From: Pseudomonadota bacterium
GTDB lineage: Bacteria > Pseudomonadota > Gammaproteobacteria > Burkholderiales > Rhodocyclaceae
DNA: 64,000 nucleotides
Reading direction: 5' to 3'
NCBI GenBank assembly: GCA_018262095.1
Contig: JAGTRW010000012.1
Span: 82,436-146,435, forward strand
Shown here: one piece after another, positions 1 through 64,000 of the stretch
Layout of the letters: every line of letters starts with the position of its first letter
Position numbering within the stretch: the stretch's first letter is position 1
Translations under genes and position numbers: made by a program
Notes under the pieces: model-generated
What the model was told of the DNA's origin: nothing
The model's input: only the letters and a program-made list of their open reading frames with translations
Databases searched by the model: none

Positions 1-2
1 AC

Positions 3-1559
3 ATGAAACTGCCCGCCGGCTACGATCCGACCGCGCGTCCCTGGTACAAGGACAACGTCGGCGCGACGGCGACCGTGATGACGGCGCCGTACCTCGATCT
101 ATCGACCAAGAAACTGGTGATCTCCTTCGTCGCTCCGGCCAACAAGAACGGTACTTTCCTCGGCGTGCTCGGCACCGACGTGCTGCTCGACGACATCGTG
201 GCCAGCGTGCTCGGCATCAAGCTGGTCGGCGAAGGCTACGCCATGCTGCTCGGCAAGGACGGCCAGGTGCTGGTGCACCGCGATGCCGCGCGCGTCACCA
301 AGCCGGTCTCTGAGCTCGCGCCCGAGCTCAAACCCGAACTGCTGTCCGAGCTCGCCAAGAGCGGCGAGATGCGCGAAATCACGCTGGACAATACCGGCAA
401 GTATTTCTTCGTGCGTGCCATCGACGGCGCCGACCTCTACGTCGCGCTGGCCGTCGACAAAAGCGTCGCGCTGGCGCCGCTCAATTCGCTGCTGTGGCAG
501 GCGCTGATCACCCTGGTGGTGATCCTGCTGGTGGTGGTGCCGCTCACCGGCCTGCTGGTCAGCCGCATGTTGCGCAGCATCCGTCACATCCACGACACGA
601 TGGTCGAGATCGCCAACGGTGGCGGCGACCTGACGCGCAAGATCAAGATCGACGGCAACGACGAAGTGGCCGAAACCGCCGAAGCGTTCAATCGCTTCCT
701 CGATCAGTTGCGCTCGATGTTTGTTCGCATCGATCAGGAATCGGCGCAACTGACGATCGGCATCAAGGACATCCACGGCGTCGTCGAACTGCTGTCGGGC
801 GATTCCCAACGACTGGCCGAACTGACTGCCGAAAACGCCGCGGCGATCGAAGAGATCACGGTCAGCATTTCTCATATTGCCGATAACTCGAACGACGCCG
901 ACACGCTGATCAAAGGTACCGATGCGCTGTCGCGCGAATCGGTTGCCGCGGTGCGCGGCGTTGCCGACGAAGCGAGCCAGTCGGCGCACGACGTCGAAGA
1001 GTTGTCGGCGATGCTCGACGGCTTGAATCAGCGCGCGCAGGAGATCAGCGGAATCATCCGGGTGATCAAGGAAATCGCCGACCAGACCAACCTGCTGGCG
1101 CTCAACGCGGCGATCGAAGCGGCACGCGCCGGTGAGCAGGGTCGCGGCTTTGCGGTGGTGGCCGACGAAGTGCGTAAACTGGCCGAGCGCACCAGCCGGG
1201 CCACCGAGCAGATCACCGGCATGATCGAAGGCGTCGGCGTAGAAACCCGCAAGGCCGTCGACAACATGCAGAGCACGCTCGACGCGGTGCGCGGCGGCGC
1301 CAGTCACTCGACCGAAGCGGCAGAGAAGATCACCGCGATTCGCCAGAACATGAACGACGTGGTCGCCAAGATCGAAGAGATCGCGCTGTCGACCAAGGAA
1401 CAGCTGAGCGCTACGACGTCGATGGCGCAAGCCGCTGAAAAGATCACCAACCAGACGCACCATTCCGACTCGGCACTGCAGCGCGCCGCCGAAGAAGTCA
1501 GAAAGCTCAACGGGCTGGCGGTCAGCCTGCGCGGCTTGTTCAGCAACTTCCGCCTCTGA
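3..1559 (+). CDS. Methyl-accepting chemotaxis protein (dCache-TM-HAMP-MA); 5' part lies before the window
   Basis: Cache motif [11 protein letters not shown] helix, HAMP, signalling tip [38 protein letters not shown]; TM1 absent, so the true start is upstream. Confidence 0.95.
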
Positions 1560-1697
1560 GCGCAACAGCCCTCGGTCGCGCCTGCCGCCGGGGGCGCGCT
1601 CAGCGCCGGCCAAACTCGTCGATCGCGCACCGCTTGGCCTGGCGGCGCTGCGGCAGTCTGTTAGAGTTCGTTCCTTTCGGGTTTCTTGGGGCGGCTG

Positions 1698-2438
1698 ATG
1701 CTGATCACTCTGATTTTCGTCGCCGGCCTGTGGGCCGGACTGCAAAATACCCTGGCCGGCGGCGGCTCGTTCATCACCTTGCCGGTCCTGATTCTGTCCG
1801 GAATGACGCCGCTCGCAGCCAACATCACGTCGACCGTCGCGCTGTTTCCCGGGCAGCTCACGTCGGGATTCGCCGGTCGCCGGCTGGTGAGCGGCGCGGG
1901 GCGTCTGCCGTTCCGCGGGCTGTTCGCCATCAGCGTGCTGGGCGGTGCCTGCGGCGGCCTGTTGCTGCTCAATACGCCGTCGACGGTCTTCGCCCATCTG
2001 GTGCCCTGGCTGGTGCTCTTCGCGACGAGCGCCTTCGCCTGGGGCAGCTTCTTCCGCCGGCAGGCTTCGGCGTCGGCGCATCTGGGGCCGGTCGGCGCCG
2101 CCCTGGCGCAATTTGCGATCGCAATCTACGGCGGCTATTTCGGCGGCGGCATCGGTTTCCTGATGATGGCGGCGCTGACCATGGCCGGGTTGCCGACGCG
2201 CAACGCCGCGGCGACCAAGAACGCGCTGGCCGGCGTGATGAACGCGGCGGCCGTCGCGCTGTTTGTGACCTCGCCGCAATTGCACTGGCAGGAAGCTCTC
2301 GCGCTCGGTACCGGCGCCATCGTCGGCGGTCTGCTCGGCTCGTTGGCGCTGCAGCGGGTCAATGAAAAGCTGTTGCGCATCGTCATCGTTTGCATCGGCA
2401 TCGCGCTGACCATCGGCCTGTTCATCAAGCCGGTCTGA
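1698..2438 (+). CDS. TauE/SafE family (sulfite exporter-like) membrane protein
   Basis: AGGGSFITLP and YGGYFGGGIG motifs, multi-TM; ATG at 1698 preferred over 1686. Confidence 0.85.
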   Translation: MLITLIFVAGLWAGLQNTLAGGGSFITLPVLILSGMTPLAANITSTVALFPGQLTSGFAGRRLVSGAGRLPFRGLFAISVLGGACGGLLLLNTPSTVFAHLVPWLVLFATSAFAWGSFFRRQASASAHLGPVGAALAQFAIAIYGGYFGGGIGFLMMAALTMAGLPTRNAAATKNALAGVMNAAAVALFVTSPQLHWQEALALGTGAIVGGLLGSLALQRVNEKLLRIVIVCIGIALTIGLFIKPV

Positions 2439-2450
2439 AAACCTTCGGTG

Positions 2451-2780
2451 TCAGCCCGGCGTGAGGTTGCGCATCACGACATAGGCGGTGGTGCCGAGCA
2501 CGATGCTGAGCAGCGCGTTCCTGCTGCGCCATTGCAGCACGATCACCATGACGACGGCCAAGAGCTCCGGCCACGGGCCGAGCCTGTCCTGCTGCGCCGA
2601 GCCGGCCGCCGAGTGCAGCAGCAGCAGCGTCATGATCGCCAGCGGCAGGAATTCGCCCAAGCGTTCGACGATAGTGTTCTTTTGCAGCCACTGCGCGGCG
2701 ATAAAGGGTAGCGCGCGCAGCGCCAGGGTGATCAGCGCCATCGCGGCGATGACTCCGACGATGTAGCGTGCGTCAGTCAT
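2451..2780 (-). CDS. azlD: AzlD-family branched-chain amino acid exporter small subunit
   Basis: ITLALRALPF and LP..IM..L motifs; overlaps the azlC stop. Confidence 0.8.
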   Translation of the reverse strand: MTDARYIVGVIAAMALITLALRALPFIAAQWLQKNTIVERLGEFLPLAIMTLLLLHSAAGSAQQDRLGPWPELLAVVMVIVLQWRSRNALLSIVLGTTAYVVMRNLTPG

Positions 2781-3492
2781 GATCAACGCCGCCGGCGATA
2801 GCCCGCTTGGGCTGCCAGAGCATCGCGGCAGCGATGCTGAGCACGATCGAAATTACCAGCGCGTGTTTTCCCGCCAGCGGGTAGGCCAGCGCATAGGCGG
2901 CCAGCGCCACCCAGAGCGGGGCCGCGCTTTTCCGGGTTCGCCACTGCTCGACGGTGAGCACGGCAAACAGCGCGGCGAGCACAAAATCGAGTCCGGCCAG
3001 CGCCAGCTGCGCTTGCGCGCCGATGATCGCGCCGCATGTGGAGCCCAAGACCCACCAACTGTGATTGAGCAGCGCGAGCAAGGCCATCTGTTTGTCGCTG
3101 GTCGACTTGGGCAGCGTGGTGAGCACCGAGTAGGTCTCGTCGGTCAGCGCAAAAACCAGGTACCAGCGCAGCCACCCGTTCTTCGGAAACCGGTTCAGCA
3201 AGGACAGCCCGTAGAATATATGGCGACTATTGACGATCAGGGTCGCCAGCGCAATCGTTCCGACCGGAAGCCCGGCAGCGATCATCGGGATCATCATGTA
3301 CTGCGCCGCGCCAGCGTACACCAGCAGGCTGGAGAGGACGGCCAGCGACCAGTGGGCTCCGGCCTGGACGAAGAGGAATCCGAAAACCATCCCGAGCGGG
3401 ATGTAGCCCATCGCCACCGGAGCGGTCAGCGCGAGTAGCGAAAAACTGCTTGCGGTGGACTCGAACGCCGCGGGAGCGTGTCGTTTCATCAA
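2773..3492 (-). CDS. azlC: AzlC-family branched-chain amino acid exporter permease
   Basis: GYIPLG, YAGAAQY, NSRHIFYG and LTDETY motifs. Confidence 0.9.
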   Translation of the reverse strand: MMKRHAPAAFESTASSFSLLALTAPVAMGYIPLGMVFGFLFVQAGAHWSLAVLSSLLVYAGAAQYMMIPMIAAGLPVGTIALATLIVNSRHIFYGLSLLNRFPKNGWLRWYLVFALTDETYSVLTTLPKSTSDKQMALLALLNHSWWVLGSTCGAIIGAQAQLALAGLDFVLAALFAVLTVEQWRTRKSAAPLWVALAAYALAYPLAGKHALVISIVLSIAAAMLWQPKRAIAGGVDHD

Positions 3493-3625
3493 GGGGAGAA
3501 CCGAGCGGGAAGGGCGCTATGGTAACAAAATAACGCAGCGTCGCAGCGTCGCTTGGCAAATGGGGTGGTGCCGGCAATCCTGCGTTGCGTACCGGCGAGT
3601 TGCAATCGACGGCGTCGAGCGGGCG

Positions 3626-5662
3626 TTATCCCGGCGCGTCGGTGCCATGAAAATGGATCGAGTTGCGTCCGGCCGCCTTGGCTTGATACATGGCCGCGTC
3701 GGCCCACTTGAGCAGGTCATCCGGGCTGGCGCCGTCGTTGATCAACATGGCCACGCCAATGCTCGCGCTGCAACGATGATCTACGATCGTGTCGGCCAGG
3801 CCTTCGTGCTTGAGGGTCAGCCGGTAGGTGGCAGACAGCGCGGCACGGATTTTTTCGGCAACGATACGGGTGAGTGCCGCCGATTCGGTTTCGTCAGCGT
3901 TCAGCTCGCTGAGCAATACGACGAACTCGTCGCCGCCGAAACGCGCGACGGTGTCGATTTCGCGAACGCAATTTCTGAGTCGATGCGCCGCCTCGACGAG
4001 CAGCAAGTCGCCGGCGATATGCCCATGGGTGTCGTTGAGCGACTTGAAATTGTCGAGGTCGAGGAACATCAGCGCGCCGTGACAGGCGTTCCGCCTGCCG
4101 GCCGCCATGGTCTGGTTGAGACGGTCGCTGAACAGACGTCGGTTGGGCAGGGTGGTGAGCGGGTCGTAGAACGCCAGCAGGTGGATCTGGCGTTCCTTGC
4201 GTTTGCGCTCGGTGATGTCGAAGTGCGCGCCGACATAATGGCTCACCGCACCCTCCTTGTCCTTAACCGCCGAGATGGTGAGCCATTTTGGAAAGATCTC
4301 GCCGTTTTTGCGCCGGTCCCATATTTCGCCTTGCCAGCCGCCCGTGCGGTTGAGCGTTTCCCACATTTGTCGATAGAATTCTTTGTCGTGCCGACCCGAC
4401 TTGAGCAGGTTCGGTTTCTGGCCCATGGCTTCTTCGGCGGTGTACCCCGTGCTCTCGGTGAACGCCTTGTTGACGCGCAGGATTATGCCGCGCGCGTCGG
4501 TGACCACCATCCCTTCGTGCGATTCAAACGCCGCGGCGGCGATGCGAAGCTCGGCCTCGGCGACGAGCAGCGCGTTCTCTCGGAGCGCCAGCGTTGCCAG
4601 CAGTCGATTGAAGCCAGCGATCAATTCGGCGATTTCGCCCTGGCCCGGAATGTCGAGCAGCTGCGGGCGCTGATTGCTTGCGCTCAGCTTGGCCAGGGTT
4701 CTGACGGTGGTTAGCATTGGCGTGAGTTCGCGGCGCAGTATCAACCAGATCACGCCGCTCGCCAGCAGCCCGAGGACGATCGTCGCCAACGCCATGAGCT
4801 TGCGCGCGGCGCGCAAGGGCGCCAGGGCGTCCTCTTTGGGCAGCGCGATCAGCACCTGCCAGTCGGTCATGGGGATCGCTTTGGCTGCCGCCAGCAGTTC
4901 GTCTCCCCGGGCGTTGAAGGCGGCGCCGAAGCCTTCGTGGCCGGTCAAGAACTGCTCGATCAATGGGCTGGTTCCTGGCGCGGCCAGCGTTTCGGTAATG
5001 CCGTTGCGGTCGCTGCCGGCGATCACTCGCCGCTGTCGTGTCGAGATTAGGAGATAGTTGCCGGCCTTGCTGTCGGTGCTTTGCGTGAATCGCTGCAGGA
5101 AACCTGAGCGGTTGACATCGCTTACGCCAATCAGGGCGCCGATCACCTTGCCCTGCTTGTCGCGCAGCGGCGTGGCCAGGCCGACAACCGGGCTCGGCGC
5201 GCTGCCGGCCGGCTGACCAAGGCTCGTTGCACCGTCGTTGAGCGCGTTGGCGACGAACGCCCAGTCACTGAAGCGGGCGCCGATACGTGCGCTCGACGAT
5301 GGAATCGCGACCGTCGCCACGCCGTCGGCGCCAACGATGAAGGCCCCCTCGTTGAACAGTACTGGCCAGCTCGGCCGCCGTTCGAGCCGCGCCCGTAGCG
5401 CCGCATCGGTCAGAAGCGCCGGCGTGAGCGTTGCGGCGACGGCTTCAATTTCGCTTCGTCGATCGCGCAGTTCCTGATCGATGCCTGCCGCGATACTGGC
5501 GGCGGTCGATAGCTGCTGTTCGCCGATCATGCCCTGTATCGCCTGATGCAAAATTCCTCGACCGTAGACCGCCAGGGCCAGGGTGCTGATCAGGAAAATG
5601 GCGAGCGTGAACAGCGTGACCCGGGCCTTGATCGAGCGCAGCGTGAAGATGGCGAAATTCAT
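3626..5662 (-). CDS. Membrane-bound diguanylate cyclase (Cache-like sensor, HAMP, PAS, GGDEF)
   Basis: Two TMs; PAS GEIWDRRKNGE; GGDEF site ARFGGDEF preceded by RxxD I-site (REID). Confidence 0.92.
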   Translation of the reverse strand: MNFAIFTLRSIKARVTLFTLAIFLISTLALAVYGRGILHQAIQGMIGEQQLSTAASIAAGIDQELRDRRSEIEAVAATLTPALLTDAALRARLERRPSWPVLFNEGAFIVGADGVATVAIPSSSARIGARFSDWAFVANALNDGATSLGQPAGSAPSPVVGLATPLRDKQGKVIGALIGVSDVNRSGFLQRFTQSTDSKAGNYLLISTRQRRVIAGSDRNGITETLAAPGTSPLIEQFLTGHEGFGAAFNARGDELLAAAKAIPMTDWQVLIALPKEDALAPLRAARKLMALATIVLGLLASGVIWLILRRELTPMLTTVRTLAKLSASNQRPQLLDIPGQGEIAELIAGFNRLLATLALRENALLVAEAELRIAAAAFESHEGMVVTDARGIILRVNKAFTESTGYTAEEAMGQKPNLLKSGRHDKEFYRQMWETLNRTGGWQGEIWDRRKNGEIFPKWLTISAVKDKEGAVSHYVGAHFDITERKRKERQIHLLAFYDPLTTLPNRRLFSDRLNQTMAAGRRNACHGALMFLDLDNFKSLNDTHGHIAGDLLLVEAAHRLRNCVREIDTVARFGGDEFVVLLSELNADETESAALTRIVAEKIRAALSATYRLTLKHEGLADTIVDHRCSASIGVAMLINDGASPDDLLKWADAAMYQAKAAGRNSIHFHGTDAPG

Positions 5663-5711
5663 TCAGACTCTTGTCGTTCCTGGTGGCGGCCATTCGGGAC
5701 CCGTGGCGTGT

Positions 5712-5882
5712 TCAAAGCGGCGGCTGCGCCAGTTCGCTGGCCAGCGCCGTCAGCGGCCGCGCGCGGCGCCACAGCTTCGAGCGGTCGCGGCGCGTGTTCT
5801 CAGCGTCAAGCACGGCGTAGGCGGTCGGCGCCTCGATGCGCCGACGACCGAGCTTGCCGCTCGCCAGCGCCACGCCCAATGG
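5712..5882 (-). pseudogene. Relic 3' end (56 codons + stop) of the gene at 8951-10006
   Basis: Translates PLGVALASGKLGRRRIEAPTAYAVLDAENTRRDRSKLWRRARPLTALASELAQPPL*; 33/55 residues identical by hand to the C-terminus encoded at 8951-9118; no start codon or upstream homology. Confidence 0.85.
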
Positions 5883-5892
5883 GCGCTATCCT

Positions 5893-7446
5893 TCAGGCCG
5901 GGTGCCTTTCGTTGATGGCGACAAACTCGTCAAAATGCTCAAGGAAGATGTCGACCAAGTGCGGGTCGAAATGCTTTCCTCTTTCCTTTTTGATGTGATC
6001 GTAGACGTCTGAGGTTTTCCAGGGTTGTTTATAGACCCGGCTGTGGCACAAGGCGTCAAACACATCGGCCAATCCGGTGATGCGCGCGTAGATGTGAATC
6101 TCCTCGCCGGCCATGCCGTCCGGATAGCCCGTGCCATCCCAGCGCTCGTGGTGGCGATGGGCGATGACTGCGGCAGCTTCCATGATTTCCCGACGTGACT
6201 TGCGCAGGATGCCATAACCGATGGCGGCATGCGGCTTGATCTGTTCGAACTCCTCGGCGGTCGGCTTGCCGGGCATGGTCAGGATGGCTTCCGGTATGCC
6301 GACCTTGCCGATGTCATGCATCGGCGACGCCATGCGCAGAATGTCGGCCTGCTCTTCATCGAAGCCGGCTTTCATCGCCAATAGCCAGGAAACCTCGGCA
6401 ACCCGCTTGACGTGATTGGCCGTTTCGTTCGAATGGGTTTCGACGACCTCGCCCAGCGTGTAAATGACCTCTTTCTGGGTCTCGATGATCTCGTAGTTGA
6501 GGTCCAGATTCTTGAAGGCAATCGATACGTTGGTCGAAAACAGGCGGATCAGATCGCGATCCATTTCCAGCAGGTTCTGTACGTCGCCGTTCAAATAGAG
6601 GATGCCTGTTCGTCCGCTGGGGGTCGGGAAGTAGCCGATATACGCATCCGGGAAGAACAGGCTGCTCTGCGCGGCGACCGCCTGCGCCAGGCGATCATTG
6701 ATTTCGTCCGACATCAGCGGGTCGGAATCTTTGCCGGAGAACGACTCGTACATGCCGGTGGCGGCCAGAATGACAAACCTGTTTTTTTCATCCGGCAGCG
6801 AAAATCCGGCATTGTGGAAATACAGCGAACTCTCGTCGTAGTTGAGAATCGAGAGCAGTTGGGTCAATACCCCGTTGGCGAACTGGCGAAGCGACTGGAT
6901 TTCGAAGAGCTGAGCCGAGGCGTTGATGATTTGCAGCAATCCCCTGCGGTTGCGGTCGATGATGTGCAGGTCACGATGCGAACGCAGCGCAGTGATGACG
7001 CTGGTGGTCAGCTTCTGAACGGTGAGTTCGGATTTTTCCTTGTAGTCGTTGATGTCGTAATCCATGATCACGCGCTTTTCCGGCGCCTGACCGGGGCGCC
7101 CGGTGCGCAGGATGATGCGCACCAGCGTGTTGCGCAGCGTTTCACGGATGTGGCGCGCCACATCGAGTCCGGTGTGCTCGCTCTCCATCACGACGTCGAG
7201 CAGGATGACCGCCGTATCGGGGTGCTCTTGCAGCAGGGCTTTTGCCTCTTCACCGGAGTATGCGCTGATGAAAGACAGGCCGCGATCTTCAAAGGAAAAG
7301 TCCTTTAGCGCCAGGCGCGTCACGCGATGGATTTCCTCTTCATCATCGACGATCATCAGCTTCCAGGCTTCTCGCCGGTGCTTGGGCGATGGTGCCGTTT
7401 CTTCGGCAAAAAGCAGATCGTCGTTCAAATCTTTGGCGCTGTTCAT
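5893..7446 (-). CDS. Response regulator with REC, DUF3369-like and HD-GYP domains (c-di-GMP phosphodiesterase)
   Basis: IVDDEE...LLDVVM receiver; HDIGK...HHERWDGTGYP HD-GYP motif; overlaps kinase stop. Confidence 0.9.
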   Translation of the reverse strand: MNSAKDLNDDLLFAEETAPSPKHRREAWKLMIVDDEEEIHRVTRLALKDFSFEDRGLSFISAYSGEEAKALLQEHPDTAVILLDVVMESEHTGLDVARHIRETLRNTLVRIILRTGRPGQAPEKRVIMDYDINDYKEKSELTVQKLTTSVITALRSHRDLHIIDRNRRGLLQIINASAQLFEIQSLRQFANGVLTQLLSILNYDESSLYFHNAGFSLPDEKNRFVILAATGMYESFSGKDSDPLMSDEINDRLAQAVAAQSSLFFPDAYIGYFPTPSGRTGILYLNGDVQNLLEMDRDLIRLFSTNVSIAFKNLDLNYEIIETQKEVIYTLGEVVETHSNETANHVKRVAEVSWLLAMKAGFDEEQADILRMASPMHDIGKVGIPEAILTMPGKPTAEEFEQIKPHAAIGYGILRKSRREIMEAAAVIAHRHHERWDGTGYPDGMAGEEIHIYARITGLADVFDALCHSRVYKQPWKTSDVYDHIKKERGKHFDPHLVDIFLEHFDEFVAINERHPA

Positions 7447-8777
7447 ACGCTCACTTTCGCGATTTCTGCAGAAGACGTTGCATGAAAGAAGAGGCTTCTG
7501 TTGAGTGGGCTGATGCGTGGAATCTGCATGCGGAATACGACGCCCTGACCGTATTCACTTTCCATTTTGATGCGCCCGCCAAGCGTCTGCGTCACCAGGT
7601 TGTACAAAATATGCAATCCGAGTCCGGTTCCGCCATGGTTTCGTTTGGTCGTGAAAAAGGGTTCGAAGATATGCTCGAGATTTTCCTTGGGAATTCCTTT
7701 GCCATCGTCACGATACGTAAGAACGATATCGTTCGCTTGATCGATGACTTCGATTGAAATCATCCCCGCTTTCGTTTCTTCGAAACCATGCAGCAGGGAG
7801 TTCATGATCAGAATCGAGACGATCTGCCCCAGCGCCCCGGCATAGCTCTTCAGGACGATATCCTCATGGCACTGCAGTTGCACCGAATGGGCGCCCTTTT
7901 TGAGCATCGGGCGCAGACTCATGATGTGGTTCTCGAGGCACTCCCTGAGACGGAAGGTGTTGATCTCCTCGCACGACTGATCGACCGCGACCTGTTTGAA
8001 GCGCTGAATCAGATCCGACGCGCGTCCAAGATTCGAGAGGATCATCGCCGATGACTCGAGCGCGAGCTGGAAGTAAGCCTCAAGATCGGAGCGCTTCATC
8101 GCCTGGGTCGAGAAAAGTGCTGCGCACTCCCTGGTTTTTTCCTCGAGCAAGGACGCTGCGGTCACCCCGATACCGACTGGCGTGTTGATTTCATGGGCCA
8201 CTCCCGCCACCAGTCCACCCAAGGCAGCCATTTTTTCAGACTGGACCAGATGATGTTGGGTTTCGCGCAACAGTTCCAGAGAACTTTGCAGCTCGGACAC
8301 CGTCTGCGCGAGCTTGATATTGAACTCGTGCTCTCTTTCTTCGGCGAGTTTTGTGGTGCTGATGTCCTGGAGTGTCTGAATCGCACCGGTAATTTGCCCC
8401 GCAGCGTTCTTCAAGGGGGCCGCGGTAAAAAACAGCCACTTTCCTCCCGCGCCCTGGGTGAGCCGATAGGCTTCGGCCTCATAAGCCTCATCGATCAAGG
8501 TCGATTTGCGAGCATTGCCCTCGAAATGAATCAGAATTTTCTGTTCGTCAGGTTCGTCGACCACATAGTCGGCCAGAACGTTGGATCGCTTATCGTAAAA
8601 AGCCATCCATTGATTCTTCGTTCCGATCACGTCCTTGGCCAGCAAACCGGTCAGCGCCTCGCAGGCGATATTCCAATGGGTGACCGTATGGTCGCGGTCG
8701 ATAATGAAAGTTGGAATGGGGCTGCCATTAATGATCTGGTCATCTGGATGGTTCATTTCATGCATGTTGGCGGCCAT
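7443..8777 (-). CDS. Soluble PAS sensor histidine kinase
   Basis: N-terminal PAS; H-box AGVAHEINTP; N-box NSLLHGF; G boxes DDGKGI, GGTGLGL; no TM. Confidence 0.92.
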   Translation of the reverse strand: MAANMHEMNHPDDQIINGSPIPTFIIDRDHTVTHWNIACEALTGLLAKDVIGTKNQWMAFYDKRSNVLADYVVDEPDEQKILIHFEGNARKSTLIDEAYEAEAYRLTQGAGGKWLFFTAAPLKNAAGQITGAIQTLQDISTTKLAEEREHEFNIKLAQTVSELQSSLELLRETQHHLVQSEKMAALGGLVAGVAHEINTPVGIGVTAASLLEEKTRECAALFSTQAMKRSDLEAYFQLALESSAMILSNLGRASDLIQRFKQVAVDQSCEEINTFRLRECLENHIMSLRPMLKKGAHSVQLQCHEDIVLKSYAGALGQIVSILIMNSLLHGFEETKAGMISIEVIDQANDIVLTYRDDGKGIPKENLEHIFEPFFTTKRNHGGTGLGLHILYNLVTQTLGGRIKMESEYGQGVVFRMQIPRISPLNRSLFFHATSSAEIAKVSV

Positions 8778-8950
8778 GGATCGACGAAGAAATATCTTTG
8801 CGAGTTTAGTACTTGTATCGGCTTTTCGTCTATGACTTTGGTGAGCTTTGGTGAGCTTTTGTCAGACCGACGTGGTCGGCTCGATTTGAGTGCCTTGGCG
8901 CGCACGATGGTCATTGCTGCCCGCCATCAAGGGCCTTTGCTGGCCAAGCC

Positions 8951-10006
8951 TCAGGCGGTTGTCGCCAGTTCTTGGGCGAGCGCCGCGAGCGGCTGCGCGC
9001 GGCGCCACAGCTTCCACTGTTCGCGACGCGTGCTCTGCCAGGCGAGCGCCGCGTAGGCGGTCGACGCTTCGATGCGCAGCGCGCTGATCTTGCCGCTCGA
9101 AAGCGCCGCGCGCAGCGGCGCGAACCAGCGCGCTTCGAGCCCGGCAAGCGCGCTGCGGTAGGCTTCGCCGTGCTGGTAGAGCACCGGCACGAGCAGGTCC
9201 TCGACGACGACCAGTTGGCGGGTGTCGGGCGCGGCGTGCTCGAACAGCGTCGCCGCATCGACCGGCAGCCGGTGCGTCGGAACACCGGCGGCACGTGCCA
9301 GGCCCAGCGCCAGCGGGTTGCCGCTCCAGACCCCGTCAAAGTCGCTTTCCCGGCGTGCTGGCAGCGCGCCTGCGCCCCACAACCACAGGCTGTTGATCGC
9401 CAGGCGGCCGTCGTTCTCGCGCTGCGCGTTGAGCGGATGCGCGTGCAGCAGCATCTGCGCTTCGTTGTGCAGCGCGCGCAAGCGCCTGGCCGACGCCGTA
9501 GCGGGCAGCAGTCGGTCGATGCGGCGGCCGGCGACGGCCGACAGCGGCGGCGTGTCGAGCGCGGCGGCGAGCGTGCTGTCGGCGAGCTCGAGATACCAGC
9601 GATCGGGCGCCGCGACGTGGAAACGGCCGACGTCGGCGAGCTCGCGGTTAAGCTCGCCGGCGAGCGCTTGCGCTTCGCCCGCGGTGATCTCGAAGCGGGT
9701 ACTGTCGGCCAGAATCAGCTGCTCCTGATGGAAGCGCAGATGCACCGGGTCGCAGCACAGCCAGCAGCCAGTGCTCGCTTCGGCTGGCGGGTACGCCTCG
9801 CCGAGCAGGCGAAAGGCGGCGTAAGGCGCTCCGGGCGGTTGGCCGAAAGCGTCGGCGAGCGTCGCTTCGAGCGATTGCGCTGCGCGCCGCGTGCGCCGGC
9901 TACGCGCGAGCAATGTTTCGAGCGCCGGGCAGTCGATGAAGTCGAGCGTCTCGCGGTCGGCAGGTTCGGGCCAGATCAGTTCGGGGACGATGAGAGTGAG
10001 TTGCAT
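8951..10006 (-). CDS. Conserved protein of the phosphoglycerate mutase-like / RpfE-like family typically found divergent from lolC/E
   Basis: WLCCDPVHL, LHNEAQMLLHAHPLN and INSLWLWG motifs; position divergent from lolC/E; start MQLTLIVP at 10006. Confidence 0.7.
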   Translation of the reverse strand: MQLTLIVPELIWPEPADRETLDFIDCPALETLLARSRRTRRAAQSLEATLADAFGQPPGAPYAAFRLLGEAYPPAEASTGCWLCCDPVHLRFHQEQLILADSTRFEITAGEAQALAGELNRELADVGRFHVAAPDRWYLELADSTLAAALDTPPLSAVAGRRIDRLLPATASARRLRALHNEAQMLLHAHPLNAQRENDGRLAINSLWLWGAGALPARRESDFDGVWSGNPLALGLARAAGVPTHRLPVDAATLFEHAAPDTRQLVVVEDLLVPVLYQHGEAYRSALAGLEARWFAPLRAALSSGKISALRIEASTAYAALAWQSTRREQWKLWRRAQPLAALAQELATTA

Positions 10007-10154
10007 GGCGCCTGCGAAGATTGGAAAAGTGGCGATCGATGCGCTGATAAATTCGCTGATCGGTACGGCGCCAGGGAAGCGCGAGAACAAAAAGTGTAGC
10101 ATAGCGCCTTTGCCGCTCCGGCCCGCTAATCAAACCCATGAGCTCACGCACCTG

Positions 10155-11402
10155 ATGGCGCTACCCTACGAACTGCTGATCGGCCTGCGTTATACGCGCG
10201 CCAAGCGACGCAATCAATTTGTCTCGTTCATCTCGATGATCTCGATGCTCGGCATCGCGCTCGGTGTCGCTGCGCTGATCGTCGTGCTGTCGGTGATGAA
10301 CGGTTTTCAGACCGAGCTGCGCGGGCGAATCCTGGCCGTCGTCTCGCACATCCAGATCAGCGGCGCTTCCGGCGAAATGGCGAACTGGCAAAGCGTCGCC
10401 GAACAGTCGCTCAAAGTACCGGGGGTCTTGGCCGCGGCGCCCTTCGTGCAGGCCCAGGGAATGCTCTCGTTCGGCCAGTCGGTGCGCGGCGCGATGGTGC
10501 GCGGCGTGCTGCCCGACTTCGAGGACCAGGTCGTCGATTTTCGCACGCACATGAAGGAAGGCAGCCTCGATTCGCTGACGCCGGACTCGTTCAACATCGT
10601 TCTGGGCAGCGAGCTGGCGCGCGCGCTGGGCATTTTCGTCGGCGACAAGGTCACGGTGATCGCGCCGCAGGGCGTCGTGACGCCGGCCGGCGTGATCCCG
10701 CGGCTGAAGACCTTCACCGTCTCGGGCCTGTTTGAAGTCGGCATGTTCGAGTACGACAGTGGGCTCGCGCTGATCCGCATGGAGGACGCGCAGCGCCTCT
10801 ACCGCATGGAAGATCGCGTCTCGGGCGTGCGCCTCAAGCTCGACGACCTGTTCAAGGCACCGGCGATCGCGCGCGAGCTCGCCAATCGTCTCGATACCGC
10901 GGCCTTCATCAGCGACTGGACCAGAAGTCACGCCAACTTCTTCAGAGCGGTGGCGATCGAAAAGAACATGATGTTCATCATCCTCTCGCTGATCGTCGCC
11001 GTCGCCGCGTTCAACATCGTCTCGACGCTGGTCATGGCGGTCACCGACAAGCAGGCCGACATCGCGATTTTGCGTACGCTCGGCGCCAGCCCGGGCAGCA
11101 TCATGGCGATCTTCATGGTGCAGGGCGCGCTGATCGGCTTCATCGGCCTGGGGCTGGGCGTTGCCGGCGGCGTCGCGCTGGCGCTCAATGTCGACGTCGT
11201 CGTTCCCTTGATCGAGCGCCTGCTGGGAACGCAGTTCATGTCCAAAGAGGTCTATTACATCTCCAACCTGCCGTCCGAATTGCAGTGGAAGGACGTGACG
11301 ACGATCACCGGCGTCTCCTTCTTGCTCTCGCTGGTGGCGACGATTTATCCGAGCTGGCGCGCCTCGCGCGTCAATCCGGCGGAGGCGCTGCGCTATGAGT
11401 GA
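10155..11402 (+). CDS. lolC: Lipoprotein-releasing ABC transporter permease LolC/E
   Basis: [19 protein letters not shown]...SVMNGF; IAILRTLGA; [18 protein letters not shown]. Confidence 0.95.
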
Positions 11403-12090
11403 TGGTCGAGACGTGGTGCTGGCCTGTCAGGGCCTCGCCAAAATTTACCGCCAGGGAACCGGCGAGGGCGCCGAGGTGCCGGTGCTGACCGGCGTCGATT
11501 TCGAAGTGCAGGCCGGCGAGCGCGTCTCGGTGGTCGGCGCCTCGGGTTCGGGCAAGAGCACGCTCTTGCACTTGCTCGGCGGGCTCGACTCGGCGAGCGC
11601 CGGGACTATCCAGCTGATGGGGCGCGACCTGTCGCAGATCAGCGACGCCGAACGCGGCGTGATGCGCAACCGTCACCTCGGCTTCGTCTATCAGTTCCAC
11701 CATCTGCTGCCCGAGTTTTCCGCGCTGCAGAACGTCGCGATGCCGCTCTTGATCAGGCGTCTGCCCAAGGCCGAAGCGCACGCGCGCGCGGCGGCGGTGC
11801 TCGCCGACGTCGGCCTGTCGCACCGGCTCGAGCATACGCCGTCTGAATTGTCGGGCGGCGAACGGCAGCGCGCGGCGATCGCGCGCGCGCTGGTCACCGA
11901 GCCGGCGTGCGTGCTCGCCGACGAGCCGACCGGCAATCTCGACCGGCAGACTGCCGAAGGCGTCTTCGAACTGATGCTGGCGCTCAACCGCTCGCGCCAG
12001 ACGAGTTTCGTGATCGTCACCCACGATCCGGGACTCGCGGCGCGCGCCGACCGGATACTCACGCTGCGCGACGGACGTTTTGTCGTGTAG
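11395..12090 (+). CDS. lolD: Lipoprotein-releasing ABC transporter ATP-binding protein LolD
   Basis: Walker [41 protein letters not shown]. Confidence 0.96.
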
Positions 12091-12104
12091 GGGAGAATTC
12101 ATCC

Positions 12105-12292
12105 GAACGCAATTCAAACCAAACGACATGCCCCGCAGGAAATACCCTTGGGGTACAACGGGCACAACGAAGAGCGTCTGTTTGGGAGAGGTTATGCCTC
12201 GCCCGCTGGGTGACTCAGATAAACGATTTAGCTTATTGTTTTTTCGCCGTGTTCGTTGTGTTCGTCGTGGTTAACTGCTTTTTCCAGGTTCA
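12105..12292. repeat. Palindromic MITE/REP-like element, copy 1 (carries a 27-nt nested insert at 12129-12155)
   Basis: Left arm aacc-aaacgaca-[insert]-caacgggcacaacga; right arm tcgccgtgttcgttgtgttcgtcgtggtt; loop and outer flanks homologous to 28714-28880. Confidence 0.85.
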
Positions 12293-15200
12293 TTCACCCG
12301 ACGGGCGGCGCGCGTCGCGCAAGATTTGCCGGGCGCTCGCGAATTCAAACTGCTCGATCTGCCGCGCGAAATGATCGCCGCGCGCGCCCAGAGCGTTGCG
12401 CAGCGTTGCGGCGTGCTGCGTGAACAGCGCGGTGGCGTCGGCGTCATGGTGCGCCAGCTTATCGTCGAGTTCGTCGAACAGCGCGTCGAGCAGCGCCGGG
12501 CGGGGGGCCGTAGTCGTCACCGCCGACGGGGCCGCGAGCGCCGGCAGCGCGGCGGCGAGCGACGCGAGCTCGTCATCGACGGCGGCGACCGCCGCGTCAA
12601 GATCGCGGCTGTCGGGACTGCCGACTTGCTGCGCGCGCAGTGCGTTCTCCAGGCACTGCGCCGCCGCCGCCAACTGGTCGGCGCCGAGCGTCGCACCGGT
12701 GCCGCGCAGCGTATGCGCCAGGCGCTGTGCGGCGGCCTGCTCACCCTGCGCCAGACTGGCGCGCAGCCGCGTCATGTCGTCGGCGTGGGCGTCGACGAAA
12801 CGGCCGAGCAGCTCGCGATACTTGCCAAAATTTCCGCGCAAGCTGGCCAGTCCGCGCTCGAGGTTGAGTCCCGGGATATCGGCGAGTTGCGCTCGTGCCG
12901 CGCCGTCGATCGTCGCTGGCTTTGGCGTCGCCACCACCAGCGTGCTTGGTGCGGGTCTCGCGGCACCGGGCGCACCGGGCGCAGGCGCCAGCGACAGCCA
13001 GAGCAGCAGGCTCTGGTAGAGCGTCGCGGGTTCGACCGGCTTGGAAATGAAGTCGTTCATTCCGGCCTCTTCGCACGCCAGGCGGTCCTCGTCGAAGGCG
13101 TTGGCGGTCATCGCGACGATCGGCCTTGTCTGCCAGCCGGGCAGCGCGCGAATCGCGCGCGTCGCCTGCAGTCCGTCCATTTCGGGCATCTGCATGTCCA
13201 TCAGGATCAGATCGAAGTCGTGCGCGCGCGCCTTGGCCACCGCCTCGCGGCCGTCGCTCGCGGTATCGACGGTGAGCCCGACGCCGTGCAGCAATTCGAG
13301 CGCCACTTCACGGTTGATCGGATGGTCCTCGACGAGCAGGATGCGCGCGCCGCTGTGATTTTTGCGCAACTGGCTCTCGGCATTGGCGGTTTCGGGCGCC
13401 GCGGTGCCGGGCAGGATGCCGTGGCCGCGTTGCAGTCGCGCGGTAAACCAGAAGGTGCTGCCGACGCCCGGCGTGCTGGTCACGCCGACTTCGCCGCCCA
13501 TCAGCTGCGCCAGGCGCCGGGTGATCGCCAGTCCCAGGCCGGTACCGCCGTACTTGCGCGTGGTCGACGCGTCGGCCTGCTCGAACGACTGGAACAGTCG
13601 GCCGATCTTGTCTTGATCGATGCCGATGCCGCTGTCGGCGACCTCGAAACGCACCAGCAGTTCGCCGTCGCGGTCTTCGAGCAGCCTGGCCGAAATCGCG
13701 ATGACGCCGCGCTCGGTAAACTTGACGGCGTTGCCGGCGTAGTTGAGCAAGGCCTGGCGCAGTCGCGTCGGGTCGCCGCGCAGCCAGAGCGGAACGGCGT
13801 CGCCGTCGAGGGTCACGGTGAGCCCCTGATGGCGCGCCGACTCGCCGATGATCGAGCCGACGTTGTCGAGGATCGCCGAGAGGTGAAAATCGGTACTCTC
13901 CAATTGCAGCAGGTCGGCCTCGATCTTCGACAGGTCGAGGATGTCGTCGATGATGGTCAGCAGATGCTGGCCGGCGTTGTCGATCTTGTCGAGCCGTTCG
14001 GCCTGTTGCGGCGTTACCGCGCTGCGCCGCAACAGGTGGGTCAGGCCGATGATCGCATTCATCGGCGTGCGGATCTCGTGGCTCATATTGGCCAGGAAGG
14101 TGCTCTTGGCGCGGTTGGCGGCGTCGGCTTGCTGGCGCGCGCGCGAAAGCTCGGCGGTGCGGCTGTCGACCAGTTCTTCGAGGTGATGGCGATGGCGGTC
14201 GAGTTCTTCGCCGATCAGCTTCTTCTCGGTGATGTCTTCCTTGACCGCGACGTAGTGGCTGATCGAACCGTCGCTCTGGCGTAGCGGCGTGACGATGGCG
14301 AACTCGATATAGTCGCTGCCGTCCTTCTTGCGGTTATGGAACTCGCCTTTCCACGGGATCCCCTGGGTCATCGCCTGCCACAGGCTGTGGTAGGTTTCGG
14401 GCGGCGTTTGCCCCGATTTGAGGATTTTCGGATTTTGGCCGATCACTTCGTCGCGGCCATAGCCGGTGGTTCGCACAAAGGCTTCGTTGACGTATTCGAT
14501 GTTGGCATCGACGTTGGTGATGACGATGCTCTCCGGACTTTGCTCGAGTGCCAGTGAGAGCTTGCGCAATTCCTTTTCGCTCGCCTGACGCTCAGCTTCG
14601 CGCGAGAAATTGTCGAGGGCAAAGCTGACGTCGGTCGCCATCTGCATCAGCAGTTCGCGGATTTCCGCATCAAACGCGTAAAGCTGGCTCGAATAGAGCA
14701 CCAGCGTGCCGATCGCGACGCCATTGCGGGTCAGCGGCAGCGCCGCCGACGAGCGCCATCCGGCGCGCGCGCACTGCTCATGCCAGGGCGCGGTGATCGG
14801 GTCGTTGAGGAAGTCCTGGACCCACACTGGACGAAGTTCGCGCATTGCCGTTCCGGTGGCGCCGCGGCCCAGGGCGCTCTCGGCATCGCAGGAGACCTGC
14901 ACGGCCTTCAGGAAATCGGTCGCGTCGCCAAAGCTGGCGACCGGCCGAACGTTGAGCGAAACGGGATCGGCGAGCCCGATCCAGGCCATCTTGAGGCCGC
15001 CGAACTCGACCGCGCAGCGGCAGATTTCGGGGAACAATTCCGCTTCGCTGGGGCTCCGAACGATGGCCTGACTGCATCCGCTCAAGGCCGCGTAGAACTG
15101 GCCCAGACGCTGGATTTTGAGTTCGGCGTTCTTGCGCTCGGTGATGTCGCGCGAAATGCCGAAAATTCCGATGACCTCACCGCTCTCGTCGCGCAGCGGC

Positions 15201-15772
15201 CCCTTGATCGCCAGAAAGGTCCGCTCGCCGTCGACGGTGGCGATCGTTTCCTCGTAGGTTTTGACCTGCATCGCAGCGATCACCTGCACGTCGTTGGCGC
15301 GGATCATCGCCGCCTGCTGCGGCGGGAAAAGCGCCGTATCGTCGAAGCCGATCGCCTCGCCGGCGCGCTTGCCGATCAGTCGCGCCGTTTCGCGGTTGAA
15401 GAGCAGGTAGCGTCCCGCTTTGTCCTTGGCGAAAATGGCGTCGGGCGAACTGTCGGCGATCACGTCGAGCAATTGCTGGGTGCGAATTCTCTCGTTCTGC
15501 GCTGCGAGCTCGCGCGTTGACGTCGCAGCGACCTGCGCGGCGAGTCGCTTGATCAGTCCGTACAGCAGCAGCGAAGTGACGGCAACGAATAGCCAACCCT
15601 TGACCGTACTGACCAGCGCAATGGTTTGCGGATCGTGCAACAGCAAGGCCAGCAGATGGTCGGAGAGCAGGATCCAGAGGCCGGCGAAGGCGGCATAAAC
15701 GAGAACGACGCGCAGTGCGGCGTCGGGCGTCCGGCGTCGCGCGGTGGGCGGCGTATTTCCCGCTGGGGTCAT
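12290..15772 (-). CDS. Hybrid sensor histidine kinase (2TM, PAS, GAF, PAS, HisKA, HATPase, REC, Hpt)
   Basis: [15 protein letters not shown]-box; GDPTRLRQ; YGGTGLGL; LILMDMQMP receiver; AHTLRG Hpt. Confidence 0.93.
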
Positions 15773-16713
15773 GACGGAACAAGCGGCGCCGTGGTGGACG
15801 GTGCCGGCAACGCGCCACTGTCGAGGTAGCGCATGGCGATCGCGACAAAATCGTCGAAGCCGGCCAGGAAGGCGTCGGTGACGTCGGGGTCGAAATGCGT
15901 GCCGCGGCCGGCGGCGATGATTTCGCGCGCCTGATCGTAGGACATCGCGGTCTTGTACGGGCGCACCGAGATCAGCGCGTCGAAGACGTCGGCGATCGCC
16001 ATCAGCCGCGCTGAAACGGGGATCGCTTCACCGGCGAGGCGGTCGGGGTAACCGCTGCCGTCCCATTTTTCGTGGTGCCAGTGGGCGATTTCCTTGGCCG
16101 TCGCGAGAAAAGCCAGCGGCATTTCGATGTCCACTTCGGCCTGCTCGATGGCGTCGCTGCCGAGCGCGGCATGCGTCTGCATGATCGCCCATTCGTCGGC
16201 GTTGAGCTTGCCCGGCTTGAGCAGGATGTAGTCGGGAATGCCGACCTTGCCGATGTCGTGCAGCGGCGCCGAGCGGCTCAACAAATCGATATAGCGCTCG
16301 GTGAGCGTCGCGGCGAAGCGCGGATGCTGGCGCAGACCGACCGCCAGCCGCTGCACGTAGCCCTGGGTGCGCATGATGTGGTTGCCGGTTTCGGTATCGC
16401 GCGTTTCGGCCAGATGCGCCAGCGCGCGGATGTCGCCGGCATCGGCCAGCGCGGTCAGGAAGACCACCGGAATGTCGCGCGTCGCCGAAGCTTCGCGCAG
16501 CTTGGCGAGCACCGCGTAACCGTCCATTCCGGGCATCATCACGTCGAGCAGGATGAGGTCGGGCGTCGGCTCGCTGTGAGCGACACGCAGACCGACTTCG
16601 CCCGAGTTTGCCGCCAGCACGCGGTAGTGCGGCCGCAGCAGTTCGTAGAGCACGTGCAGGTTTTCGGCGGCGTCGTCGACGATCAGGATGACTGGGTTGG
16701 CGGCAGGTGACAT
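15769..16713 (-). CDS. REC-HD-GYP response regulator with an in-frame internal deletion (possibly defective)
   Basis: ILIVDD...LLDVMMP receiver stops at [10 protein letters not shown] and joins directly to [12 protein letters not shown]; HD-GYP ([16 protein letters not shown]) intact. Confidence 0.85.
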
Positions 16714-16822
16714 ATACGCTAGGCGAGGGCTTGTCAGATGCTCAAGTCTAACCCGATTTTTGCGCAGCGAGATCGGTCTTCGTTGGCGAACGCTCAATAA
16801 ATCGCGGCAGCGGGCGCCATGC

Positions 16823-17329
16823 TCAGGCGGTCTCGTTGATTTGGCCGATCACCTGGTACAAGGTTGGCAGTTGAGCCGGACAGCGCTTGCCGACCGCCGC
16901 CGCTACGGCGTTGAGGCACGACCTGAAGTCGGCGATGCTCTGGCAACTGCGGATCTCGTCGACCACGGGCTGGGAGTGGGCTCCGAAGCTGTCAACCGCG
17001 AAATCGGTGAGCAGGAACTTCGCTTCCGAAAGGATGATTTCATCGTCCAATTCGATGACGCCGCCAGTCGCCGGTTCGAGCGCTCGCGGTGCCGCGGAAT
17101 GCGGCGCGTCGGCGCCGCTGGCGCTGATGAATCCTGCGCCGATCAGAATATCGACTTCCTCAAGGACTTCATGCCTGGGAAAGACCGACTTCTCGAGGAT
17201 TTGCGCCAGGCTTTTCGGCGTATCGAGCAGAATGAGCACGCTGCGCTTCTTCATGCCGAGCTTGTGCACCCGCAGCTTGACTTCATCGACGCCCTTCGGG
17301 GTGATATGCAGCTTAGCCGACAGGTCCAC
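16823..17329 (-). CDS. Conserved hypothetical protein (possible winged-helix-like N-terminus)
   Basis: GTG start with gagg RBS; protein-like composition; co-oriented between signalling genes. Confidence 0.65.
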   Translation of the reverse strand: MDLSAKLHITPKGVDEVKLRVHKLGMKKRSVLILLDTPKSLAQILEKSVFPRHEVLEEVDILIGAGFISASGADAPHSAAPRALEPATGGVIELDDEIILSEAKFLLTDFAVDSFGAHSQPVVDEIRSCQSIADFRSCLNAVAAAVGKRCPAQLPTLYQVIGQINETA

Positions 17330-17387
17330 TTTTTACCTCAACTGTTCAATGATCGGTCATCAATCGCAGCGGTCGCTGGGTCCAATA

Positions 17388-18359
17388 TTACAGCCTGAAG
17401 CGCGAGATCGATTTGCCGAGAATGTCCGCGGTCTTTCCCAGCTTCTTGACCGATCGGTTCAACGCTGACAAGTCTTCGTCGGATCTGCTTTCGCCGTATG
17501 CCTTGGATACGCCGTCGAAATTCCGAACCTGCTCCGACAAGGTTTGCGCGTTGTCCTGGATCGACGCGGTGAGGTTGGTCAGCTTCATTTGCATCAGCTT
17601 GAGCGAAGCCATCATGCTGCTCTCGTCGTCTTTTTCCAGCGGGATTTCGATGCCCAGTTCGCCGTTGGCAATCTTCTTCATGCTATCGGCGGCGTCCTGC
17701 GGCTCACCGCCGAGCAGTCGCAGAATCGCCGTACGCATCCGGAAAACCAGGGCGGCGAGCAGCGCGAACATCGCGCCGGCGACCATCAGGAAGATACTCG
17801 ACGCCTTCCAGAAGCGGGCGTCGATATCGTCGATAAAGAAGCCGATACCTGGCAACCAGCCCCACGGCTCGAACTTGACCACCCCGATCAGCTTGGGATA
17901 CGGCTTTTTGTCGGCGCCACTGGCACGCGGTGAGTAGGCGATCATGAATGCCTTGTTGTCCTTGCTCTTGGCCAATTCGTCGTGGGTCGTCTGCAGTGCC
18001 GTGCGTCCGTCCGGACCGACGGCGCCCGGGTCTTGCTTGCCGACGCGGCTGGGGATGACATGGTAGATAAAAGACGCATCGGCGAGGTTGCGGATGAAAA
18101 AGAAATTGTCGCCCTGGGTGTGTGCCGCGATCGCCTCCTTGGCTCGCGACTGCGCCTCTTCGCGAGTCATCGTCCCGTTGGTCTCGAGCGCGTGGAAGTA
18201 TTTGAGTTGCGCCTCGGTAAAGAGCAGCAATTGCGTAATCTGCGCGTGCCGTTCGTCCATCATGGTTTGACGCATGCTGTAGAGACCGAGGGAGCCGATC
18301 GCCAACAGTCCGACCAGCGACGCGAAAATAATGATGAAAATTCGGGTTTTAAGGCGCAT
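17388..18359 (-). CDS. MCP-like receptor (TM-sCache_2-TM-HAMP) lacking the cytoplasmic signalling hairpin
   Basis: Cache sensor ending FEPWGWLPGIGFFIDD; LLGGEP HAMP; MCP-style C-terminus SISRFRL; no QTNLLALNA tip. Confidence 0.8.
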   Translation of the reverse strand: MRLKTRIFIIIFASLVGLLAIGSLGLYSMRQTMMDERHAQITQLLLFTEAQLKYFHALETNGTMTREEAQSRAKEAIAAHTQGDNFFFIRNLADASFIYHVIPSRVGKQDPGAVGPDGRTALQTTHDELAKSKDNKAFMIAYSPRASGADKKPYPKLIGVVKFEPWGWLPGIGFFIDDIDARFWKASSIFLMVAGAMFALLAALVFRMRTAILRLLGGEPQDAADSMKKIANGELGIEIPLEKDDESSMMASLKLMQMKLTNLTASIQDNAQTLSEQVRNFDGVSKAYGESRSDEDLSALNRSVKKLGKTADILGKSISRFRL

Positions 18360-18523
18360 TCGTGGTCTCCGCAGGACTGTCTTCAGAACGATGGAATTTC
18401 AATTTTCGGATCGCCGGTTAAGGCGAGTAAACCGCCTGAAGATTACACCATACTATTACTTTCGTATAATCATTCCGCAACTGTGCGCGGTCGTGGCTGG
18501 ATTGTCGGTCTAGACTTCGCTCC

Positions 18524-20878
18524 ATGCGGCTCTCCATTCTTGCTTTTCTGCTGGGCGTGGCGCTTCTGCAAATGCAGGCCGAGTTGATTGGCGCCGGCGT
18601 TTATGGCGGCCTGGCGGCGCTGGGCGCGCTGCTGGCGGCGAGGCCCGCGCTCGCTGCGCTGCCTGGCACGCTTTGGCCTGCGCTGTGGCGCGCGCTCGGT
18701 GCGGCGCTGCTCGGTTTCGCCTGGGCCGGATGGCTCGCGCAGCAGCGGCTCGCCGATCGCTTGCCCGAGGTCTGGGAAAACCGCGAGATCGCACTGACCG
18801 GCGTCGTTGCGTCGCTGCCGCAACGCTTCGAGCGTGGCGAGCGCTTTGCCTTCGACGTCGAAGCGGTGCACTCCCGGGCGGCGATCGTCCCGCGCCGCAT
18901 CCAGCTGGCGTGGTATCACGCTTGGGACGAGGCGGTCGCTGGCGCCGAAGAGGCGGAAGACGTCGGCGCAGCGCGCGGCGTTCGCCCCGGCCAGCGCTGG
19001 CGTTTCACGGTGCGCCTCAAGCGCCCGCACGGCAACGCCAACCCGCACGGTTTCGACTACGAAGCCTGGCTGCTCGAACGCAACATCCGCGCGACCGGCA
19101 GCATCCGCGGCAACGGCGAGCGAGTCGACGACTTCGTCGCACGCCCAGGCTACGCGGTCGAACGGCTGCGCGATGCGATCCGCAGCCGCTTTCTCGGCGC
19201 GCTGCCCGATGCGCCTTATCTTGGCGTGCTGATTGCGCTGGCGGTCGGCGATCAGCGCGCGATCGCCAATGATCAGTGGACGGTCTTCAACCGCACCGGA
19301 GTCACGCACCTGATGTCGATTTCCGGGCTGCATGTGACGATGGTCGCCGCGCTCGGCGCGCTGCTGATCGACGCGCTGTGGCGGCGCAGCCGGCGCTTGC
19401 TGCTGTGGCGGCCGGCGCGACAGGCGGCGGTGGTCGCCGGCTGGCTGGCGGCGGCCGCCTACGCGCTGCTCGCCGGCTTCGAGGTGCCGGCGCAGCGCAC
19501 GCTCTACATGCTGACCGTGGTCGCTGCGGCGCTGCTCAGCGGACGCAATTTCGGCGTTGCGCGAACCGTGCTGCTCGCTTTGCTGGTCGTGCTCGTATTC
19601 GATCCCTGGGCGGTGCTGGCGGTCGGCTTCTGGCTGTCGTTCGGCGCCGTCGCGCTGCTGCTTTTCGTCGGCAGCGCTCGCCTGCGCGAGCCGCGTGGCG
19701 CGCGCGCCGGCCTGGCACGCTGGGGTACTGCGCAATGGGCGGTAAGCGTCGGCAGCTTGCCGCTCTTGCTGCTCTTTTTCCAGCAGTTCTCGCTCGTCTC
19801 GCCGCTCGCCAACGCGCTGGCGATTCCGCTCGTCAGTTTCGTCATCACGCCGCTGGCGCTCGTCTTTGCCGTGCTGCCGTGGCCGCCGCTGCTGGTCGTC
19901 GATCACTGGCTGCTGACGCAACTGATGAACGCGCTCGAAGCGCTCGCCGACTGGCCGCTCTGGCAGCAAGCGGCGCCGCCGCTGTCGGCGACGCTGCTGG
20001 CGCTCGCTGGCGTCGCCTGGCTGCTTCTGCCGCGCGGCTTTCCGGCGCGCTGGCTTGGCCTGTGCCTGCTGCTGCCTGCGCTGTGCTGGCCGCCGCCGCG
20101 TCCGCCACCGGGAGAAGCCTGGGTCGATGTGCTCGACGTCGGCCAGGGGCTGGCGGTCGTCGTGCGCACCGCCGGCCACGCGCTGCTCTACGACAGCGGA
20201 CCGCTTTACGGCGGCGAGGCCAACGCCGGAGCGCGCGTCGTCGTCCCTTATCTGCGCGCGGTCGGCGTCGGCAAGCTCGATGCGCTGGTGCTTTCGCATC
20301 GCGACCGCGACCACGTCGGCGGTGCCGGCGCAGTGCAATCAGCGCTGCCGGTCGCCCGGCTGCTCAGCTCGATTGCCGAGTTGTCCGAACGGCCCGGCGA
20401 ACGTTGCCAGGCTGGCCAGTCGTGGCAATGGGACGGCGTGCGCTTTGCTATCGTCCATCCGCTGGCGACCGATTACCTGATCGCGGGCAAGCGTTCGAAC
20501 AGCATGAGCTGCGTGCTGCAGGTCGGCAACGGTGAGGACGGCGGCGCGCTGCTCACCGCCGACCTCGAGGCCGCCGACGAGCTGGCGCTACTGGCGCGCT
20601 CGCCGCTCGCCAGCGCGGTGCTGGTCGCGCCACATCACGGTGGCCGGGGGTCGTCGACGCCCGAGTTCGTCGCTGCCGTCGGCGCGCGCCAGGTGATTTT
20701 CTCGGCGGGTTACCGCAATCCCTTCAACCATCCGCATCCGGCGGTGCTCGAACGCTACGCCGCCAGCCGTCAGTGGCGAACCGATCGCGACGGCGCGCTG
20801 CACATCGTACTGGCGCCTGCGGGCGCCGACGTCTCGGCGTGGCGCGAGACGCATCGTCGCTACTGGTACGCGCGTTGA
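18524..20878 (+). CDS. comEC: DNA internalization competence protein ComEC/Rec2
   Basis: THLMSISGLHV competence motif; VLDVGQG; metallo-beta-lactamase SHRDRDHVGG; PHHG. Confidence 0.95.
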   Translation: MRLSILAFLLGVALLQMQAELIGAGVYGGLAALGALLAARPALAALPGTLWPALWRALGAALLGFAWAGWLAQQRLADRLPEVWENREIALTGVVASLPQRFERGERFAFDVEAVHSRAAIVPRRIQLAWYHAWDEAVAGAEEAEDVGAARGVRPGQRWRFTVRLKRPHGNANPHGFDYEAWLLERNIRATGSIRGNGERVDDFVARPGYAVERLRDAIRSRFLGALPDAPYLGVLIALAVGDQRAIANDQWTVFNRTGVTHLMSISGLHVTMVAALGALLIDALWRRSRRLLLWRPARQAAVVAGWLAAAAYALLAGFEVPAQRTLYMLTVVAAALLSGRNFGVARTVLLALLVVLVFDPWAVLAVGFWLSFGAVALLLFVGSARLREPRGARAGLARWGTAQWAVSVGSLPLLLLFFQQFSLVSPLANALAIPLVSFVITPLALVFAVLPWPPLLVVDHWLLTQLMNALEALADWPLWQQAAPPLSATLLALAGVAWLLLPRGFPARWLGLCLLLPALCWPPPRPPPGEAWVDVLDVGQGLAVVVRTAGHALLYDSGPLYGGEANAGARVVVPYLRAVGVGKLDALVLSHRDRDHVGGAGAVQSALPVARLLSSIAELSERPGERCQAGQSWQWDGVRFAIVHPLATDYLIAGKRSNSMSCVLQVGNGEDGGALLTADLEAADELALLARSPLASAVLVAPHHGGRGSSTPEFVAAVGARQVIFSAGYRNPFNHPHPAVLERYAASRQWRTDRDGALHIVLAPAGADVSAWRETHRRYWYAR

Positions 20879-20952
20879 ACAGCGACAGATTTGATGTTCG
20901 TCGCTCGCAAGTCGTGGTATACAGACGTTATTTCCTTACAGGCAGACACGCA

Positions 20953-21648
20953 ATGAGCACATCAGAAAAACCCGTCGTCTTCGGCACCGAAGACATGTTA
21001 TTGAGCCTGTGCAATTCGGTGACCCGGGTGCTGAGCCTGACGACGCAGAGCCAGCTGCGTTTTTCGGGGATGATTCAGCGCATTACCAAGACCTGCCTGA
21101 AGCCCGATATCGGCTGCTTCGTGCTCTTCGACGGCGGTTTTTCCGGCCTGGTGGTGCTCAACTTCTCGGCGGCTTCGGCGATGGAAATCTACGAGAGTTA
21201 CATGCTTCATATGGGGATGGACAAGGACGGCCTGGCGACCTCGCACACTTCGGATGAAGTGGCCAACGTCATGGGCGAGCTGATGAACCAGATCATCGGC
21301 GATTTCACCGGCAAGGTGGCGCGCGAGTTGCAGACGCAGATCACGCAGAACCAGCCGAAGATGCTGGTGCTCAACAAGCAGGTGATGCTCAGCGTCGATA
21401 CCCACCTCGACAAGCCCGAAGCGCGCCGCGTCACCTTCTATACGGCGCGCAACAACATCTTCTATCTCGAGCTGGCGATCGATCGCACCGAGTTCATCAA
21501 GCTCTGTGATTTCGAAACGCAGGAAGCGCACGATCCCGACGAGCTGATCGCCCAGGTCAATGGCGGGCCGGCGCCAGCTGCCGCGCCGAGCGCGCCAACG
21601 GGCGCGGAAAAACACCAGGACGACCTGCTCGCCTCGCTCGGCATGTGA
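20953..21648 (+). CDS. DUF3334 family protein (CheX/CheC-like)
   Basis: TCLKPDIGCFVLFDGGFSGLVV and GELMNQIIGDF motifs, the latter resembling the CheC/CheX E-x2-N site. Confidence 0.75.
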   Translation: MSTSEKPVVFGTEDMLLSLCNSVTRVLSLTTQSQLRFSGMIQRITKTCLKPDIGCFVLFDGGFSGLVVLNFSAASAMEIYESYMLHMGMDKDGLATSHTSDEVANVMGELMNQIIGDFTGKVARELQTQITQNQPKMLVLNKQVMLSVDTHLDKPEARRVTFYTARNNIFYLELAIDRTEFIKLCDFETQEAHDPDELIAQVNGGPAPAAAPSAPTGAEKHQDDLLASLGM

Positions 21649-22556
21649 CGTCGACGCGAGATCAGCACTTGGCCCTGAGCATGGTCGCGCCTGCCGACTC
21701 TGAATTCGCGCCATTCGCCGAGCGCAGCGTTGCTTGCTGCTCGCCGTCCGGCCTGCACCGCATGGCCTATAGAGAGTGGGGCGCGCGCGACAATCCGCGC
21801 GTGCTCATCTGCGTCCATGGCTTGGCGCGCAACGCCCGTGATTTCGACGAACTGGCGCGCGCGCTGGCCGGCGAGTATCGCGTCGTCTGCCCCGACCTCG
21901 TCGGGCGCGGGCGCAGCGACTGGCTGCGCGACCCCGCCGGCTACACCATTGCCCAGTACGTTGCCGACTTGCTGGTGCTCATTGCGCGGCTTGACGTCGA
22001 GTGCGTCGATTGGCTCGGTAGCTCGCTCGGCGGGCTGATCGGTATGGCGCTCGCCAGCCTCGACGGCGCGCCGATCGCGCATCTGGTACTCAACGACGTC
22101 GGTCCGGTGATCTCAGCGCAGTCGCTCAAGCGCATCGGCGACTACCTCGGCCAAGCGCCGCTGTTCGACACTTTGGCTGACGCCGAAAGCTATATCCGGC
22201 AGGTCAGCGCGCCCTTTGGTGCGCTTTCCGACGCCAACTGGCGGCAACTCACCGAATCGAGCCTGCGCCGGCGAGAAGACGGGCGATTCGAGATGCGCTA
22301 CGACCCGGCGATCGCGCAGTCGTTTCGGCTTGCCGCCAGCACTGACATCGACCTGTGGCCGATCTACGAGCGCATCCGTTGCCCGACGCTGCTGGTGCGC
22401 GGCGAGCAGTCCGACCTGCTGTCGCGCGAAACCGCGCAGGCGATGGCCGCGCGCGGACCGCGGCCGCGCGTCGTCGAGGTGCCCGGGGTGGGGCACGCGC
22501 CGATGTTCATGGATCAGGCGCAGATCGCCATCGTCAGCGATTTCCTGCGCGCTTGA
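21645..22556 (+). CDS. Alpha/beta fold hydrolase
   Basis: CVHGL, PDLVGRGRSD, nucleophile GSSLGG, catalytic GHAP; exact start uncertain. Confidence 0.88.
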   Translation: MTSTRDQHLALSMVAPADSEFAPFAERSVACCSPSGLHRMAYREWGARDNPRVLICVHGLARNARDFDELARALAGEYRVVCPDLVGRGRSDWLRDPAGYTIAQYVADLLVLIARLDVECVDWLGSSLGGLIGMALASLDGAPIAHLVLNDVGPVISAQSLKRIGDYLGQAPLFDTLADAESYIRQVSAPFGALSDANWRQLTESSLRRREDGRFEMRYDPAIAQSFRLAASTDIDLWPIYERIRCPTLLVRGEQSDLLSRETAQAMAARGPRPRVVEVPGVGHAPMFMDQAQIAIVSDFLRA

Positions 22557-22569
22557 GCGCGCACGCTGC

Positions 22570-23352
22570 CTAGAGGCGTTGCAGCGGCCCGGCCAGATAA
22601 TCGAGCGCGGTCATTTCGCGCAGGATGGCTTCTTCCCGAACGAAAGCGTCGACCGCCTGCGGATCGAATTGGCTTCCTGCCATTCTCATAATTTCGACTT
22701 TCGCTGCGTCAAAAGAGAGCGCTTTGCGGTAGGGGCGATCGAAAGTCATGGCATCGAGCGTGTCGATTACGGCAAACAATCGTGCCGGCAAGGGGATTTC
22801 CTGACCTTTGAGCCCCGCCGGGTAACCCGAACCGTCAAATCGCTCTTCATGGCAGAGCACCACTTTTGCGGCGAAAGAAAGATAGGGCAGCTTTTCCAGC
22901 AGGTGAAAGCCGTTTTCCGGATGTTGTCTCATGATCGCCCATTCGTCGTCGGTCAGTCGCCCTGGCTTTAACAGGATGGCATCGGGAACGCCGATCTTGC
23001 CGACATCGTGCAGCAGGCTACCCCAGTAGACCTCGCGCAGCTCATGGGTCTTGCGGTAGAAGTGCTGGGCCAGGATCAGCGTATGTGAGGCCACGCGTTT
23101 CGAGTGCAGTCCGGTTTCCTGCTCGCGCAGGTCGAGTGCCAGAGCCAGCGATTCAACGAAGTCCTCGTAGGGGTGAGCCTTGGTCAAACCGGCGAGTTGC
23201 TTGCGCGAAGCGAGCAAGCAGTGTTCGCAGACGGGCAGCCCCGAGATCATGGTGTATTGCCGGTCGTGCATCTGGTGACCACAGTGCGTACATTGGTGCG
23301 CCACTGGCGCGTCGGCGCGTCGGTCATGACTTTCATCGGTTCGGATGGGCAT
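22570..23352 (-). CDS. HD-GYP domain protein with N-terminal C4 zinc ribbon
   Basis: CTHC-x17-CEHC, then LHDVGKIG...HEERFDGSGYP; start MPIRTD at 23352 preferred. Confidence 0.85.
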   Translation of the reverse strand: MPIRTDESHDRRADAPVAHQCTHCGHQMHDRQYTMISGLPVCEHCLLASRKQLAGLTKAHPYEDFVESLALALDLREQETGLHSKRVASHTLILAQHFYRKTHELREVYWGSLLHDVGKIGVPDAILLKPGRLTDDEWAIMRQHPENGFHLLEKLPYLSFAAKVVLCHEERFDGSGYPAGLKGQEIPLPARLFAVIDTLDAMTFDRPYRKALSFDAAKVEIMRMAGSQFDPQAVDAFVREEAILREMTALDYLAGPLQRL

Positions 23353-23479
23353 GCGGGCTCCTCGATAGAACGGGCTTTCCTGCGCAGACCGCGATTGCGG
23401 AAAATCGTTTCCTGAATGAATCAAGTGCCGCCTGGCGACGAATTGAACGGCATCGCTGCGGCGTTGCCTGGCTCCCAGT

Positions 23480-25162
23480 CTAGATCAGCATCGCGCCTTC
23501 GGCGGCCGAGCTCGCGCGGTCGCGGTAGAGGTCCATGAAGCCGCGCGGGAAATCTTTTTCGACCGGCTTCCAGAGCGCACGGCGGGCGGCGACGATGGCG
23601 TCGTCGACGCGCAGTTCGAGCGTTCGCGCGGCGATGTCGAGCGCGATCTCGTCGCCGTCCTCGACCAGCGCCAGCAGCCCGCCTTCAGCCGCTTCGGGCG
23701 AAAGGTGACCGACCAGGAGACCACGGTTCGAACCCGAGAAACGCCCGTCGGTGATCAGCGCGCACGAATCGGCCAAGCCCATTCCCTCGAGCACCTTCAT
23801 CGGGCGAAACATCTCGGGCATTCCGGGGCCGCCCTTCGGGCCTTCGTAACGCAGCACCAGCGCCGAACCGGCTGCGACCTGGCCGGCCAGGATGGCGTCG
23901 ACGGCGTCTTCCTCAGAATCGAAGACGCGCGCCTGGCCGCAAAATTTGAAGAGATTGGGCGGTACGGCCGCCGGCTTGGTGATCGCGCCGAGCGGCGCCA
24001 GATTGCCGTGCAGCACGGCGAGCCCGGCCTCCTTGCTGACCGGATTGCTCAGGCTGTGGATCACTTCCGGCCGCGTCGTCGCCGCGCTGCCTTGCCACAG
24101 CTCGCCCTTGGTCTGCCCGCTGACCGACAGCGCCTCGCCCTTGAGCTGCGAGGCGAGTTCCTTTTCGACTGCGGCGATTCCGCCGGCTTGGTAAAAATCG
24201 ATCATGTCGTACTCGGACGCCGGGTAGAGCGCGGCGAGCAGCGGGATCTCGCGGCTCAGGCGGTCGAACTGCGCGAGCGGCAGCCTGCCGAGTCCTGCTT
24301 CATGGTGGATGGCCTGCAGATGCATCACCGCATTGGTCGATCCGCCGGTCGCCAGCAGCAGGCAGATGGCGTTGTGGAAGGCCGCCGGCGTCATGATCCG
24401 GCGTGCGCTGATTCCCTGTTTGACGAGTCCGACGATGCGCTCGCCGCTGGCGCGCGCGAACTCGAGGCGGCGCGGCGAGACGGCCGGAACCATCGCCGAC
24501 GCGGGCAGACTCATTCCCAGCACCTCGGCGAGCGCGCACATGGTGTTGGCGGTGCCGTACATGGTGCACGAGCCGGGGCCGGGCTCGGCCAGGTCCTCGA
24601 TGCGCCGGAACTCGGCGGCGTCGATCTGGCCGCGCTGTTTCCAGCCGATCGCCTCGACGACGATGTTGCCGTCCCAGTGCTTGCCCTGGTAATTGGCCGG
24701 CGCCATCGGCCCGCCATTGACGAAGATCGCCGGAAGGTCGAGTCGGGCGGCGGCCATCAGCTGCGCCGGGACGATCTTGTCGCACGAGCCGAGCAACACC
24801 ATGCCGTCGAAGCGGTGGGCGCGCACCATGATCTCGATCGACGCGCAGATCACGTCGCGCGCGGCGAGCGCGTAGCGCATTCCGAGGTGGCCCTCGGCGA
24901 TGCCGTCGCACGGCGCGATGCTGCCGAAGGTCATGGCGTTGCCGCCGGCGGCGACGATTCCCCGCTGCACCTCGTCGGCAACGGCGTTGAGGTTGTAGTG
25001 GCCGGGCGTCGCATTGGTATAGGTGTTGACGATGGCGATCTGGGGGCGGCGCAGGGCGTCGTCGCCGTGTCCCATCGATTTGTAGAGCGCGCGCTTGAGC
25101 GCGCCGTGGTCGCCGCGCAGGATGGGGTTGAAATGACCGTCGCCGGTCTTGCCTTCAGTCAT
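23480..25162 (-). CDS. ilvD: IlvD/Edd family dihydroxy-acid dehydratase
   Basis: [47 protein letters not shown]; substrate not certain. Confidence 0.85.
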
Positions 25163-25467
25163 GATCGGATCTCCCGGAAAAGTGGGCCGACCAATGTAAC
25201 AGCAATACGCCGCGTGCCGCGCTGTCGCCTGTCAATTTCGCCGGCGAGATGCCCGCGCCATCGCCATGCGCGGTGCCGGCGCGCCGCCTGCTTTGACTTC
25301 GGCGCAGGCGGCGAGGATACTTTGCCAACTTTTGGGCTGGCGGGTTGGCTGGCGCAGTTGCGGTGCTTGAATGGCCGCTTGAAGAGGGCCGATGCCCAAG
25401 GAGAATAAGATGCCTTACCCGCAGTTTACGAGATCGCAAGATCACGCGCCGCAAGCGGCGGCAGACC

Positions 25468-26604
25468 ATGGCAACTGAGCTGCCGACCATCGACTGGCTC
25501 GCCGACGGGCAACCGCGCAGCGCGCCGTGGCATTCCGAGGCCGGCGTCGCGGCGCCGCGGCGCGTGCAGCTGGCCGACGACACGCTGACCGCCGATGCGG
25601 CCTACCGCCTGGCCTGCGAGGGGACGGCGCTGCTCTGGCGCGGCGACTTCCAGAACGCTCGCCAGCTGCTGCAGGCGATCGCCCGGCGCGTCGAGCGCAA
25701 GCCGCGCAAGATCGCGCCGTCGCCGACCGCAGCCTTCAACCAGCAGCGCATGGCGCAGGCGCAGCGCGCGCGAACGCTCGGCATGCTGCTCATTCCCTTT
25801 GACGCCGACTACCTGATCCCGCTGCGCCGCGCGCCCGACGTTGGCGATGCGTGTCGCGAGGCCTACGGCGAGTTGGCCGGGCCTATGGTCGTCTCGCTGC
25901 GCGAGCTGCTCGGCGTGATCGGCGCGCACGAGTGGCGCAAGAAGGGCGTCGCGATCGCCGCGCTCGGCGCGCCAATCCACCCGCACTACGGCGTCTTTTC
26001 GCCGGTGCGCGGCGAATACGTCGCGCTCGTCGCGCAGCAGCCGCTGCCGGCGGCCGTGGTCAAAGACAGCGTCGCTTTCGACATCGGCACCGGCACCGGT
26101 GTGCTTGCCGCAGTGCTCGCGCGGCGCGGCGTCGCGCGCGTCGTCGCCACCGACCAGGAGGCGCGCGCGCTCGCCTGTGCGCGAGAAAACATCGACCGCC
26201 TGGGCTTTTCGGCGCAGGTCGAGCTGGTCGCCGCCGACCTCTTTCCGCCAGGCCGTGCGTCGCTGATCGTCTGCAATCCGCCGTGGGTTCCGGCGCGCCC
26301 CAGTTCGCCGCTCGAGCACGCGGTCTACGACCCGGACAGCCGCATGCTGCGCGGTTTCCTCGACGGCCTGGCAGCGCATCTGGCGCCCGGCGGCGAAGGC
26401 TGGCTGATCCTCTCCGACCTCGCCGAGCATCTCGAACTGCGTTCGCGCGACGAGCTGCTCGCGCTGATTGCTGGCGCCGGCCTGCAGGTGCTCGGCCGCG
26501 CCGACGTGCGGCCGACCCACCCGCGTGCCGCCGATGCGAGCGACCCGCTGCACGCGGCGCGCGCCGCCGAAGTCACTTCGCTGTGGCGGCTCGGAGTCGC
26601 CTGA
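25468..26604 (+). CDS. Class I SAM-dependent methyltransferase (MTS/HemK-like)
   Basis: PHYGVFSP, DIGTGTGVL SAM motif, NPPW. Confidence 0.88.
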   Translation: MATELPTIDWLADGQPRSAPWHSEAGVAAPRRVQLADDTLTADAAYRLACEGTALLWRGDFQNARQLLQAIARRVERKPRKIAPSPTAAFNQQRMAQAQRARTLGMLLIPFDADYLIPLRRAPDVGDACREAYGELAGPMVVSLRELLGVIGAHEWRKKGVAIAALGAPIHPHYGVFSPVRGEYVALVAQQPLPAAVVKDSVAFDIGTGTGVLAAVLARRGVARVVATDQEARALACARENIDRLGFSAQVELVAADLFPPGRASLIVCNPPWVPARPSSPLEHAVYDPDSRMLRGFLDGLAAHLAPGGEGWLILSDLAEHLELRSRDELLALIAGAGLQVLGRADVRPTHPRAADASDPLHAARAAEVTSLWRLGVA

Positions 26605-27471
26605 GTGGATTCTGCGAAAAGCCGCTGGGGCGTCGCGCAGTGGGCGGCCTACTTTCAGAACCAGGCGCTGCCGGTGATGCGCCGCTCGAAGCGGCTGTTG
26701 GCGTCGCTCGAGGCGGCGCAGGGCGATCTTTTGGCGCCCCGCGACCTCGCCGACATCGTGCTGCAGGATCCGCTGCTCTGCCTGGGACTGCTGCGCGAGG
26801 CCGAGCGGCGCAAGTCGCGTCGGCTCGACCATCAGACGACGACCGCGCTGGCGGCGATCATGCAGCTTGGCGTCGATGAATTCCGCACGCTGCTGCTCGC
26901 CAGTCCCGAAGTCGACGAGAGCAATGCCGGGCTGCTCGCGGTCGAGACGCGCGCGCGGCTTTCCGCGCAGATCGCTCGCGCCTGGGCCGGCGGCCGCCTC
27001 GACGTCAATCCCGACGAGGTGGCGCTGGCCGCCTTGCTGGGCGGCGCCGGCGACCTGCTGCTGTGGGTCTATGCCCCGGAAATTCCGCAGCGCGCCGCCG
27101 AGTTCCTGCGCAGCGGCCACGCCCAGCGCAGCGCGCAGGCGCAGCTCAAAAGCTGCGGCTTTACCTTCAAGGACCTGACGCTGCACTGCGCCGAGCGCTG
27201 GCAGCTGCCGGCGCTGGTCGTCCAATTGCTGCGCGGCGCCGAGTCGCTGCGCGCGCGGCTGACGCGAACCAGCTCGAACGCGGCGCGCCATCTGCTCGAC
27301 GAGTCCGCTGGCGCCAATGCGGCGCTGGCCTGCGATCTCGTCGAGGCCAGCGCGCTGATGCCCGGCGTCAGCCTGGAATGCCTGATCGATGGCCTGGCGA
27401 TGCTGTGCGAGGAACGCCGTCCGGCGCTGCTCGCCGCGGCGCGCGAACTTCTTGCCGAGAACACCAAATGA
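26605..27471 (+). CDS. HDOD domain protein
   Basis: LPV...DIVLQDPLL...AIMQLG pattern, AERWQLP. Confidence 0.75.
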   Translation: MDSAKSRWGVAQWAAYFQNQALPVMRRSKRLLASLEAAQGDLLAPRDLADIVLQDPLLCLGLLREAERRKSRRLDHQTTTALAAIMQLGVDEFRTLLLASPEVDESNAGLLAVETRARLSAQIARAWAGGRLDVNPDEVALAALLGGAGDLLLWVYAPEIPQRAAEFLRSGHAQRSAQAQLKSCGFTFKDLTLHCAERWQLPALVVQLLRGAESLRARLTRTSSNAARHLLDESAGANAALACDLVEASALMPGVSLECLIDGLAMLCEERRPALLAAARELLAENTK

Positions 27472-28709
27472 AATCGCTGACCGAGCTTTACCGCATCGGC
27501 CTCGGGCCGTCGAGCAGCCATACCATGGGGCCGCGCTTTGCGGCGCAGGCTTTTCGTGCGGTGCTGCCGGCCGCGACGGCGCGCGTTCGCGTCACGCTCT
27601 ACGGCAGCCTGGCGGCGACCGGGCGCGGCCACCTCACCGATCTTGCGGTCAGCGCGCCGTTCGCGCCGCTGCCGGTCGACCTCGTCTGGGCGCCCGAACG
27701 CGAGTTGCCGCGTCATCCCAACGCCTTGCAGTTTGAGTCGCTCGACGACGCTGGTGCGCTGCTCGCTACGCGCGTCGTCTATTCGGTCGGCGGCGGCGCC
27801 TTGCTGGACGAGGATGGTCAGGCTGACGGCGGCGAAGACGTTTACCCCTACGCCGGCATGGACGAGATTCTGGCGCGCGGCGAGCGCGACGGCCTGCTGC
27901 TCTGGCAGCTTGCCGGCGAGCACGAAGGACCGGCGATCTGGCCGGCGCTCGAGCGAGTCTGGGACGCCATGCGCCGGGCCATCGCGCGCGGCCTCAATGC
28001 CGAGGGAAAACTGCCCGGCGACCTCAAGCTGATGCGCAAGGCGTGCGCCTACCATGCGCGCGCGCAGAGTCTGGCCGGCCACTTCGGCCAGACGGCGCTG
28101 CTTTTCGCCTACGCGCTGGCCGTTTCGGAAGAGAACGCGGCGGGCGGCGAGGTGGTCACCGCGCCGACCTGCGGTGCCTGCGGCGTGTTGCCCGCGGTGC
28201 TCCATTTCCTGCAGCAGCAGTCGCAGCTTTCCGACGAGAAGATCTGCCGCGCGCTGGCGAGCGCCGGGATGATCGGCAACCTGATCAAGCGCAACGCGTC
28301 GATCTCGGGCGCCGAAGTCGGCTGCCAGGGCGAGGTCGGCACCGCCTGCGCGATGGCCGCTGCCGCCGCAGCGCAACTGCTCGGCGGTTCGCTGCGGCAG
28401 ATCGAATACGCCGCCGAGATGGGGCTCGAACACCACCTGGGGCTGACCTGCGACCCGATCGGCGGTTACGTGCAGATTCCGTGCATCGAACGCAACGCCA
28501 TCGCCGCAGTGCGCGCGGTCGATTGCGCGGCGTACGCGCTACTCTCCGACGGCGCGCACATCGTGTCGTTCGACGAAGTGGTGCGCACCATGGCGGAGAC
28601 CGGCCGCGACATGAAAGCGGGCTACCGCGAAACGGCGCAGGGAGGGCTCGCCAAGATCCACCTCTCGCGTCTCAAAGGCGCCCGCAGCGTTCCCGGGATG
28701 GGGAGCTGA
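27468..28709 (+). CDS. sdaA: Fe-S L-serine ammonia-lyase, compact single-chain type
   Basis: [48 protein letters not shown]. Confidence 0.93.
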
Positions 28710-28713
28710 AAGT

Positions 28714-28880
28714 TGAACCTAGAGAACGCAATTCAAACCACAACGACACAACGGGCACAACGAGGAACGTGGGTTTTTGGAAGTTCTATGCATCACCCGT
28801 TGGGTGACCGACAAAAACGATTTTGCTTATTGTCTTTCCGCCGTGTTCGTTGTGTTCGTTGCGGTCAACTGCTTTTCCCA
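28714..28880. repeat. Palindromic MITE/REP-like element, copy 2 (no nested insert)
   Basis: Left tgaacctagagaacgcaattcaaaccacaacgacacaacgggcacaacga; right ccgccgtgttcgttgtgttcgttgcggtcaactgcttttccc. Confidence 0.85.
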
Positions 28881-30445
28881 TGCTGAATCCGATGGGCGAC
28901 GCGGTCGATGAGTTGGCAAGAATCGTCGCGCTGATGACGCGCAGCGTCGAATTTCGCCTGCAGCAAGATTGGCGCGCCGCGCTGGCCTGCCTCGACGAGG
29001 CCGTCGCGATCAATCCGCGCTTGCCGCTCGGTCACATCGATCGCGCGCGGCTGCTCGCCGAGCTCAAACGTTATGAAGAGGCGCTCGACGGCTACGATGC
29101 TTTCCTGATGCACGCCGGGAATTCGCCGGAAATATCCGACCTGCGCCAGGAACTGCTCGCTACGGTTTTCGCCGACCTGGATCAGCGCCTGATCGAGCGG
29201 CCTGGCGACCAGGCGGCGCGGCTTGCGCGCGCCAACCTGTGGCGCAGGACGCAGCATTACGCCGAGGCGCTCGCCGATTATTCGGCGATCGTCGAGCGCG
29301 ATGCGCAGCATGCCGATGCGCTCAATCATCAGGGCAGCGTGCTGCTTGCGCTCGGTCGCCACGATCAGGCAATCGACGCCTATACGCGCGCGGTCGCGGC
29401 GGCGCCGCAGCGCGCCGAACTTCACTACAACCTGGGCAATGTGCTGCAGCAGCTGGGCCGCTTCGGCGAGGCGCGCGCTGCCTACCGCCAGGCGCTCGCG
29501 CGATCGCCTGAGTTTGCCGAAGCGCAGCTCGAGCTCGCTCACTGCGACCTTGCCGAAGGCCATTATGCGGCCGGCTGGGCGGCCTACGAATGGCGCTGGC
29601 GCACCGCCCAGATGCAGGGCGACCGTTTGCCGAGCGCGCAGCCGCCGTGGCTCGGCACTCCCGCGCTGAGCGCAAAGACGATCCTGGTGTGGGCCGAGCA
29701 GGGCGCCGGCGACACGCTGCAGTTCGTCCGCCTGGTGCCGCAACTGCTCGCCGACGCGGCGCACGTGATCCTGCGCGTGCAGGCGCCGCTGCGCCGGCTG
29801 GTCGAATCGCTCGACCCGCGCATCGAGGTGATCGGCGACGATCAGCCGCTGCCGGCGCACGATGTCCAGGTTCCCTTGCTGAGCCTGCCGCTGGCGCTCA
29901 GGCTCGATGGCGTGCCGCCGTGCCCGGCGCCGTATCTGCGTGCCGACCCGCGCGACGTCGCGCGCTGGCGCGAGCGGCTGGGTGCCGCCCAGCGGCTGCG
30001 CGTCGGCATCGCCTGGGCCGGGCGGCAGCAGGGATTGCCCAACCCGACGCGCGACATCGCGCCGGCGCAGCTCGCGCCGCTCGCCGCGCTGCCGGTCGAT
30101 TTCATCAGCCTGCAATTGCCGGTCGCCGAGGCGCTGCCGCAGCTGCGCATCTTTACCGACGAGCTCGCTGACTTTGGCGAGACGGCGGCGCTGATCGAGA
30201 CGCTCGATCTGGTGCTCAGCGTCGATACTGCGGTCGCGCATCTCGCCGGTGCGCTCGGCAAGCCGTGCTGGCTGCTGCTGCGCGCCTCGGGCGAATGGCG
30301 CTGGCAGCGCGAGCGCAGCGATTGCCCGTGGTATCCGTCGCTGACGATCTTTCGTCAGCCGGAGGCGGGCGATTGGGCTGGCGTGATCTCGCGCGTCGCT
30401 GCGGCGCTGCTCGTCGGTGCCGGCACCGGTCTGAACGGCCGCTAA
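28880..30445 (+). CDS. TPR-repeat protein with C-terminal glycosyltransferase family 9-like domain
   Basis: TPR repeats (AELHYNLGNVL); EQGAGDTLQFVR; DLVLSVDTAVAHLAGALGKP; WYPS. Confidence 0.85.
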   Translation: MLNPMGDAVDELARIVALMTRSVEFRLQQDWRAALACLDEAVAINPRLPLGHIDRARLLAELKRYEEALDGYDAFLMHAGNSPEISDLRQELLATVFADLDQRLIERPGDQAARLARANLWRRTQHYAEALADYSAIVERDAQHADALNHQGSVLLALGRHDQAIDAYTRAVAAAPQRAELHYNLGNVLQQLGRFGEARAAYRQALARSPEFAEAQLELAHCDLAEGHYAAGWAAYEWRWRTAQMQGDRLPSAQPPWLGTPALSAKTILVWAEQGAGDTLQFVRLVPQLLADAAHVILRVQAPLRRLVESLDPRIEVIGDDQPLPAHDVQVPLLSLPLALRLDGVPPCPAPYLRADPRDVARWRERLGAAQRLRVGIAWAGRQQGLPNPTRDIAPAQLAPLAALPVDFISLQLPVAEALPQLRIFTDELADFGETAALIETLDLVLSVDTAVAHLAGALGKPCWLLLRASGEWRWQRERSDCPWYPSLTIFRQPEAGDWAGVISRVAAALLVGAGTGLNGR

Positions 30446-30493
30446 AAGGCGATCCTCGGCCGGCCTCGCGCAGCCGCCGCGCGCATCCGGCAA

Positions 30494-33400
30494 TCACGAC
30501 GCCGTGGCGTTACGAATTCGCTGCGTCAGCAAGTCAAGTTCGGCGATCACTGCATTGGCGCATTCGCCGATCGTCGCCTGGTCGGCTGCGCCGTGAAGCG
30601 CCGACTGCAAGCGCTGCGCCGCCTCGCTCAGGGCGCTGGCGCCGACGTTGCCGGCGGCGCCGACCAAGGCGTGCGTCAGTTGCCCGACGCGCTCGATGTC
30701 GTTGGCCGCCAGCGCCGCGGCCAGCGCTTGGCCGTTGTCGCCGTGGCCGTCGGCGAAAAGCGTCAGCAGGCGCAGGTATTTTTCGTGATTGCCGCGCACC
30801 AGCGTCAGGCCGCGCTTGACGTCGAGTCCGGGAATCGCCGCCAGCGCGGCTCGCCAGTCTGCCGGTTGGCCGGCTTGAGCGGCGGCGCTGGGCGTTGCGT
30901 CGGGGCAGTCCACCAGCGACGAGCGCTCGCTCGGCAGCCACTTGAGCAGTGTCGCGTAGAGCACGCCGGGATCGACCGGTTTGGCGACAAAATCGTTCAT
31001 TCCCGCGGCGCGGCAGGCGCGCTGATCCTCTTCGAAGGCGTTGGCGGTCATCGCCAGGATCGGCGTTTGCGCGCGGCCGGGCAGCGCGCGGATCGCGCGC
31101 GCGGCCTCGAGTCCGTTCATCAGCGGCATCTGGATGTCCATCAGGATCAGCTGGTAGTCGCGGGCCCGCGCCTGGTCGACGGCCTCGATACCGTCGCTGG
31201 CGACGTCGACCGCGAGGCCTGCGCCGTGCAGCAGTTCGAGCGCGACTTCGCGGTTGATCGCGTTGTCTTCGGCGAGCAGCACCAACGCGCCGCCATGCTG
31301 GCGCCGCAGCTCGGCCTCGGCGTCGGGCGTGCCGTCGGGCGTCGCCTGCGGCATGATGCCGCGGCCGCGCCCCAGGCGCGCGGTGAACCAGAAGGTGCTG
31401 CCTTTCCCCGGTTCGCTGTCGACGCCGGCCTCGCCACCCATCAGTTGGGCGAGGTGGCGGGTAATTGCCAGTCCCAGACCGGTACCGCCGAACTTGCGGG
31501 TGGTCGATGCGTCGGCTTGCTCGAAGACCTTGAACAGGCCGGCGGCCTGCTCGGCGCTGATGCCGATGCCGGTGTCGGCGACCTCGAAACGAACGACGAT
31601 CTCGTCGCCGTTCTCGGCAAGCAGCAGCGCGCGCAGCGCGATCGACCCGTGCTCGGTGAATTTGATCGCGTTGCTGGTGTAGTTGAAGAGCGCCTGGCGC
31701 AGCCGCGTCGGGTCGCCGCGCAGCCAAATCGGCACGCCGTCGGGATCAATCTCGATCGCCAGTCCCTTGGCCTGCGCCTGGTCGGAAATCAGCGAACGCA
31801 CATGGTCGAGAACGGCGTTGAGCGAAAAATTGGTGTGCTCGAGTTGCAGCTTGCCGGCCTCGATCTTGGAAATGTCGAGGATGTCGTTGATGATCGACAG
31901 CAGGTGGTTGCCGGCGGTTTCGATCTTGGCCAGCCGCTCGGCCTGCTGCGGCATCGGCTGACTGCGGCGCAGCAGATGGGTCAGGCCGATGATGGCGTTC
32001 ATCGGCGTGCGGATCTCGTGGCTCATATTGGCCAGAAAGCTGCTCTTGGCGAGGCTCGCGGTCTCGGCCGCGTCCTTGGCCTGGCGCAGCATCTGTTCGG
32101 TCTGTTGGCGCGCTCTGATGTCGGTGACGAAGCTGATGAAGCGGTTGGGCAGCTCGCCGCTCGCCGGTTGGTAATAGAAAGTCACCTCGATCGGAATCAG
32201 GCGGCCGTCGCGATGACGCTCGGCCGTCGTGATCGTCGCCGAACCTTGTTCGCGCAGCGCCTGCGTGCGCTGCCGGAAATCGGCCGCGGCAAAACTCGGG
32301 TCGATGTCGGCGACGCAAAGCGCGGTCAGTTCGTCGGGGTGGTAGCCGATCAGCCGCGCGGCGTACTCGTTGACGTAGAGGATGCGTCCGCTGTCGGCGT
32401 CGATCCAGTGGATACCGATTCCGGCGCGATCCATGGCGAACTGCGTTTCGGCCAGATGCAGCGATTTTTGCTGCAGTTCGGCGGTGCGCGCTTCGACCAG
32501 GTGCTCGAGCTGCTGCTGCGATTTTTCAAGCTCGGTCTCGATGCGCTTGCGTTCGCTGATGTCGCGCGATACGCCGAGCACCCCGATGATCGTCCCGTCA
32601 CCGTCGTACATCGGCGACTTGCTGGTTTCGAACAGGCCGCGGTAGCCGCCGACCGCGAAGTTGAGCCATTCCTCGTTGCGCAGCGGCCGGCCCGCGGCCA
32701 TCGCCGCACGATCGTGGTCGCGGAAGAAATCGGCGAGCGTTTCGTCGACGAAGTCGTAATCGGTACGGCCGACGATTTCGTCCTCCTTGGCGCCGAACAA
32801 ACGCTCGAATTCGGGGTTGCACGACAGATAGACGCCATCGACGTCCTTGAGCCAGACCAGGTCGGGAATGGTCGTGACCAGCGCTTTGAGCCGCGCGCGC
32901 TCGAGTTCGAGCTGACGGAACGGCGCCTGAACGCCGGCGACGAACAGCGCGCGATAGATCATCAGGTAGGCGATCGCCTTATAGACGTGACCGAGCAGAT
33001 TGAAGACGTCGGTGGGCTCGGCGTAGAGCGTCAGGAACAGCTCGGCGAGCGCCTGAACCCACGCCGCCGTGGCGAGCCAGAGCAGATCGCCGTTGTCCGT
33101 GCGGCGCGCCTGACGATAGAGCAGCAACGCGGCGATCGCGTAAAGTCCGGCGAGCAGGTACTCGCTGCCGATCTTGAACGAGGTCAGTCCTTCGCCGGCG
33201 ACGAAGGTGCGCGGCAGCCAGTCGACATGGACGAGCCCCAGCCAGTAAACGCTGGCGGAAAGCGCCAGCGCGGCGGCCAGGCTGGCGTAGCACGACGCTG
33301 CCGACCAGCGTCGCGCCGGCAGCAGCGCGACCGCGAGCAGCGCAACAGCGACGACCAGCCGTCCGGCGAGCCAGAAATTGATCGCTTTTTCCGTCCCGCT

Positions 33401-33745
33401 CTCGGTGACCAGCGTCGGCATTCCGGCGTACGACAGGATGTGCGCGAAATCGATCAGCGCCACGGCGAGAAAAGCGGCGCCGAGAATTACCAAGTGGTTG
33501 TTCTTTTCCCGGCTTCTGAAATTCCACGCCAGTGAAAAAACCATCGCCGAGACGACGATGGCGATGAATTCGCAGAAGGTATGCAGCGGCAGGTAGCTTT
33601 GCTGTGCGGCGAAAAAGCGGGTCGCCGGCAGCAACTCGCCGAGCACCAGCAGCAGCGTCAGGATCACCGCCCAGCAGGCCTGCGCCAAGGCGTATCGGGG
33701 TACGCCCGGTGGACTTGGCAAGCGGCTGGGCTGCTCGTTCTTCAT
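30494..33745 (-). CDS. Hybrid sensor histidine kinase (MASE3, 2 PAS, HisKA, HATPase, REC, Hpt)
   Basis: MASE3 motifs [19 protein letters not shown]; [14 protein letters not shown]; LILMDIQMP; THALVG Hpt. Confidence 0.92.
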
Positions 33746-33829
33746 GTGATGCCCCGGTTGAGTTTGGTCGATTGTAGTGCGCAAGACGCCGCGCGAACAA
33801 GCGATCTTCGCCGCAGACCGGGGCTGGGC

Positions 33830-34705
33830 TTAGTGCACCGACGGCGGGGTCGCCGGCGTGTGGCTGAACAGCTCGTCGATCTGCGCCTTGTCGAAGCGGT
33901 ATTCGCGGTTGGCGAGGTCGTCGCGGATGACGATCTCGCCGCGCTCCTTGATCGCCGCATAGACTTCCTCGCGGCCGAGCGAGAGCAGCATGGTGCCGAC
34001 TTTTTCCCGGTTTTCGGGGCAGATGTTGGTGACTTCGCGCGCCGCAAACAGGCGAACGGTCTCCTCGGCGAAGAGCCGCGTCAGCAGCGCTTCGGCAGGC
34101 AGTTCGAGCAGCTCGTCGGGCTTGACGGTGGCGGCCAGCGCCTCGATTCGCGTCCAGCCGTCAGCGTCGCGCGCATCGGCGCCCGGCATTTTCTGGATGA
34201 AGAGACCCGCGGCTCCCTCGGGGGTCGCCGCCAGGAAGAGGCGCGAAGCGAGTTGCTCGGATTGCGCCAGGTGGTGCTCGAAGACTTCGGCGATGCTGTT
34301 GCCGGTGATCGGGACGATGCTCTGGTACGGTTCGCGCATCGACGGAGAATCGAGCGAGATCAAGAGCTGGCCGTCGCCGAGCAGCGCCTGTAGCGGTGCC
34401 TCGTCGTCGACCTTCTCGTCGTGCTGCGCCATGCAGCGGATGTTGAGCGCCTCGTTGCAGTCGATCACCAGCAGCGGGATCGGTCCGTCGCCGCGCAGCT
34501 GGATGGTCAGCCGGCCCGCTTGCTTGAGGTTGTCGGCAAGCAGCAGCGTCGTCGCGCTCATCTGGCCGAGCAGGCCAATCACCACCTGCGGGTAGTCGCG
34601 ATCGGTCAGCAGTTGTTGCCAGACCGGGCCGAGGCGCACCAGCGCGCCGCGGATGTCGAGGTCGTCGAGCAGAAAGCGTTGGACGTAATCGTTGTTCTCG
34701 CTCAT
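33830..34705 (-). CDS. hslO: Hsp33 family chaperone, atypical C-terminus
   Basis: RFLLDDLDIRG, QLRGDGP, YQSIVP, AAGLFIQKMP; zinc-binding Cys motif largely absent. Confidence 0.88.
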   Translation of the reverse strand: MSENNDYVQRFLLDDLDIRGALVRLGPVWQQLLTDRDYPQVVIGLLGQMSATTLLLADNLKQAGRLTIQLRGDGPIPLLVIDCNEALNIRCMAQHDEKVDDEAPLQALLGDGQLLISLDSPSMREPYQSIVPITGNSIAEVFEHHLAQSEQLASRLFLAATPEGAAGLFIQKMPGADARDADGWTRIEALAATVKPDELLELPAEALLTRLFAEETVRLFAAREVTNICPENREKVGTMLLSLGREEVYAAIKERGEIVIRDDLANREYRFDKAQIDELFSHTPATPPSVH

Positions 34706-35055
34706 CGGCGTTCCTCTGCCCACTGCGCGTAGCGCTGTTCGTCGAAGCCGATGAGCAGCGTGGCGCCGTCGTCGACAACGGGGCGCTTGATCAGCGTCGG
34801 ATAGTCGGCCATCAGCGCCAGCGCCTTGGCCTCGTCGATGTCGGCGCGCTCGTCGTCGGACAGCCGCTTCCACATCATGCCGCGGGTGTTGAGCAGTTTC
34901 TGCCAGCCGGCGCGCGCGTTCCAGTCGGGCAGATGCTCAGCAGCGACGGCGGCCTTCTTGTAGTCGACCAACTCGTAATCGATATGATTGCTTTCGAGCC
35001 AGGCGAAGGCCTTCTTCATGGTGTCGCAATTTTTTATGCCATAGACCTTGAGCAT
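34702..35055 (-). CDS. ArsC/Spx (YffB-like) family protein
   Basis: YGIKNCDTMKKA, LLNTRG, PTLIKRPV. Confidence 0.9.
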   Translation of the reverse strand: MLKVYGIKNCDTMKKAFAWLESNHIDYELVDYKKAAVAAEHLPDWNARAGWQKLLNTRGMMWKRLSDDERADIDEAKALALMADYPTLIKRPVVDDGATLLIGFDEQRYAQWAEERR

Positions 35056-35063
35056 GGTTTCTT

Positions 35064-37379
35064 TCAGCGCTTGAGTTTGGCGAAGGCGCTGGCCATCGCG
35101 CCGGCCGGCTCGGGCTGGCGCGTCTGCTGCGCGCGCGCCTTGTGGGTCAATGGCGCGCCGCCCATTTTCGGCGCCGCGGGCGTATCGTCCGTGAGCCTCA
35201 TGGTGAGCGCAATTCGCTTGCGCAGCAAGTCGACCTCGACGACCTTGACGCGAACCACGTCGCCGGCCTTGACGACTTCGCGCGGATCCTTGACGAACTT
35301 GTTGGAGAGCACCGAGATGTGCACCAGCCCGTCCTGATGAACGCCGATATCGACGAAGGCGCCGAAGTTGGCGACGTTGGTCACCACGCCTTCGAGGATC
35401 ATTCCCGGCTGCAGATCCTTGACCTCTTCGATGCCGTCCTTGAAGACTGCGGTCTTGAACTCGGGGCGCGGGTCGCGGCCCGGCTTTTCGAGCTCCTTGA
35501 GGATGTCGCAGACGGTCGGCAGACCGAAGGTCGCGTCGGTATATTTGCTCGCTTCGAGCGACCGGACCAGGCGCGTGTCGCCGATCAGCTCGCCGATTCC
35601 CTTCTTGATGTCGGCGAGGATTCGCTCGACCAGCGGGTACGCTTCGGGGTGCACCGACGAGCCGTCGAGCGGGTTGTCGGAACCGTTGATGCGCAAAAAT
35701 CCCGCGGCCTGCTCGAAGGTCTTGTCGCCGAGGCGTGGTACGTCGCGCAGCGCCTTGCGGTTGGCGAAGGCGCCGTGTTTGTCGCGGTGCGCGACGATGT
35801 TCGCGGCGAGCGTGCTGTTGAGGCCCGAAACGCGCGTCAGCAGCGGGATCGACGCGGTGTTGACGTCGACGCCGACGGCATTGACGCAGTCCTCGACGAC
35901 GCCGTCGAGCGCGCGCGCCAGCTTGGTCTGGCTGACGTCGTGCTGGTATTGGCCGACGCCGATCGACTTGGGGTCGATCTTGACGAGTTCGGCGAGCGGA
36001 TCCTGCAAGCGGCGCGCAATCGACACCGCGCCGCGCAGGCTGACGTCGAGATCGGGAAATTCGCGCGACGCGTATTCGGACGCCGAATAGACCGAAGCGC
36101 CGGCTTCCGAGACGACGACCTTGCTCATGTGCAGTTCTGGCGCGAGTTTGATCAGGTCGGCGGCGAGCTTGTCGGTCTCGCGCGACGCCGTGCCGTTGCC
36201 GATGCTGATCAAGTCGACGTGGTGCTTCCTGGCCAGCATGGCCAGCGTGTGCAGCGACCCGTCCCAGTCGCGGCGCGGCTCGTGCGGATAGATGGTGGCA
36301 GTGTCGAGCACCTTGCCGGTGGCGTCGACCACCGCCACCTTGACGCCGGTGCGCAGCCCCGGGTCGAGTCCGAGCGTTGCGCGCTGTCCGGCCGGCGCGG
36401 CGAGCAGCAGATCGTGCAGGTTCGATCCGAAGACGCGGATCGCCTCGACTTCGGCGCGTTCGCGCAAGGCGTTCATGAGGTCGAGTTCGAGGTGCAGGAA
36501 GACCTTGACTCGCCAGGTCCAGCGCACCGTGTCGGCGAGCCACTTGTCGGCCGGCCGGCCCTGGTCGGCAATTCCGAAGCGCTTGGCGATGCGTGCTTCG
36601 CACGGGTTGTGGCCGACCGGCTTGGTCGCCTGGTCGAGTTCGGAGTCGAGCACCAGCGCGACCTGCAGCATCCCTTCGTTGCGTCCGCGCAGCAGCGCCA
36701 GCGCGCGGTGCGACGGAATGACGTTGATCGCTTCCGAGTAGTCGAAGTAGTCGCGGAACTTGGCGCCGTCGATTTCCTTGCCTTCGATCAGCGTCGATTT
36801 GACCATGCCGTGCTCTTCGAGATAGTCGCGCAGCTTGCCGAGCAGCGCGGCGTCTTCCGAGAACTGCTCCATCAGGATCTGGCGAGCGCCGTCGAGCACC
36901 GCTTTGACGTCGGCAAACCCTGCCTCGGCGTTGATGAAGCGTTCGGCTTCGACCTCGGGCGTCAGCGTCGGGTCGGCGAGCAGCGCCTCGGCGAGCGGCG
37001 CGAGGCCCGCTTCGCGAGCGATCTGCGCCTTGGTGCGGCGCTTTTGCTTATACGGCAGGTAAAGGTCCTCGAGACCCTGTTTCGTTTCCGCGGCGTTGAT
37101 TTCGCGCGCGAGTTCAGGCGTCAGTTTGCCTTGCTCATCGATCGAAGCGACGATGGCTGCGCGGCGTTCTTCGAGTTCGCGCAGGTAGATCAGGCGCTCG
37201 TCGAGCAGGCGCAGCTGGATGTCGTCGAGGCCGCCGGTGACTTCCTTGCGGTAGCGCGCGATGAACGGCACGGTCGCGCCTTCGTCGAGCAGCGCACAGG
37301 CGGCGATCACCTGCTCGGTGCGCGCGCCGATGTCTTCAGCGATTTTTAGGGTGATGCGTTGTTCAACGAGTGATGCCAT
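35064..37379 (-). CDS. tex: Tex family RNA-binding transcriptional accessory protein
   Basis: [44 protein letters not shown]-terminal S1 domain. Confidence 0.96.
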
Positions 37380-37542
37380 CAGCAGTCGATCATTCTTCAA
37401 AAAAGGGCGAACTATGCGCAATCGCGAGCGAAAACTCAAGGGCCGCTGCCGATCTGGCGCGCCGCGTGTTGCGGCGCCTATCCGATTAATGTTAAATGTG
37501 ACCATCGCCAATCGGGCGAATGCGACGGTCAGGGAAAACACA

Positions 37543-37980
37543 ATGAAAATTGATATCGAGCGTCTCGGTCTGAAAAATGTTCCGGTCGATCCGGAAACCT
37601 TGTTTAGCTTCCCCGAAGGCATCGCCGGTTTCGAGAACTGCAAGCGCTTCAAGTTGTTCCACGAGGAGGGCCAGTCGGCCGCGCCGACGGTGTTCTGGCT
37701 GCAGTCGGTTGACGATGGCGAGGTGATGTTCCCGATCGTCGCTCCCGAATCGCTCGACATCGAGTATCAGATCGAACTCTCTGACGCCGATTGCGCGCTG
37801 ATCGGCCTGCAGTCCCCCGAAGACGTCGCGGTCGTCCTGGTCGTTTATCGCGACCCGGCCGCCGGCGGAAAAATCGCCGCCAACACGCGTTCGCCGGTGA
37901 TCCTCAATCTCAAGACCCGCCTAGGGATGCAGAAGATCCTGCAGGACGTCCATCCGACGCTGCTTTATCGCGCGCGCTGA
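37543..37980 (+). CDS. fliW: Flagellar assembly factor FliW
   Basis: [29 protein letters not shown]...GMQ. Confidence 0.82.
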
Positions 37981-37996
37981 GCGCGGTCAGCGGCGT

Positions 37997-38031
37997 GCCG
38001 GGCCGGTCTTTGACCGTCGTCCGGCTTTTTT
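37997..38031 (+). terminator. Intrinsic terminator after fliW
   Basis: gccgg..cggtc-ttt-gaccg..ccggc followed by T6. Confidence 0.65.
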
Positions 38032-38150
38032 GCGTTGGGTGCTTGCAGTCGATCGGCGAATGCGGCACTCTTCGGCTGCTTTGGTGTTTTTTTTTGCGGT
38101 GCATGCGGTGGGCATCAGCCTGCCGAACCTACTTCAGTTCAGGAGACTCT

Positions 38151-39125
38151 ATGTTGAAGACGCTCGTCGCTGTTGGCGCTGCCTCGGCCATGCTTTTTTG
38201 CGGTTCGGCAGCCTACGCCCAGACCAAGTGGGATATGCCTACGGGTTATCCGGCCGGCAATTTTCACACCGAAAACATTCGCCAGTTTGCCGCCGACATC
38301 GACAAGGCGAGCGCTGGCAAGCTCAAGATCACGGTGCACGACGGCGGTTCGCTGTTCAAGGCCAACGAGATCAAGCGCGCCGTTCAGGGCGGTCAGGCCG
38401 ACATCGGCGAGATCATCATTTCCGGCTTCTCCAACGAAGACCCGATGTTCGCCATCGACGCCATTCCTTTCCTGGCGACCAGCTATCCTGAGGCACTCAA
38501 GCTCGCCAAAGTCTCGAAAGCGGCGATCGACGCCCGCTTCGCCAAGCAGGGCCTGAAGGTGCTCTATAACGTGCCGTGGCCGCCGCAGGGGATCTTCAGC
38601 GCCAAACCGATCAATTCGGCGGCCGACCTCAAGGGCGCCAAGTGGCGCGCCTACAACCCGAATACCAGCCGCATCGCGCAGCTGGTCGGCGCCCAGCCGG
38701 TGACCATCCAGGCCGCCGAGCTGACGCAGGCGCTGGCGACCGGTGCGGTGACGGCGTTCATGACTTCGGGCGCGACCGGCTACGACAGCAAGGTCTGGGA
38801 GCAGGTCAAGTATTACTATGAGGTCAATGCCTGGTTGCCCAAGGACATCGTGATCGTCTCCAAGAAGGCTTTTGACCGCCTCGACAAGCCGACCCAGGAC
38901 ATCGTTCTCAAGGCCGCCGCCGCCGCCGAAACGCGCGGCTGGAAGACCAGCGAGGAAAAGAACGTCTGGTACAAGGAACAACTGGTCAAGAACGGCATGA
39001 AGGTCGAAGCCGGTTCCGAGCAGTTGCGCGCCGACTTCAAGAAGATCGGACTGACGATGATCGCCGACTGGACGACGCAGACCGGCGCCGAGGGCCAGGC
39101 GATCATCGACGCCTTCCGCAAGTAG
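38151..39125 (+). CDS. dctP: TRAP transporter substrate-binding protein DctP
   Basis: aggag RBS, signal peptide, DLKGAKWRAYN, ELTQALATG. Confidence 0.9.
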   Translation: MLKTLVAVGAASAMLFCGSAAYAQTKWDMPTGYPAGNFHTENIRQFAADIDKASAGKLKITVHDGGSLFKANEIKRAVQGGQADIGEIIISGFSNEDPMFAIDAIPFLATSYPEALKLAKVSKAAIDARFAKQGLKVLYNVPWPPQGIFSAKPINSAADLKGAKWRAYNPNTSRIAQLVGAQPVTIQAAELTQALATGAVTAFMTSGATGYDSKVWEQVKYYYEVNAWLPKDIVIVSKKAFDRLDKPTQDIVLKAAAAAETRGWKTSEEKNVWYKEQLVKNGMKVEAGSEQLRADFKKIGLTMIADWTTQTGAEGQAIIDAFRK

Positions 39126-39134
39126 TTTCAACCC

Positions 39135-39161
39135 ATGGGCGCTGCGAGGCGCCCATTTTTT
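39135..39161 (+). terminator. Hairpin/partial terminator between dctP and dctQ
   Basis: Perfect 8-bp stem atgggcgc/gcgcccat followed by a T run. Confidence 0.7.
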
Positions 39162-39174
39162 CAAGGTAAGCTCG

Positions 39175-39693
39175 ATGCGTTCGTTCTTCAATCGCCTGTT
39201 CGATGCCTCAGGTTATCTCGCCGGCCTGTTCATGATCGGCACGCTGCTGACCGTTCTTTCGAGCATTTTCGGGCGTTTCATCCCGCTGCTCGAATTGCAG
39301 GGCGCCGACGCCTACGCCGGGTATTGCATGGCGGCGGCGGCTTTCCTGGCGATGGCTTCGACGCTGCGTCGCGGCGAGCACATCCGCGTCACGCTGATCA
39401 TGAATCGCCTGTCGCCGGGCGCCTACCGCGCGCTCGACATTTTTTGCCACGCTGTGGCACTGGCCGTTAGCGGCGCGCTGGCCTGGTACTCGGTCGGTCT
39501 GGTCGGTCAGTCGTACGCCTTCAACGACATTTCGACCGGCCTCGATGCGACGCCGCTGTGGATCCCGCAGCTCGGCATGGCGGTCGGCAGCACCGTCTTC
39601 GCGCTGGCCTTCGCTGTCGACCTGGTCGATTTGCTCGCCGGACGTAAGGTCCGTGAAGAGCCCAAGGACGGCGAACCGGCGCACATCGAATAA
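39175..39693 (+). CDS. dctQ: TRAP small permease DctQ
   Basis: 4 TM, RRGEHIRVTL motif. Confidence 0.9.
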   Translation: MRSFFNRLFDASGYLAGLFMIGTLLTVLSSIFGRFIPLLELQGADAYAGYCMAAAAFLAMASTLRRGEHIRVTLIMNRLSPGAYRALDIFCHAVALAVSGALAWYSVGLVGQSYAFNDISTGLDATPLWIPQLGMAVGSTVFALAFAVDLVDLLAGRKVREEPKDGEPAHIE

Positions 39694-39735
39694 GGCCTTA
39701 GAAAAAAGCAGCGCCTGAAACTTACCGGACAACCC

Positions 39736-41034
39736 ATGGATCTTTACATTACCGCGTTTCTCATCATCGCGCTGTTCGCCATCCTCGGCAGCGGCGTCTG
39801 GATCGGCCTGGCGCTGACCGGCATCGCTTGGGTCGGCATGCAGCTGTTTACCAGCCGGGTGGTCGGCGACGCGATGGTGATCACCATCTGGGGATCGGCG
39901 TCGTCGTGGACGCTTACCGCGCTGCCGCTGTTCATCTGGATGGGCGAGATCCTGTTTCGCACCAAGCTCTCCGAAGACATGTTCAAGGGGCTGGCGCCCT
40001 GGCTCGACAAGCTGCCGGGGCGGCTGCTGCACACCAACATCATCGGCTGCACGATCTTCGCCGCGGTCTCCGGGTCGTCGGCGGCGACCTGCGCGACGAT
40101 CGGCAAGATGACGCTGCCCGAGCTCAAGAAACGCGGCTATCCGGATTCGATTTCGATCGGCACGCTGGCCGGCGCCGGAACGCTGGGGCTGCTGATCCCG
40201 CCGTCGATCATCATGATCGTCTATGGCGTCACGGCCAACGTCTCGATCGCCAAGTTGTTCATCGCCGGCGTTTTTCCCGGGCTGATCCTGGCCGGACTGT
40301 TCATGGCCTATACGATGGGCTGGGCGCTGCTGCATCCGGACCAGATCCCGCCCGCCGACCAGAATCTGACCTTTGCGCAGAAACTTTACGAATCGCGCCA
40401 CCTGATTCCGGTGGTGACGCTGATCGCCGCGGTGCTCGGCTCGATCTATACCGGGATTGCGACGGCGACCGAGGCGGCGGCGCTGGGCGTCGTCGGCTCG
40501 CTGCTGATCGCCGCGGTGCAGGGCGATCTGACCCGGCAGAATTTCAAAGACAGCCTGATCGGCGGTACCCGGCTCTACTGCATGATCGCGCTGATCCTCG
40601 CCGGTGCTGCCTTTCTGACGCTGTCGATGGGCTATATCGGATTGCCGCGCCACCTCGCCGAGTGGATCATCGGGCTGCAGCTTTCGCCGCTGGCGCTGAT
40701 CGGCGCGCTGATGGTCTTCTTCATCGTCCTCGGCTGCTTCCTCGACGGCATCTCGATGGTCGTGCTGACCATGGGCGTGCTGCTGCCGACGGTCGAAGCC
40801 GCCGGTTTCGACCTGGTCTGGTTCGGCATCTTCGTCGTGCTGGTCGTCGAAATGGCGCAGATCACGCCGCCCGTGGGATTCAATCTGTTCGTGCTGCAGG
40901 GAATGACCAAGAAGGACATCTCGTATATCGCCAGACACGCTTTCCCGCTGTTTGCGCTGATGATCGTGATGGTGCTGCTGATGTACTTCTTTCCGGGAAT
41001 CACCTCTTGGCTGCCGCAGCAGATGGCGGGCTGA
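39736..41034 (+). CDS. dctM: TRAP large permease DctM
   Basis: GTLGLLIPPS, ITPPVGFNLFV. Confidence 0.93.
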   Translation: MDLYITAFLIIALFAILGSGVWIGLALTGIAWVGMQLFTSRVVGDAMVITIWGSASSWTLTALPLFIWMGEILFRTKLSEDMFKGLAPWLDKLPGRLLHTNIIGCTIFAAVSGSSAATCATIGKMTLPELKKRGYPDSISIGTLAGAGTLGLLIPPSIIMIVYGVTANVSIAKLFIAGVFPGLILAGLFMAYTMGWALLHPDQIPPADQNLTFAQKLYESRHLIPVVTLIAAVLGSIYTGIATATEAAALGVVGSLLIAAVQGDLTRQNFKDSLIGGTRLYCMIALILAGAAFLTLSMGYIGLPRHLAEWIIGLQLSPLALIGALMVFFIVLGCFLDGISMVVLTMGVLLPTVEAAGFDLVWFGIFVVLVVEMAQITPPVGFNLFVLQGMTKKDISYIARHAFPLFALMIVMVLLMYFFPGITSWLPQQMAG

Positions 41035-41121
41035 CCCGCGTCAGGCGCGACCAGACGAAATATCAGCGTGTGGCGCGGCGCTTGGAAACTCGATACTTCT
41101 TTTCAAAGTCAGGATTAGGCT

Positions 41122-41946
41122 ATGACTTCAATCAATACGCTGTCGATCGACGCGGCCGGCTTGTCTGCCGCGAGCACCGCTTATCAGGCCCGGCAGGCGA
41201 TCCGTCGCGGTGACTGGGTCAAGCACACCAGCGGGTTGGCGGCGCGCAACGCGCAGGGCAATATCGCGATTTTGCCGGCCGCGCTGGCGAGCGATTTTCT
41301 GCGCTTCTGCCAGCGCAATCCCAAGCCGTGCCCCTTGCTCGCCGTCTCCGAGCCGGGCGATCCGATGCTGCCGACGCTCGGTCAGGACGTCGATATCCGC
41401 ACCGACGTGCCGCTTTACCGCGTCTGGAAAAAAGGCGTGATGGTCGACGAACTGTCCGACATCACGCCGCTCTGGCGCGCCGATCTGGTGACTTTCGTGC
41501 TCGGTTGCTCGTTTTCGTTCGAGCATGCGCTGATCGAGGGCGGAATCGATTTGCGCCACGTCAAGGAAGGCAAGAACGTGGCGATGTACAAGACCAATAT
41601 CCAGACCGTCGCGGCCGGTCCGTTCCACGGTCCGATGGTCGTCTCGATGCGGCCGATGAGCGCGGCCAACGCCATCCGCGCGGTCCAGATCACCGCCCGA
41701 GTTCCCGCCGTTCACGGCGCGCCGGTTCATCTGGGCGACCCCGCGCTGATCGGCATCAGCGACATCAACAAGCCCGATTTCGGCGACGCTGTCGATATTC
41801 TGCCGGGCGAACTGCCGGTCTTCTGGGCCTGCGGCGTGACGCCGCAGGCGGTCGTCATGGCCGTCGAGCCGGAATTTTGCATTACCCATGCGCCCGGTTA
41901 CATGCTGATCACCGACCTGCTCAACAGCGACCTTTCGCTGGCGTAG
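41122..41946 (+). CDS. DUF1445/UPF0317 putative hydro-lyase (YcsI / D-glutamate cyclase-like)
   Basis: [36 protein letters not shown]. Confidence 0.9.
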
Positions 41947-42060
41947 AGTGATCCATTCGTCACGCGGGGGAAATACGCTATTCTCTGCTTTCCGGTCGAT
42001 GCCTTCCGGCTTGTTCCGGAATGACCCGTCTTCGTTTGCTTAGCTCCTGTCGATGAAACC

Positions 42061-42828
42061 ATGAACAGCCTTTCTGTACCATCCGCTCCACGCCTGCTGC
42101 CGCTCGGCGACACGGCGTGGACGCTTGAATTCGGCGACAAAATCGATCCAGCGCTGCATGCGCGCGTGCTCGGCCTGGCCGGAGCACTCGCCCTGGCGCG
42201 CGAGAGCGGTGACGCGCAGTTCGTCGCTGTCGTCGACGTCGTTCCGACCTTCAGGTCGCTGACCGTCCATTACAACCCGTTGCTGGCCGATGGCGAGCGT
42301 CTGGGCGAGGATCTGCTGCACCTTGCCGAGTCGGCCGGAAGCGCGAGCCAGGTCGGTCGTCAGTGGGTGATCCCGGTGTGTTTCGACGAAGAATTCGCGC
42401 CTGATCTCGACGATCTGGCAAAAGCCAAGGGGCTCTCGCGCGACGCGGTGATCGCGCTGATGACTGGAGCGAGCTTTCAAGTCTACATGATCGGGTTCAT
42501 GCCCGGATTCCCTTATATGGGTGGCCTGCCTGCCGAGCTTGAGGTGCCGCGGCTGGCCAGCCCGCGCAAGGCGGTGCCGGCGCGTTCGCTGGCGATCGCC
42601 GGGGCGATGTGCTCGGTCTATCCGTGGGAGAGTCCGGGCGGCTGGCGGCTGCTCGGCCGCACGCCGGTACCGATGTTTGCGGCGAGCGAAGTCGACTCGC
42701 CGTCGCTGCTCGCCTCGGGCGACCGTGTCCGTTGGCAATCGATCGACAAGTCGCGCTATCTCGAAATCGAAGCGGCGATCGGGGCGGGGCGCTTCGACCG
42801 CCAGAGCCTGTTGCCGGGAGTAGCGTGA
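42061..42828 (+). CDS. pxpB: 5-oxoprolinase subunit PxpB (KipI-like)
   Basis: VVPTFRSL, GFMPGFPY, YPWESPGGWRLLGRT. Confidence 0.9.
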   Translation: MNSLSVPSAPRLLPLGDTAWTLEFGDKIDPALHARVLGLAGALALARESGDAQFVAVVDVVPTFRSLTVHYNPLLADGERLGEDLLHLAESAGSASQVGRQWVIPVCFDEEFAPDLDDLAKAKGLSRDAVIALMTGASFQVYMIGFMPGFPYMGGLPAELEVPRLASPRKAVPARSLAIAGAMCSVYPWESPGGWRLLGRTPVPMFAASEVDSPSLLASGDRVRWQSIDKSRYLEIEAAIGAGRFDRQSLLPGVA

Positions 42829-43880
42829 TGAGTGGCCTGCTCGAAGTCATCGACGGCGGTATCGGCAACAGCATCCAGGACACCGGCCGTTTCGGTTATC
42901 GCCATATGGGGATCACCGTTTCCGGTGCGCTCGATTCGTGGCTGGCGCGCTGCGCCAACGCGCTGGTCGGCAACGCGCCGGACTGCGCAGTGATCGAGAT
43001 TCGTGCCGTCGGCCCGACGCTGCAAGTGACGCATGGACGAATTCGCGTCGCGCTGGCCGGCGAGCTGTCGGCAACGATCACGCGCGCCAGCGGACGTTCG
43101 CAGCAAGTCGCGCCGTGGGTCAGCGTCACGCTGTTTCCCAAGGACCGGCTCGAGGTCGCCTTCCTGACCGGCGGCACGGCTTACCTGGCGGTGAGCGGCG
43201 GCATCCGCTCGCCCTTGCAGCTCGGCAGTCGCTCGACCTACCAGCGCGCGGCAATCGGTGGCATCGACGGGCAGCCGCTGATGAGCGGCCAGTCGCTGCC
43301 GTGCGCCAGCCAGGATCACCGTCAATACCACGAATACCACTCGGACCCGTGGTCGTGCGCCGGCGGCGCAGCGTGCACGGTGCGCGTGATGCTCGGCCCG
43401 CAGCACGACTATTTCAAGCCGCAAGCAATCGATACCTTGCTCGGCTGCGAATATCAGGTCAGCGCGCAGCAGGATCGCATGGGAATGCGCCTTGACGGTC
43501 CGCCGCTCGCGCATCTGACGGTGCAGTCTGCCGACATCGTTTCCGACGGTGTGACGCCCGGTTGCATCCAGGTTCCGGGCAACGGCCAGCCGATCATCCT
43601 GCTCGCCGACTGTCAGACGGTCGGCGGCTACCCCAAGATCGCCACGGTGATCAGCGCCGACCTGCCGCTGCTGGCGCAAATGCACCCCGGGCAGACGCTG
43701 CGCTTTGCCGCCGTCGACGCCAGGCAGGCGAAGAGCGCATTGCTGGCGCGTGAGGCGCAGTGGGAGTCGTGGGTCGGCGACATGGCCTTTGGCGTGCACA
43801 ACGTCGCGGCGCTTTACAACGACCCGACCGCGGCCTGGGATTATGTTGATGACCAGTCAAATGAGGAGTGTGATCGATGA
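42828..43880 (+). CDS. pxpC: 5-oxoprolinase subunit PxpC (KipA-like)
   Basis: IQDTGRFGY, LGSRST, DRMGMRL, QVPGNGQPIILLADCQTVGGYPKI. Confidence 0.92.
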   Translation: MSGLLEVIDGGIGNSIQDTGRFGYRHMGITVSGALDSWLARCANALVGNAPDCAVIEIRAVGPTLQVTHGRIRVALAGELSATITRASGRSQQVAPWVSVTLFPKDRLEVAFLTGGTAYLAVSGGIRSPLQLGSRSTYQRAAIGGIDGQPLMSGQSLPCASQDHRQYHEYHSDPWSCAGGAACTVRVMLGPQHDYFKPQAIDTLLGCEYQVSAQQDRMGMRLDGPPLAHLTVQSADIVSDGVTPGCIQVPGNGQPIILLADCQTVGGYPKIATVISADLPLLAQMHPGQTLRFAAVDARQAKSALLAREAQWESWVGDMAFGVHNVAALYNDPTAAWDYVDDQSNEECDR

Positions 43881-44647
43881 GCCAACTGCTTAACCTGAAT
43901 TCCGACCTCGGCGAGAGCTTCGGCGCGTGGACTATGGGCGGCGACCAGGCGATGCTGAGCATCGTCAATTCGGCCAACGTCGCTTGCGGCTTCCACGCCG
44001 GCGATCCGTTGGTGATGATGGGTACCGTCGCTTTGGCCAAGGCCAACGGCGTCAGCCTCGGCGCGCATCCGGGCTTCCCCGATCTGCAGGGCTTTGGCCG
44101 GCGGCGAATGGATATCCCGCTGCCCGAACTCGAGGCGATGCTGATCTACCAGATCGGTGCGCTCGACGCCTGCGCGCGTGCGCAGGGTCTGCGCGTCACG
44201 CACGTCAAGCCGCACGGCGCGCTCTCCAATATCGCCTGCGCCGAGCGTAAGGTCGCCGACGCGGTGGCGCGCGCGGTGCATCGCCTCGACCCGATGCTGG
44301 TGCTGCTGGCGCCGGCGGCGTCGCAGCTGATCTACGCCGGCCGCGACCAGGGCCTGCCGGTCGTCGAGGAGATTTTTGCCGACCGCGCTTACCTTGACGA
44401 CGGCAACCTGGTGCCGCGCAGCCAGCCGGGGGCGATGGTCCACGGCGCGCAGCAGAGCCTCGAGCACGTCATGCGCATGGTCGAGGAAAGCGCACTGATT
44501 TCAATCACTGGCAAGCGCATCCCGGTCAATCCGCAGAGCATCTGCGTGCACGGCGACAACGCTGACGCGGTGGCGACCGCGCTGGCGATCAGGGAAGGGC
44601 TGCTCAAGGCGGGTTATTCGCTGGCCACCATTCCAGAGCTGGTATAG
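43877..44647 (+). CDS. pxpA: 5-oxoprolinase subunit PxpA (LamB/YcsF)
   Basis: LNSDLGESFG, NVACGFHAGDP, HVKPHGAL, SICVHGD. Confidence 0.94.
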   Translation: MSQLLNLNSDLGESFGAWTMGGDQAMLSIVNSANVACGFHAGDPLVMMGTVALAKANGVSLGAHPGFPDLQGFGRRRMDIPLPELEAMLIYQIGALDACARAQGLRVTHVKPHGALSNIACAERKVADAVARAVHRLDPMLVLLAPAASQLIYAGRDQGLPVVEEIFADRAYLDDGNLVPRSQPGAMVHGAQQSLEHVMRMVEESALISITGKRIPVNPQSICVHGDNADAVATALAIREGLLKAGYSLATIPELV

Positions 44648-44692
44648 CGGCACCGGGCAGCGCCGAGGCGCCGCCTGGCGAGTCGAATCGGC

Positions 44693-45136
44693 TCAACGAT
44701 AGACGAGCACCGGAATCTTCGAGTGCGTGAGCACCTTGCTCGTTTCGCTGCCGAGCAAGAGCGCGCTGATTCCGCGCCGTCCGTGCGAGGCCATGAAAAT
44801 CAGGTCGCATTTGCTTTGCGTTGCTGCCGCGATGATCGCTTCATAGGGGATGTCGCTGGTCGATTCGAGTTTGGTGCAGCTGACGCCGGCTTGTTGACAG
44901 AGATTCTCGACAAAGCTGAGAATCTCCTGCGCCTGCTTTTCGACCAGCTCGTTGTATTTCGTCGGCATTTCGAAGTTGTAGCCGATCCCCTCGCCGTAGT
45001 ACGGTATCGGCGGCGACGGCTTGGCGTAGAAGGCGGTAATTTGTGCCCCGGTTTCCTTGGCGAAGCTCACTGCCTGGCGAACGGCGTCCTGCGAAAATTG
45101 CGAACCATCGGTTGGGACAAGAATGTGCTTGAACAT
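44693..45136 (-). CDS. Universal stress protein (UspA family)
   Basis: MFKHILVPTDGS, LIFMASHGRRG, LGSETSKVL. Confidence 0.93.
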   Translation of the reverse strand: MFKHILVPTDGSQFSQDAVRQAVSFAKETGAQITAFYAKPSPPIPYYGEGIGYNFEMPTKYNELVEKQAQEILSFVENLCQQAGVSCTKLESTSDIPYEAIIAAATQSKCDLIFMASHGRRGISALLLGSETSKVLTHSKIPVLVYR

Positions 45137-45237
45137 GATGACTCCTTTATTATCGAATCGTCTTGACGCGCCATCTCGGTCAATGGGTGCGAATCGGGCC
45201 TGAGCCGGCCTGGGCTGATATCGCCTGACTGTCTTCC

Positions 45238-45253
45238 TGGCACGCTGATCGCA
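45238..45253 (+). promoter_or_regulatory. Candidate sigma-54 -24/-12 promoter
   Basis: TGGCAC-GCTGA-TCGCA with exact GG-N10-GC spacing, ~290 bp upstream of the DGC/PDE gene. Confidence 0.45.
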
Positions 45254-45544
45254 GCAGGTCGATGGAATCAGTGTCAATTCTTCGCCGGCGGTTTGGAATA
45301 CTTCGATCGCGGTAATCGGGCTACTGATTTTTATGTATCCCCTGTGTCTGCCGCAACGGGGCGACTGAGGCCTGAACATAAGCCCACATTGAGCGTTACT
45401 AATCATTCCGGATGCGATATAGTCGTCCATGGTTGGCTTGGTGTCCGCCAGGCAAGGCGCGGGGCAGTCAATTCATCACAACGGGAAGTGAAAGCGCAAC
45501 TTCATCTTGCCGACAAGAAAATGCCATCAAGGGCGGAAATCTGC

Positions 45545-48500
45545 ATGAGTCGGACTGCTTTTCGGGGGCGATCGCTCAAGACGAAGATCACCCTGGCCAC
45601 GCTTGCCATCTTTCTGTTGAGCCTTTGGGCACTTTCGTCGTACATCAGCCAGATGTTGCGCAAGGACATGGAACGCTTGCTCGGCGAAGAGCAGTTTTCG
45701 ACCGTCTCCTTGATCGCCACCCAGCTTAACCGCGAACTCGCGAACCGCATGGCGGCGCTGCAACAAGCGGCCCCGCCGTTCGGCGCGGCGATCGAGGTCG
45801 GATCGGCGGTGACGCAGACGATGATCGAGCAACGTCCGGCGCTGCATGCGCTGTTCAACGGCGGGGTCTATGTCGCCGGCGTCGACGGTACGGCGATCGC
45901 CGATTTTCCCTTGCCCGTCCAGCGCGTCGGCGTCAATTACAGCGACCGCGATTACATTGCGACGCCATTGAAGACCGGCGCCACGGTGATCGGCCGGCCG
46001 GTGATCGGCAAGCGGGCCGGGGCGCCGGTTTTTGTCATGTCGGCGCCGATTCGCGACGCGCAGGGCGCGGTGATCGGCGTGCTGGCCGGAGTGACCAGTC
46101 TCGATGCGCCCAATTTTCTCGACGAAATCACCGAAGGCCGCTACGGCGAAACCGGCGGCTACCTGCTGGTCGATGCAGGGCACCGGCTGGTGATCACCGC
46201 CTCGGACAAGAGCCGGGTGATGGAGTCGCTACCGCCGCCTGGCGTCAGCCCCGCGATCGACCGCTTCATCAATGGCTTCGAAAGCTCGACCGTCGTCGTC
46301 AATCCACAGGGCGTCGAGGTGCTCGTCTCGGCCAAGGGGATTCCAGTGGCGGGTTGGTATCTGGCGGCGTCGCTACCGACCGCCGAGGCGTTTTCGCCGA
46401 TTTGGCAGATGCAGCAGCGCATGCTGTGGGTGACGCTGGTGCTTACTGTGCTCGCTGGTGCGCTGACCTGGTGGATCGTTAGGCGCCAGCTCTCGCCCTT
46501 GCTCTCGACCGCCAAGACGCTGGCGGCACTGTCCGATTCAGGCCAGGCGCCACCCCCCTTGGCGGTCACCAGCGACGATGAAATCGGCGAGTTGATCGGC
46601 GGCTTCAACCGCCTGCTCGAGACATTGGGGGCCCGCGAGCTTGCCTTGCGCGACAGCGAGGAGCGCTTCAAGGCGTTGCACGACGCGTCGTCGAGCGGCA
46701 TCATGATCCATGAGAACGGCGTCATTCTCGACTGCAATCAGGGCCTCGCCGAAATGACCGGCTATGCCGTAGACGAGCTGGTCGGCATGGACGGGCTGCA
46801 ACTCGCGGCACCCGAGTGGCGCGAGCAGGTCGTCAGCTATGTTCGATCCGGCCTCGACGAGCATTATGATGCCGCCGGCCAGCGCAAAAATGGTACGCGC
46901 TATCAGCTCAGCGTGCGCGGTTGCAATATTCCCTACAAGGGGCGGACGGTTCGCGCCACGGAATTCATCGACATCACCGAGCGCAAACAGGCCGAAGACC
47001 AGCTTCAGCTCGCCGCCAGCGTGTTCACCCACGCCCGCGAAGGCATCCTGATCACCGACACGGCAGGTAGCATCATCGACGTCAACGAGTCATTTTCGCG
47101 AATCACCGGTTATTCGCGCGACGAGGTGCTCGGCAAGAACCCTCGCCTGCTGAGCTCGGGTCGTCAGGAAAAATCGTTTTACGCCGAGCTGTGGCGCGAC
47201 CTCTCCGACAAAGGCCATTGGTACGGCGAACTCTGGAACCGGCGCAAGAACGGCGAGCTGTTCGCCTCGATGCAAACGATCAGCGAAGTTCGCGACGTGC
47301 AGGGAAAGCCTCAGCAGTATGTCGCGCTGTTCTCCGATATCACCGCCGCCAAGACGCATCAGAAGCAGCTCGAACGCATCGCGCACTACGACGGGCTGAC
47401 CATGCTGCCCAACCGCGTGCTGCTTGGCGATCGGCTGCACCATGCGATGGCGCAGGTGCCGCGACGCAAAAACTCGCTGGCCGTAGCCTACCTCGACCTC
47501 GACAGCTTCAAGTCGGTCAACGACCAGTACGGGCACGAAACCGGCGACCAACTGCTGATCGCCATGGCGCGCCACATGAAGCAGGCGCTGCGCGAAGGCG
47601 ATACCCTGGGGCGCCTGGGCGGCGACGAGTTCGTCGCCGTCCTGCCCGACCTCGACGAGGTCGCCGACAGCCTGCCGATCATCGCCCGTCTGCTCGTCGC
47701 TGCGGCGCAGCCGGTCGCCGTCGGCGATCTCTCGCTGCAGGTCTCGGCGAGTATCGGCCTGACCTTCTATCCGCAAGCCGAAGAGATCGATGCCGATCAG
47801 CTGCTGCGCCAGGCCGATCAGGCGATGTATCAGGCCAAGCAGGCGGGAAAGAGCCGCTACCATGTTTTCGACGCCGAACAGGATCGCAACGTTCGTGGCC
47901 ATCACGAGAGCCTCGAGCACATCCGCCACGCGCTCGGCGAACGCGAATTCGTCCTCTATTACCAGCCCAAGGTCAATATGCGAACGGGGACGGTGATCGG
48001 CGCCGAGGCGCTGATTCGCTGGCAGCACCCCGAGCGCGGCCTGTTGCCACCGGCGGTGTTCCTGCCGGTGATCGAGGATCATGCGCTGGCGATCGACGTC
48101 GGCGAATGGGTGATCGATAGCGCGCTGACGCAAATGGAGCGCTGGCGTGATGGCGGACTGGCGATTCCGGTGAGCGTCAATGTCGGCGCGCGTCAGCTGC
48201 AGCAGCCGGGGTTTGCGCAGCGCCTCGCCGAGTTGCTCGCCGACCATCCCAGTATTCGGCCCAGCGACCTCGAACTCGAGGTGCTCGAAACCAGTGCGCT
48301 CGAAGATCTCAGCCGCGTCGCGCAGATCATCGAGGAGTGCACCGCGCTCGGCGTTCGCTTCTCGCTCGACGACTTCGGTACCGGTTACTCGTCGCTGACT
48401 TACCTCAAACGCTTGTCGGTGAGCCAGATCAAGATCGACAAGAGTTTCGTTCGCGATATGCGCGACGATCCCGACGACCTGGCGATTTTGCAGGGGATCC

Positions 48501-49042
48501 TCGGCATGGCGATCGCCTTTCGCCGCGAGGTGATTGCCGAGGGCGTCGAGACCGTCGAACACGGCACCATGCTGTTGCAACTGGGTTGCGAGCGCGCTCA
48601 GGGCTACGGCATCGCACACCCGATGTTGGCCGCCGACTTCCCCGCCTGGGCCGCCGCCTGGCGTCCCAACGAGGCCTGGCGCAATCTTCGTCCGCTCGGT
48701 CGCGACGACTTGCCGCTGCTCTTTGCCAGCGTCGAGCACCGCGCCTGGGTCAGCGCGATCGAAGCGCATTTTGGCGACGAGCAGAGTGCGCCACCAACGC
48801 TGGATGTCAGCGCTTGCCGTTTTGGTTCCTGGCTGGAGAGCGAAGGTCTGGCGCGCTATGGTGTGCATCCGGGCTTTGCGGCGACCGTCGCGCTGCACGC
48901 TCGAGTGCATGCCGTGGCGCTTGAGCTATGCGCCTGGCGTCGCCGTGGACGAGGTGCTGAGGCGCTGGCGCGGCTTGCCGATCTTCATGAGGCGCGTGAC
49001 GCCCTGCTTGAGCAGGTCAAGGCGCTGGCGCAGCAAAGTTGA
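45545..49042 (+). CDS. Diguanylate cyclase/phosphodiesterase (Cache, HAMP, 2 PAS, GGDEF, EAL, C-terminal CZB)
   Basis: RLGGDEF; EALIRW, LDDFGTGYSS; CZB ligands EHRAW, CRFGSW, HARVH. Confidence 0.92.
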   Translation: MSRTAFRGRSLKTKITLATLAIFLLSLWALSSYISQMLRKDMERLLGEEQFSTVSLIATQLNRELANRMAALQQAAPPFGAAIEVGSAVTQTMIEQRPALHALFNGGVYVAGVDGTAIADFPLPVQRVGVNYSDRDYIATPLKTGATVIGRPVIGKRAGAPVFVMSAPIRDAQGAVIGVLAGVTSLDAPNFLDEITEGRYGETGGYLLVDAGHRLVITASDKSRVMESLPPPGVSPAIDRFINGFESSTVVVNPQGVEVLVSAKGIPVAGWYLAASLPTAEAFSPIWQMQQRMLWVTLVLTVLAGALTWWIVRRQLSPLLSTAKTLAALSDSGQAPPPLAVTSDDEIGELIGGFNRLLETLGARELALRDSEERFKALHDASSSGIMIHENGVILDCNQGLAEMTGYAVDELVGMDGLQLAAPEWREQVVSYVRSGLDEHYDAAGQRKNGTRYQLSVRGCNIPYKGRTVRATEFIDITERKQAEDQLQLAASVFTHAREGILITDTAGSIIDVNESFSRITGYSRDEVLGKNPRLLSSGRQEKSFYAELWRDLSDKGHWYGELWNRRKNGELFASMQTISEVRDVQGKPQQYVALFSDITAAKTHQKQLERIAHYDGLTMLPNRVLLGDRLHHAMAQVPRRKNSLAVAYLDLDSFKSVNDQYGHETGDQLLIAMARHMKQALREGDTLGRLGGDEFVAVLPDLDEVADSLPIIARLLVAAAQPVAVGDLSLQVSASIGLTFYPQAEEIDADQLLRQADQAMYQAKQAGKSRYHVFDAEQDRNVRGHHESLEHIRHALGEREFVLYYQPKVNMRTGTVIGAEALIRWQHPERGLLPPAVFLPVIEDHALAIDVGEWVIDSALTQMERWRDGGLAIPVSVNVGARQLQQPGFAQRLAELLADHPSIRPSDLELEVLETSALEDLSRVAQIIEECTALGVRFSLDDFGTGYSSLTYLKRLSVSQIKIDKSFVRDMRDDPDDLAILQGILGMAIAFRREVIAEGVETVEHGTMLLQLGCERAQGYGIAHPMLAADFPAWAAAWRPNEAWRNLRPLGRDDLPLLFASVEHRAWVSAIEAHFGDEQSAPPTLDVSACRFGSWLESEGLARYGVHPGFAATVALHARVHAVALELCAWRRRGRGAEALARLADLHEARDALLEQVKALAQQS

Positions 49043-49157
49043 GCTGCGCCGAGCGTTAGCCAAGCAAAACGCTGCTGCGCCGTGGTCGACCGGCAGCGGC
49101 CGGGTCAGGGCATAATCCGGAACCGGATCAATAGCCATCTGAAAGGTTTTCAAGACA

Positions 49158-49514
49158 ATGCTCTCGGCGCTTACCTTGCTGTTGCTGTTGCAACTGATCG
49201 GCGAAGTCTTCGTGCAGTGCTTTGCGCTGCCGGTCCCCGGACCGGTGATCGGGCTGCTGCTGTTATTGGGCCTGCTGCTCTGGCGCGGCCGGCTCGACGA
49301 CCACCTGCGCCATACCGCCAACACCTTGCTGCAGCACCTCTCGCTCTTTTTCGTACCGGCCGGCGTCGGCGTCATGGTGCATGCCGCGCGCGTTGCCGAT
49401 GAATGGCTGGCGTTGTCAGCGGCGCTCGTCGGCAGCACGCTGCTGTCGATGGCGGCGACCGCTTTTACGCTGCAGTTCCTGTTGCGCCATCGCCGTCGTG
49501 AGGAGGCGCAATGA
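49158..49514 (+). CDS. CidA/LrgA family holin-like protein
   Basis: LPVPGPVIG, LFFVPAGVG. Confidence 0.9.
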   Translation: MLSALTLLLLLQLIGEVFVQCFALPVPGPVIGLLLLLGLLLWRGRLDDHLRHTANTLLQHLSLFFVPAGVGVMVHAARVADEWLALSAALVGSTLLSMAATAFTLQFLLRHRRREEAQ

Positions 49515-50242
49515 GCGATCTCGCGCCCAGGCTCAGCGAACTGTGGGTCTATCTGGCGGCGACGCCGCTGCTTGGCCTGACGCTGACGCTGGTCGCCTAT
49601 CAGTTGGCTTTTACCATTTACCAGCGCAGTGGCTGCAAGCCGGCGGTCAACCCGGTGGCGATCGCCGTCGCCTTGATCGTCGCCGTGCTGATGGCGACCG
49701 GAACGCCGTATTCGACCTACTTCGAGGGCGCACAGTTCGTGCACTTCCTGCTCGGCCCGGCGACCGTCGCGCTGGCCATCCCGCTCTACAGCCAGCTCGC
49801 GCGCTTGCGGCGCATGGCGTTGCCGCTGATGGTCGCGCTCGTCGTCGGCTCGCTCACCGCCTGCGTCTCGGCGATCGCCATCGGCTGGGCGCTCGGCGCG
49901 TCCTTCGAGTCGGTACGTTCACTGGCGCCCAAGTCGATCACCACGCCGATCGCCATGGGCGTCGCCGAAAAGATCGGCGGGCTGCCGTCATTGACCGCCG
50001 TGCTGGTGGTGACCACCGGGATATTCGGCGCCATCGCCGCGTCGACGCTGTTCAACGTGCTGCGCATCAAGGACCCGGCGGTGCGCGGCTTCGCCCTGGG
50101 TACCGCGGCGCACGGCATCGGTACGGCGCGCGCCTTTCAGGTCAGCGAGGAAACCGGCGCCTTCTCGGCGCTGGCGATGTGCCTCAACGGCATTCTCACC
50201 GCGTTGTTTTTGCCGCTCTTGTTTCGCACCTTCGGTGCTTGA
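49511..50242 (+). CDS. LrgB family protein
   Basis: LGPATVALAIPLY, PKSITTPIA, AHGIGTA. Confidence 0.92.
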   Translation: MSDLAPRLSELWVYLAATPLLGLTLTLVAYQLAFTIYQRSGCKPAVNPVAIAVALIVAVLMATGTPYSTYFEGAQFVHFLLGPATVALAIPLYSQLARLRRMALPLMVALVVGSLTACVSAIAIGWALGASFESVRSLAPKSITTPIAMGVAEKIGGLPSLTAVLVVTTGIFGAIAASTLFNVLRIKDPAVRGFALGTAAHGIGTARAFQVSEETGAFSALAMCLNGILTALFLPLLFRTFGA

Positions 50243-50290
50243 TCGACCGCTGGTCTTGCGCTTCAAACCAGTCAGGAAAGCGAGTTTCGC

Positions 50291-52015
50291 ATGGACGCCG
50301 AGGCCCCGAGCTGGAAGGAAAAACTGAGTCGCTTCGCGCCGGGCTTACCGGCCTTGCTCGCTTACCGGCGCGAGAATTTCGGCGCCGATCTGCTGGCCGG
50401 CCTGTCGGTCGCCGCGGTCGCGCTGCCGGTCGGCATCGCCTACGCGCAGCTCGCCGGCTTCAGCCCGGTCTCGGGGATTTACGCGAGCATCCTGCCGCTT
50501 GTCGCCTACGCGATCTTCGGCACCTCGCGCCAGCTGATCGTCGGTCCCGATTCGGCGACCTGCGCGCTGATCGCCGCTGCGCTCGTTCCGCTGGCGGCCG
50601 GTGACGGCAGCCTGTACCTGTCGCTGTCGCTGACGCTCACTTTTCTGACCGGGCTCTTCTGCATCGGCGCCAGCTTTCTCAAACTCGGCGCGCTCGCCGA
50701 TTTCCTCTCCAAGCCGATCCTGGTCGGTTTTCTCAACGGCGTCGCGCTCTCGATCTTCATCGGCCAATCAGGGAAATTGTTCGGCTTTGCCCTTGAGCAG
50801 CACGGCATTTTGCCGCGCCTCAATGAATTCCTGAGCAAGCTCGAGCATTTCCATTGGCCGACGCTGGGCCTTTCCGCGCTGTCGTTCGCCGTGCTGCTGT
50901 TCGGCCCGCGCTATCTGCGCCGGCTGCCGGCGGCGCTGCTGGCGATGATGTTGACCGGGATCGTCAGCGCGTTGTTCGACCTCGAAGCGCTCGGTGTGGC
51001 GACCGTCGGCAAGGTGCCGGCCGGATTGCCGGCGCTGCACATTCCGCGTTTACCGCTGGAGATGATGCCGGCGCTGCTGGCCGACGCCGCGGGCCTGGCG
51101 CTGGTGAGCTTTTCGAGCATGATGCTGACCGCCCGAAGCTTCGCCGAGAAGAACGGCTACGAGATCGACGCCGACCGCGAGTTTTCGGCGCTCGGTGCGG
51201 CCAATATCGCCTCGGCGCTGTCGCAGGGATTCGCCATCAGCGGCGCCGACTCGCGCACCGCCATGGCCGACTATGCCGGCGGCAAGACGCAGGTCGCCGG
51301 GCTCGTCGCCGCGGCGAGCTTCGCGCTGGTGCTGCTCTTTTTCACGGCGCCTCTGGCCTACGTTCCAGTCGCTTCGCTCGGCGCGGTGCTGATGGTCGGC
51401 GCCTGGTCCTTGGTCAATATCGCGACGCTCAAGGCGCTGTGGCGTTTTTCGCGCACCGAGTTCGCGCTGTCGATGCTGGCGACGCTCGGCGTCGTCGCCG
51501 TCGGCGCGGTCCAGGCCATTCTGGTGGTCGTCGTTCTGGCGCTGCTGCGCTTCGTCCAGGAGGCTTCGCGACCGAACGTCGAGATCCTCGGCGAGGTGCC
51601 GGGAATGGCCGGAATCCATCCGCTGCGCATGCACCAAAACGCGACGACGATTCCCGGCCTGATGCTGTTTCGCTTCAACGCGCCGATCGTTTTCTTCAAT
51701 GCGCCTTATTTTCGGCGCCAGGTGCTCGCCGCGGTCAATCGTGCCGGGCCCGAGCTCACGTGCCTGGTTCTCGACATGTTGCCGATCACCATGATCGACG
51801 CCACCGGCTACTATGTGCTGCGCGACGTCGAAGCGGCGCTCACGGCGCGCGGCATCACCTTGGCGGTCGCCGGACGGCAGACCGAGATCGAGGTGTCGGC
51901 CAGGCAGCGCGGCCTCGACGCCTCCGAAGCGCTGTCGCGCATCCGGCGCTTTGCGACGCTGCGTCAGGCGGTGCATGCCCACACGCTTGAGCAGGCGGCT
52001 TCCGCCGCCGGTTGA
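50291..52015 (+). CDS. SulP family anion transporter with STAS domain
   Basis: ALPVGIAYA, GTSRQLIVGPD, SRT motif, FFNAPYF STAS. Confidence 0.92.
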   Translation: MDAEAPSWKEKLSRFAPGLPALLAYRRENFGADLLAGLSVAAVALPVGIAYAQLAGFSPVSGIYASILPLVAYAIFGTSRQLIVGPDSATCALIAAALVPLAAGDGSLYLSLSLTLTFLTGLFCIGASFLKLGALADFLSKPILVGFLNGVALSIFIGQSGKLFGFALEQHGILPRLNEFLSKLEHFHWPTLGLSALSFAVLLFGPRYLRRLPAALLAMMLTGIVSALFDLEALGVATVGKVPAGLPALHIPRLPLEMMPALLADAAGLALVSFSSMMLTARSFAEKNGYEIDADREFSALGAANIASALSQGFAISGADSRTAMADYAGGKTQVAGLVAAASFALVLLFFTAPLAYVPVASLGAVLMVGAWSLVNIATLKALWRFSRTEFALSMLATLGVVAVGAVQAILVVVVLALLRFVQEASRPNVEILGEVPGMAGIHPLRMHQNATTIPGLMLFRFNAPIVFFNAPYFRRQVLAAVNRAGPELTCLVLDMLPITMIDATGYYVLRDVEAALTARGITLAVAGRQTEIEVSARQRGLDASEALSRIRRFATLRQAVHAHTLEQAASAAG

Positions 52016-52038
52016 TCGGCGCTTGGCGTGCGCGGCGA

Positions 52039-52815
52039 TCAGTTGGGCGGGTTGGCCAATCGCTCGTAATCGGGGGTCGATTTTACGGCTTTGATCGCCG
52101 CGTTTATCTTTTGCATGATGGCGCTGTCTATTTCCTTGCTGCACAGCAGGTACCTCATGTTGCCGCGCGGCGCGTCGGCGATCTCGACGGTCGTCAGATT
52201 GTCGCTGTGTTCCTGATCTTCGCTCACGATGTGGCGCGCTTCTTCGGCGACCGCAAACATGTAGTCGAAGCGGCCGCCGATCATCATCTTGTGCATTTTT
52301 TCGCTGTCGTTGCCGATGTTGATTTTTTGCAGTTTGGGTTGGTACTCGATGATTTTCCGGTCGAGCCAATCGCCATAGACATAGCCGTCCGAGACGCCCA
52401 GGCGCAGTTCGCTTTCGAGGACTTGCTTGATGCTTGGTCGTTCAGGCAAGGCTTTTCTCTTGCTCTTGTTGACGATGATGCGGAAGGGCTGGTCGCGGTA
52501 GATGTAGTCATCGGAATAGGCGTAGATGACTTCCCTCTCTTTCGTCTTCAGGGCGCCGATCAGGCACGAATTTCCCGGTTTTTTGAGCGACTCGAAAAAC
52601 CGGATCACCGGGACGTTGACCAAGCGATATTTGATCCCGGCCTGGTCGAGGATCAGCCGCGAAATGTCGATCAGCAACCCCGCTGGCTTGCCGTCGCGGT
52701 CGCCGTAGAAGGGCATTCGTTCGTAATAAAAAATAGTCAGTTCTGCCGGCGGCTCGGCGGCCAGGCCGGAAACGGAAAACGCCAGCAGTAGCGACAGCAA
52801 TGGTCCTGGTTTCAT
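52039..52815 (-). CDS. Orphan periplasmic substrate-binding protein (family 3-like)
   Basis: Signal peptide, ERMPFY...GLLIDI, GRFDY; AT-richer codon usage; no permease genes nearby. Confidence 0.75.
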   Translation of the reverse strand: MKPGPLLSLLLAFSVSGLAAEPPAELTIFYYERMPFYGDRDGKPAGLLIDISRLILDQAGIKYRLVNVPVIRFFESLKKPGNSCLIGALKTKEREVIYAYSDDYIYRDQPFRIIVNKSKRKALPERPSIKQVLESELRLGVSDGYVYGDWLDRKIIEYQPKLQKINIGNDSEKMHKMMIGGRFDYMFAVAEEARHIVSEDQEHSDNLTTVEIADAPRGNMRYLLCSKEIDSAIMQKINAAIKAVKSTPDYERLANPPN

Positions 52816-53024
52816 TTTCCCGCTCGGCTCCTGCGTCGAGTGCCATGAGAAGCTTGCCGTGTTGTCTGCATGCTAGCACCGTATTTTCTTGCGAGACTAG
52901 CGGCAGCGAGAAAAAGTGCGCGAGCTTCCACCGGTCCGTGCCATGGCAAACAAAACGGCCGTTTATGCCGCAGGATGCCACGCTTGTCGATCGTCGTCTG
53001 CGACCAGTCGTATGCGCTGGCGAT

Positions 53025-53040
53025 TGTCGGTCTTGCGACA
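53025..53040. promoter_or_regulatory. NifA upstream activator sequence for nifV
   Basis: TGT-cggtcttgcg-ACA (TGT-N10-ACA), followed by an AT-rich IHF-like tract at ~53068-53096. Confidence 0.75.
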
Positions 53041-53102
53041 TTGGTCGAGTAAAGTTCGTTGTGGCTATTTTTTAATTAATTGAAATAAAAGGGATTGTGT
53101 TC

Positions 53103-53118
53103 TGGCACCGGAATTGCT
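53103..53118 (+). promoter_or_regulatory. Sigma-54 promoter of nifVWZM
   Basis: TGGCAC-CGGAA-TTGCT, full consensus, just upstream of the ggagg RBS. Confidence 0.9.
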
Positions 53119-53139
53119 CTAGAGAATCCGGGAGGTCTT

Positions 53140-54315
53140 ATGACACAGCCAGGACACGATTTTCTAGTCATCAACGACACGACGCTGCGCGACGGCGAGC
53201 AGTCTGCCGGCGTCGCGTTCAGCGTCGACGAAAAGCTCGACATCGCGATCCATCTCGACGCGCTTGGCGTTCCCGAGCTGGAGATCGGCATCCCGGCGAT
53301 GGGCGAGACCGAGCGCGAGAGCATCCGGGCGGTCGCTGCGCTCGGCTTGTCGTCACGGCTGATGGTGTGGAGCCGAATGCACGCCGGCGACATCGACGCG
53401 TGCTGTGGTCTGGGCGTTCAGCTGATCGATATCTCGGTGCCGTCGTCCGACCAGCACCTGTCGTTCAAATTGCGGCGCGACCGCGGCTGGTTGCTGCAGA
53501 ACATCGGCAAGCATATCGCCCGGGCGCGCGACGCGGGTCTCGAAGTGTGCATCGGCGCCGAGGATTCTTCACGCGCCGATCCCGAATTCCTGGCGCGAAT
53601 CGCCGACGCTGCGCAAAGCGCCGGAGCGCGCCGCATTCGCTTCGCCGACACGCTCGGCGTTCTCGATCCATTTGCCGTCGCACAGCGCATCGGCGATTTG
53701 CGCCGGACGACCGACCTCGAGATCGAAATGCACGCGCACGACGATCTCGGCCTGGCCACCGCCAACACGCTGGCGGCGGCGCGCGCCGGCGCAACGCACG
53801 TCAATACCACGGTCAACGGCCTCGGCGAGCGCGCCGGCAACGCGCCGCTCGAAGAGGTCGTGCTTGGCCTGCGCCGCTGTTACGGCATTGAAACCGGCGT
53901 CGACCTGCGCAAATTCCCGGCGCTTTCAGAAAAAGTGGCGAGCGCTTCAGGTCGCCCGGTGGCCTGGCAGAAGAGCATCGTCGGCGAGGGCGCGTTTACG
54001 CACGAAGCCGGAATCCACATCGACGGTCTGCTCAAGCACCCCGACAATTACCAAAGTTTCGATCCCGCGCTGGTCGGCCGCCGTCACCGCTTCGTTCTCG
54101 GCAAACACTCGGGGAGCGGCGGGGTGCAGGCGGTCTATGCCGATCTTGGCCAGGTCGTCGCCGATGTCGAGGCGGTGCTGCTGATCGCCCGAATCCGTGA
54201 TTTCGTCTATTCGGTCAAGCGTCCGCCGGCGTCTGCCGAATTGCTGTCGCTGCTCGCCGAGTTGCGAGCTGCGACTGCTGAGCCGTTCGATTCATTGCCC
54301 AGGAGCGCCCCATGA
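53140..54315 (+). CDS. nifV: Homocitrate synthase NifV
   Basis: [43 protein letters not shown]; nif context. Confidence 0.95.
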
Positions 54316-54644
54316 GTACGTCAAGTCCGCAAGGCTTCGAGTTTGTCAGCGCCATGGCCGATCTCGAATCGGCCGAGGATTTCCTCGATTTCTTTGGCGT
54401 CGATTACGATCCAGCCGTCGTGCAGGTCAATCGCTTGCACATCCTGCAGCGCTTCAACCAGTATCTTGGCCAGTATCCGCAAACACGTTTGCCGGATCAT
54501 GCCGAATACCGCGCCAGTCTGGCCCGCGCCTACGACGACTTCGTTCGCTCCGACGCCTTGACCGAGAAGGTTTTCCGGGTTCTGCAACGCGCCTCGGGAA
54601 TTACCACCATCCCGCTGTCGGCCATCGGGCGCGCGAGCCGCTGA
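54312..54644 (+). CDS. nifW: Nitrogenase-stabilising protein NifW
   Basis: [16 protein letters not shown]...[10 protein letters not shown]...EKVFRV. Confidence 0.93.
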
Positions 54645-55102
54645 TGCACTCGCGCTGGGATCTGGGCGACAGCGTTCGCGTCATCCGCAACGTGCGCAAC
54701 GACGGCACCTATTGCGGCGCGGCGACCGGCGACCTGCTGATCCGTCGCGGCAGCGTCGGCGCGGTCGTCGATATCGGCACTTTCCTGCAGGATCAGATCA
54801 TCTACTCGGTGCATTTCATCGACGACGACCGCATCGTCGGCTGCCGCGAGGAAGAACTCGCTGACGCCGCCGAGCCCTGGATTCCGAGCATCTTCGAGTC
54901 GAGGGAATGGGTCCGCGCGCGCCGCGTGCTTTCTCTGGGAAGCGCGCTGTGCGTTCCGCGCGGCGCGCTCGGTCAGGTGCTGCGGGTGGTCCGCGAGGAC
55001 GACGCGGCGCTCTACCACGTCCATTTCGACTGCCTGCCGGGACGCACGCTGGCCGTTCCCGAAGCGGCGCTGATGTCGCTCGCGGAGCCGTTCGATGCCT
55101 GA
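54644..55102 (+). CDS. nifZ: NifZ (P-cluster maturation)
   Basis: VRNDGTY...GSVG...FLQDQIIYSVHF...VGCREEEL. Confidence 0.93.
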   Translation: MHSRWDLGDSVRVIRNVRNDGTYCGAATGDLLIRRGSVGAVVDIGTFLQDQIIYSVHFIDDDRIVGCREEELADAAEPWIPSIFESREWVRARRVLSLGSALCVPRGALGQVLRVVREDDAALYHVHFDCLPGRTLAVPEAALMSLAEPFDA

Positions 55103-55934
55103 AAATCACCCTTATCTGACGCTCAAGCTCGCGCAGCAACTGTTCCAGAGAGCACCCGGCGAACTCGACGCCGAGCAGCGCCAACGCGTCGATGCGATCG
55201 TCGCGCGCCAGGTCAGGATGGAGGAGCGAATCCTCGCGACACCCGAAGCGGCGCAAGTGAGCGTTTCGCCGTCGGCGCTCGAAGAAGCGCTGGCGCAGAT
55301 TCGCTGCCGCTATGCCAGCGAGGCTGAATTTCTCGCCGATCTCGAAAAATCCGAACTCGATCCGGACCGCCTGGCGCAGGCCATCGCTTGCGAACTCAAG
55401 GTCGCTGCGGTGCTCGACCGCGTCGCCGGCCAGAACGACGACGTGGGCGACACCGACGTCGAAATCTACTATCTGGTGCATCGCGATCGTTTTCGCCGCC
55501 CCGAAAATCGTACCTTGCGACATATCCTGGTGACGATCAACGACACTCTGCCGGGAAGCGATCGGGTCAGCGCGCGCGACCGGATCGACGCCATCGGCAA
55601 GCGGCTCGTCAAATCGCCGGGGCGCTTTGGCGAACAGGCGCTCAAGCATTCCGAATGCCCGACGGCGCTGAGCAACGGGCAGCTGGGGACGGTCAAGCGC
55701 GGCCAGTTGTTCGCCGAACTCGAGGCGGTCGCTTTCGCGCTGTCGCCCGGAGAGATCTCGGCGGTCGTCGAGTCGCCGCTCGGTTTTCATCTTCTGCAGT
55801 GCGTCGCCGTCGAGGCTGAATCGCTGTTGCCGCTCGAATCGGTGCGCAGCGCGATCCGCGAGCGCATCGCCGAATCGCGCCGGCGCGCCAGCCAGAAAAG
55901 CTGGATCGCGCGGCTGCTCGGCGAAGCGGCGTGA
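55095..55934 (+). CDS. nifM: NifM peptidyl-prolyl cis-trans isomerase
   Basis: PYLTLKLA N-terminus; parvulin motifs RHILVT, HSECPT, GQL, ESPLGFH. Confidence 0.92.
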   Translation: MPENHPYLTLKLAQQLFQRAPGELDAEQRQRVDAIVARQVRMEERILATPEAAQVSVSPSALEEALAQIRCRYASEAEFLADLEKSELDPDRLAQAIACELKVAAVLDRVAGQNDDVGDTDVEIYYLVHRDRFRRPENRTLRHILVTINDTLPGSDRVSARDRIDAIGKRLVKSPGRFGEQALKHSECPTALSNGQLGTVKRGQLFAELEAVAFALSPGEISAVVESPLGFHLLQCVAVEAESLLPLESVRSAIRERIAESRRRASQKSWIARLLGEAA

Positions 55935-55950
55935 TGTCTAGTCGCGCTGA

Positions 55951-56229
55951 TCAGTCGTCATCGTCGCCGACGCCGTCGCGGCGCGCAACGGTCTGCGGGT
56001 CGCAGGTGATCGGACGGTAGATTTCGACGCGGTCGCCGGCGCGCAAGGAGGCTTCGGGCTTGATGATCCGGCCGAAGATGCCGACCTTCTGCGTGGAGAG
56101 GTCGAGGTGCGGAAACATGTCGAGAATTCCCGAGCGTGCGATCGCGTCATTGACCGTCGCGTCGTCGGGCACCTCGATGGTCAGCCAGATTTGTTGCACG
56201 TTTTCCGAGTAGGCGATACCGACTTGCAT
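55951..56229 (-). CDS. rnfH: RnfH
   Basis: MQVGIAY...KVGIFG...GDRVEIYRPITCDP. Confidence 0.92.
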   Translation of the reverse strand: MQVGIAYSENVQQIWLTIEVPDDATVNDAIARSGILDMFPHLDLSTQKVGIFGRIIKPEASLRAGDRVEIYRPITCDPQTVARRDGVGDDDD

Positions 56230-56248
56230 GAGCGTCTCCTGAGCGTGA

Positions 56249-56932
56249 TCAATGGCAAGCTGCGGTGGCCGCTGCGGCCGGGAGCTGAGTGCTGGCCGCG
56301 CGCGCCGCACGGCGTTCGCAGTGCTGTTTGGCCGCCAGCAGCAGGCCGAGCACCAGGAAGCCGGCCGGCGGCAGGATCATCATCAGCACGCCACCGTAGT
56401 TGGGCAGCACCGTCGTCTCGAGAAAGGCGAAGTTCGCTCCGAGCAGCAGGCTCGCCTGCGCGAACAGCGTTCCGGCGCCGATCAGCTCGCGGATCAGACC
56501 GATCAGCGTCAGCGCCAGCGTGAATCCGAGTCCCATCGCCAGTCCGTCGAGCGCCGACGCCAACACGCCGTGGCGCGAGGCAAACGCCTCGGCGCGTCCG
56601 AGCACGGCGCAATTGACGACGATCAGCGCGATGAACAGGCCCAGCACGCGGTAAAGGTCGTGCATCCAGGCATTGAGCGCCATGTCGACGACGGTGACCA
56701 GCGTCGCGATCAACACGATATAGACCGGAATTCGCACCTGCGGCGATACAAAATTGCGCAACGCCGAGATGATCATGTTGGCGCAGACCAGCACCGCGGT
56801 GGTCGCCAGTCCCATTCCCAAGCCGTTGGTTCCGCTGGTGGTGACCGCCATCGTCGGACACATGCCGAGCATCTGCGAGAAAACGACGTTCTGATCCCAG
56901 AGGCCGTCCTTGACGATTTTCCGGTAGTCCAT
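56249..56932 (-). CDS. rnfE: Rnf complex subunit E
   Basis: [28 protein letters not shown]. Confidence 0.93.
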
Positions 56933-56933
56933 G

Positions 56934-57551
56934 CTATTTCCCTTCGAGAATTTCCTGACGGTGGGCGGCGAAGAACTCGAGGCCGCCCTTGACCGCCTTG
57001 ACGACGGCGCGCGGCGTGATCGTCGCGCCGGCGAACTGGTCGAAAACGCCGCCGTCTTTCTTGACCGCCCATTTTTCGGCCGGCGGCGAAGCCAGCGACT
57101 GGCCTTCGAAGCTGCGAATCCACTTCGATTTGGCCAGCTCGATCTTGTCGCCGAGCCCCGGCGTTTCCTGATGCTTGACGACGCGAGCGCCGAGCAGCGT
57201 ACCGCTCGCGTCGATGCCGATGATGACGACGACGTCGCCGGCATAGCCGCGGCCGGAAACCTGGAATACCGCGCCGTTGACCTTGCCGGCCTGGCGCGAA
57301 AGGTAGAGGGTGACCGCTTTGCCGTCGCTCGCGGCGATTTTCATGGTGTCCTTGAGCAACTCGTTGTCGGCGAAGCCCTCGGGCAGAACCTGAACCAGCG
57401 ACGCCTGCAGGTCGCGCTGCTCGGCCTGGCGGATGCCGTCGTGCGTCAACTGGTTGCTGAGCGCCAGCGCGCCGCTGGTGAGCATGGCGATGATCGCCAG
57501 CGAGAGCGGCTGGTAGCTCAGTTTGTCGCGCCACAGCGCCAGAGTGCTCAT
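56934..57551 (-). CDS. rnfG: Rnf complex subunit G
   Basis: [18 protein letters not shown]-binding DQFAGATIT. Confidence 0.93.
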
Positions 57552-58645
57552 GATTTGGCCCTTTCAACGTCAGCGTCGAGCGGTGCGCCGCGCCAGTTGC
57601 GGCCGAGGATTCGCGGGCGCAGATAGCGGTCGATCACCGGCGTCAGCGCGTTCATCAGCAACACCGCGAAGGCGACGCCTTCGGGGTAGCCGCCCCAGGT
57701 GCGGATGACGTAGGTGAGAAAGCCGCAGCCGCCGGCGAAGAGCAACTGACCCAGCTTGGTGTTCGGCGAAGTGACGTAGTCGGTGGCGATGAAAAAGGCG
57801 CCGAGCATCGCGCCGCCCGAGAGCAGGTGAGTGGCGACGTCGAGATAGCGGGTCGGGTCGACGGCGTGGGCGATCGCCGCCGGCAGCGCGATGCCGGCCA
57901 GCATGGCGGCCGGGATATGCCAGCTGATGATGCGCAGCGCGAGCAGCACCACGCCGCCGGCAGCGATCAGCAGAGAAGCGGTCTCGCCGAGGCTGCCCGA
58001 ACGCGCGCCGGCCAGCGAGTTGGCGGGCGCGCTCGCCGCGGCGAGCGAATGCACGAGGTCGATGCCGCGCGACCATTCGGTCTTGGCAAAGCCGAGCAGC
58101 GTCGCGCTCGATACCGCGTCGAGCTTGGGAATGCCGTTGATGAAGATCATCAGGCCCTGATGGAAGTCGGGCGCGGCAGCGGCAGTGATCGGCAGCGGCG
58201 CGACCCAGACGGTCATCTGTACCGGGAAGGAAATCAGCAGGAAGACGCGAGCGACCATCGCCGGGTTGAAGAGGTTGAAGCCGATTCCGCCGAACACCTG
58301 CTTGCCGAGTATCGTCGCGAAGAGCCCGCCGACGACGCCGATCCACCAGGGCGACCAAGGCGGCAGCGAGAGCGCCAGCAGCCAGCCGGTGAGCAGCGCC
58401 GAGCCGTCGGAAAGCTGCGGCGCCGCTTGGCGTCCGGCGAGCTTGATGCTGACGAGCTCGCCGAGCAGTGCGGAAAGGACGGTGATCAACCAGAGCAGGA
58501 TCGCCGGCCAGCCGTAGAGCCAGAAGCCGTACAAGGTCGCGGGGACGAGCGTCGCCGCGACGCTGAGCATGATTCGCGCAACGCCGTTGCTGGCCAGCGC
58601 GTGCGGCGCGGTCGGTGGCGGGGCGGTGAGCAGGGTGGTGTTCAT
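57548..58645 (-). CDS. rnfD: Rnf complex subunit D
   Basis: KQVFGGIGFNLFNPAM, DAVSSAT, GSLGET, FIATDYVTSP. Confidence 0.93.
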   Translation of the reverse strand: MNTTLLTAPPPTAPHALASNGVARIMLSVAATLVPATLYGFWLYGWPAILLWLITVLSALLGELVSIKLAGRQAAPQLSDGSALLTGWLLALSLPPWSPWWIGVVGGLFATILGKQVFGGIGFNLFNPAMVARVFLLISFPVQMTVWVAPLPITAAAAPDFHQGLMIFINGIPKLDAVSSATLLGFAKTEWSRGIDLVHSLAAASAPANSLAGARSGSLGETASLLIAAGGVVLLALRIISWHIPAAMLAGIALPAAIAHAVDPTRYLDVATHLLSGGAMLGAFFIATDYVTSPNTKLGQLLFAGGCGFLTYVIRTWGGYPEGVAFAVLLMNALTPVIDRYLRPRILGRNWRGAPLDADVERAKS

Positions 58646-60153
58646 GCGGCGGTCTCCGTTGCGGCAAGCGTTGCGCTGGCCGCTTGCGCGGCTTTCTGCG
58701 CGGCGCGATCGGCCTTGCGTTTGGCGGCGGCAAGCGCTTTTTCGCGGGTTTCGCGCTCAAGGCGTTCGGCGCGCTCGGTGGCCAGGCGCTTGGTGGCGTC
58801 AAGGCGCAGCTTGTCGCGTTGCTGTGACCAGAGCTCGCCCTTGGCGTGCGTGAAGTACTGGACGAGCGGGATGTGCGACGGGCAGATGTAGGCGCAGCAG
58901 CCGCAGGCGATGCAGTCGGAGAGTCCGAGCGCTGCCGCGCCGTCAAGATTGTCGATGCGGACGTTGGCGGCCATCTCGAGCGGCAGCAGCCCGATCGGGC
59001 AGACGCTGGTGCACTTGCCGCAACGGATGCACGGACCGGCTGCCGGGGTGGCGATCTCCTCTTCATTCAATGCCAGGATCCCGGCGCAGCCCTTGACGAT
59101 CGGCACCTTGGCGTGCGGCAATACGGCGCCCATCATCGGGCCGCCCATCAGCAGACGCGCCGGCTCGCTCTTGAGGCCGGCGAAGGCGAGCAGGTCGGAC
59201 GCTAGCGTGCCGATCGGCGCCAGGATGTTGCCGGGCTGCCAGACGGCGCCGCCGTTGATCGTCACGATGCGGCGGATCAGCGGCTCGCCGAGACGAACCG
59301 CGCGATGCACGGCGTTGGCGGTGCTCACGTTGTTGACGATCACGCCGACGTCGGCGGCGCGGCAGTCGGAAGGCACTTCCTTGCCGGTCAGCGTCTGGAT
59401 CAACTGGCGGTCCGAACCCATCGGGTAGCGCGACGGCACCGGCCGCAGCTTGATCTCGGGAAAGTGTACGGCCGCCTTGCGCATGGCGGCGATCGCTTCG
59501 GGCTTGTTGTCCTCGATGCCGAGCAGCGCCTCGCTGGCGCCGGTGGCGTGCAACATCAGGCGAACGCCGTCGATGACGTCGGCGGCAAAATCGCGCATCA
59601 CGCGGTCGTCGCACGAGAGATAGGGTTCGCATTCGCCGCCGTTGACGATCAGCGTCGTGATCCGGGTCCGCTTGCCGAGCGCCAGCTTGACCGACGACGG
59701 AAAGGTCGCCCCGCCGAGGCCGACGACGCCGGCGGCGGCAACGAGTTCGGTGATCGCCTCGGGCGAGAGCGCGAAGGGATCAGCCGCAACACTCGCTTCG
59801 ATCGCGCGCTCGTCGCCGTCGGCTTCGATGGTGATCGCGTTGAACGGCAGTCCCGACGGATGCGGTGCCGTGATTTCGCCGATGGCGACGATGGTCCCCG
59901 AAGTCGGCGCGTGGATCGGCGCCGAAATCCGGCCCTGCGCTGCGCCGATCAACTGCCCCTGCAAGACCTTTTGTCCGACCAGAACGGTCGGCCGCGCGGG
60001 CTGGCCGACGTGTTGCAGCAAAGGCACGTAGAGCCGCGCCGGCAAGGGCAGTTGCCGCAGCGGGGCGTCGGCCGCCGGACGCTTGCGGTCGTCCGGATGA
60101 ACGCCCCAACCGGGGACGTTGAGCGTGTGCAGGAATTTTTCGATGAGTCCCAT
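58642..60153 (-). CDS. rnfC: Rnf complex subunit C
   Basis: GLGGATFP, NGGECEPY, GGPMMG, CIRCGKC and CIACGCC ferredoxin motifs. Confidence 0.93.
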   Translation of the reverse strand: MGLIEKFLHTLNVPGWGVHPDDRKRPAADAPLRQLPLPARLYVPLLQHVGQPARPTVLVGQKVLQGQLIGAAQGRISAPIHAPTSGTIVAIGEITAPHPSGLPFNAITIEADGDERAIEASVAADPFALSPEAITELVAAAGVVGLGGATFPSSVKLALGKRTRITTLIVNGGECEPYLSCDDRVMRDFAADVIDGVRLMLHATGASEALLGIEDNKPEAIAAMRKAAVHFPEIKLRPVPSRYPMGSDRQLIQTLTGKEVPSDCRAADVGVIVNNVSTANAVHRAVRLGEPLIRRIVTINGGAVWQPGNILAPIGTLASDLLAFAGLKSEPARLLMGGPMMGAVLPHAKVPIVKGCAGILALNEEEIATPAAGPCIRCGKCTSVCPIGLLPLEMAANVRIDNLDGAAALGLSDCIACGCCAYICPSHIPLVQYFTHAKGELWSQQRDKLRLDATKRLATERAERLERETREKALAAAKRKADRAAQKAAQAASATLAATETAA

Positions 60154-60163
60154 GGTCATCTCC

Positions 60164-60694
60164 TCAGGCGGCGGCTGGCGGCTTGGGCCAGACCCAGTGT
60201 TGCAAGGTGACCGCCACCGGCCGCATGACGACCGCCTCGGTCGGGCAGCGTTCGACGCAGTTGCCGCAACCGGTGCAGGCTTCGCGGATGACGCTGTGGA
60301 TCTGTTTGGCGGCGCCGACCATGGCGTCGGTCGGGCAGACCTTGAGGCAACGGCAGCAGCCGATACAGAGGTCTTCGGAGATGGTCGCCAGTTGCGGTCC
60401 CGCGTCGACCAGCGCAGCGAGATCGAGTTCAACGCCGAGCCGGGCGGCCAGCGCCGACGCCAGCGCCTTGCCGCCGGGCGGACAAGCGGCGACGCTCGCC
60501 GTTCCTTCGGCGATGGCGCGGGCAGCGGCCGGGCAACCGGCCATTCCGCACTGGCCGCAATTGGATCCGGGCATCATCGCTTCGATCTCGTCGATCAGCG
60601 GGTCGCCTTCGACGGCGAACTTGCGTGCGGCGACACCGAGGCCCAGACCGAGTGCGGCACCGAGCAGGGTCAGGCTGAAGATGGCGGCGATCAT
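60164..60694 (-). CDS. rnfB: Rnf complex subunit B (short, nif-associated type)
   Basis: PGSNCGQCG..GC; CIGCCRC...CPTDA; CTGCGNC. Confidence 0.93.
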   Translation of the reverse strand: MIAAIFSLTLLGAALGLGLGVAARKFAVEGDPLIDEIEAMMPGSNCGQCGMAGCPAAARAIAEGTASVAACPPGGKALASALAARLGVELDLAALVDAGPQLATISEDLCIGCCRCLKVCPTDAMVGAAKQIHSVIREACTGCGNCVERCPTEAVVMRPVAVTLQHWVWPKPPAAA

Positions 60695-60711
60695 GTCAAT
60701 ACCTCCTTTTT

Positions 60712-60853
60712 AACCACGGCGGCATGCACCGCAGGAAATACCCCTGGGGTACGGCGGGCACGGCGAAAAACTCAAGCAGTGCAGTTCCTTGCTCGTTCTC
60801 TTTTATCGGAACGATATAGGCCGTTGTCTTTTCGCCGTGTTCGCTGTGGTCAA
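60712..60853. repeat. Palindromic MITE/REP-like element, copy 3 (27-nt nested insert at 60725-60751) between rnfA and rnfB
   Basis: Left aaccacggcggca-[insert]-cggcgggcacggcga; right tcgccgtgttcgctgtggtcaa. Confidence 0.8.
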
Positions 60854-60862
60854 TCATGTTTT

Positions 60863-61444
60863 TCATTTGAAGTTGAGCCCCGAAAACCCCATGAACGCCA
60901 GCGACATCAGGCTGGCCAGGACGAAAGCGATCGGCGGGCCCGAGAAGGCTGCGGGGACGCGCGCCAGCGCCAGGCGTTCGCGCATTCCGGCGAAAATCAC
61001 CATGGCCAGCGTAAAGCCGAGCGCCGAGCCGAAGTCATAGACCAGCGTGGTGACAAAGCCGTGGTCCTGCTGGACGTTGATCAGCGGCAGGCCCAGCACC
61101 GAGCAGTTGGTGGCGATCAGCGGCAGGTAGATGCCGAGCATCTGGTAGAGCTTGGGCGCCATCTTGTGGATCACCGCCTCGGTGAATTGGACGACTGCGG
61201 CGATCACCAGGATGAAGGTCATGATGCGCAGGTAACCGAGGCCCAGCGGAACGAGCAGCCAGTGTCCGAGGATCCAGCTCAGCGCCGCCGCGAGGACGAT
61301 CACGAAGCTGGTGGCCAGCCCCATGCCGAGCGCGCTGTCGATGCGCTTGGAAACGCCCATGAAAGGGCACAGGCCGAGGAAGCGCACCAGCACCACGTTG
61401 TTGACCAGCGCGGTCGAAATCAGCAGGACGAAGTATTCATTCAT
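60863..61444 (-). CDS. rnfA: Rnf complex subunit A
   Basis: [32 protein letters not shown]. Confidence 0.94.
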
Positions 61445-61474
61445 TGGCGGTCGGATTCCTTTCGTCCTAGCCGT

Positions 61475-61490
61475 ATCACGATTCGTGCCA
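61475..61490 (-). promoter_or_regulatory. Candidate sigma-54 promoter of rnfABCDGEH (A instead of C at -12)
   Basis: Minus strand TGGCAC-GAATC-GTGAT about 30 bp upstream of rnfA. Confidence 0.6.
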
Positions 61491-61605
61491 CCTGGCGGCT
61501 AGCCTGGCCCCGAAACCGTGCAGGCGACGCCATAACCCGCACCGCAACGGGGTTTTGGGCGCGCTTTGGCGTCTCTCGCGCCGCGTCGGTGGCGATCTTC
61601 CTGGA

Positions 61606-61621
61606 TGTCGCAAGTCCTACA
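61606..61621. promoter_or_regulatory. NifA upstream activator sequence between rnfA and nifL
   Basis: TGT-cgcaagtcct-ACA, about 115 bp from the rnf -24 element. Confidence 0.7.
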
Positions 61622-61674
61622 CTTTGCGGCAAAGGCGACAGCTTGGCCTCGCTGCTGCGATGCTTCGCGGCAGA

Positions 61675-61690
61675 TGGCGTGTTTCCTGCT
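61675..61690 (+). promoter_or_regulatory. Candidate sigma-54 promoter of nifLA
   Basis: TGGCGT-GTTTC-CTGCT with GG-N10-GC spacing, about 33 bp before the nifL ATG. Confidence 0.6.
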
Positions 61691-61722
61691 TGGAGAGTCT
61701 TGAGAGGGAGGCACTTGTGACC

Positions 61723-63240
61723 ATGAAAAACCATCGACCCGGGCTTGAGCAAATTGCTGCGATCGCGCCGGCCATTTTTCAGCAGGCCGTCGAGCAGGCT
61801 GATTTGGCGATTTCGATCACCGACGCCAGGGCCAACATCCTCTACGTCAATCCGGCGTTCACGCGAACCACCGGCTACTCGCCCGACGAACTGATCGGCG
61901 CCAACCAGTCGCTGCTCTCCAACAAGTGCACGCCGAGCGCGCTGTATGAAGAAATGTGGGCGCTGATTTCGCGCGGACTGCCGTGGAGCGGGCGCCTCAT
62001 CAACCGCCGCAAGGACGGCAGCAAGTATCTCGCCGACCTGCTGATCACGCCGGTCGTCGACGCGCAAGGCGAGGTCGCGAGCTACCTCGGCATCCAGCGC
62101 GACGTCACTCAGCTGCACTGGCTCGAATGCGAAGTCGCCGACCAGAAGGCGCTGATCGAGTCGGTGGTCGACTCGACGCCGGTGGTCATCGCGCTGCTCG
62201 ACGGTGCGGGCAAGGTCGTCCTCGACAATCACGAGTACAAGAAGCTGATGGGCGACCTGCGCATGGTCGAACCGGCGACGCTGATCCTCGACACCGTTCG
62301 TGCCGACCAGGGCGTCAGCGAGCTGGCGCCGCAGGATGGCCGGCCGGCCTTCAGCGATCACGAGATCCGCCTCGATTCGCCGAGCGGGCCGCGCTGGTTC
62401 TCGTGTTCGGGAATCTGGGTGCAGCGCAAGGACAGCACTGCCGACGCCTTCTTCACCCGGCGCAACGATCTTTATCTGCTGCTGGTGGCCAAGGAAACGA
62501 CGCGCCAGCGCGCCGAGCAGGAAAAAACGCGGATGGCCTTGTTGCAGGCGATGATGGCCGAGGAGACGCACATCGAGAGCCTGCGCGAGACGCTCTCGGC
62601 GGCGGTCTTCAAGGTCGAAGGACCGATCAACCTGATGGCCTCGGTGCTGGCAACGCTCGAACGGCGCGGCGGTAGTCCGGCCGGTCCGGCCTTGATGGAC
62701 GTGCTCAGCGCCGGCAAGGAGGCGGTCGACAGCCTGCGCAGCGCGATCCCCGAACACCGGCAGGAAGCGCTGGCCCGGGTCAACCTCAACGAAGTGCTGC
62801 GCGACGTTCTCGATCTTTGTACGACGCGAATGCTGGCGACCGGAATTTCGGTGCTGTGGCGGCCGCAGGCCGTTCTGCCGCCGGTCAATGCCTATCCGAA
62901 CCGGCTGCGCGCGATGTTCAAGGCGCTCGTCGACAACGCCATCGACGCCATGAACAGCAAGGGCTGGCGCGAACGCGAACTGCGCGTGGGAACGCGCAGC
63001 GACGACGGCAGCGTCGCGGTCGTCATCGAGGATTCGGGCCCCGGCGTTCCCAGCGACTTGCGGCTCAAGATTTTCGAGCCCTTCTTTTCGACGCGCAAAG
63101 CCGACGGCCGCCATCTCGGCACCGGCCTTTCGTCGGCGCAGCAGGTCGCCGCCGATCACGACGGGACGATCGAATTCGATTCGACCGAGCGCGGCGGTTG
63201 CCGCGTCCGCGTCTGCCTGCCGTCGCAGCGCAAGGGATGA
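61723..63240 (+). CDS. nifL: Nitrogen fixation negative regulator NifL
   Basis: FQQAVEQADLAISITD PAS1, LDNHEYKKL PAS2, GHKL domain; directly upstream of nifA. Confidence 0.94.
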   Translation: MKNHRPGLEQIAAIAPAIFQQAVEQADLAISITDARANILYVNPAFTRTTGYSPDELIGANQSLLSNKCTPSALYEEMWALISRGLPWSGRLINRRKDGSKYLADLLITPVVDAQGEVASYLGIQRDVTQLHWLECEVADQKALIESVVDSTPVVIALLDGAGKVVLDNHEYKKLMGDLRMVEPATLILDTVRADQGVSELAPQDGRPAFSDHEIRLDSPSGPRWFSCSGIWVQRKDSTADAFFTRRNDLYLLLVAKETTRQRAEQEKTRMALLQAMMAEETHIESLRETLSAAVFKVEGPINLMASVLATLERRGGSPAGPALMDVLSAGKEAVDSLRSAIPEHRQEALARVNLNEVLRDVLDLCTTRMLATGISVLWRPQAVLPPVNAYPNRLRAMFKALVDNAIDAMNSKGWRERELRVGTRSDDGSVAVVIEDSGPGVPSDLRLKIFEPFFSTRKADGRHLGTGLSSAQQVAADHDGTIEFDSTERGGCRVRVCLPSQRKG

Positions 63241-63244
63241 ATTG

Positions 63245-64000
<756 letters not shown>

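Follow-up and report, generated by a model that had tools for sequence, protein, structure and literature searches.

A decayed gene end beside a foreign two-component gene pair marks a probable scar of illegitimate recombination between related Rhodocyclaceae

The locus described here carries a genuine scar that can be dated and is best read as a product of illegitimate recombination between related bacteria; at this locus a histidine kinase gene and a response regulator gene lie between a complete gene, X, and an orphaned copy of an X gene end. It represents no new type of element or mechanism. We propose that an illegitimate joint between related lineages stacked an X-HK-RR allele onto an X-DGC allele, in a manner resembling homology-facilitated illegitimate recombination (HFIR), and we give this reading somewhat better than even chances.

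Results

A second copy of the end of gene X

The window, meaning the whole stretch of DNA that was analyzed, is 64,000 nucleotides long. The features on which the argument depends all lie on its minus strand:

8951..10006 (-), gene X, encoding a 351-aa conserved hypothetical protein whose homologues have ~352 aa and start with MQLTL
8963..9118 (-), the functional X tail, resident copy of the duplication, codons ~297-348, L098-like as is the rest of X
8778..8950 (-), X-HK spacer of 173 nt, GC 0.526, compositionally part of the cassette
7443..8777 (-), HK, the first cassette gene, a PAS-HisKA-HATPase sensor histidine kinase by Pfam
5893..7446 (-), RR, the second cassette gene, a REC-DUF3369-HD-GYP response regulator and putative RpfG-type c-di-GMP phosphodiesterase
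5881..5889 (-), left copy of the 9-nt direct repeat ATAGCGCCC, exactly where the sequence downstream of RR meets the relic in the illegitimate joint
5712..5882 (-), the relic, the orphaned tail of an X allele, codons ~296-351 plus stop, in frame
5663..5711 (-), relic-DGC spacer of 49 nt, the counterpart of the X/DGC overlap region in relatives, with ~32 nt more
3626..5662 (-), DGC, a dCache-HAMP-PAS-GGDEF diguanylate cyclase by Pfam, the original downstream partner of X
3503..3521 (-), the 19-nt CATAGCGCCCTTCCCGCTC motif upstream of AzlC, with the right copy of the 9-mer inside it at 3512-3520
2773..3492 (-), AzlC, the right-hand flank, which directly follows RR in L091

X is oriented divergently from lolCD, and its start at 10006, as initially annotated, agrees with the lengths of its homologues. 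Pfam finds in it a weak region resembling 2,3-bisphosphoglycerate-independent phosphoglycerate mutase, and no close solved structure was found for it. The initial annotation described the stretch downstream of RR as an in-frame, stop-terminated copy of the last ~56 codons of X, and alignment of 5712-5882 with the X tail bears this out. By tblastn the two match at 33 of 52 amino acids (63%, E 1e-16), and an ungapped direct repeat (5727-5878 versus 8963-9114, spacing 3236 nt) is 78% identical over 152 nt; apart from the X tail, a tblastn search of the 64 kb with the relic gave no match below E 0.03. The relic ORF (5712-5879, minus strand) has 55 codons and a stop at 5712-5714, and inclusion of the preceding Pro codon moves its start to 5882. 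When aligned by codons, relic and resident tail agree at 121 of 162 nucleotides, and in an alignment judged by eye weak similarity apparently persists for ~35 nt beyond both stop codons. The relic lacks two Trp residues that are otherwise highly conserved (the first or second of them invariant, the other nearly so) and is best read as a non-functional scar, the decayed copy of an X gene end.

A gene pair of foreign composition

Nothing but the HK-RR pair lies between the two tail copies, and the DGC starts 49 nt past the relic stop, in keeping with the ~50 bp first estimated. HK and RR overlap by 4 nt, and the X-HK spacer holds a 10-nt tandem repeat (AAAGCTCACC, twice, at ~8840-8859). The pair had been thought to be AT-richer than its flanks, and computed composition agrees: GC is 0.533 in HK, 0.568 in RR, and 0.526 in the X-HK spacer, versus 0.711 in X, 0.633 in the DGC, and 0.646 for the window as a whole; GC3 is 0.656 in HK and 0.75 in RR, versus 0.79-0.87 in flanking genes; and the lowest-GC 1-kb windows of the entire 64 kb fall within the cassette. 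The nearest named homologues of RR belong to the Desulfuromonadaceae (66%) and Desulfobacterales (55-59%), that is, to the Desulfuromonadota/Desulfobacterota. That HK-RR is foreign in composition, with its closest named relatives outside the Betaproteobacteria, is supported. In each of the five members of the window's X clade that were examined, X is followed by HK, and the HK-RR pair is present in all of them.

The resident X tail has a GC of 0.726 (0.73-0.74 for both tails), which is X-like rather than cassette-like, and it therefore did not travel with HK-RR from the original source of that pair. X also keeps its L098-like character from end to end and shows no breakpoint around codon 296, so anything that came with the cassette was a whole X from a related bacterium and not a 3' end alone. 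The initial annotation had the cassette arriving with a foreign 3' end that displaced the old one; its foreign cassette and its tails of two lineages stand, but the replaced end does not fit an X of one lineage throughout with a tail of its own composition.

The two tails belong to different lineages

The relic matches P0050 at 39 of 51 amino acids and P0031 and P0041 at 37 of 52-53, versus 32 of 51 for the window's X. Parsimony places it on the P0031/P0041/P0050 branches at a cost of 12 steps; attaching it to the stem of the window's X clade takes 20, and putting it next to the window's own X takes 22. A column bootstrap assigns it to this sister clade in 97.9% of cases and to the window's clade in 0.6%. 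One member of the P0031/P0041/P0050 lineage carries X-DGC. At the DNA level (162 sites) the relic has no firm placement: its identity is 77-78% with L094/L095 and 75% with both the window's X and L098, and a grouping of the relic with L095 has only ~60% support. Ancestry differs across the insert, as HFIR predicts: X is L098-like and the relic is P0031/P0041/P0050-like. Because the tail copies come from different X lineages, the relic is not an in-situ duplicate, and a simple in-situ tandem duplication was rejected on the step counts above, the relic not being closest to the resident copy.

Empty and scarred states in relatives

The arrangement without the cassette, X followed directly by the DGC, had been named as something to seek in relatives, and it is present in two of them. 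In L098 the order is X-DGC-recJ with lolC divergent from X; X and DGC overlap by 8 nt, and the DGC is 72% identical over 513 aa. In L095 X and DGC overlap by 14 nt, and the relic, spacer, and DGC of the window are colinear with the X tail and DGC of this relative. In more distant relatives X is followed by recJ, and the two genes overlap by 4 nt.

The evidence supports an old event and a relic already present in the ancestor of the window's X clade, since the relic is common to that clade and eroded to varying degrees there. In L006 it is decayed and partly deleted; in L002 it is down to its first ~30 nt, which are shared with the window at flank-like identity; and in L003 and L004 it is gone. 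In L091 it has been cleanly removed: RR and AzlC lie 35 nt apart, and ATAGCGCGC stands once at their junction. In the X tree this relative is sister to L006 (98%) and is therefore more likely a secondary deletion mediated by the 9-mer than a surviving X-HK-RR-AzlC allele (allele A below).

The DGC is a mosaic of a divergent sensor half and a conserved PAS-GGDEF half. The PAS-GGDEF half follows the X tree and groups with L098 (97% bootstrap). Against P0242, the closest other DGC homologue found (77% identical overall), identity breaks sharply at ~aa 350-370, from just 40-67% in the sensor half to 95-100% thereafter. The N-terminus of P0242 matches the start of the DGC in L006, and that of the window's DGC, at 64% identity to L095 and 63% to L098, does not discriminate between them.

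The 9-mer ATAGCGCCC occurs twice in the 64 kb (0.27 occurrences expected), and the pair flanks the relic and DGC, not HK-RR. The CATAGCGCCCTTCCCGCTC motif is also found upstream of lolC (10100-10118, plus strand). Within ATAGCGCCC, the letters GCGCC match the X-tail sequence TTCGCGCCG. The stretch between RR and DGC holds neither a terminator nor a known RNA family, and neither a tRNA nor a conserved att core was found at the locus. No recombinase was found by Pfam on the four genes, among the called genes of L002, L003, L006, and L091, or as an ORF at 20.8-56 kb of the window, and the window has no match to the integrases of L010.

Discussion

Proposed stacking of two alleles

We hypothesize that two versions of the locus existed in related, Propionivibrio-like lineages of the Rhodocyclaceae. 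Allele A, X-HK-RR-AzlC, would have gained HK-RR earlier from a lower-GC, probably non-betaproteobacterial source. In allele B, X-DGC, the X tail would have overlapped the start of the DGC, as it still does in the cassette-less relatives. A single recombination between the DNA of both lineages would then have combined one ordinary homologous exchange in a shared flank (the left one, with lolC/X, or the right one, with AzlC) with one illegitimate junction, linking ATAGCGCC, where the AzlC upstream motif begins just past the stop codon of RR, to codon ~296 of the other lineage's X (TTCGCGCCG), plausibly at the 5-nt microhomology GCGCC. The product, X-HK-RR-[X tail]-DGC-AzlC, would retain a complete X and also the DGC along with the stretch ahead of it, where the start region of that gene had been embedded.

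GCGCC is common to ATAGCGCC and TTCGCGCCG in present-day rather than parental sequences, and the joint lies at 5881-5889. The 5' end of lolC is 88-95% identical between the lineages and is a possible homologous anchor; AzlC is equally possible on the other side. The reverse direction, with X tail-DGC entering an X-HK-RR-AzlC chromosome, fits equally well. The initial annotation had offered HFIR of transformed DNA as an alternative mechanism, and of the mechanisms considered it fits best; the comEC homologue to which the annotation had pointed is present (18524-20869), 8.5 kb away. Against stacking, an unambiguous pre-joint allele A was not seen among the relatives, L091 likely being a secondary deletion, and L098 has recJ, not AzlC, past its DGC, so that an allele B of the form X-DGC-AzlC was not seen either. 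Moreover, because the DGC is a mosaic, a two-lineage origin could be mimicked if homologous recombination later refreshed the relic together with the 5' half of the DGC.

Other explanations

Such a refresh is central to an account that we consider unlikely, in which HK-RR entered the X/DGC overlap of one lineage in an event that duplicated ~170-200 nt of the X tail of that lineage (for instance by tandem duplication and then insertion or deletion, or by replication template switching), and homologous recombination with a P0031-like X-DGC donor later overwrote the relic and the DGC sensor half in the lineage of the window. The sharp identity break against P0242 indicates that there are recombination tracts with an end within the DGC; the relic is far better preserved in the window than in L006, as expected if it is younger; and both tails have an X-like GC. 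However, two events are needed where one would do, no relative examined carries a tandem copy of X, and any refresh must be older than the split from L002, which has kept the initial ~30 nt of the relic at flank-like identity. A Campbell-type single crossover, in which a circularized [X tail-spacer-HK-RR] recombined with the chromosomal X tail, would leave a full X upstream and a truncated copy downstream. This topology matches exactly, since the truncated copy has a fixed starting point and leads on into the downstream gene native to the locus, and experiments yield duplications of 109-950 bp of the homologous segment (PMC3240628). We nonetheless find it improbable: X codons 1-296 and the relic should share a common ancestry, whereas they are L098-like and P0031/P0050-like, respectively, and a donor that already had X-HK-RR is still required. 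Equally improbable is that the relic has been kept for a function, as a DGC promoter, 5' leader, translation-initiation context, or re-initiated 55-aa peptide. The DGC starts inside the X tail in L098 and L095, so its start region was once embedded there; the relic frame is still open in the window, with AAGGA 10 nt ahead of its TTG start; and no terminator lies between RR and DGC. Yet L006 retains just part of the relic, L002, L003, and L091 have lost it, both conserved Trp residues are gone, and no sigma-70-like promoter was found; dN/dS over 54 codons is uninformative.

Two further readings involve a specific site. The RR-AzlC slot might be a cassette site, independent of a recombinase or served by one acting in trans, with ATAGCGCCC as a 9-bp core inside the 19-nt motif, where modules (X tail plus DGC, or a peptidase S10 gene) are inserted, swapped, and precisely excised, and L091 would be the excised state. 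We hold this to be quite improbable; if true, it would make the 3' flank of X a programmed hotspot for stacking signalling genes and not the scene of a one-off accident. Integration into the X 3' end of an island that HK-RR would be the remnant of, with a replacement end and an integrase since lost, would account for direct repeats made of a gene 3' end, for the empty sites in L098 and L095, and for the clean, excision-like junction at the 9-nt repeat in L091. The attL/attR-type end replacement first suggested is nevertheless very improbable, as no recombinase was found in the window to ~56 kb or at syntenic loci, nor a tRNA, the tails have no identical core (78% over 152 nt), the resident tail is X-like rather than cassette-like in composition, and the 9-nt repeat brackets the relic and DGC instead of HK-RR.

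Significance

The locus is a natural example of foreign genes wedged between two overlapping genes with neither destroyed, the junction having been duplicated and one copy left to decay. The order of events can be read directly, because cassette-less, intact-scar, eroded-scar, and cleanly deleted states all exist among relatives. Apart from those at toxin/immunity loci, natural HFIR-like scars seem, to our knowledge, to have seldom been described. Through the event, a two-component pair with a predicted c-di-GMP phosphodiesterase also came to lie directly upstream of a diguanylate cyclase gene, with which it apparently forms a single transcription unit, and it is plausible that the pairing of HK-RR with the DGC was a functional gain.

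Comparison with known systems

Integrase islands at the 3' end of a gene or tRNA resemble this locus in that a direct repeat of the gene end (attL/attR) brackets the insert and the gene stays intact; here, in contrast, there is no integrase, tRNA, or identical core, and the repeat copies are of different X lineages. Single-crossover integration of circular DNA likewise flanks the insert with a full copy and a truncated duplicate of 109-950 bp (PMC3240628), but the common ancestry that it predicts for the 5' part and the truncated copy is not seen.

In C-terminal displacement arrays, for which PMC5361080 cites Jackson et al. 2009 (PMC2935791), a module that brings a complete gene end lands behind the conserved 5' portion of the gene; the former 3' end persists further downstream as an orphan, together with its partner gene. 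The relic and DGC are likewise an orphan 3' fragment with its original partner, colinear with L095. Unlike in those arrays, X is no polymorphic toxin by Pfam, the tails are homologous rather than alternative toxin domains, a diguanylate cyclase gene and not an immunity gene has been displaced as partner, and there is a single displacement without an array. HFIR has been proposed for these topologically identical arrangements at rhs, CdiA-CT, and T6SS effector-immunity loci (PMC5361080).

HFIR itself, known from natural transformation of Acinetobacter baylyi, Streptococcus pneumoniae, and Pseudomonas stutzeri, combines one-sided homology with an illegitimate joint at 3-10 bp of microhomology (PMC3240628, PMC6382021), and in experiments its usual outcome is a loss of recipient DNA and not a duplicate (PMC3240628). 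The locus described here differs in that the event is deduced from comparative data and in having a ~170-nt duplicate in place of the usual deletion, because both parents carried X. It would share with HFIR one homologous flank and one joint at a short microhomology, the gain of kilobase-scale foreign DNA without a recombinase of its own, and a putative competence gene, the comEC homologue, 8.5 kb away.

The orphaned gene end

The cassette that follows gene X consists of a histidine kinase (HK) and a response regulator (RR), and it is bracketed by two copies of the last ~55 codons of X, one resident in the gene and one orphaned (the relic).

Features of the X region, in the order of transcription of X
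8951-10006(-): X, conserved hypothetical gene
X-HK spacer: 173 nt, GC 0.526
7443-8777: HK, PAS-HisKA-HATPase kinase, GC 0.533, GC3 0.656
5893-7446: RR, REC-DUF3369-HD-GYP response regulator, GC 0.568, GC3 0.747
5712-5882(-): relic
3626-5662(-): DGC, dCache-HAMP-PAS-GGDEF diguanylate cyclase, starting 49 nt past the relic stop
2773-3492(-): AzlC gene, right-hand flank

The initial annotation had recognized 5712-5882 as an in-frame, stop-terminated copy of the 3' end of X, with nothing but the kinase and regulator between the copies and the DGC start close behind, and all of this holds. The ORF listing contains a 55-codon frame at 5712-5879(-) whose translation, (M/L)GVALASGKLGRRRIEAPTAYAVLDAENTRRDRSKLWRRARPLTALASELAQPPL, runs parallel to the X C-terminus. 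A repeat search returned an ungapped direct repeat (5727-5878 and 8963-9114; 152 nt, 78% identity, spacing 3236 nt), and tblastn aligned relic and X tail significantly, with 33/52 residues identical (E 1e-16) and no further match below E 0.03 in the 64 kb. Homology begins at the Pro-Leu codons (5882), right after TGAAGGATAGCGCC, which follows the RR stop codon. Past both stop codons the alignment shows, by eye only, an apparent weak likeness over ~35 nt more.

The relic has lost two highly conserved Trp residues, one invariant and the other nearly so, and in relatives it is either eroded or gone. A decaying scar is the best description of it, with a frame that probably stays open in the window only as a residue; a function as leader or promoter of the DGC is possible, though unsupported. 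The spacer behind it contains ATGGCCGCCACC (5669-5693), similar to the HK start ATGGCCGCCAAC (8753-8777; 25 nt at 76%), and local alignment of the relic-DGC spacer with the HK start (ATGGCCGCCA) gives p of about 0.02 against shuffles. This resemblance could be chance or the trace of a more complex rearrangement.

Origin and setting of the cassette

As suspected at the outset, the cassette is AT-richer than its flanks: together with the X-HK spacer it forms the lowest-GC 1-kb windows of the entire 64 kb (mean 0.646), and GC3 in the flanking genes is 0.79-0.87. Both X tails have a GC of 0.73-0.74. Beyond the window's X clade, RR homologues fall to 77-66% identity in unnamed metagenome proteins; Desulfuromonadaceae supply the first homologues with a name (66%), followed by Desulfobacterales/Thermodesulfobacteriota (55-59%). 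Low GC and these nearest named relatives support a foreign origin of HK-RR. The X-HK spacer also carries a perfect tandem duplication of 10 nt, AAAGCTCACC x2, at ~8840-8859.

The HD-GYP phosphodiesterase two-component pair and the diguanylate cyclase look like parts of a single operon, and this arrangement suggests functional coupling in c-di-GMP turnover. Signalling genes are unusually abundant in the window. A second signalling insertion (12290-16797), consisting of a REC-HD regulator and a PAS/GAF hybrid histidine kinase, lies on the other side of lolCD, between a 170-aa gene and lolD; it is found in the window's clade (L003, L006) and in L096, and is missing from L008 and L010, where lolD adjoins the 170-aa gene or comEC. 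Its regulator (15772-16713(-), beside the 1160-aa hybrid kinase) aligns with its orthologue from L003 over two separate blocks (aa 1-94 and aa 159-377); ~63 receiver-domain residues are missing in the window, apparently through an in-frame deletion. A second large c-di-GMP protein, of dCache-HAMP-PAS-GGDEF-EAL-CZB architecture (45293-49042(+), 1249 aa), shares 42% identity with the DGC in its PAS-GGDEF region.

Neighborhoods of X and the cassette-less state

X encodes a conserved hypothetical protein of ~351 aa, divergent from lolCD, weakly similar to the middle portion of cofactor-independent phosphoglycerate mutase; a PDB sequence search gave no significant match and no close solved structure. 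Homologues of X belong to metagenome bins of Propionivibrio-like Rhodocyclaceae, and a genome-contig scan found just one distant locus, in Accumulibacter. X is followed by recJ in that Accumulibacter MAG (L001) and in L008, L009 and L010 (X 69-72% identical), with a 4-nt overlap of X stop and recJ start in the latter three. In the sister-clade loci L094, L096 and L097 X is followed by other genes: an oppositely oriented malK-like ABC ATPase gene, a Cys-rich ORF of 141 aa and an unknown gene on the minus strand. The next gene varies in almost every sister-clade lineage, recJ and DGC also being among them; the X 3' flank is a hotspot of rearrangement and gene turnover.

The empty site that had been predicted, X directly before the DGC, exists. 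L098 (X protein P0013, 81% identical and basal to the window's X clade) has the order lolC<>X-DGC-recJ, with an 8-nt X/DGC overlap and a DGC orthologous to that of the window (72% over 513 aa). In L095 (X protein P0031, 71%) the DGC orthologue overlaps X by 14 nt, and the window's relic, spacer and DGC 5' end align colinearly with the L095 X tail and DGC 5' end. Given these overlapping pairs and this colinearity, relic and DGC are the remnant of an overlapping X-DGC pair. The L098 DGC (1659-3407) has lost ~96 aa of its dCache sensor domain (582 vs 678 aa). No further relic was found, either in the DGC downstream region relative to the L098 DGC-recJ spacer or, in the form of an X tail or the 3' end of a DGC, ahead of recJ in L002. 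A metagenome-contig scan with the DGC returned 80 loci, none above about 41-53% over full length and none near X. Fragmentary contigs in public sequencing runs (~85-95% similar) did not contain the empty-site joint; run X3 had only a peptidase-type alternative segment.

Erosion of the relic among relatives

X-spacer-HK-RR was present in all five loci that were examined from the window's X clade (X identity of 81% or more), including L002, L003/4, L006/7 and L091/92, and the region behind RR differs among them.

State of the relic in the window's X clade
Window: intact
L006: diverged (73% over the first 78 nt) and partly deleted, DGC still behind
L002: first ~30 nt left; peptidase S10 segment in place of remaining relic and DGC
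L003/4: another 24 nt gone
L091: RR, 35 nt, then AzlC

Since L091 pairs with L006 in the X tree (98% bootstrap), the relic-DGC state already existed in the ancestor that the five loci share, and the L091 arrangement is most simply a secondary deletion. In the closest relatives (L002 7749-10505; L003 14130-14503; run X3 contig, joint at window 3497 to 5858) a ~2.5-2.8-kb segment replaces the DGC and most of the relic; in L002 it encodes a peptidase S10 on the opposite strand, and its left breakpoint cuts into the relic after about 24-30 nt.

The 64 kb contain exactly two copies of the 9-mer ATAGCGCCC (5881-5889 and 3512-3520; 0.27 expected), which lie on the same strand and bracket relic and DGC. 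The L091 junction has one ATAGCGCGC only, and the endpoints of the putative deletion are precise. The right copy sits within a 19-nt motif, CATAGCGCCyTTsCCGCTC, before AzlC (3503-3521(-)), which recurs before lolC (10100-10118(+)) and upstream of lolC in L096 and L097. An A/T-rich stretch and a TAnnAT-like hexamer lie ahead of the motif, which looks promoter-proximal and is possibly a shared promoter or discriminator element.

Two lineages of X in one locus

The relic is closest to the C-termini of P0050 (39/51), P0041 (37/53) and P0031 (37/52), which represent the sister clade; the window's own X (32/51) and P0013 are less close. It shares with that subclade the derived residues L (GKL), V (AVL) and R (RRARPL), and does not have the S (ALSSG) of the window's X clade. 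When the relic was placed by parsimony, from tail columns alone, on a neighbor-joining tree of X residues 1-296 from 121 proteins, the cheapest positions were the P0031/P0041 and P0050 branches (12 extra steps), as against 20 steps on the stem of the window's X clade and 22 as sister to the window X. Column resampling assigned it to the sister clade in 97.9% of replicates, compared with 0.6% for the window's clade. The resident X is nearer L098 than L095 in nearly all 120-nt windows, with no switch around codon 296. Resident tail and relic thus belong to different X lineages. A DNA tree of the 162-nt tail and relic (13 loci) did not separate the possible placements of the relic. Nei-Gojobori dN/dS over 54 codons was uninformative, ranging from 0.2 to 1.05 already among functional pairs, and lolC, a second marker of the recipient lineage, is invariant as protein in the available fragment and nearly equal in DNA identity to L098 and L095.

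Being X-like in composition and phylogeny, the resident tail is no co-traveller of HK-RR from its remote source. If it was imported at all, it arrived as part of a complete X, donated by a related bacterium in which X-HK-RR was already present.

The DGC is itself a mosaic. Its PAS-GGDEF half tracks the X tree, grouping with the L098 DGC (97% bootstrap). Among the other DGC homologues found, P0242 is the closest (77% overall), and its N-terminus corresponds to the L006 DGC start. Identity of the window's DGC to P0242 is 40-67% to about aa 290, about 75% to about aa 370 and 95-100% thereafter. This switch, at about aa 350-370, suggests that a recombination breakpoint separates the sensor half from the PAS-GGDEF half.

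A model for the origin of the relic

The simplest model consistent with these data is recombination between two related chromosomes that differed in the insert behind X, one with allele A (X-HK-RR-AzlC), the other with allele B (X-DGC...). One homologous exchange would have occurred in a flank common to both, and one illegitimate joint would have connected the start of the AzlC upstream motif, ATAGCGCC (right behind RR, as in L091), to X codon ~296, TTCGCGCCG; the two sequences have GCGCC in common. In the product the two inserts would follow one another, separated by the orphaned X tail, and the 9-nt repeat would be a by-product, as each parent contributes one AzlC motif. Because X and DGC overlapped, only an event that duplicated the junction would leave both genes intact, and we propose that such a product was kept for this reason. 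Either direction is compatible: cassette and X into an X-DGC genome, or X tail-DGC into an X-HK-RR-AzlC genome.

Simple in-situ duplication is rejected, as is a single crossover with retention of the native X 5' part, since the two tails are of different X lineages. The mosaic DGC makes it possible, however, that relic and DGC 5' half were 'refreshed' later by homologous recombination, which could mimic a two-lineage origin. An analogy with attL/attR-type integration, raised in the initial annotation, fails its defining test: no integrase, transposase or tRNA was found in the first ~56 kb of the window or at the syntenic loci. Between RR and DGC there were no Rfam families or terminators, and a sigma-70 scan gave nothing relevant. 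The proposal that the cassette entered together with a foreign 3' end survives in part; the foreign cassette, the displaced-tail topology and the empty site stand, but the replacement is widened to a whole X allele and its direction may be either.

The alternative raised at the outset, homology-facilitated illegitimate recombination, fits best. That process combines one-sided homology with a joint at 3-10 bp of microhomology (PMC3240628, PMC6382021), and our model corresponds to it, with one homologous exchange in a shared flank and one illegitimate joint, plausibly at the 5 nt GCGCC. Displaced effectors in the T6SS clusters of Vibrio cholerae and displaced C-termini in rhs loci have been proposed to arise with the same topology (PMC5361080). 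The locus is a well-documented case of an already known kind of recombination scar.

Follow-up and report, generated by a model that had tools for sequence, protein, structure and literature searches.

MITEs such as Correia/NEMIS of Neisseria and ERIC of enterobacteria are small, gene-free, multi-copy elements with terminal inverted repeats and a target duplication of fixed length. They fold into long hairpins, occupy intergenic or intra-operon sites and are found filled in some strains and empty in others. For cyanobacteria, Elhai and colleagues reportedly described in 2008 tiny mobile repeats that are nested within other repeats. In other hosts, 23S rRNA carries intervening sequences that are excised by RNase III. 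Those that contain an ORF for S23p, a four-helix-bundle protein, as in Coxiella, are regarded as selfish (PMC4990558). Filamentous cyanobacteria contain STRR, hairpins with arms of 7-bp tandem repeats that lie in operon spacers such as hupS-hupL and whose function is unknown (PMC2670836). REPs measure 20-40 nt and bear GTAG or CGTC as a tag at one of their ends (PMC3733652).

The window, i.e., the whole 64,000-nt stretch of DNA that was analysed, comes from an uncultured Rhodocyclaceae bacterium from wastewater. Its three hairpin loci probably belong to one Rhodocyclaceae family of small, gene-free mobile elements with transposon ends outside and a hairpin of nonamers inside. Copies 1 and 2 have every feature listed above for MITEs, but differ in that no parent insertion sequence was found for the family, that the interior is a hairpin of tandem 9-nt units unlike a deleted transposase gene, and that the same ends also bound a second, unrelated interior. 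As with STRR, copy 3 occupies an operon spacer (rnfA-rnfB), although the unit is 9 nt instead of 7, the termini are fixed (AACCRC...GYGGTT) and the host is betaproteobacterial. The 23S rRNA intervening sequences present a small ORF in a long stem within a host transcript, whereas the window elements lie in mRNA spacers or between genes and contain no ORF. These elements are described neither in Rfam nor in the searchable literature.

Three Related Hairpins in the Window

The initial annotation had reported three intergenic copies in one orientation, and their refined spans are as follows:

12098-12293, + strand, copy 1, intergenic
28706-28887, + strand, copy 2, intergenic
about 60707-60861, + strand, copy 3, intergenic

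Places, common orientation and family relationship of all three were confirmed in three ways. The right-arm 17-mer TCGCCGTGTTCGYTGTG gave five matches in the window at up to three mismatches, every one within copies 1-3, against 0.82 expected, and five matches were reached in 0 of 100 shuffles. The repeat finder (D10/D11 links) aligned 103 nt of copies 1 and 2 at 83% identity and 42 nt of copies 1, 2 and 3 mutually at 81-93%. The family profile detected the three copies at E = 3e-44, 6e-45 and 2e-28, with no match elsewhere in the window. The parts of copy 1 are:

12098-12102, + strand, left target-site duplication TTCAT, equal to 12289-12293 and placed as in 15 of 19 related copies
12103-12114, + strand, left terminal inverted repeat, shortened, CCGAACGCAATT, from alignment with CCTAGAGAACGCAATT of copy 2 and the family consensus CCTTAAAACCTCAGTT
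12115-12128, + strand, outer part of the left arm, CAAACCAAACGACA, paired in the predicted fold with GTCGTGGTT of the right arm
12129-12155, + strand, 27-nt stem-loop module TGCCCCGCAGGAAATACCCTTGGGGTA, which interrupts the left arm and forms its own small hairpin in the fold
12156-12174, + strand, inner left-arm units CAACGGGCA CAACGAAGAG, matching the pattern CRRCGGGCACRRCGA exactly, within the family-conserved stem
12175-12238, + strand, loop with the inner hairpin TCGCCCGCTGGGTGA (12199-12213), common to copy 2
12239-12272, + strand, right arm (TTTTTTCGCC GTGTTCGTT GTGTTCGTC GTGGTT), period 9, no A
12273-12288, + strand, right terminal inverted repeat AACTGCTTTTTCCAGG, matching the family right end AACTGCCTTTTCTAGG
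12289-12293, + strand, right target-site duplication TTCAT, overlapping the sensor-kinase stop codon

This stop codon reads TCA on the + strand and belongs to a convergent sensor-kinase gene. Copy 2 is composed of:

28706-28710, + strand, left target-site duplication CTGAA, equal to 28883-28887
28711-28717, + strand, AGTTGAA, seven additional bases that separate the left duplication from the terminal repeat
28718-28733, + strand, left terminal inverted repeat CCTAGAGAACGCAATT
28734-28769, + strand, left arm (CAAACCAC AACGACAC AACGGGCAC AACGAGGAACG), no T
28770-28833, + strand, loop with the inner hairpin TCACCCGTTGGGTGA (28793-28807)
28834-28866, + strand, right arm (CTTTCCGCC GTGTTCGTT GTGTTCGTT GCGGTC), no A
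28867-28882, + strand, right terminal inverted repeat AACTGCTTTTCCCATG
28883-28887, + strand, right target-site duplication CTGAA

The TGA stop codon of a serine dehydratase gene lies inside the left CTGAA duplication. Judging from the sequence and the empty allele, the extra AGTTGAA is possibly flank brought along from the donor site. Copy 3 comprises:

60712-60724, + strand, outer part of the left arm, AACCACGGCGGCA
60725-60751, + strand, 27-nt stem-loop module TGCACCGCAGGAAATACCCCTGGGGTA
60752-60771, + strand, inner left arm CGGCGGGCACGGCGAAAAAC
60772-60827, + strand, loop, with only AACGATATAGGCCGTTGT in common with copies 1 and 2
60828-60851, + strand, right arm CTTTTCGCCGTGTTCGCTGTGGTC
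60852-60861, + strand, leftover outer segment AATCATGTTT

The loop with its inner TCACCC/GGGTGA hairpin is common to copies 1 and 2, as had been noted before, and this hairpin is kept in 12 of 15 aligned family copies; the loop of copy 3 is unlike it, and a variant of copy 3 bearing yet another loop was found on one metagenome contig. The 27-nt stem-loop (TGCcCCGCAGGAAATACCCyTGGGGTA) interrupts the left arm of copies 1 and 3 and is missing from copy 2; it recurs in no fewer than three different hairpin families, where its position varies. Its placement resembles the nested mini-insertions of cyanobacterial repeats, and it may be mobile like them, but its sequence and host are different.

Terminal Repeats, Target Duplications and Mobility

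As miniature inverted-repeat elements, copies 1 and 2 are complete: they have 16-bp terminal inverted repeats (CCTnrAAAC..CAGTT) that start with CC, and perfect 5-bp target duplications, TTCAT and CTGAA, respectively. Among 19 hairpin-bearing copies, these two included, 15 have perfect 5-bp direct repeats directly outside the terminal repeats. The duplicated target is A+T-rich (WTNAW), and in this G+C-rich genome most such targets coincide with stop codons at gene ends. The initial annotation had read the outer arms as imperfect inverted repeats. Terminal repeats do exist (CCTAGAGAACGCAATT and AACTGCTTTTCCCATG in copy 2), but the outermost 4-5 nt (tgaa.., ..ttca) are direct target-site duplications and not part of an inverted repeat. 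What had been missed is the classical mode of movement that the terminal repeats and target duplications of copies 1 and 2 reveal.

Filled and empty sites were compared, as had been proposed, and related strains carry empty alleles at copies 2 and 3. At copy 2, their contigs pass from 28704 directly to 28882 and leave out 177 nt; the 6 nt GCTGAA are common to both sides of the junction. At copy 3 they join 60694 to 60865, which leaves a gap of just 11 nt between rnfA and rnfB. No empty allele of copy 1 was seen in wastewater metagenome contigs.

Copy 3 lies antisense to its operon, bordered by the start of rnfB at 60694 and the stop of rnfA at 60863, and shows no clear terminal repeat or target duplication at either end. 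Since its ends are unclear and the empty allele has a different spacer, its boundaries are approximate. In most of 80 relatives compared, the rnfA-rnfB spacer measures -7 to +28 nt, while in about 11 of the 80 it is occupied by 100-250 nt of different sequence, including a hairpin with periodic arms in five cases. The rnfA-rnfB hairpins in L124, L125, L165 and L148 have other unit sequences, and that of L177 is of the GTCATTCC..GGAATGAC type. The nonamer hairpin without transposon ends is seen in copy 3 and also at L053, L065 and L085. Copy 3 may have decayed or may never have had ends.

The family is abundant. Matches to its profile, with E-values from 1e-28 to 1e-59, came from Propionivibrio, Accumulibacter-related and other Rhodocyclaceae genomes, and about 30 loci of one Propionivibrio genome together contain 20 copies or more. 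In wastewater metagenomes, the depth of the arms is 10-90 times that of the flanks, and loose arm ends lead into many different flanks. Together with the empty alleles, terminal repeats and target duplications, copy number and metagenome depth bear out the early suggestion of an abundant non-autonomous mobile element, and support the conclusion that the three loci are mobile, non-autonomous, parasitic small elements.

A second, gene-free element of 177 nt in a Propionivibrio genome has an unrelated interior, while its ends and 5-bp duplications are those of the hairpin family; the duplications are present in nearly all of its 18 copies. A search of the window for a transposase gene enclosed by these terminal repeats, for further elements with such ends and for a GxxExxY homologue found none, in agreement with the earlier remark that no mobilising gene is present. 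In the loci examined beyond the window, these ends were otherwise found only on the 177-nt elements, again with no transposase gene. Since no such gene was found, we can only infer what moves copies 1 and 2: their terminal repeats and target duplications indicate a DDE-type transposase and not a GxxExxY nuclease. A single transposase encoded elsewhere would mobilise copies 1 and 2, either by cut-and-paste or by copying, as well as the 177-nt element. The hairpin may have been captured between transposon ends and would now spread by ordinary transposition.

Hairpin Architecture and Folding

The inner module is a hairpin of 9-nt units (AACCAC + CAC-RRCG-RR ... GTGGTT). The 5′ arm, AACCAC-(RRCG-RR-CAC)n, contains no T, and the 3′ arm is its complement, ends in GTGGTT and contains no A. 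An inner stem of 19 bp is conserved across 15 copies, and among the 26 predicted pairs of the inner stem and inner hairpins, 7 show compensatory changes. Two pairs are G·U in 10-12 of the 15 copies. Owing to conserved G·U pairs, the sense (+) strand is the better folder of the two strands, as seen in 17 of 18 copies. The gain in folding over shuffled sequence is modest (RNA folding z-scores of -2.1, -1.0 and -3.0 for the three window copies). Without G·T pairing, the window palindromes did not exceed the GC-rich background; since Watson-Crick-only palindromes are weak, the stems depend on G·U. Transcription of any copy would place a 130-160-nt stem-loop within the host transcript, where it might conceivably influence RNA processing, stability or translational coupling.

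GxxExxY and Four-Helix-Bundle Cassettes

The GxxExxY nuclease gene (TIGR04256, PD-(D/E)XK; PF13366 PDDEXK_3) is widespread, with no assigned function. The early suggestion that the arms resemble hairpins flanking such genes proved right: nonamer arms enclose 65 of 80 GxxExxY genes from many phyla (inverted arms scoring at least 35), compared with 0/77 and 0/142 control pairs (0/219 in total), and in 44 of the 65 cassettes the arms repeat every 9 nt. In an alphaproteobacterial genome (Caulobacteraceae), a verified TIGR04256/PF13366 gene lies between hslV and hslU inside nonamer arms nearly identical to those of copies 1 and 2; the right arm was itself the search pattern. These arms carry CACAACGGGCACAACG and TCGCCGTGTTCGTTGTG, as do copies 1 and 2, and the non-Watson-Crick positions are equal in both. 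In 25 Brevundimonas-type cassettes, 94.3% of 37 pairs are paired versus 85.4% when shuffled and 31-52% when slid; no shuffle out of 500 was as high, and both sides have changed at 18 pairs. By this comparison of sequences, pairing in GxxExxY cassettes is evidently maintained by compensatory substitutions.

Four-helix-bundle genes (TIGR02436, verified) also lie in repeat-built arms, but there the period is 7 nt in 46 of 53 cases. Since an arm period of 9 nt accompanies GxxExxY and one of 7 nt accompanies four-helix-bundle genes, arm type tracks the enclosed gene, and the 9-nt arms of the window are therefore of the GxxExxY type. In the searchable literature, no description was found of this pairing of arm period and gene, nor of hairpin cassettes around GxxExxY genes.

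The window copies share period 9, termini and strand composition with the GxxExxY cassettes, but have no ORF or ORF relic. Copies 1 and 2 also differ in bearing transposon ends; none were seen on L106/L200, the sole cassette checked closely. Neither GxxExxY nor four-helix-bundle genes were found in 1.47 Mb (the window plus Rhodocyclaceae-rich loci), and the best match to a GxxExxY coding relic in the loops had E = 0.29 over 72 reading frames. The link to GxxExxY rests on arm design and one near-identical arm pair. On this basis, the window hairpins may be ORF-less relatives of the cassettes, either satellites or unoccupied sites.

Alternative Explanations

It is conceivable, though rather unlikely, that ORF-less nonamer hairpins are the primary element and the unoccupied targets of a selfish GxxExxY nuclease gene. 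GxxExxY would then recognise and cut its own hairpin type, the gene would be copied into the loop, and copies 1-3 would be empty sites, not cassette derivatives. Such homing would fit the correspondence of enclosed gene and arm type, the commonness of ORF-less hairpins with many unit sequences, the relic-free loops and the ORF lying invariably exactly in the loop. However, no orthologous pair of sites was seen with equal arms and the ORF present in one and absent from the other, the four-helix-bundle protein is not a nuclease, and the Rhodocyclaceae DNA searched yielded no GxxExxY gene. Moreover, copies 1 and 2 demonstrably transpose, as their terminal repeats and target duplications show, and such spread needs no homing. 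Structured regulatory RNA genes, either small RNAs or cis-acting leaders kept for host benefit, would account for the conserved stem, its compensatory changes, the G·U pairs conserved on one strand and the conserved inner hairpin. This is nevertheless very improbable: there is no Rfam family match even at E = 10, a scan gave no promoter-like or terminator-like site at any copy, the contexts are unrelated among copies, with copy 3 antisense to its operon, and close relatives have empty alleles, with target-site duplications present.

REP/REPIN-type palindromes, whose mover is a RAYT (HUH tyrosine) transposase, are likewise abundant, intergenic, palindromic and multi-copy, and lie at gene ends and in operon spacers. 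The window elements, however, are much longer (140-200 nt), start with AACCAC, lack the GTAG or CGTC tag and have terminal inverted repeats with 5-bp duplications. IS200/IS605-type single-strand transposition is not known to leave such target duplications, and a REP origin is extremely improbable. Host transcription terminators or insulators, i.e., bidirectional stem-loops with T-runs that are repeated only in appearance, would suit the position of copy 1 between convergent genes and the T-runs after the outer stem on both strands (+ strand AACTGCTTTTT; minus strand of related copies AACTGAGGTTTT). They too have very little probability, since the terminator scan, restricted to loops of 3-8 nt, was negative and insertion is evident from the empty alleles and target duplications. 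In addition, copy 3 sits inside the rnf operon and is spanned by an assembled contig from a library labelled RNA, a putative transcript.

Three related elements in gene spacers

The three long imperfect palindromes described in the initial annotation were present and in the same orientation. They occupy the following places:

12098–12293 (196 nt): copy 1, between a LolD-like ABC ATPase gene (plus strand) and a convergent hybrid sensor kinase gene (minus strand)
28706–28887 (182 nt): copy 2, flanked by two plus-strand genes, one for L-serine dehydratase and one for a TPR protein
about 60707–60861 (about 155 nt): copy 3, in the rnfA–rnfB spacer, within a minus-strand rnf operon

Copies 1 and 2 share 103 nt at 83% identity, and 42 nt are common to all three (repeat finder). 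The right-arm 17-mer occurred five times in the window at up to 3 mismatches, always within the copies, against 0.82 expected occurrences, and a profile built from family members matched the copies at E = 3e-44, 6e-45 and 2e-28 and nothing else in the window. Chance similarity of the copies is ruled out by the 17-mer count, the repeat finder and the profile E-values. The copies form local low-GC islands in a window of 64.6% G+C, in which generic inverted-repeat searches for other long palindromes returned GC-rich background only. The source is an uncultured Rhodocyclaceae bacterium, common in wastewater metagenomes, and the closest RnfB in the species collection is 84% identical.

Hairpin structure

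The inner module of the elements opens with AACCAC, followed by RRCG-RR-CAC units; beyond the loop come the complementary units, which end in GTGGTT. In all three copies the arms have AACCAC/GTGGTT or close variants as their termini. The best period was 9 in the right arms of copies 1–3 and in the left arm of copy 2. The 5′ arm is devoid of T and the 3′ arm of A. A 19-bp inner stem was common to 15 aligned copies, of which 12 also have the inner TCACCC/GGGTGA hairpin; compensatory changes were observed in 7 of the 26 pairs predicted for the stem and inner hairpins, and two pairs are G·U in 10–12 of the 15 copies. The plus (sense) strand folded better than the antisense strand in 17 out of 18 copies. 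Folding the copies, a check proposed in the initial annotation, gave weak z-scores for the window copies themselves (−2.1, −1.0 and −3.0). Without G·T pairs, the palindromes of the window copies did not rise above background. Copies 1 and 2 look old.

Rfam gave no match in the window at the gathering score, in copy 1 at E up to 10, or in nine related loci. Neither a promoter nor a terminator consensus was detected at any copy, with a terminator scan that allowed loops of 3–8 nt only. No site of the intrinsic-terminator kind, with a short G+C-rich stem, a small loop and a U-run immediately behind it, turned up in that scan. Transcription is suggested only by a single assembled contig spanning copy 3, from a library labelled RNA. 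The elements add stem-loops of 150–200 nt to gene ends and split the normally tight rnfA–rnfB junction.

Arms of the nonamer-hairpin kind have no stop codon in any frame, so that spurious 'hypothetical proteins' are likely to have entered the databases from them. One ORF of 56 aa predicted by a public gene caller falls wholly inside copy 3 (positions 1329–1499 of L118, which corresponds to copy 3 itself; L numbers denote loci gathered from genomes and metagenomes for comparison), and its product has no Pfam match.

A 27-nt stem-loop, TGCCCCGCAGGAAATnCCyTTGGGGTR, was noted at 12129–12155 and 60725–60751 of the window and at loci L165 (2380–2398), L011 and L079; copy 2 does not have it. This module appears at differing positions in at least three hairpin families (the CACGGCG, CGCAAAG and GTCATTCCGG..CCGGAATG types) and looks like either a mini-insertion nested in the hairpins or a module for binding protein or RNA that they have in common.

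Terminal repeats, target duplications and mobility

Outside the hairpin, the aligned copies end in 16-bp terminal inverted repeats with the family consensus CCTTAAAACCTCAGTT / AACTGCCTTTTCTAGG. In copy 2 these repeats are CCTAGAGAACGCAATT / AACTGCTTTTCCCATG, with 7 extra bases ahead of the left one, while in copy 1 the left repeat is shortened and in copy 3 neither the repeats nor a clear duplication could be recognised. Copy 1 is bordered by a 5-bp duplication TTCAT (12098–12102 and 12289–12293) and copy 2 by CTGAA (28706–28710 and 28883–28887). A perfect 5-bp match on both sides was found in 15 of 19 hairpin-bearing copies, and the duplicated sequence varies from copy to copy (TTGAA, TTCAT, TTAAA, TTTAT, GTTAA, CTGAA, TTTAA, ATTAT, ATAAA). 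Since the flanking 5-mers are direct and not inverted, they are target-site duplications.

A scan for the right-arm pattern, with one genome per species, gave mostly chance matches together with a clear Rhodocyclaceae cluster, concentrated in Propionivibrio sp. Deming_bin.52. Among roughly 30 loci taken from that genome, at least 20 full copies were counted. In metagenomes, the arms were present at 10–90 times the depth of the flanks, and their loose ends led into many different sequences. Empty alleles were found at two of the three positions. At the copy 2 site, 28704 is joined to 28882 in contigs of related strains, the six bases GCTGAA fitting both sides, which represents the empty site; in more distant relatives the two genes nearly abut. 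For copy 3, contigs 90–95% identical to the window leave a gap of 11 nt between the rnfB start and the rnfA stop. For copy 1, no empty allele was seen among metagenome contigs. A look-alike Propionivibrio copy (L022) was considered as an orthologue of copy 2 and ruled out, because the flanking genes differ.

The finding is real, and its initial interpretation as an abundant non-autonomous mobile element is supported by copy numbers, arm depth, varied flanks, empty alleles and 5-bp duplications. The elements are small and gene-free, carry terminal inverted repeats and a duplication of fixed length, and occur at many sites with filled and empty alleles, which are among the features by which MITEs, non-autonomous elements moved by a DDE-type transposase, are recognised. 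Copies 1 and 2 are miniature inverted-repeat elements whose interior is a hairpin. Copy 3 is related to them and has either decayed or been without transposon ends from the start. Taken as elements of one genome, the copies are ordinary genome parasites forming a new miniature transposable element family.

The TPR gene that follows copy 2 has two in-frame ATGs. The first (28880) lies within the right terminal repeat of the element and the second (28892) is kept in the empty allele, so the insertion may have added an upstream start codon.

A 177-nt element sharing these ends

Copies 1 and 2 share their terminal repeats and their kind of 5-bp duplication (WTNAW) with a gene-free element of 177 nt, the interior of which is different, a G+C-rich palindrome (CCCTCATCCCCGGCCCTTCTCCC...GGGAGAGGGTTGGGGTGAGGGC). 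This second element was located at L050 (693–890), L067 (3128–3300) and L280–L295 (Propionivibrio sp. Deming_bin.52), with at least 18 occurrences in that same Propionivibrio genome, nearly all with duplications. At L050 it stands head to tail with the hairpin element, and the duplication TTTAA is common to both. The shared ends and duplications indicate that one transposition system moves both elements.

No transposase gene bounded by the ends of the copies was found in the window, and in the compared loci such ends bounded only the two gene-free elements. When the subterminal sequence of the 177-nt element was used to look for a parent insertion sequence, the genome collection yielded 18 exact hits, every one an element of 177–200 nt in a single genome, and copy 2 had no match in the plasmid collection. 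The IS1380 family, with ends starting with CC and 4–5-bp duplications, would fit the CCT ends and 5-bp duplication of the elements, and is mentioned as a lead only.

GxxExxY genes within nonamer hairpins

The initial annotation had pointed to a likeness between the arms and hairpins around GxxExxY (PD-(D/E)XK nuclease) genes. A GxxExxY consensus, used only as a probe, gave two matches among loci already drawn by the arm pattern. One of them, L106 (Caulobacteraceae), carries a complete gene between hslV and hslU, which scores 131 bits with TIGR04256 (cut-off 35) and also matches PF13366. Its arms are TTCATCACAACGGGCACAACGGATGCACAACGAACACGACGGG and CCCGTTGTGTTCCTTGTGATCTCGCCGTGTTCGTTGTGATGAA; since the right arm is the search pattern itself, the independent agreement with copies 1 and 2 resides in the left-arm 16-mer CACAACGGGCACAACG and in four non-Watson–Crick positions shared with both copies.

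Eighty relatives of the L106 gene were collected from Brevundimonas, Bacteroidota, Verrucomicrobiota, Planctomycetota, Sumerlaeota and one candidate-phylum genome. An inverted repeat scoring at least 35 between the 150 nt upstream and downstream was found at 65 of the 80 genes and at none of the controls (0/77 and 0/142), which bears out that likeness. The arm period was 9 nt in 44 of these 65 and 10 nt in nine, and ACCRC or TCAC was located near the 5′ end of the arm in 57, ACCRC being the usual start.

Pairing was examined in 25 Brevundimonas-type cassettes over 37 pairs. The arms were 94.3% paired, a value reached in none of 500 shuffles (85.4% after shuffling), and 31–52% paired when the partner was slid by one to three columns. 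Both sides were altered in 18 of the 37 pairs; for example, A-U became C-G at a matching position of each of the four units. On the gene strand about 56 G·U pairs stood against 24 A·C. The hslV–hslU position is occupied by 16 to 23 of the 25 cassettes, according to whether a cassette must have both flanking genes or just one to be counted, and the others are elsewhere.

The window copies match the GxxExxY arms in their units of about 9 nt, AACCRC...GYGGTT termini, composition and compensatory pairing. Their loops measure 56–66 nt. No GxxExxY homologue was found in the window or in the loops, nor any GxxExxY gene in 1.47 Mb comprising the window and Rhodocyclaceae-rich loci. The window copies look and work like cassette arms, but having no gene they are not cassettes. 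ORF-less hairpins may be descendants of cassettes, parasites of cassettes, or the empty targets of cassettes. The loops gave no signal of a coding relic left by deletion of an ORF, or of GxxExxY similarity. Within nonamer arms, no other cargo gene was found among the compared loci.

A 2012 survey of PD-(D/E)XK proteins lists the function of PF13366 as 'Unknown' and reports many transfers between lineages. No solved structure related to GxxExxY was found by sequence, and no paper retrieved in our literature search describes nonamer hairpins or connects them with GxxExxY.

At L058 (5240–5543, Chromatiales), three right arms stand in a row, two of the CTTCGTG type and one of the CGCCGTG type, with a GxxExxY gene and a C-terminal fragment of a second copy, and the contig end cuts the array off. 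Partial cassettes may be arrayed here in tandem or nested in one another.

Four-helix-bundle genes and known repeat families

As a control, the same flank test was run on four-helix-bundle genes in metagenome and viral contigs (L296–L379). These genes belong to TIGR02436, as verified at five loci, and are weakly similar to Avd, a protein of diversity-generating retroelements. Of the 78 genes, 53 had inverted arms, with a top control score of 23, and the arm period was 7 nt in 46 of the 53 (units such as GGCAGGT, GGGTGTA, TAGCTGG and AGGGGCC). With 9-nt arms at GxxExxY genes and 7-nt arms at four-helix-bundle genes, the arm type follows the enclosed gene, and by this rule the arms in the window belong to the GxxExxY type. 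Most cassettes of either kind point the same way as their neighbours, which would be compatible with read-through expression, although orientation is weak evidence for it.

The 7-nt units recall the STRR repeats of cyanobacteria, 7-bp repeats that form hairpins in spacers such as hupS–hupL and whose function was reported as unknown in 2009 (PMC2670836). The window copies, with a period of 9 and not 7, fall outside that class. REP/REPIN sequences are palindromes of 20–40 nt, tagged at one end by GTAG or CGTC (PMC3733652), whereas the window elements span 140–200 nt and begin with AACCAC, and so do not belong among them either.

The rnfA–rnfB spacer and other hairpin types

In most of 80 relatives the rnfA–rnfB spacer measures −7 to +28 nt, and in about 11 of the 80 it holds 100–250 nt of other sequence. 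A periodic-arm hairpin was read in five of those spacers:

L124 and L165: unit CGCAAAGA
L125: unit CGCAGAGAG
L148: unit CACGAAGAG
L177: GTCATTCC..GGAATGAC type

The L148 element has the same insertion point as copy 3 and similar flanks but different arm units, and may either go back to one and the same insertion, its arms having changed, or have replaced it. The spacer is either an insertion hot spot or a site of arm turnover.

ORF-less hairpins with other units (CACCAAGT, CGCAGAGG, CACAGAGG, CGCAAAGA and CACGAAGAG) were numerous in Rhodocyclaceae genomes, for example at these sites:

L011, 154–255
L044, 5020–5112
L120, 4555–4702

Gene-bearing and gene-free hairpins

The interest of the copies lies in the design of their arms, which ties them to an uncharacterised nuclease family and to a general arrangement of genes within repeat-built hairpins. 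GxxExxY (PF13366) is a very widespread family of small nucleases without known function, and its genes usually occupy the loop of a long-range helix that is conserved and built from 9-nt repeats. Four-helix-bundle (Avd-like) genes have the same arrangement with 7-nt repeats, and ORF-less versions of both hairpins are scattered through genomes.

It is conceivable, though we consider it rather doubtful as a whole, that the nonamer/GxxExxY and heptamer/four-helix-bundle hairpins constitute an unrecognised class of selfish 'gene-in-a-hairpin' cassettes. A small protein gene would then sit in the loop of a long helix of tandem short repeats specific to that protein. The helix would act as an excisable RNA stem, allowing the cassette to live in host operons and even in rRNA, and the protein would recognise its own arm type and thereby spread the cassette. 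ORF-less hairpins, including the three window copies, would be satellites or empty target sites. If true, the cyanobacterial STRR repeats would gain a biological context. The arrangement of genes and arms described here brings three loose ends together: what GxxExxY does, what STRR-type hairpins mean, and where many 'hypothetical protein' artefacts translated from arms come from. A single testable question is raised, whether the encoded protein has its own arms, in the form of DNA or RNA, as its substrate.

Neighbouring genes

Two large sensor genes on the minus strand (12290–15772 and 30494–33784) are paralogues located 17,940 nt apart, with 75–78% identity over more than 1 kb (12992–14128 vs 30932–32068). 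The former adjoins copy 1 and the latter is the second gene past copy 2.

A sigma-54-type motif, TGGCAC-N5-TTGC, was noticed at 53103–53117, about 25 nt upstream of an ATG at 53141. By eye, the N-terminus encoded there looks like that of a homocitrate or isopropylmalate synthase, and the motif and the synthase-like gene would be in keeping with the rnf genes nearby, should the region be devoted to nitrogen fixation.

Follow-up and report, generated by a model that had tools for sequence, protein, structure and literature searches.

The window, a 64,000 nt stretch of Rhodocyclaceae DNA, contains three copies of a long palindromic repeat situated between protein-coding genes, two of which are interrupted by a near-identical 27 nt sequence (Table 1). 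The repeats belong to a family of intergenic palindromes of ~165–190 bp that is specific to the Rhodocyclaceae. Their arms are composed of three tandem 9 nt units, CACGGCGRR, which have decayed to CACAACGRR in the window's lineage, and are bracketed by GCAGTT(C)AACC and by GGTTAACTGC with a T-run; the loop contains a small conserved hairpin, tCACCnnnnGGGTGa. Of the three, copies 1 and 2 resemble each other most, as the initial annotation had it, with 83% identity over a stretch of 103 nt and 93% over one of 42 nt, and they group in one clade of the host tree. MAFFT aligned copies 1 and 3 only by gapping one unit of the right arm and a large part of the loop.

Propionivibrio and Rhodocyclaceae MAGs yielded additional host copies, up to two per 8 kb. 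A scan of a genome collection with a two-part host-arm pattern proved too loose, and 110 of the 117 loci returned are chance matches in GC-rich genomes, the other seven being true host copies. The window's organism itself matches wastewater-type metagenome contigs.

The host palindrome is itself an insertion. A relative's contig joins 28713 to 28884, such that 170 nt are skipped and TGAA fits on either side, a possible 4 bp target duplication. The size of the repeat (~170 bp), its long inverted arms and the possible TGAA duplication fit the class of ERIC/IRU-type MITEs. Copy 3 is called by gene callers as a 56-aa ORF, with His-rich segments corresponding to the arms; we rejected a small-protein reading, as there is no family match and the repeat is present in all orientations.

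Table 1. Host palindromic repeats and mini-hairpin elements in the window, and junctions of filled/empty pairs (^ marks the insertion point).
Feature	Position	Strand	Sequence or junction	Remarks
Host palindromic repeat copy 1, filled	12101..12292	+		nhmmer 107 bits; between convergent ABC ATPase (lolD-like) and hybrid histidine kinase genes
Mini-hairpin element type A, CCCTT subtype, 27 nt	12129..12155	+	tgccccgcaggaaatacccttggggta	covariance model 49.0 bits
Host palindromic repeat copy 2, no mini-hairpin	28720..28882	+		126 bits; between sdaA-like gene and TPR gene
Host palindromic repeat copy 3, filled	60696..60867	+		75 bits; fills rnfA-rnfB spacer; right arm shorter, two units
Mini-hairpin element type A, CCCCT subtype, private C4>A change, 27 nt	60725..60751	+	tgcaccgcaggaaatacccctggggta	covariance model 42.8 bits
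Empty junctions, Rhodocyclaceae repeat			acgaca^caacgg, gcgaaca^cggcgg	
Empty junction, CGTC-type repeat			tcgtcacc^ctgaac	37% GC contig; filled and empty copies 60 nt apart
Empty junction, CGTC REP loop			ccccgggt^caagcccgagg	
Empty junction, REP tail			ggaatg^cagagc	
Filled/empty pair, GTAG REP loop			GTAGGGTGCGT...ACGCACC	

Two 27 nt inserts in the left arms of the repeats

The initial annotation reported near-identical 27-mers inserted at one and the same point in the left arms of copies 1 and 3, and none in copy 2, and each of these observations is borne out. The two inserts have the sequences and coordinates given there and match at 25 of 27 positions (93%). Both lie in the same arm and in the same orientation, immediately after the 'CA' of the second 9 nt unit of the left arm, the junction falling between '..CA' and 'C(A/G)(A/G)CGGG', and copy 2 reads through the equivalent site without interruption (acgaca^caacggg, 28748/28749). 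These placements within the arm units come from manual alignment; MAFFT misplaced copy 2. In copy 1 the insert, which matches exactly the most frequent 27 nt form in the metagenomes described below, lies 39 nt past the lolD-like ABC ATPase stop codon.

A chance origin of the resemblance is excluded by two observations. First, the 12-mer GCAGGAAATACC, allowing up to one mismatch, is present in the window at these two sites only, with 0.14 sites expected from shuffles. Second, a covariance model finds the two copies with E-values of ~6e-12 (copy 1) and ~5e-10 (copy 3), and the best remaining score over the rest of the window is 12.9 bits (E 1.8). The inserts represent two different subtypes, CCCTT and CCCCT, each of which is found in several unrelated hosts, and it follows that neither was copied from the other.

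Distribution of the element in other repeats and genomes

A single scan of JGI metagenome contigs for the 19-base core CGCAGGAAATACCCNTGGGG returned 98 loci, about 95 of which have the full 26–27-mer. About a quarter of the 98 loci are copies of the Rhodocyclaceae host repeat in which the insert occupies this arm site, and the rest have unrelated backgrounds; altogether the loci form ~45 flank groups on contigs with GC contents from 0.30 to 0.70. Three loci are left out of the counts of copies: a chance coding match (RRKYPWG, in an FGE-sulfatase-like ORF; L123) and two ambiguous loci that overlap the 3′ end of a tRNA (L137 and L193). The most common form is TGCCCGCAGGAAATACCCTTGGGGTG (26 nt, 27 loci), followed by TGCCCCGCAGGAAATACCCTTGGGGTA (22 loci) and by a version of the latter 27-mer ending in GTG (17 loci).

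These copies have several features in common. First, similarity between them always extends to the same ends. Second, many are associated with other repeats: the element is present at the apex of REPIN-like pairs of GTAG-type REPs, in the loop of single GTAG REPs, in loops and tails of CGTC/dRS3-type REPs, in several AT-rich composite repeats, and between repeat modules; most copies are intergenic. Third, copies are either solitary or directly abutting, as in direct tandem arrays without spacers (L206), an arrangement distinct from that of CRISPR repeats, which alternate at regular intervals with unique spacers. Fourth, the element is also present on plasmids of two isolates, with a copy in a CGTC-type hairpin of the Sulfurovum mangrovi plasmid NZ_CP087125.1 and a diverged copy inside the IS3 rve gene of the Paraburkholderia aromaticivorans plasmid pBN4. 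Finally, the copies are homogeneous: a covariance-model search of 640 kb found near-consensus copies or nothing, with no decayed copies scoring between 29 and 21 bits, a homogeneity that, like the share of host copies that are filled, is biased by the recovery of most copies with an exact 19-base pattern.

None of 5,426 E. coli genomes contains the sequence, which is thus no fragment of a universal RNA. IMG/VR contains no match to the core, and a phage collection gave only 20/21 nt matches (E ~0.9) that we take to be chance. Comparison with Rfam 15 revealed no match to the window at the gathering score, and with seven carrier loci at E≤1 there were only two matches, both to plant miRNA precursors, with scores (37 and 33 bits) far short of the respective gathering thresholds of 268 and 90. 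We found no description of the sequence in the searchable literature.

We conclude that the 27-mer is very probably a discrete insertion element of 26–27 nt, with the consensus TGCC(C)CGCAGGAAATACCCYTGGGGTR, that is independent of the palindrome in which it was noticed. The ~45 unrelated flank contexts, together with filled and empty versions of five host repeats (see below), lend support to the earlier suggestion of a tiny element within an element; the accompanying check, whether the 27-mer is limited to this one arm position, has a negative answer, in that copies are also found in unrelated repeats and in coding sequences.

Insertion sites and interrupted genes

By joining the two flanks of each copy and searching for uninterrupted versions, filled/empty pairs were found in five unrelated host repeats (Table 1). 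In every pair the difference is a block of 25–27 nt and nothing is duplicated, and the same is true of an orthologous rnf site in a relative (organism A, discussed below), where the difference is exactly 27 nt with no duplicated bases. In 57 of 69 distinct contexts a C directly follows the insert (+1), and in each of the five pairs this base comes from the host; the +2 base is A in 36 of the 69, and the preceding base (−1) is G in 38 and C in just three. The element thus has a weak target preference, inserting directly 5′ of a C and often at G^CA. The two flanks of a copy are complementary more often than shuffled pairings of flanks, with 12 of the 69 contexts exceeding a 5% control threshold that 3.5 would be expected to exceed. 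The site specificity proposed in the initial annotation therefore survives in this weak form, and the restriction to a single position in the host arm does not.

Copies within genes show that insertion is not confined to repeats. The 27 nt form lies in frame and preserves long reading frames in cheZ, a sigma-54 activator gene (within the linker), an IS110-family transposase gene and the IS3-family rve gene of pBN4, and the 26 nt form introduces frameshifts into an IS91-type transposase gene and one other ORF. When the insert is removed, the IS91-type gene reads ...FCPSCHQKR..., matching Zn_Tnp_IS91, and Pfam confirms the family of each interrupted gene (CheZ, sigma-54 activator, and the IS110, IS91 and IS3 transposases). 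The orientation of the element relative to neighboring genes has no significant bias (36 sense and 23 antisense).

Some of these features would also be expected if insertion were incidental to the repair or replication of fragile palindromes, with hairpin cleavage or template switching copying a short hairpin from elsewhere in the genome as filler and no dedicated enzyme involved. The element is enriched in palindrome loops and arms, its arrival leaves no target duplication, tandem copies occur, and modules resembling its 5′ half (CCGAAGGAAATG) adjoin some insertion sites. Nonetheless, we regard such an origin as very unlikely. First, the ends are exactly the same in unrelated hosts, the junctions seen so far have uniform boundaries and no microhomology, and the length is fixed at 26–27 nt. 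Second, only 12 of the 69 contexts have strongly complementary flanks, as judged by a 5% control threshold at which 3.5 are expected; many sites have no hairpin, and several copies are in coding sequences. Third, filler DNA would not be expected to have an identical sequence across phyla.

Related types and predicted secondary structure

The arms of the host repeat contain two further mini-hairpins, and we refer to the element in the window as type A. Type B, TGCCGCGAAGC(A/C)AATCCCGCGGGACA, is 26 nt long and is located in unit 2 or 3 of the left arm or, reversed, in the right arm; type C, GCGCGAAGCCTCCCTGAAGAGGGACAG, is 27 nt long. Both occupy ACA^C junctions equivalent to that of type A, in either arm of the host. 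The three types share a common layout, with a 5′ tail of 10–14 nt, a short 3′ hairpin (TACCC..GGGTA or TCCC..GGGA) and a terminal YA/CA(G). On plasmids, types B and C had no more than weak partial matches.

The initial annotation noted that the ends of the 27-mer can pair, and indeed two hairpins can be drawn, one of 10 bp joining the two ends and one of 5 bp at the 3′ end. As RNA, type A folds end to end with a predicted energy of −13.3 kcal/mol (−11.4 for its complement), and as DNA its fold energy is not clearly better than that of shuffled sequences. Among 24 distinct variants, the end-to-end helix is conserved with no covariation above that of shuffles. The 3′ hairpin, pairing positions 15–19 with 23–27, varies as T-A, T.G or C-G at 15/27 and as A-T, G.T or C-G at 16/26, giving a compensatory score reached by two of 500 shuffles, with variation too small to be decisive. 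The pairing capacity of the ends is therefore confirmed, and what little variation there is suggests that the shorter 3′ hairpin is the better backed of the two structures. Both schemes use G.T pairs that are present on the + strand only.

A conserved hairpin of this type could be a functional site (a protein-binding site in RNA or DNA, a small transcript, or a terminator) that selection keeps invariant. Near-invariance in genomes of 30–70% GC would be explained in this way, as would the strength of the RNA fold with its G.U pairs on one strand, and there are suggestive settings: in one AT-rich repeat family the element lies just past a promoter-like TTGAAA-N17-TTCAAT, and in another it is followed by a T-run. 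It seems quite unlikely, however, that function of this kind accounts for the distribution. No Rfam family matches, there is no preference in gene orientation, and the element interrupts genes, with frameshifts in the IS91 transposase gene and another ORF. Moreover, near-identical host repeats occur both with and without it, to no visible effect, and its absence from the E. coli genomes means that a partner protein would not be universal.

History of the insert at the rnfA-rnfB site and among host copies

The site occupied by copy 3 exists in three states among relatives of the window's organism. In the first, represented by runs X20 and X23, the spacing from rnfB to rnfA is only 11 nt and there is no host repeat. 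In the second, represented by organism A (runs X30/X31), the host repeat is present and exactly 27 letters are absent within the interval corresponding to 60722–60752; this site was reconstructed from two contigs, one with rnfB and the left arm (~93% identity to the window) and the other with the loop, right arm and rnfA (97%). In the third, shared by the window and four identical strains (L217–L220), both the repeat and the 27-mer are present. Identical-protein look-ups gave only the identical strains, and the polymorphism was read from metagenome contigs of relatives. Organism A does have the 27-mer in other host copies, and the contig depth summed over the element amounts to ~9–14 times its single-copy depth.

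Host copies have also multiplied with the insert aboard, as two loci (L201 and L133) are 84–88% identical to copy 1 over the whole element at non-orthologous sites. In a neighbor-joining tree of host copies from which inserts had been removed, a tree that is biased in that most loci were recovered through the insert, empty copies (window copy 2 and L207 7465–7627) are nested among filled ones.

The history that would have overturned the initial interpretation is one in which the insert is an ancestral, structural feature of one host subfamily (an optional side hairpin) that copies 1 and 3 retained and the lineage of copy 2 lost in a single event. There are reasons to consider it: in ~25 host loci the insert is at unit 2 of the same arm wherever the orientation can be assigned, the two loci above have multiplied with the insert as a unit, and the ACA...ACA flanks in the A-rich host type could favor a precise 27 nt slippage deletion. 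Several observations nevertheless make it extremely unlikely. First, the same 26–27-mer is present in dozens of unrelated contexts and in genes; these contexts are not fragments of the host repeat, and this cross-host distribution, which single loss in one lineage does not fit, largely refutes the subfamily reading. Second, empty copies nest among filled ones, and the rnf copy in organism A is empty. Third, the window contains two subtypes, each found in other hosts. Finally, the inserts are 93% identical even though the host copies 1 and 3 that contain them align only with large gaps.

Location at the same position in ~25 host copies can be explained by targeting of that junction, and proliferation of the host or gene conversion would also explain it. 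Gene conversion between near-identical 9-mer arms could spread the insert within the host family without any new insertion event and could have filled copy 3. The host arms provide homology on both sides of the insert, high target specificity would not be needed for the shared position, and organism A, whose rnf copy is empty, has another left arm that together with its 27-mer matches window positions 60713–60770 with six differences in 58 nt. We consider it unlikely, albeit not strongly so, that conversion is the main process. It gives no account of how the element first entered unrelated host repeats or genes. In addition, types B and C occupy matching ACA^C sites elsewhere in the host, in different units and on the other arm, which points to a targeted junction rather than a copied tract, and the substitutions flanking the insert differ, being GCA in the window and ACG in organism A.

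Possible mobility in trans

The element encodes nothing and must therefore be moved in trans. Its exact ends, fixed length and near-invariance across very different genomes point to a sequence-specific trans-acting factor and to transfer between lineages. On balance, the explanation we favor as the probable one is that it is a REP-like non-autonomous mini-element mobilized by such a factor.

The class of enzyme is a more doubtful matter. By analogy with known systems, single-strand transposition by an HUH/Y1 enzyme (RAYT or IS200/IS605-like) is the likeliest, if tentative, candidate, suggested by the exact ends, the lack of duplication, the one-strand hairpin with G.T wobble pairs, the target of one or two bases and the enrichment at hairpin-prone DNA. 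Such an enzyme would move the element by single-strand 'peel and paste', with the element serving as a single-hairpin REP-like substrate. Loops and arms of palindromes would be preferred sites, as these become single-stranded on extrusion or while being replicated. An enzyme that recognizes nearly all of the bases, combined with horizontal spread, could produce the near-invariance at 30–70% GC. Whatever the enzyme, different subtypes of the element have entered two of the three host copies in the window, and once inside a host repeat it also multiplies along with it.

The initial annotation proposed looking for the 27-mer beside a nuclease or HUH gene, and the carrier loci yielded no candidate enzyme. 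Clustering of genes neighboring the element in these loci revealed no recurrent family. In ~0.68 Mb of carrier DNA, tblastn with an approximate IS200 TnpA sequence as query found nothing below E=1, no RAYT gene is flanked by the element, and no pair of elements flanks a transposase gene. A GIY-YIG gene situated between two filled repeats (L154) was considered as a partner and set aside, as the arrangement is seen nowhere else. Resemblances to CsrA sites, MS2/PP7 operators, RAT, boxB, dif/Xer, CIRCE and Tn3-IR were rejected on sequence.

Types A, B and C may possibly constitute an undescribed class of self-contained hairpin mobile elements of 26–27 nt, the smallest known in bacteria, which would insert exactly and with no target duplication into DNA prone to becoming single-stranded and would stay almost identical in sequence across phyla, with a widely transferred trans-acting enzyme implied, although we would stop short of calling this probable. 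If confirmed, they would set a new lower size limit for mobile DNA that copies itself into the repeats and genes of distant bacteria, and would point to an enzyme with a compact and almost fully specified recognition site. Pairs of enzymes and sites, such as those of HUH nucleases, RAYTs and TnpA, are useful as tools. In sediments and wastewater, the element could also serve as a simple marker of DNA passing horizontally between Campylobacterota and Betaproteobacteria.

Relationship to known repeats and transposons

The closest known system is that of REP/REPIN elements and the RAYT (Y1 HUH) transposases (Di Nocera et al. 2013, PMC3733652; Bertels and Rainey 2011, PMC3116915). REP superfamilies are defined by an unpaired GTAG or CGTC tag at one end, and REPs are known inside genes and inside other palindromes (PMC3733652); REP families are largely lineage-specific and vertically inherited. 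Like REPs, the element described here is in the 20–40 bp range, forms a short imperfect palindrome, appears to be multi-copy and mostly intergenic, is non-coding, and depends on a function in trans. Unlike REPs, it has neither a GTAG nor a CGTC tag, its ends being TGCC... and ...GGGGTR (the other strand gives G^YAC), and in contrast to REP families it is nearly identical in Campylobacterota, in Betaproteobacteria and on contigs of 30–70% GC. It is a guest inside GTAG and CGTC REPs and not itself one, an arrangement of guests within hosts that bears on how REP-type repeats diversify.

The absence of a target duplication, a hairpin on one strand, a short target and an affinity for single-stranded DNA are common to the IS200/IS605 and RAYT-REP systems. 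IS200/IS605 elements have two distinct ends with subterminal hairpins, are at least ~100 nt long and recognize a 4–5 nt target motif at the left end. The element shares with IS200/IS605 and with their non-autonomous derivatives, PATEs, the lack of duplication, and would share the one-strand hairpin recognition, the insertion beside a short target and the affinity for single-stranded DNA; it differs from IS200/IS605 in being one unit of 26–27 nt with only one or two preferred bases at the right end. In comparison with MITEs (ERIC/IRU, Correia, RUP and Nezha) it is several-fold smaller and lacks the terminal inverted repeats and target duplication by which classical MITEs are recognized. ERIC copies with extra blocks at fixed internal positions are known and provide a precedent for one repeat within another.

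Rickettsia palindromic elements (RPEs), a palindromic selfish DNA of ~100–150 bp restricted to Rickettsia, insert in frame into protein-coding genes and keep the ORF open. The element likewise enters reading frames in frame (CheZ, the sigma-54 activator, IS110 and IS3), adding nine codons with its 27 nt; it is five times smaller and taxonomically broad. Both the guest and its host have a bearing on genome annotation, the host repeat being called as a 56-aa protein and the guest adding nine-codon inserts to real proteins such as CheZ.

A Rhodocyclaceae repeat family

The palindrome that hosts the 26-27-nt mini-hairpin (the 27-mer) is apparently a separate, so far undescribed, repeat family of the Rhodocyclaceae. 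Its arms carry the 9-mer CACGGCGRR three times in tandem, its loop contains a conserved hairpin, tCACCnnnnGGGTGa, and in one Propionivibrio MAG its density rises to as many as two copies per 8 kb. Arms of the window lineage have undergone GG>AA decay.

The repeat is polymorphic among relatives, being present in some and absent from others at two window positions (see table). One precise empty site is bordered left and right by TGAA, possibly a 4-bp target duplication; in the window, copy 2 at this position appears to provide the start codon (ATG) for the TPR gene downstream of it. In relatives an 11-nt spacer, CACGCGCTCCT, stands between rnfA and rnfB in place of copy 3. Public gene calls present copy 3 as a 56-aa protein squeezed in between rnfA and rnfB, with stop and start codons that overlap. 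No family match was found for this ORF, and the call is most likely a mis-annotated repeat.

Other inserts and CGTC-type repeats

Types B and C, two further mini-hairpins 26-27 nt long, are inserted at equivalent ACA^C junctions in host arms. They share a layout of a 5′ tail followed by a short 3′ hairpin, occur in either arm, and in some cases adjoin the 27-mer (type A).

The tails of CGTC-type REPs carry CTGACCGAAGGAAATG immediately ahead of the insertion point, a sequence much like CCGCAGGAAATA, the 27-mer's 5′ half, and one locus (L175) contains a mosaic of half-units of this kind. This likeness may hint at the origin of the element. The 41-bp palindrome reported to surround CGTC dimers in Halothiobacillus neapolitanus, ..GGTaTTTCgAAGC-gCCC (PMC3733652, section 7), has GAAATACC / GGTATTTC in common with the element core, and is offered as a lead only.

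In one contig (L154) a CGTC-type repeat occurs as two direct copies, each with the 27-mer, on either side of a GIY-YIG nuclease ORF, and a third copy just upstream is without the 27-mer. This pairing may merit attention because no transposase is known for CGTC REPs (PMC3733652).

Coordinates of the features (L-numbers are loci from other genomes or metagenome contigs)
Feature	Window	Other loci	Strand	Length
Host palindrome copies	12101-12292, 28720-28882, 60696-60867	L031, L034, L041, L062, L073
Host repeat, present or absent among relatives	28713-28884 (TGAA-flanked empty site), 60694-60865
Copy 3 gene call	60696-60866		-	56 aa
Type B/C inserts		L041 870-1060 (-), L162 ~690, L188, L155 1612-1826, L130, L150, L151, L160, L183
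CGTC-type repeat region with 27-mers and nuclease ORF		L154 585-1300
GIY-YIG nuclease ORF		L154 753-1013	-	87 aa
CTGACCGAAGGAAATG-type REP tails		L126, L148, L149, L168, L171, L175, L182, L183, L190, L191
Composite repeat		L135, L153, L156, L157, L179, L185, L195, L199, L205, L213
tRNA-overlapping matches		L137 21-45, L193 10496-10520
Paralogous signalling segments	12992-14128 vs 30932-32068; 6218-6329 / 16160-16271 / 22930-23014

Other contexts of the motif

In AT-rich contigs the 26-mer forms the core of a composite repeat of ~90 nt, found at unrelated loci, in which a promoter-like TTGAAA-N17-TTCAAT is followed by the 26-mer and then by CATCTCACTAAAG, which is similar to the core found in phage promoters of the T3/T7 type. 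At two loci a tRNA gene on the opposite strand shares its 3′ acceptor end and trailer with a motif-like sequence (28.8 bits); such matches could be chance or relic.

Signalling genes in the window

PAS/GGDEF-type sensors are unusually abundant in the window, and some of its signalling genes are paralogues with 72-80% DNA identity (hybrid histidine kinase / PAS-GAF, and HD-GYP-like segments).
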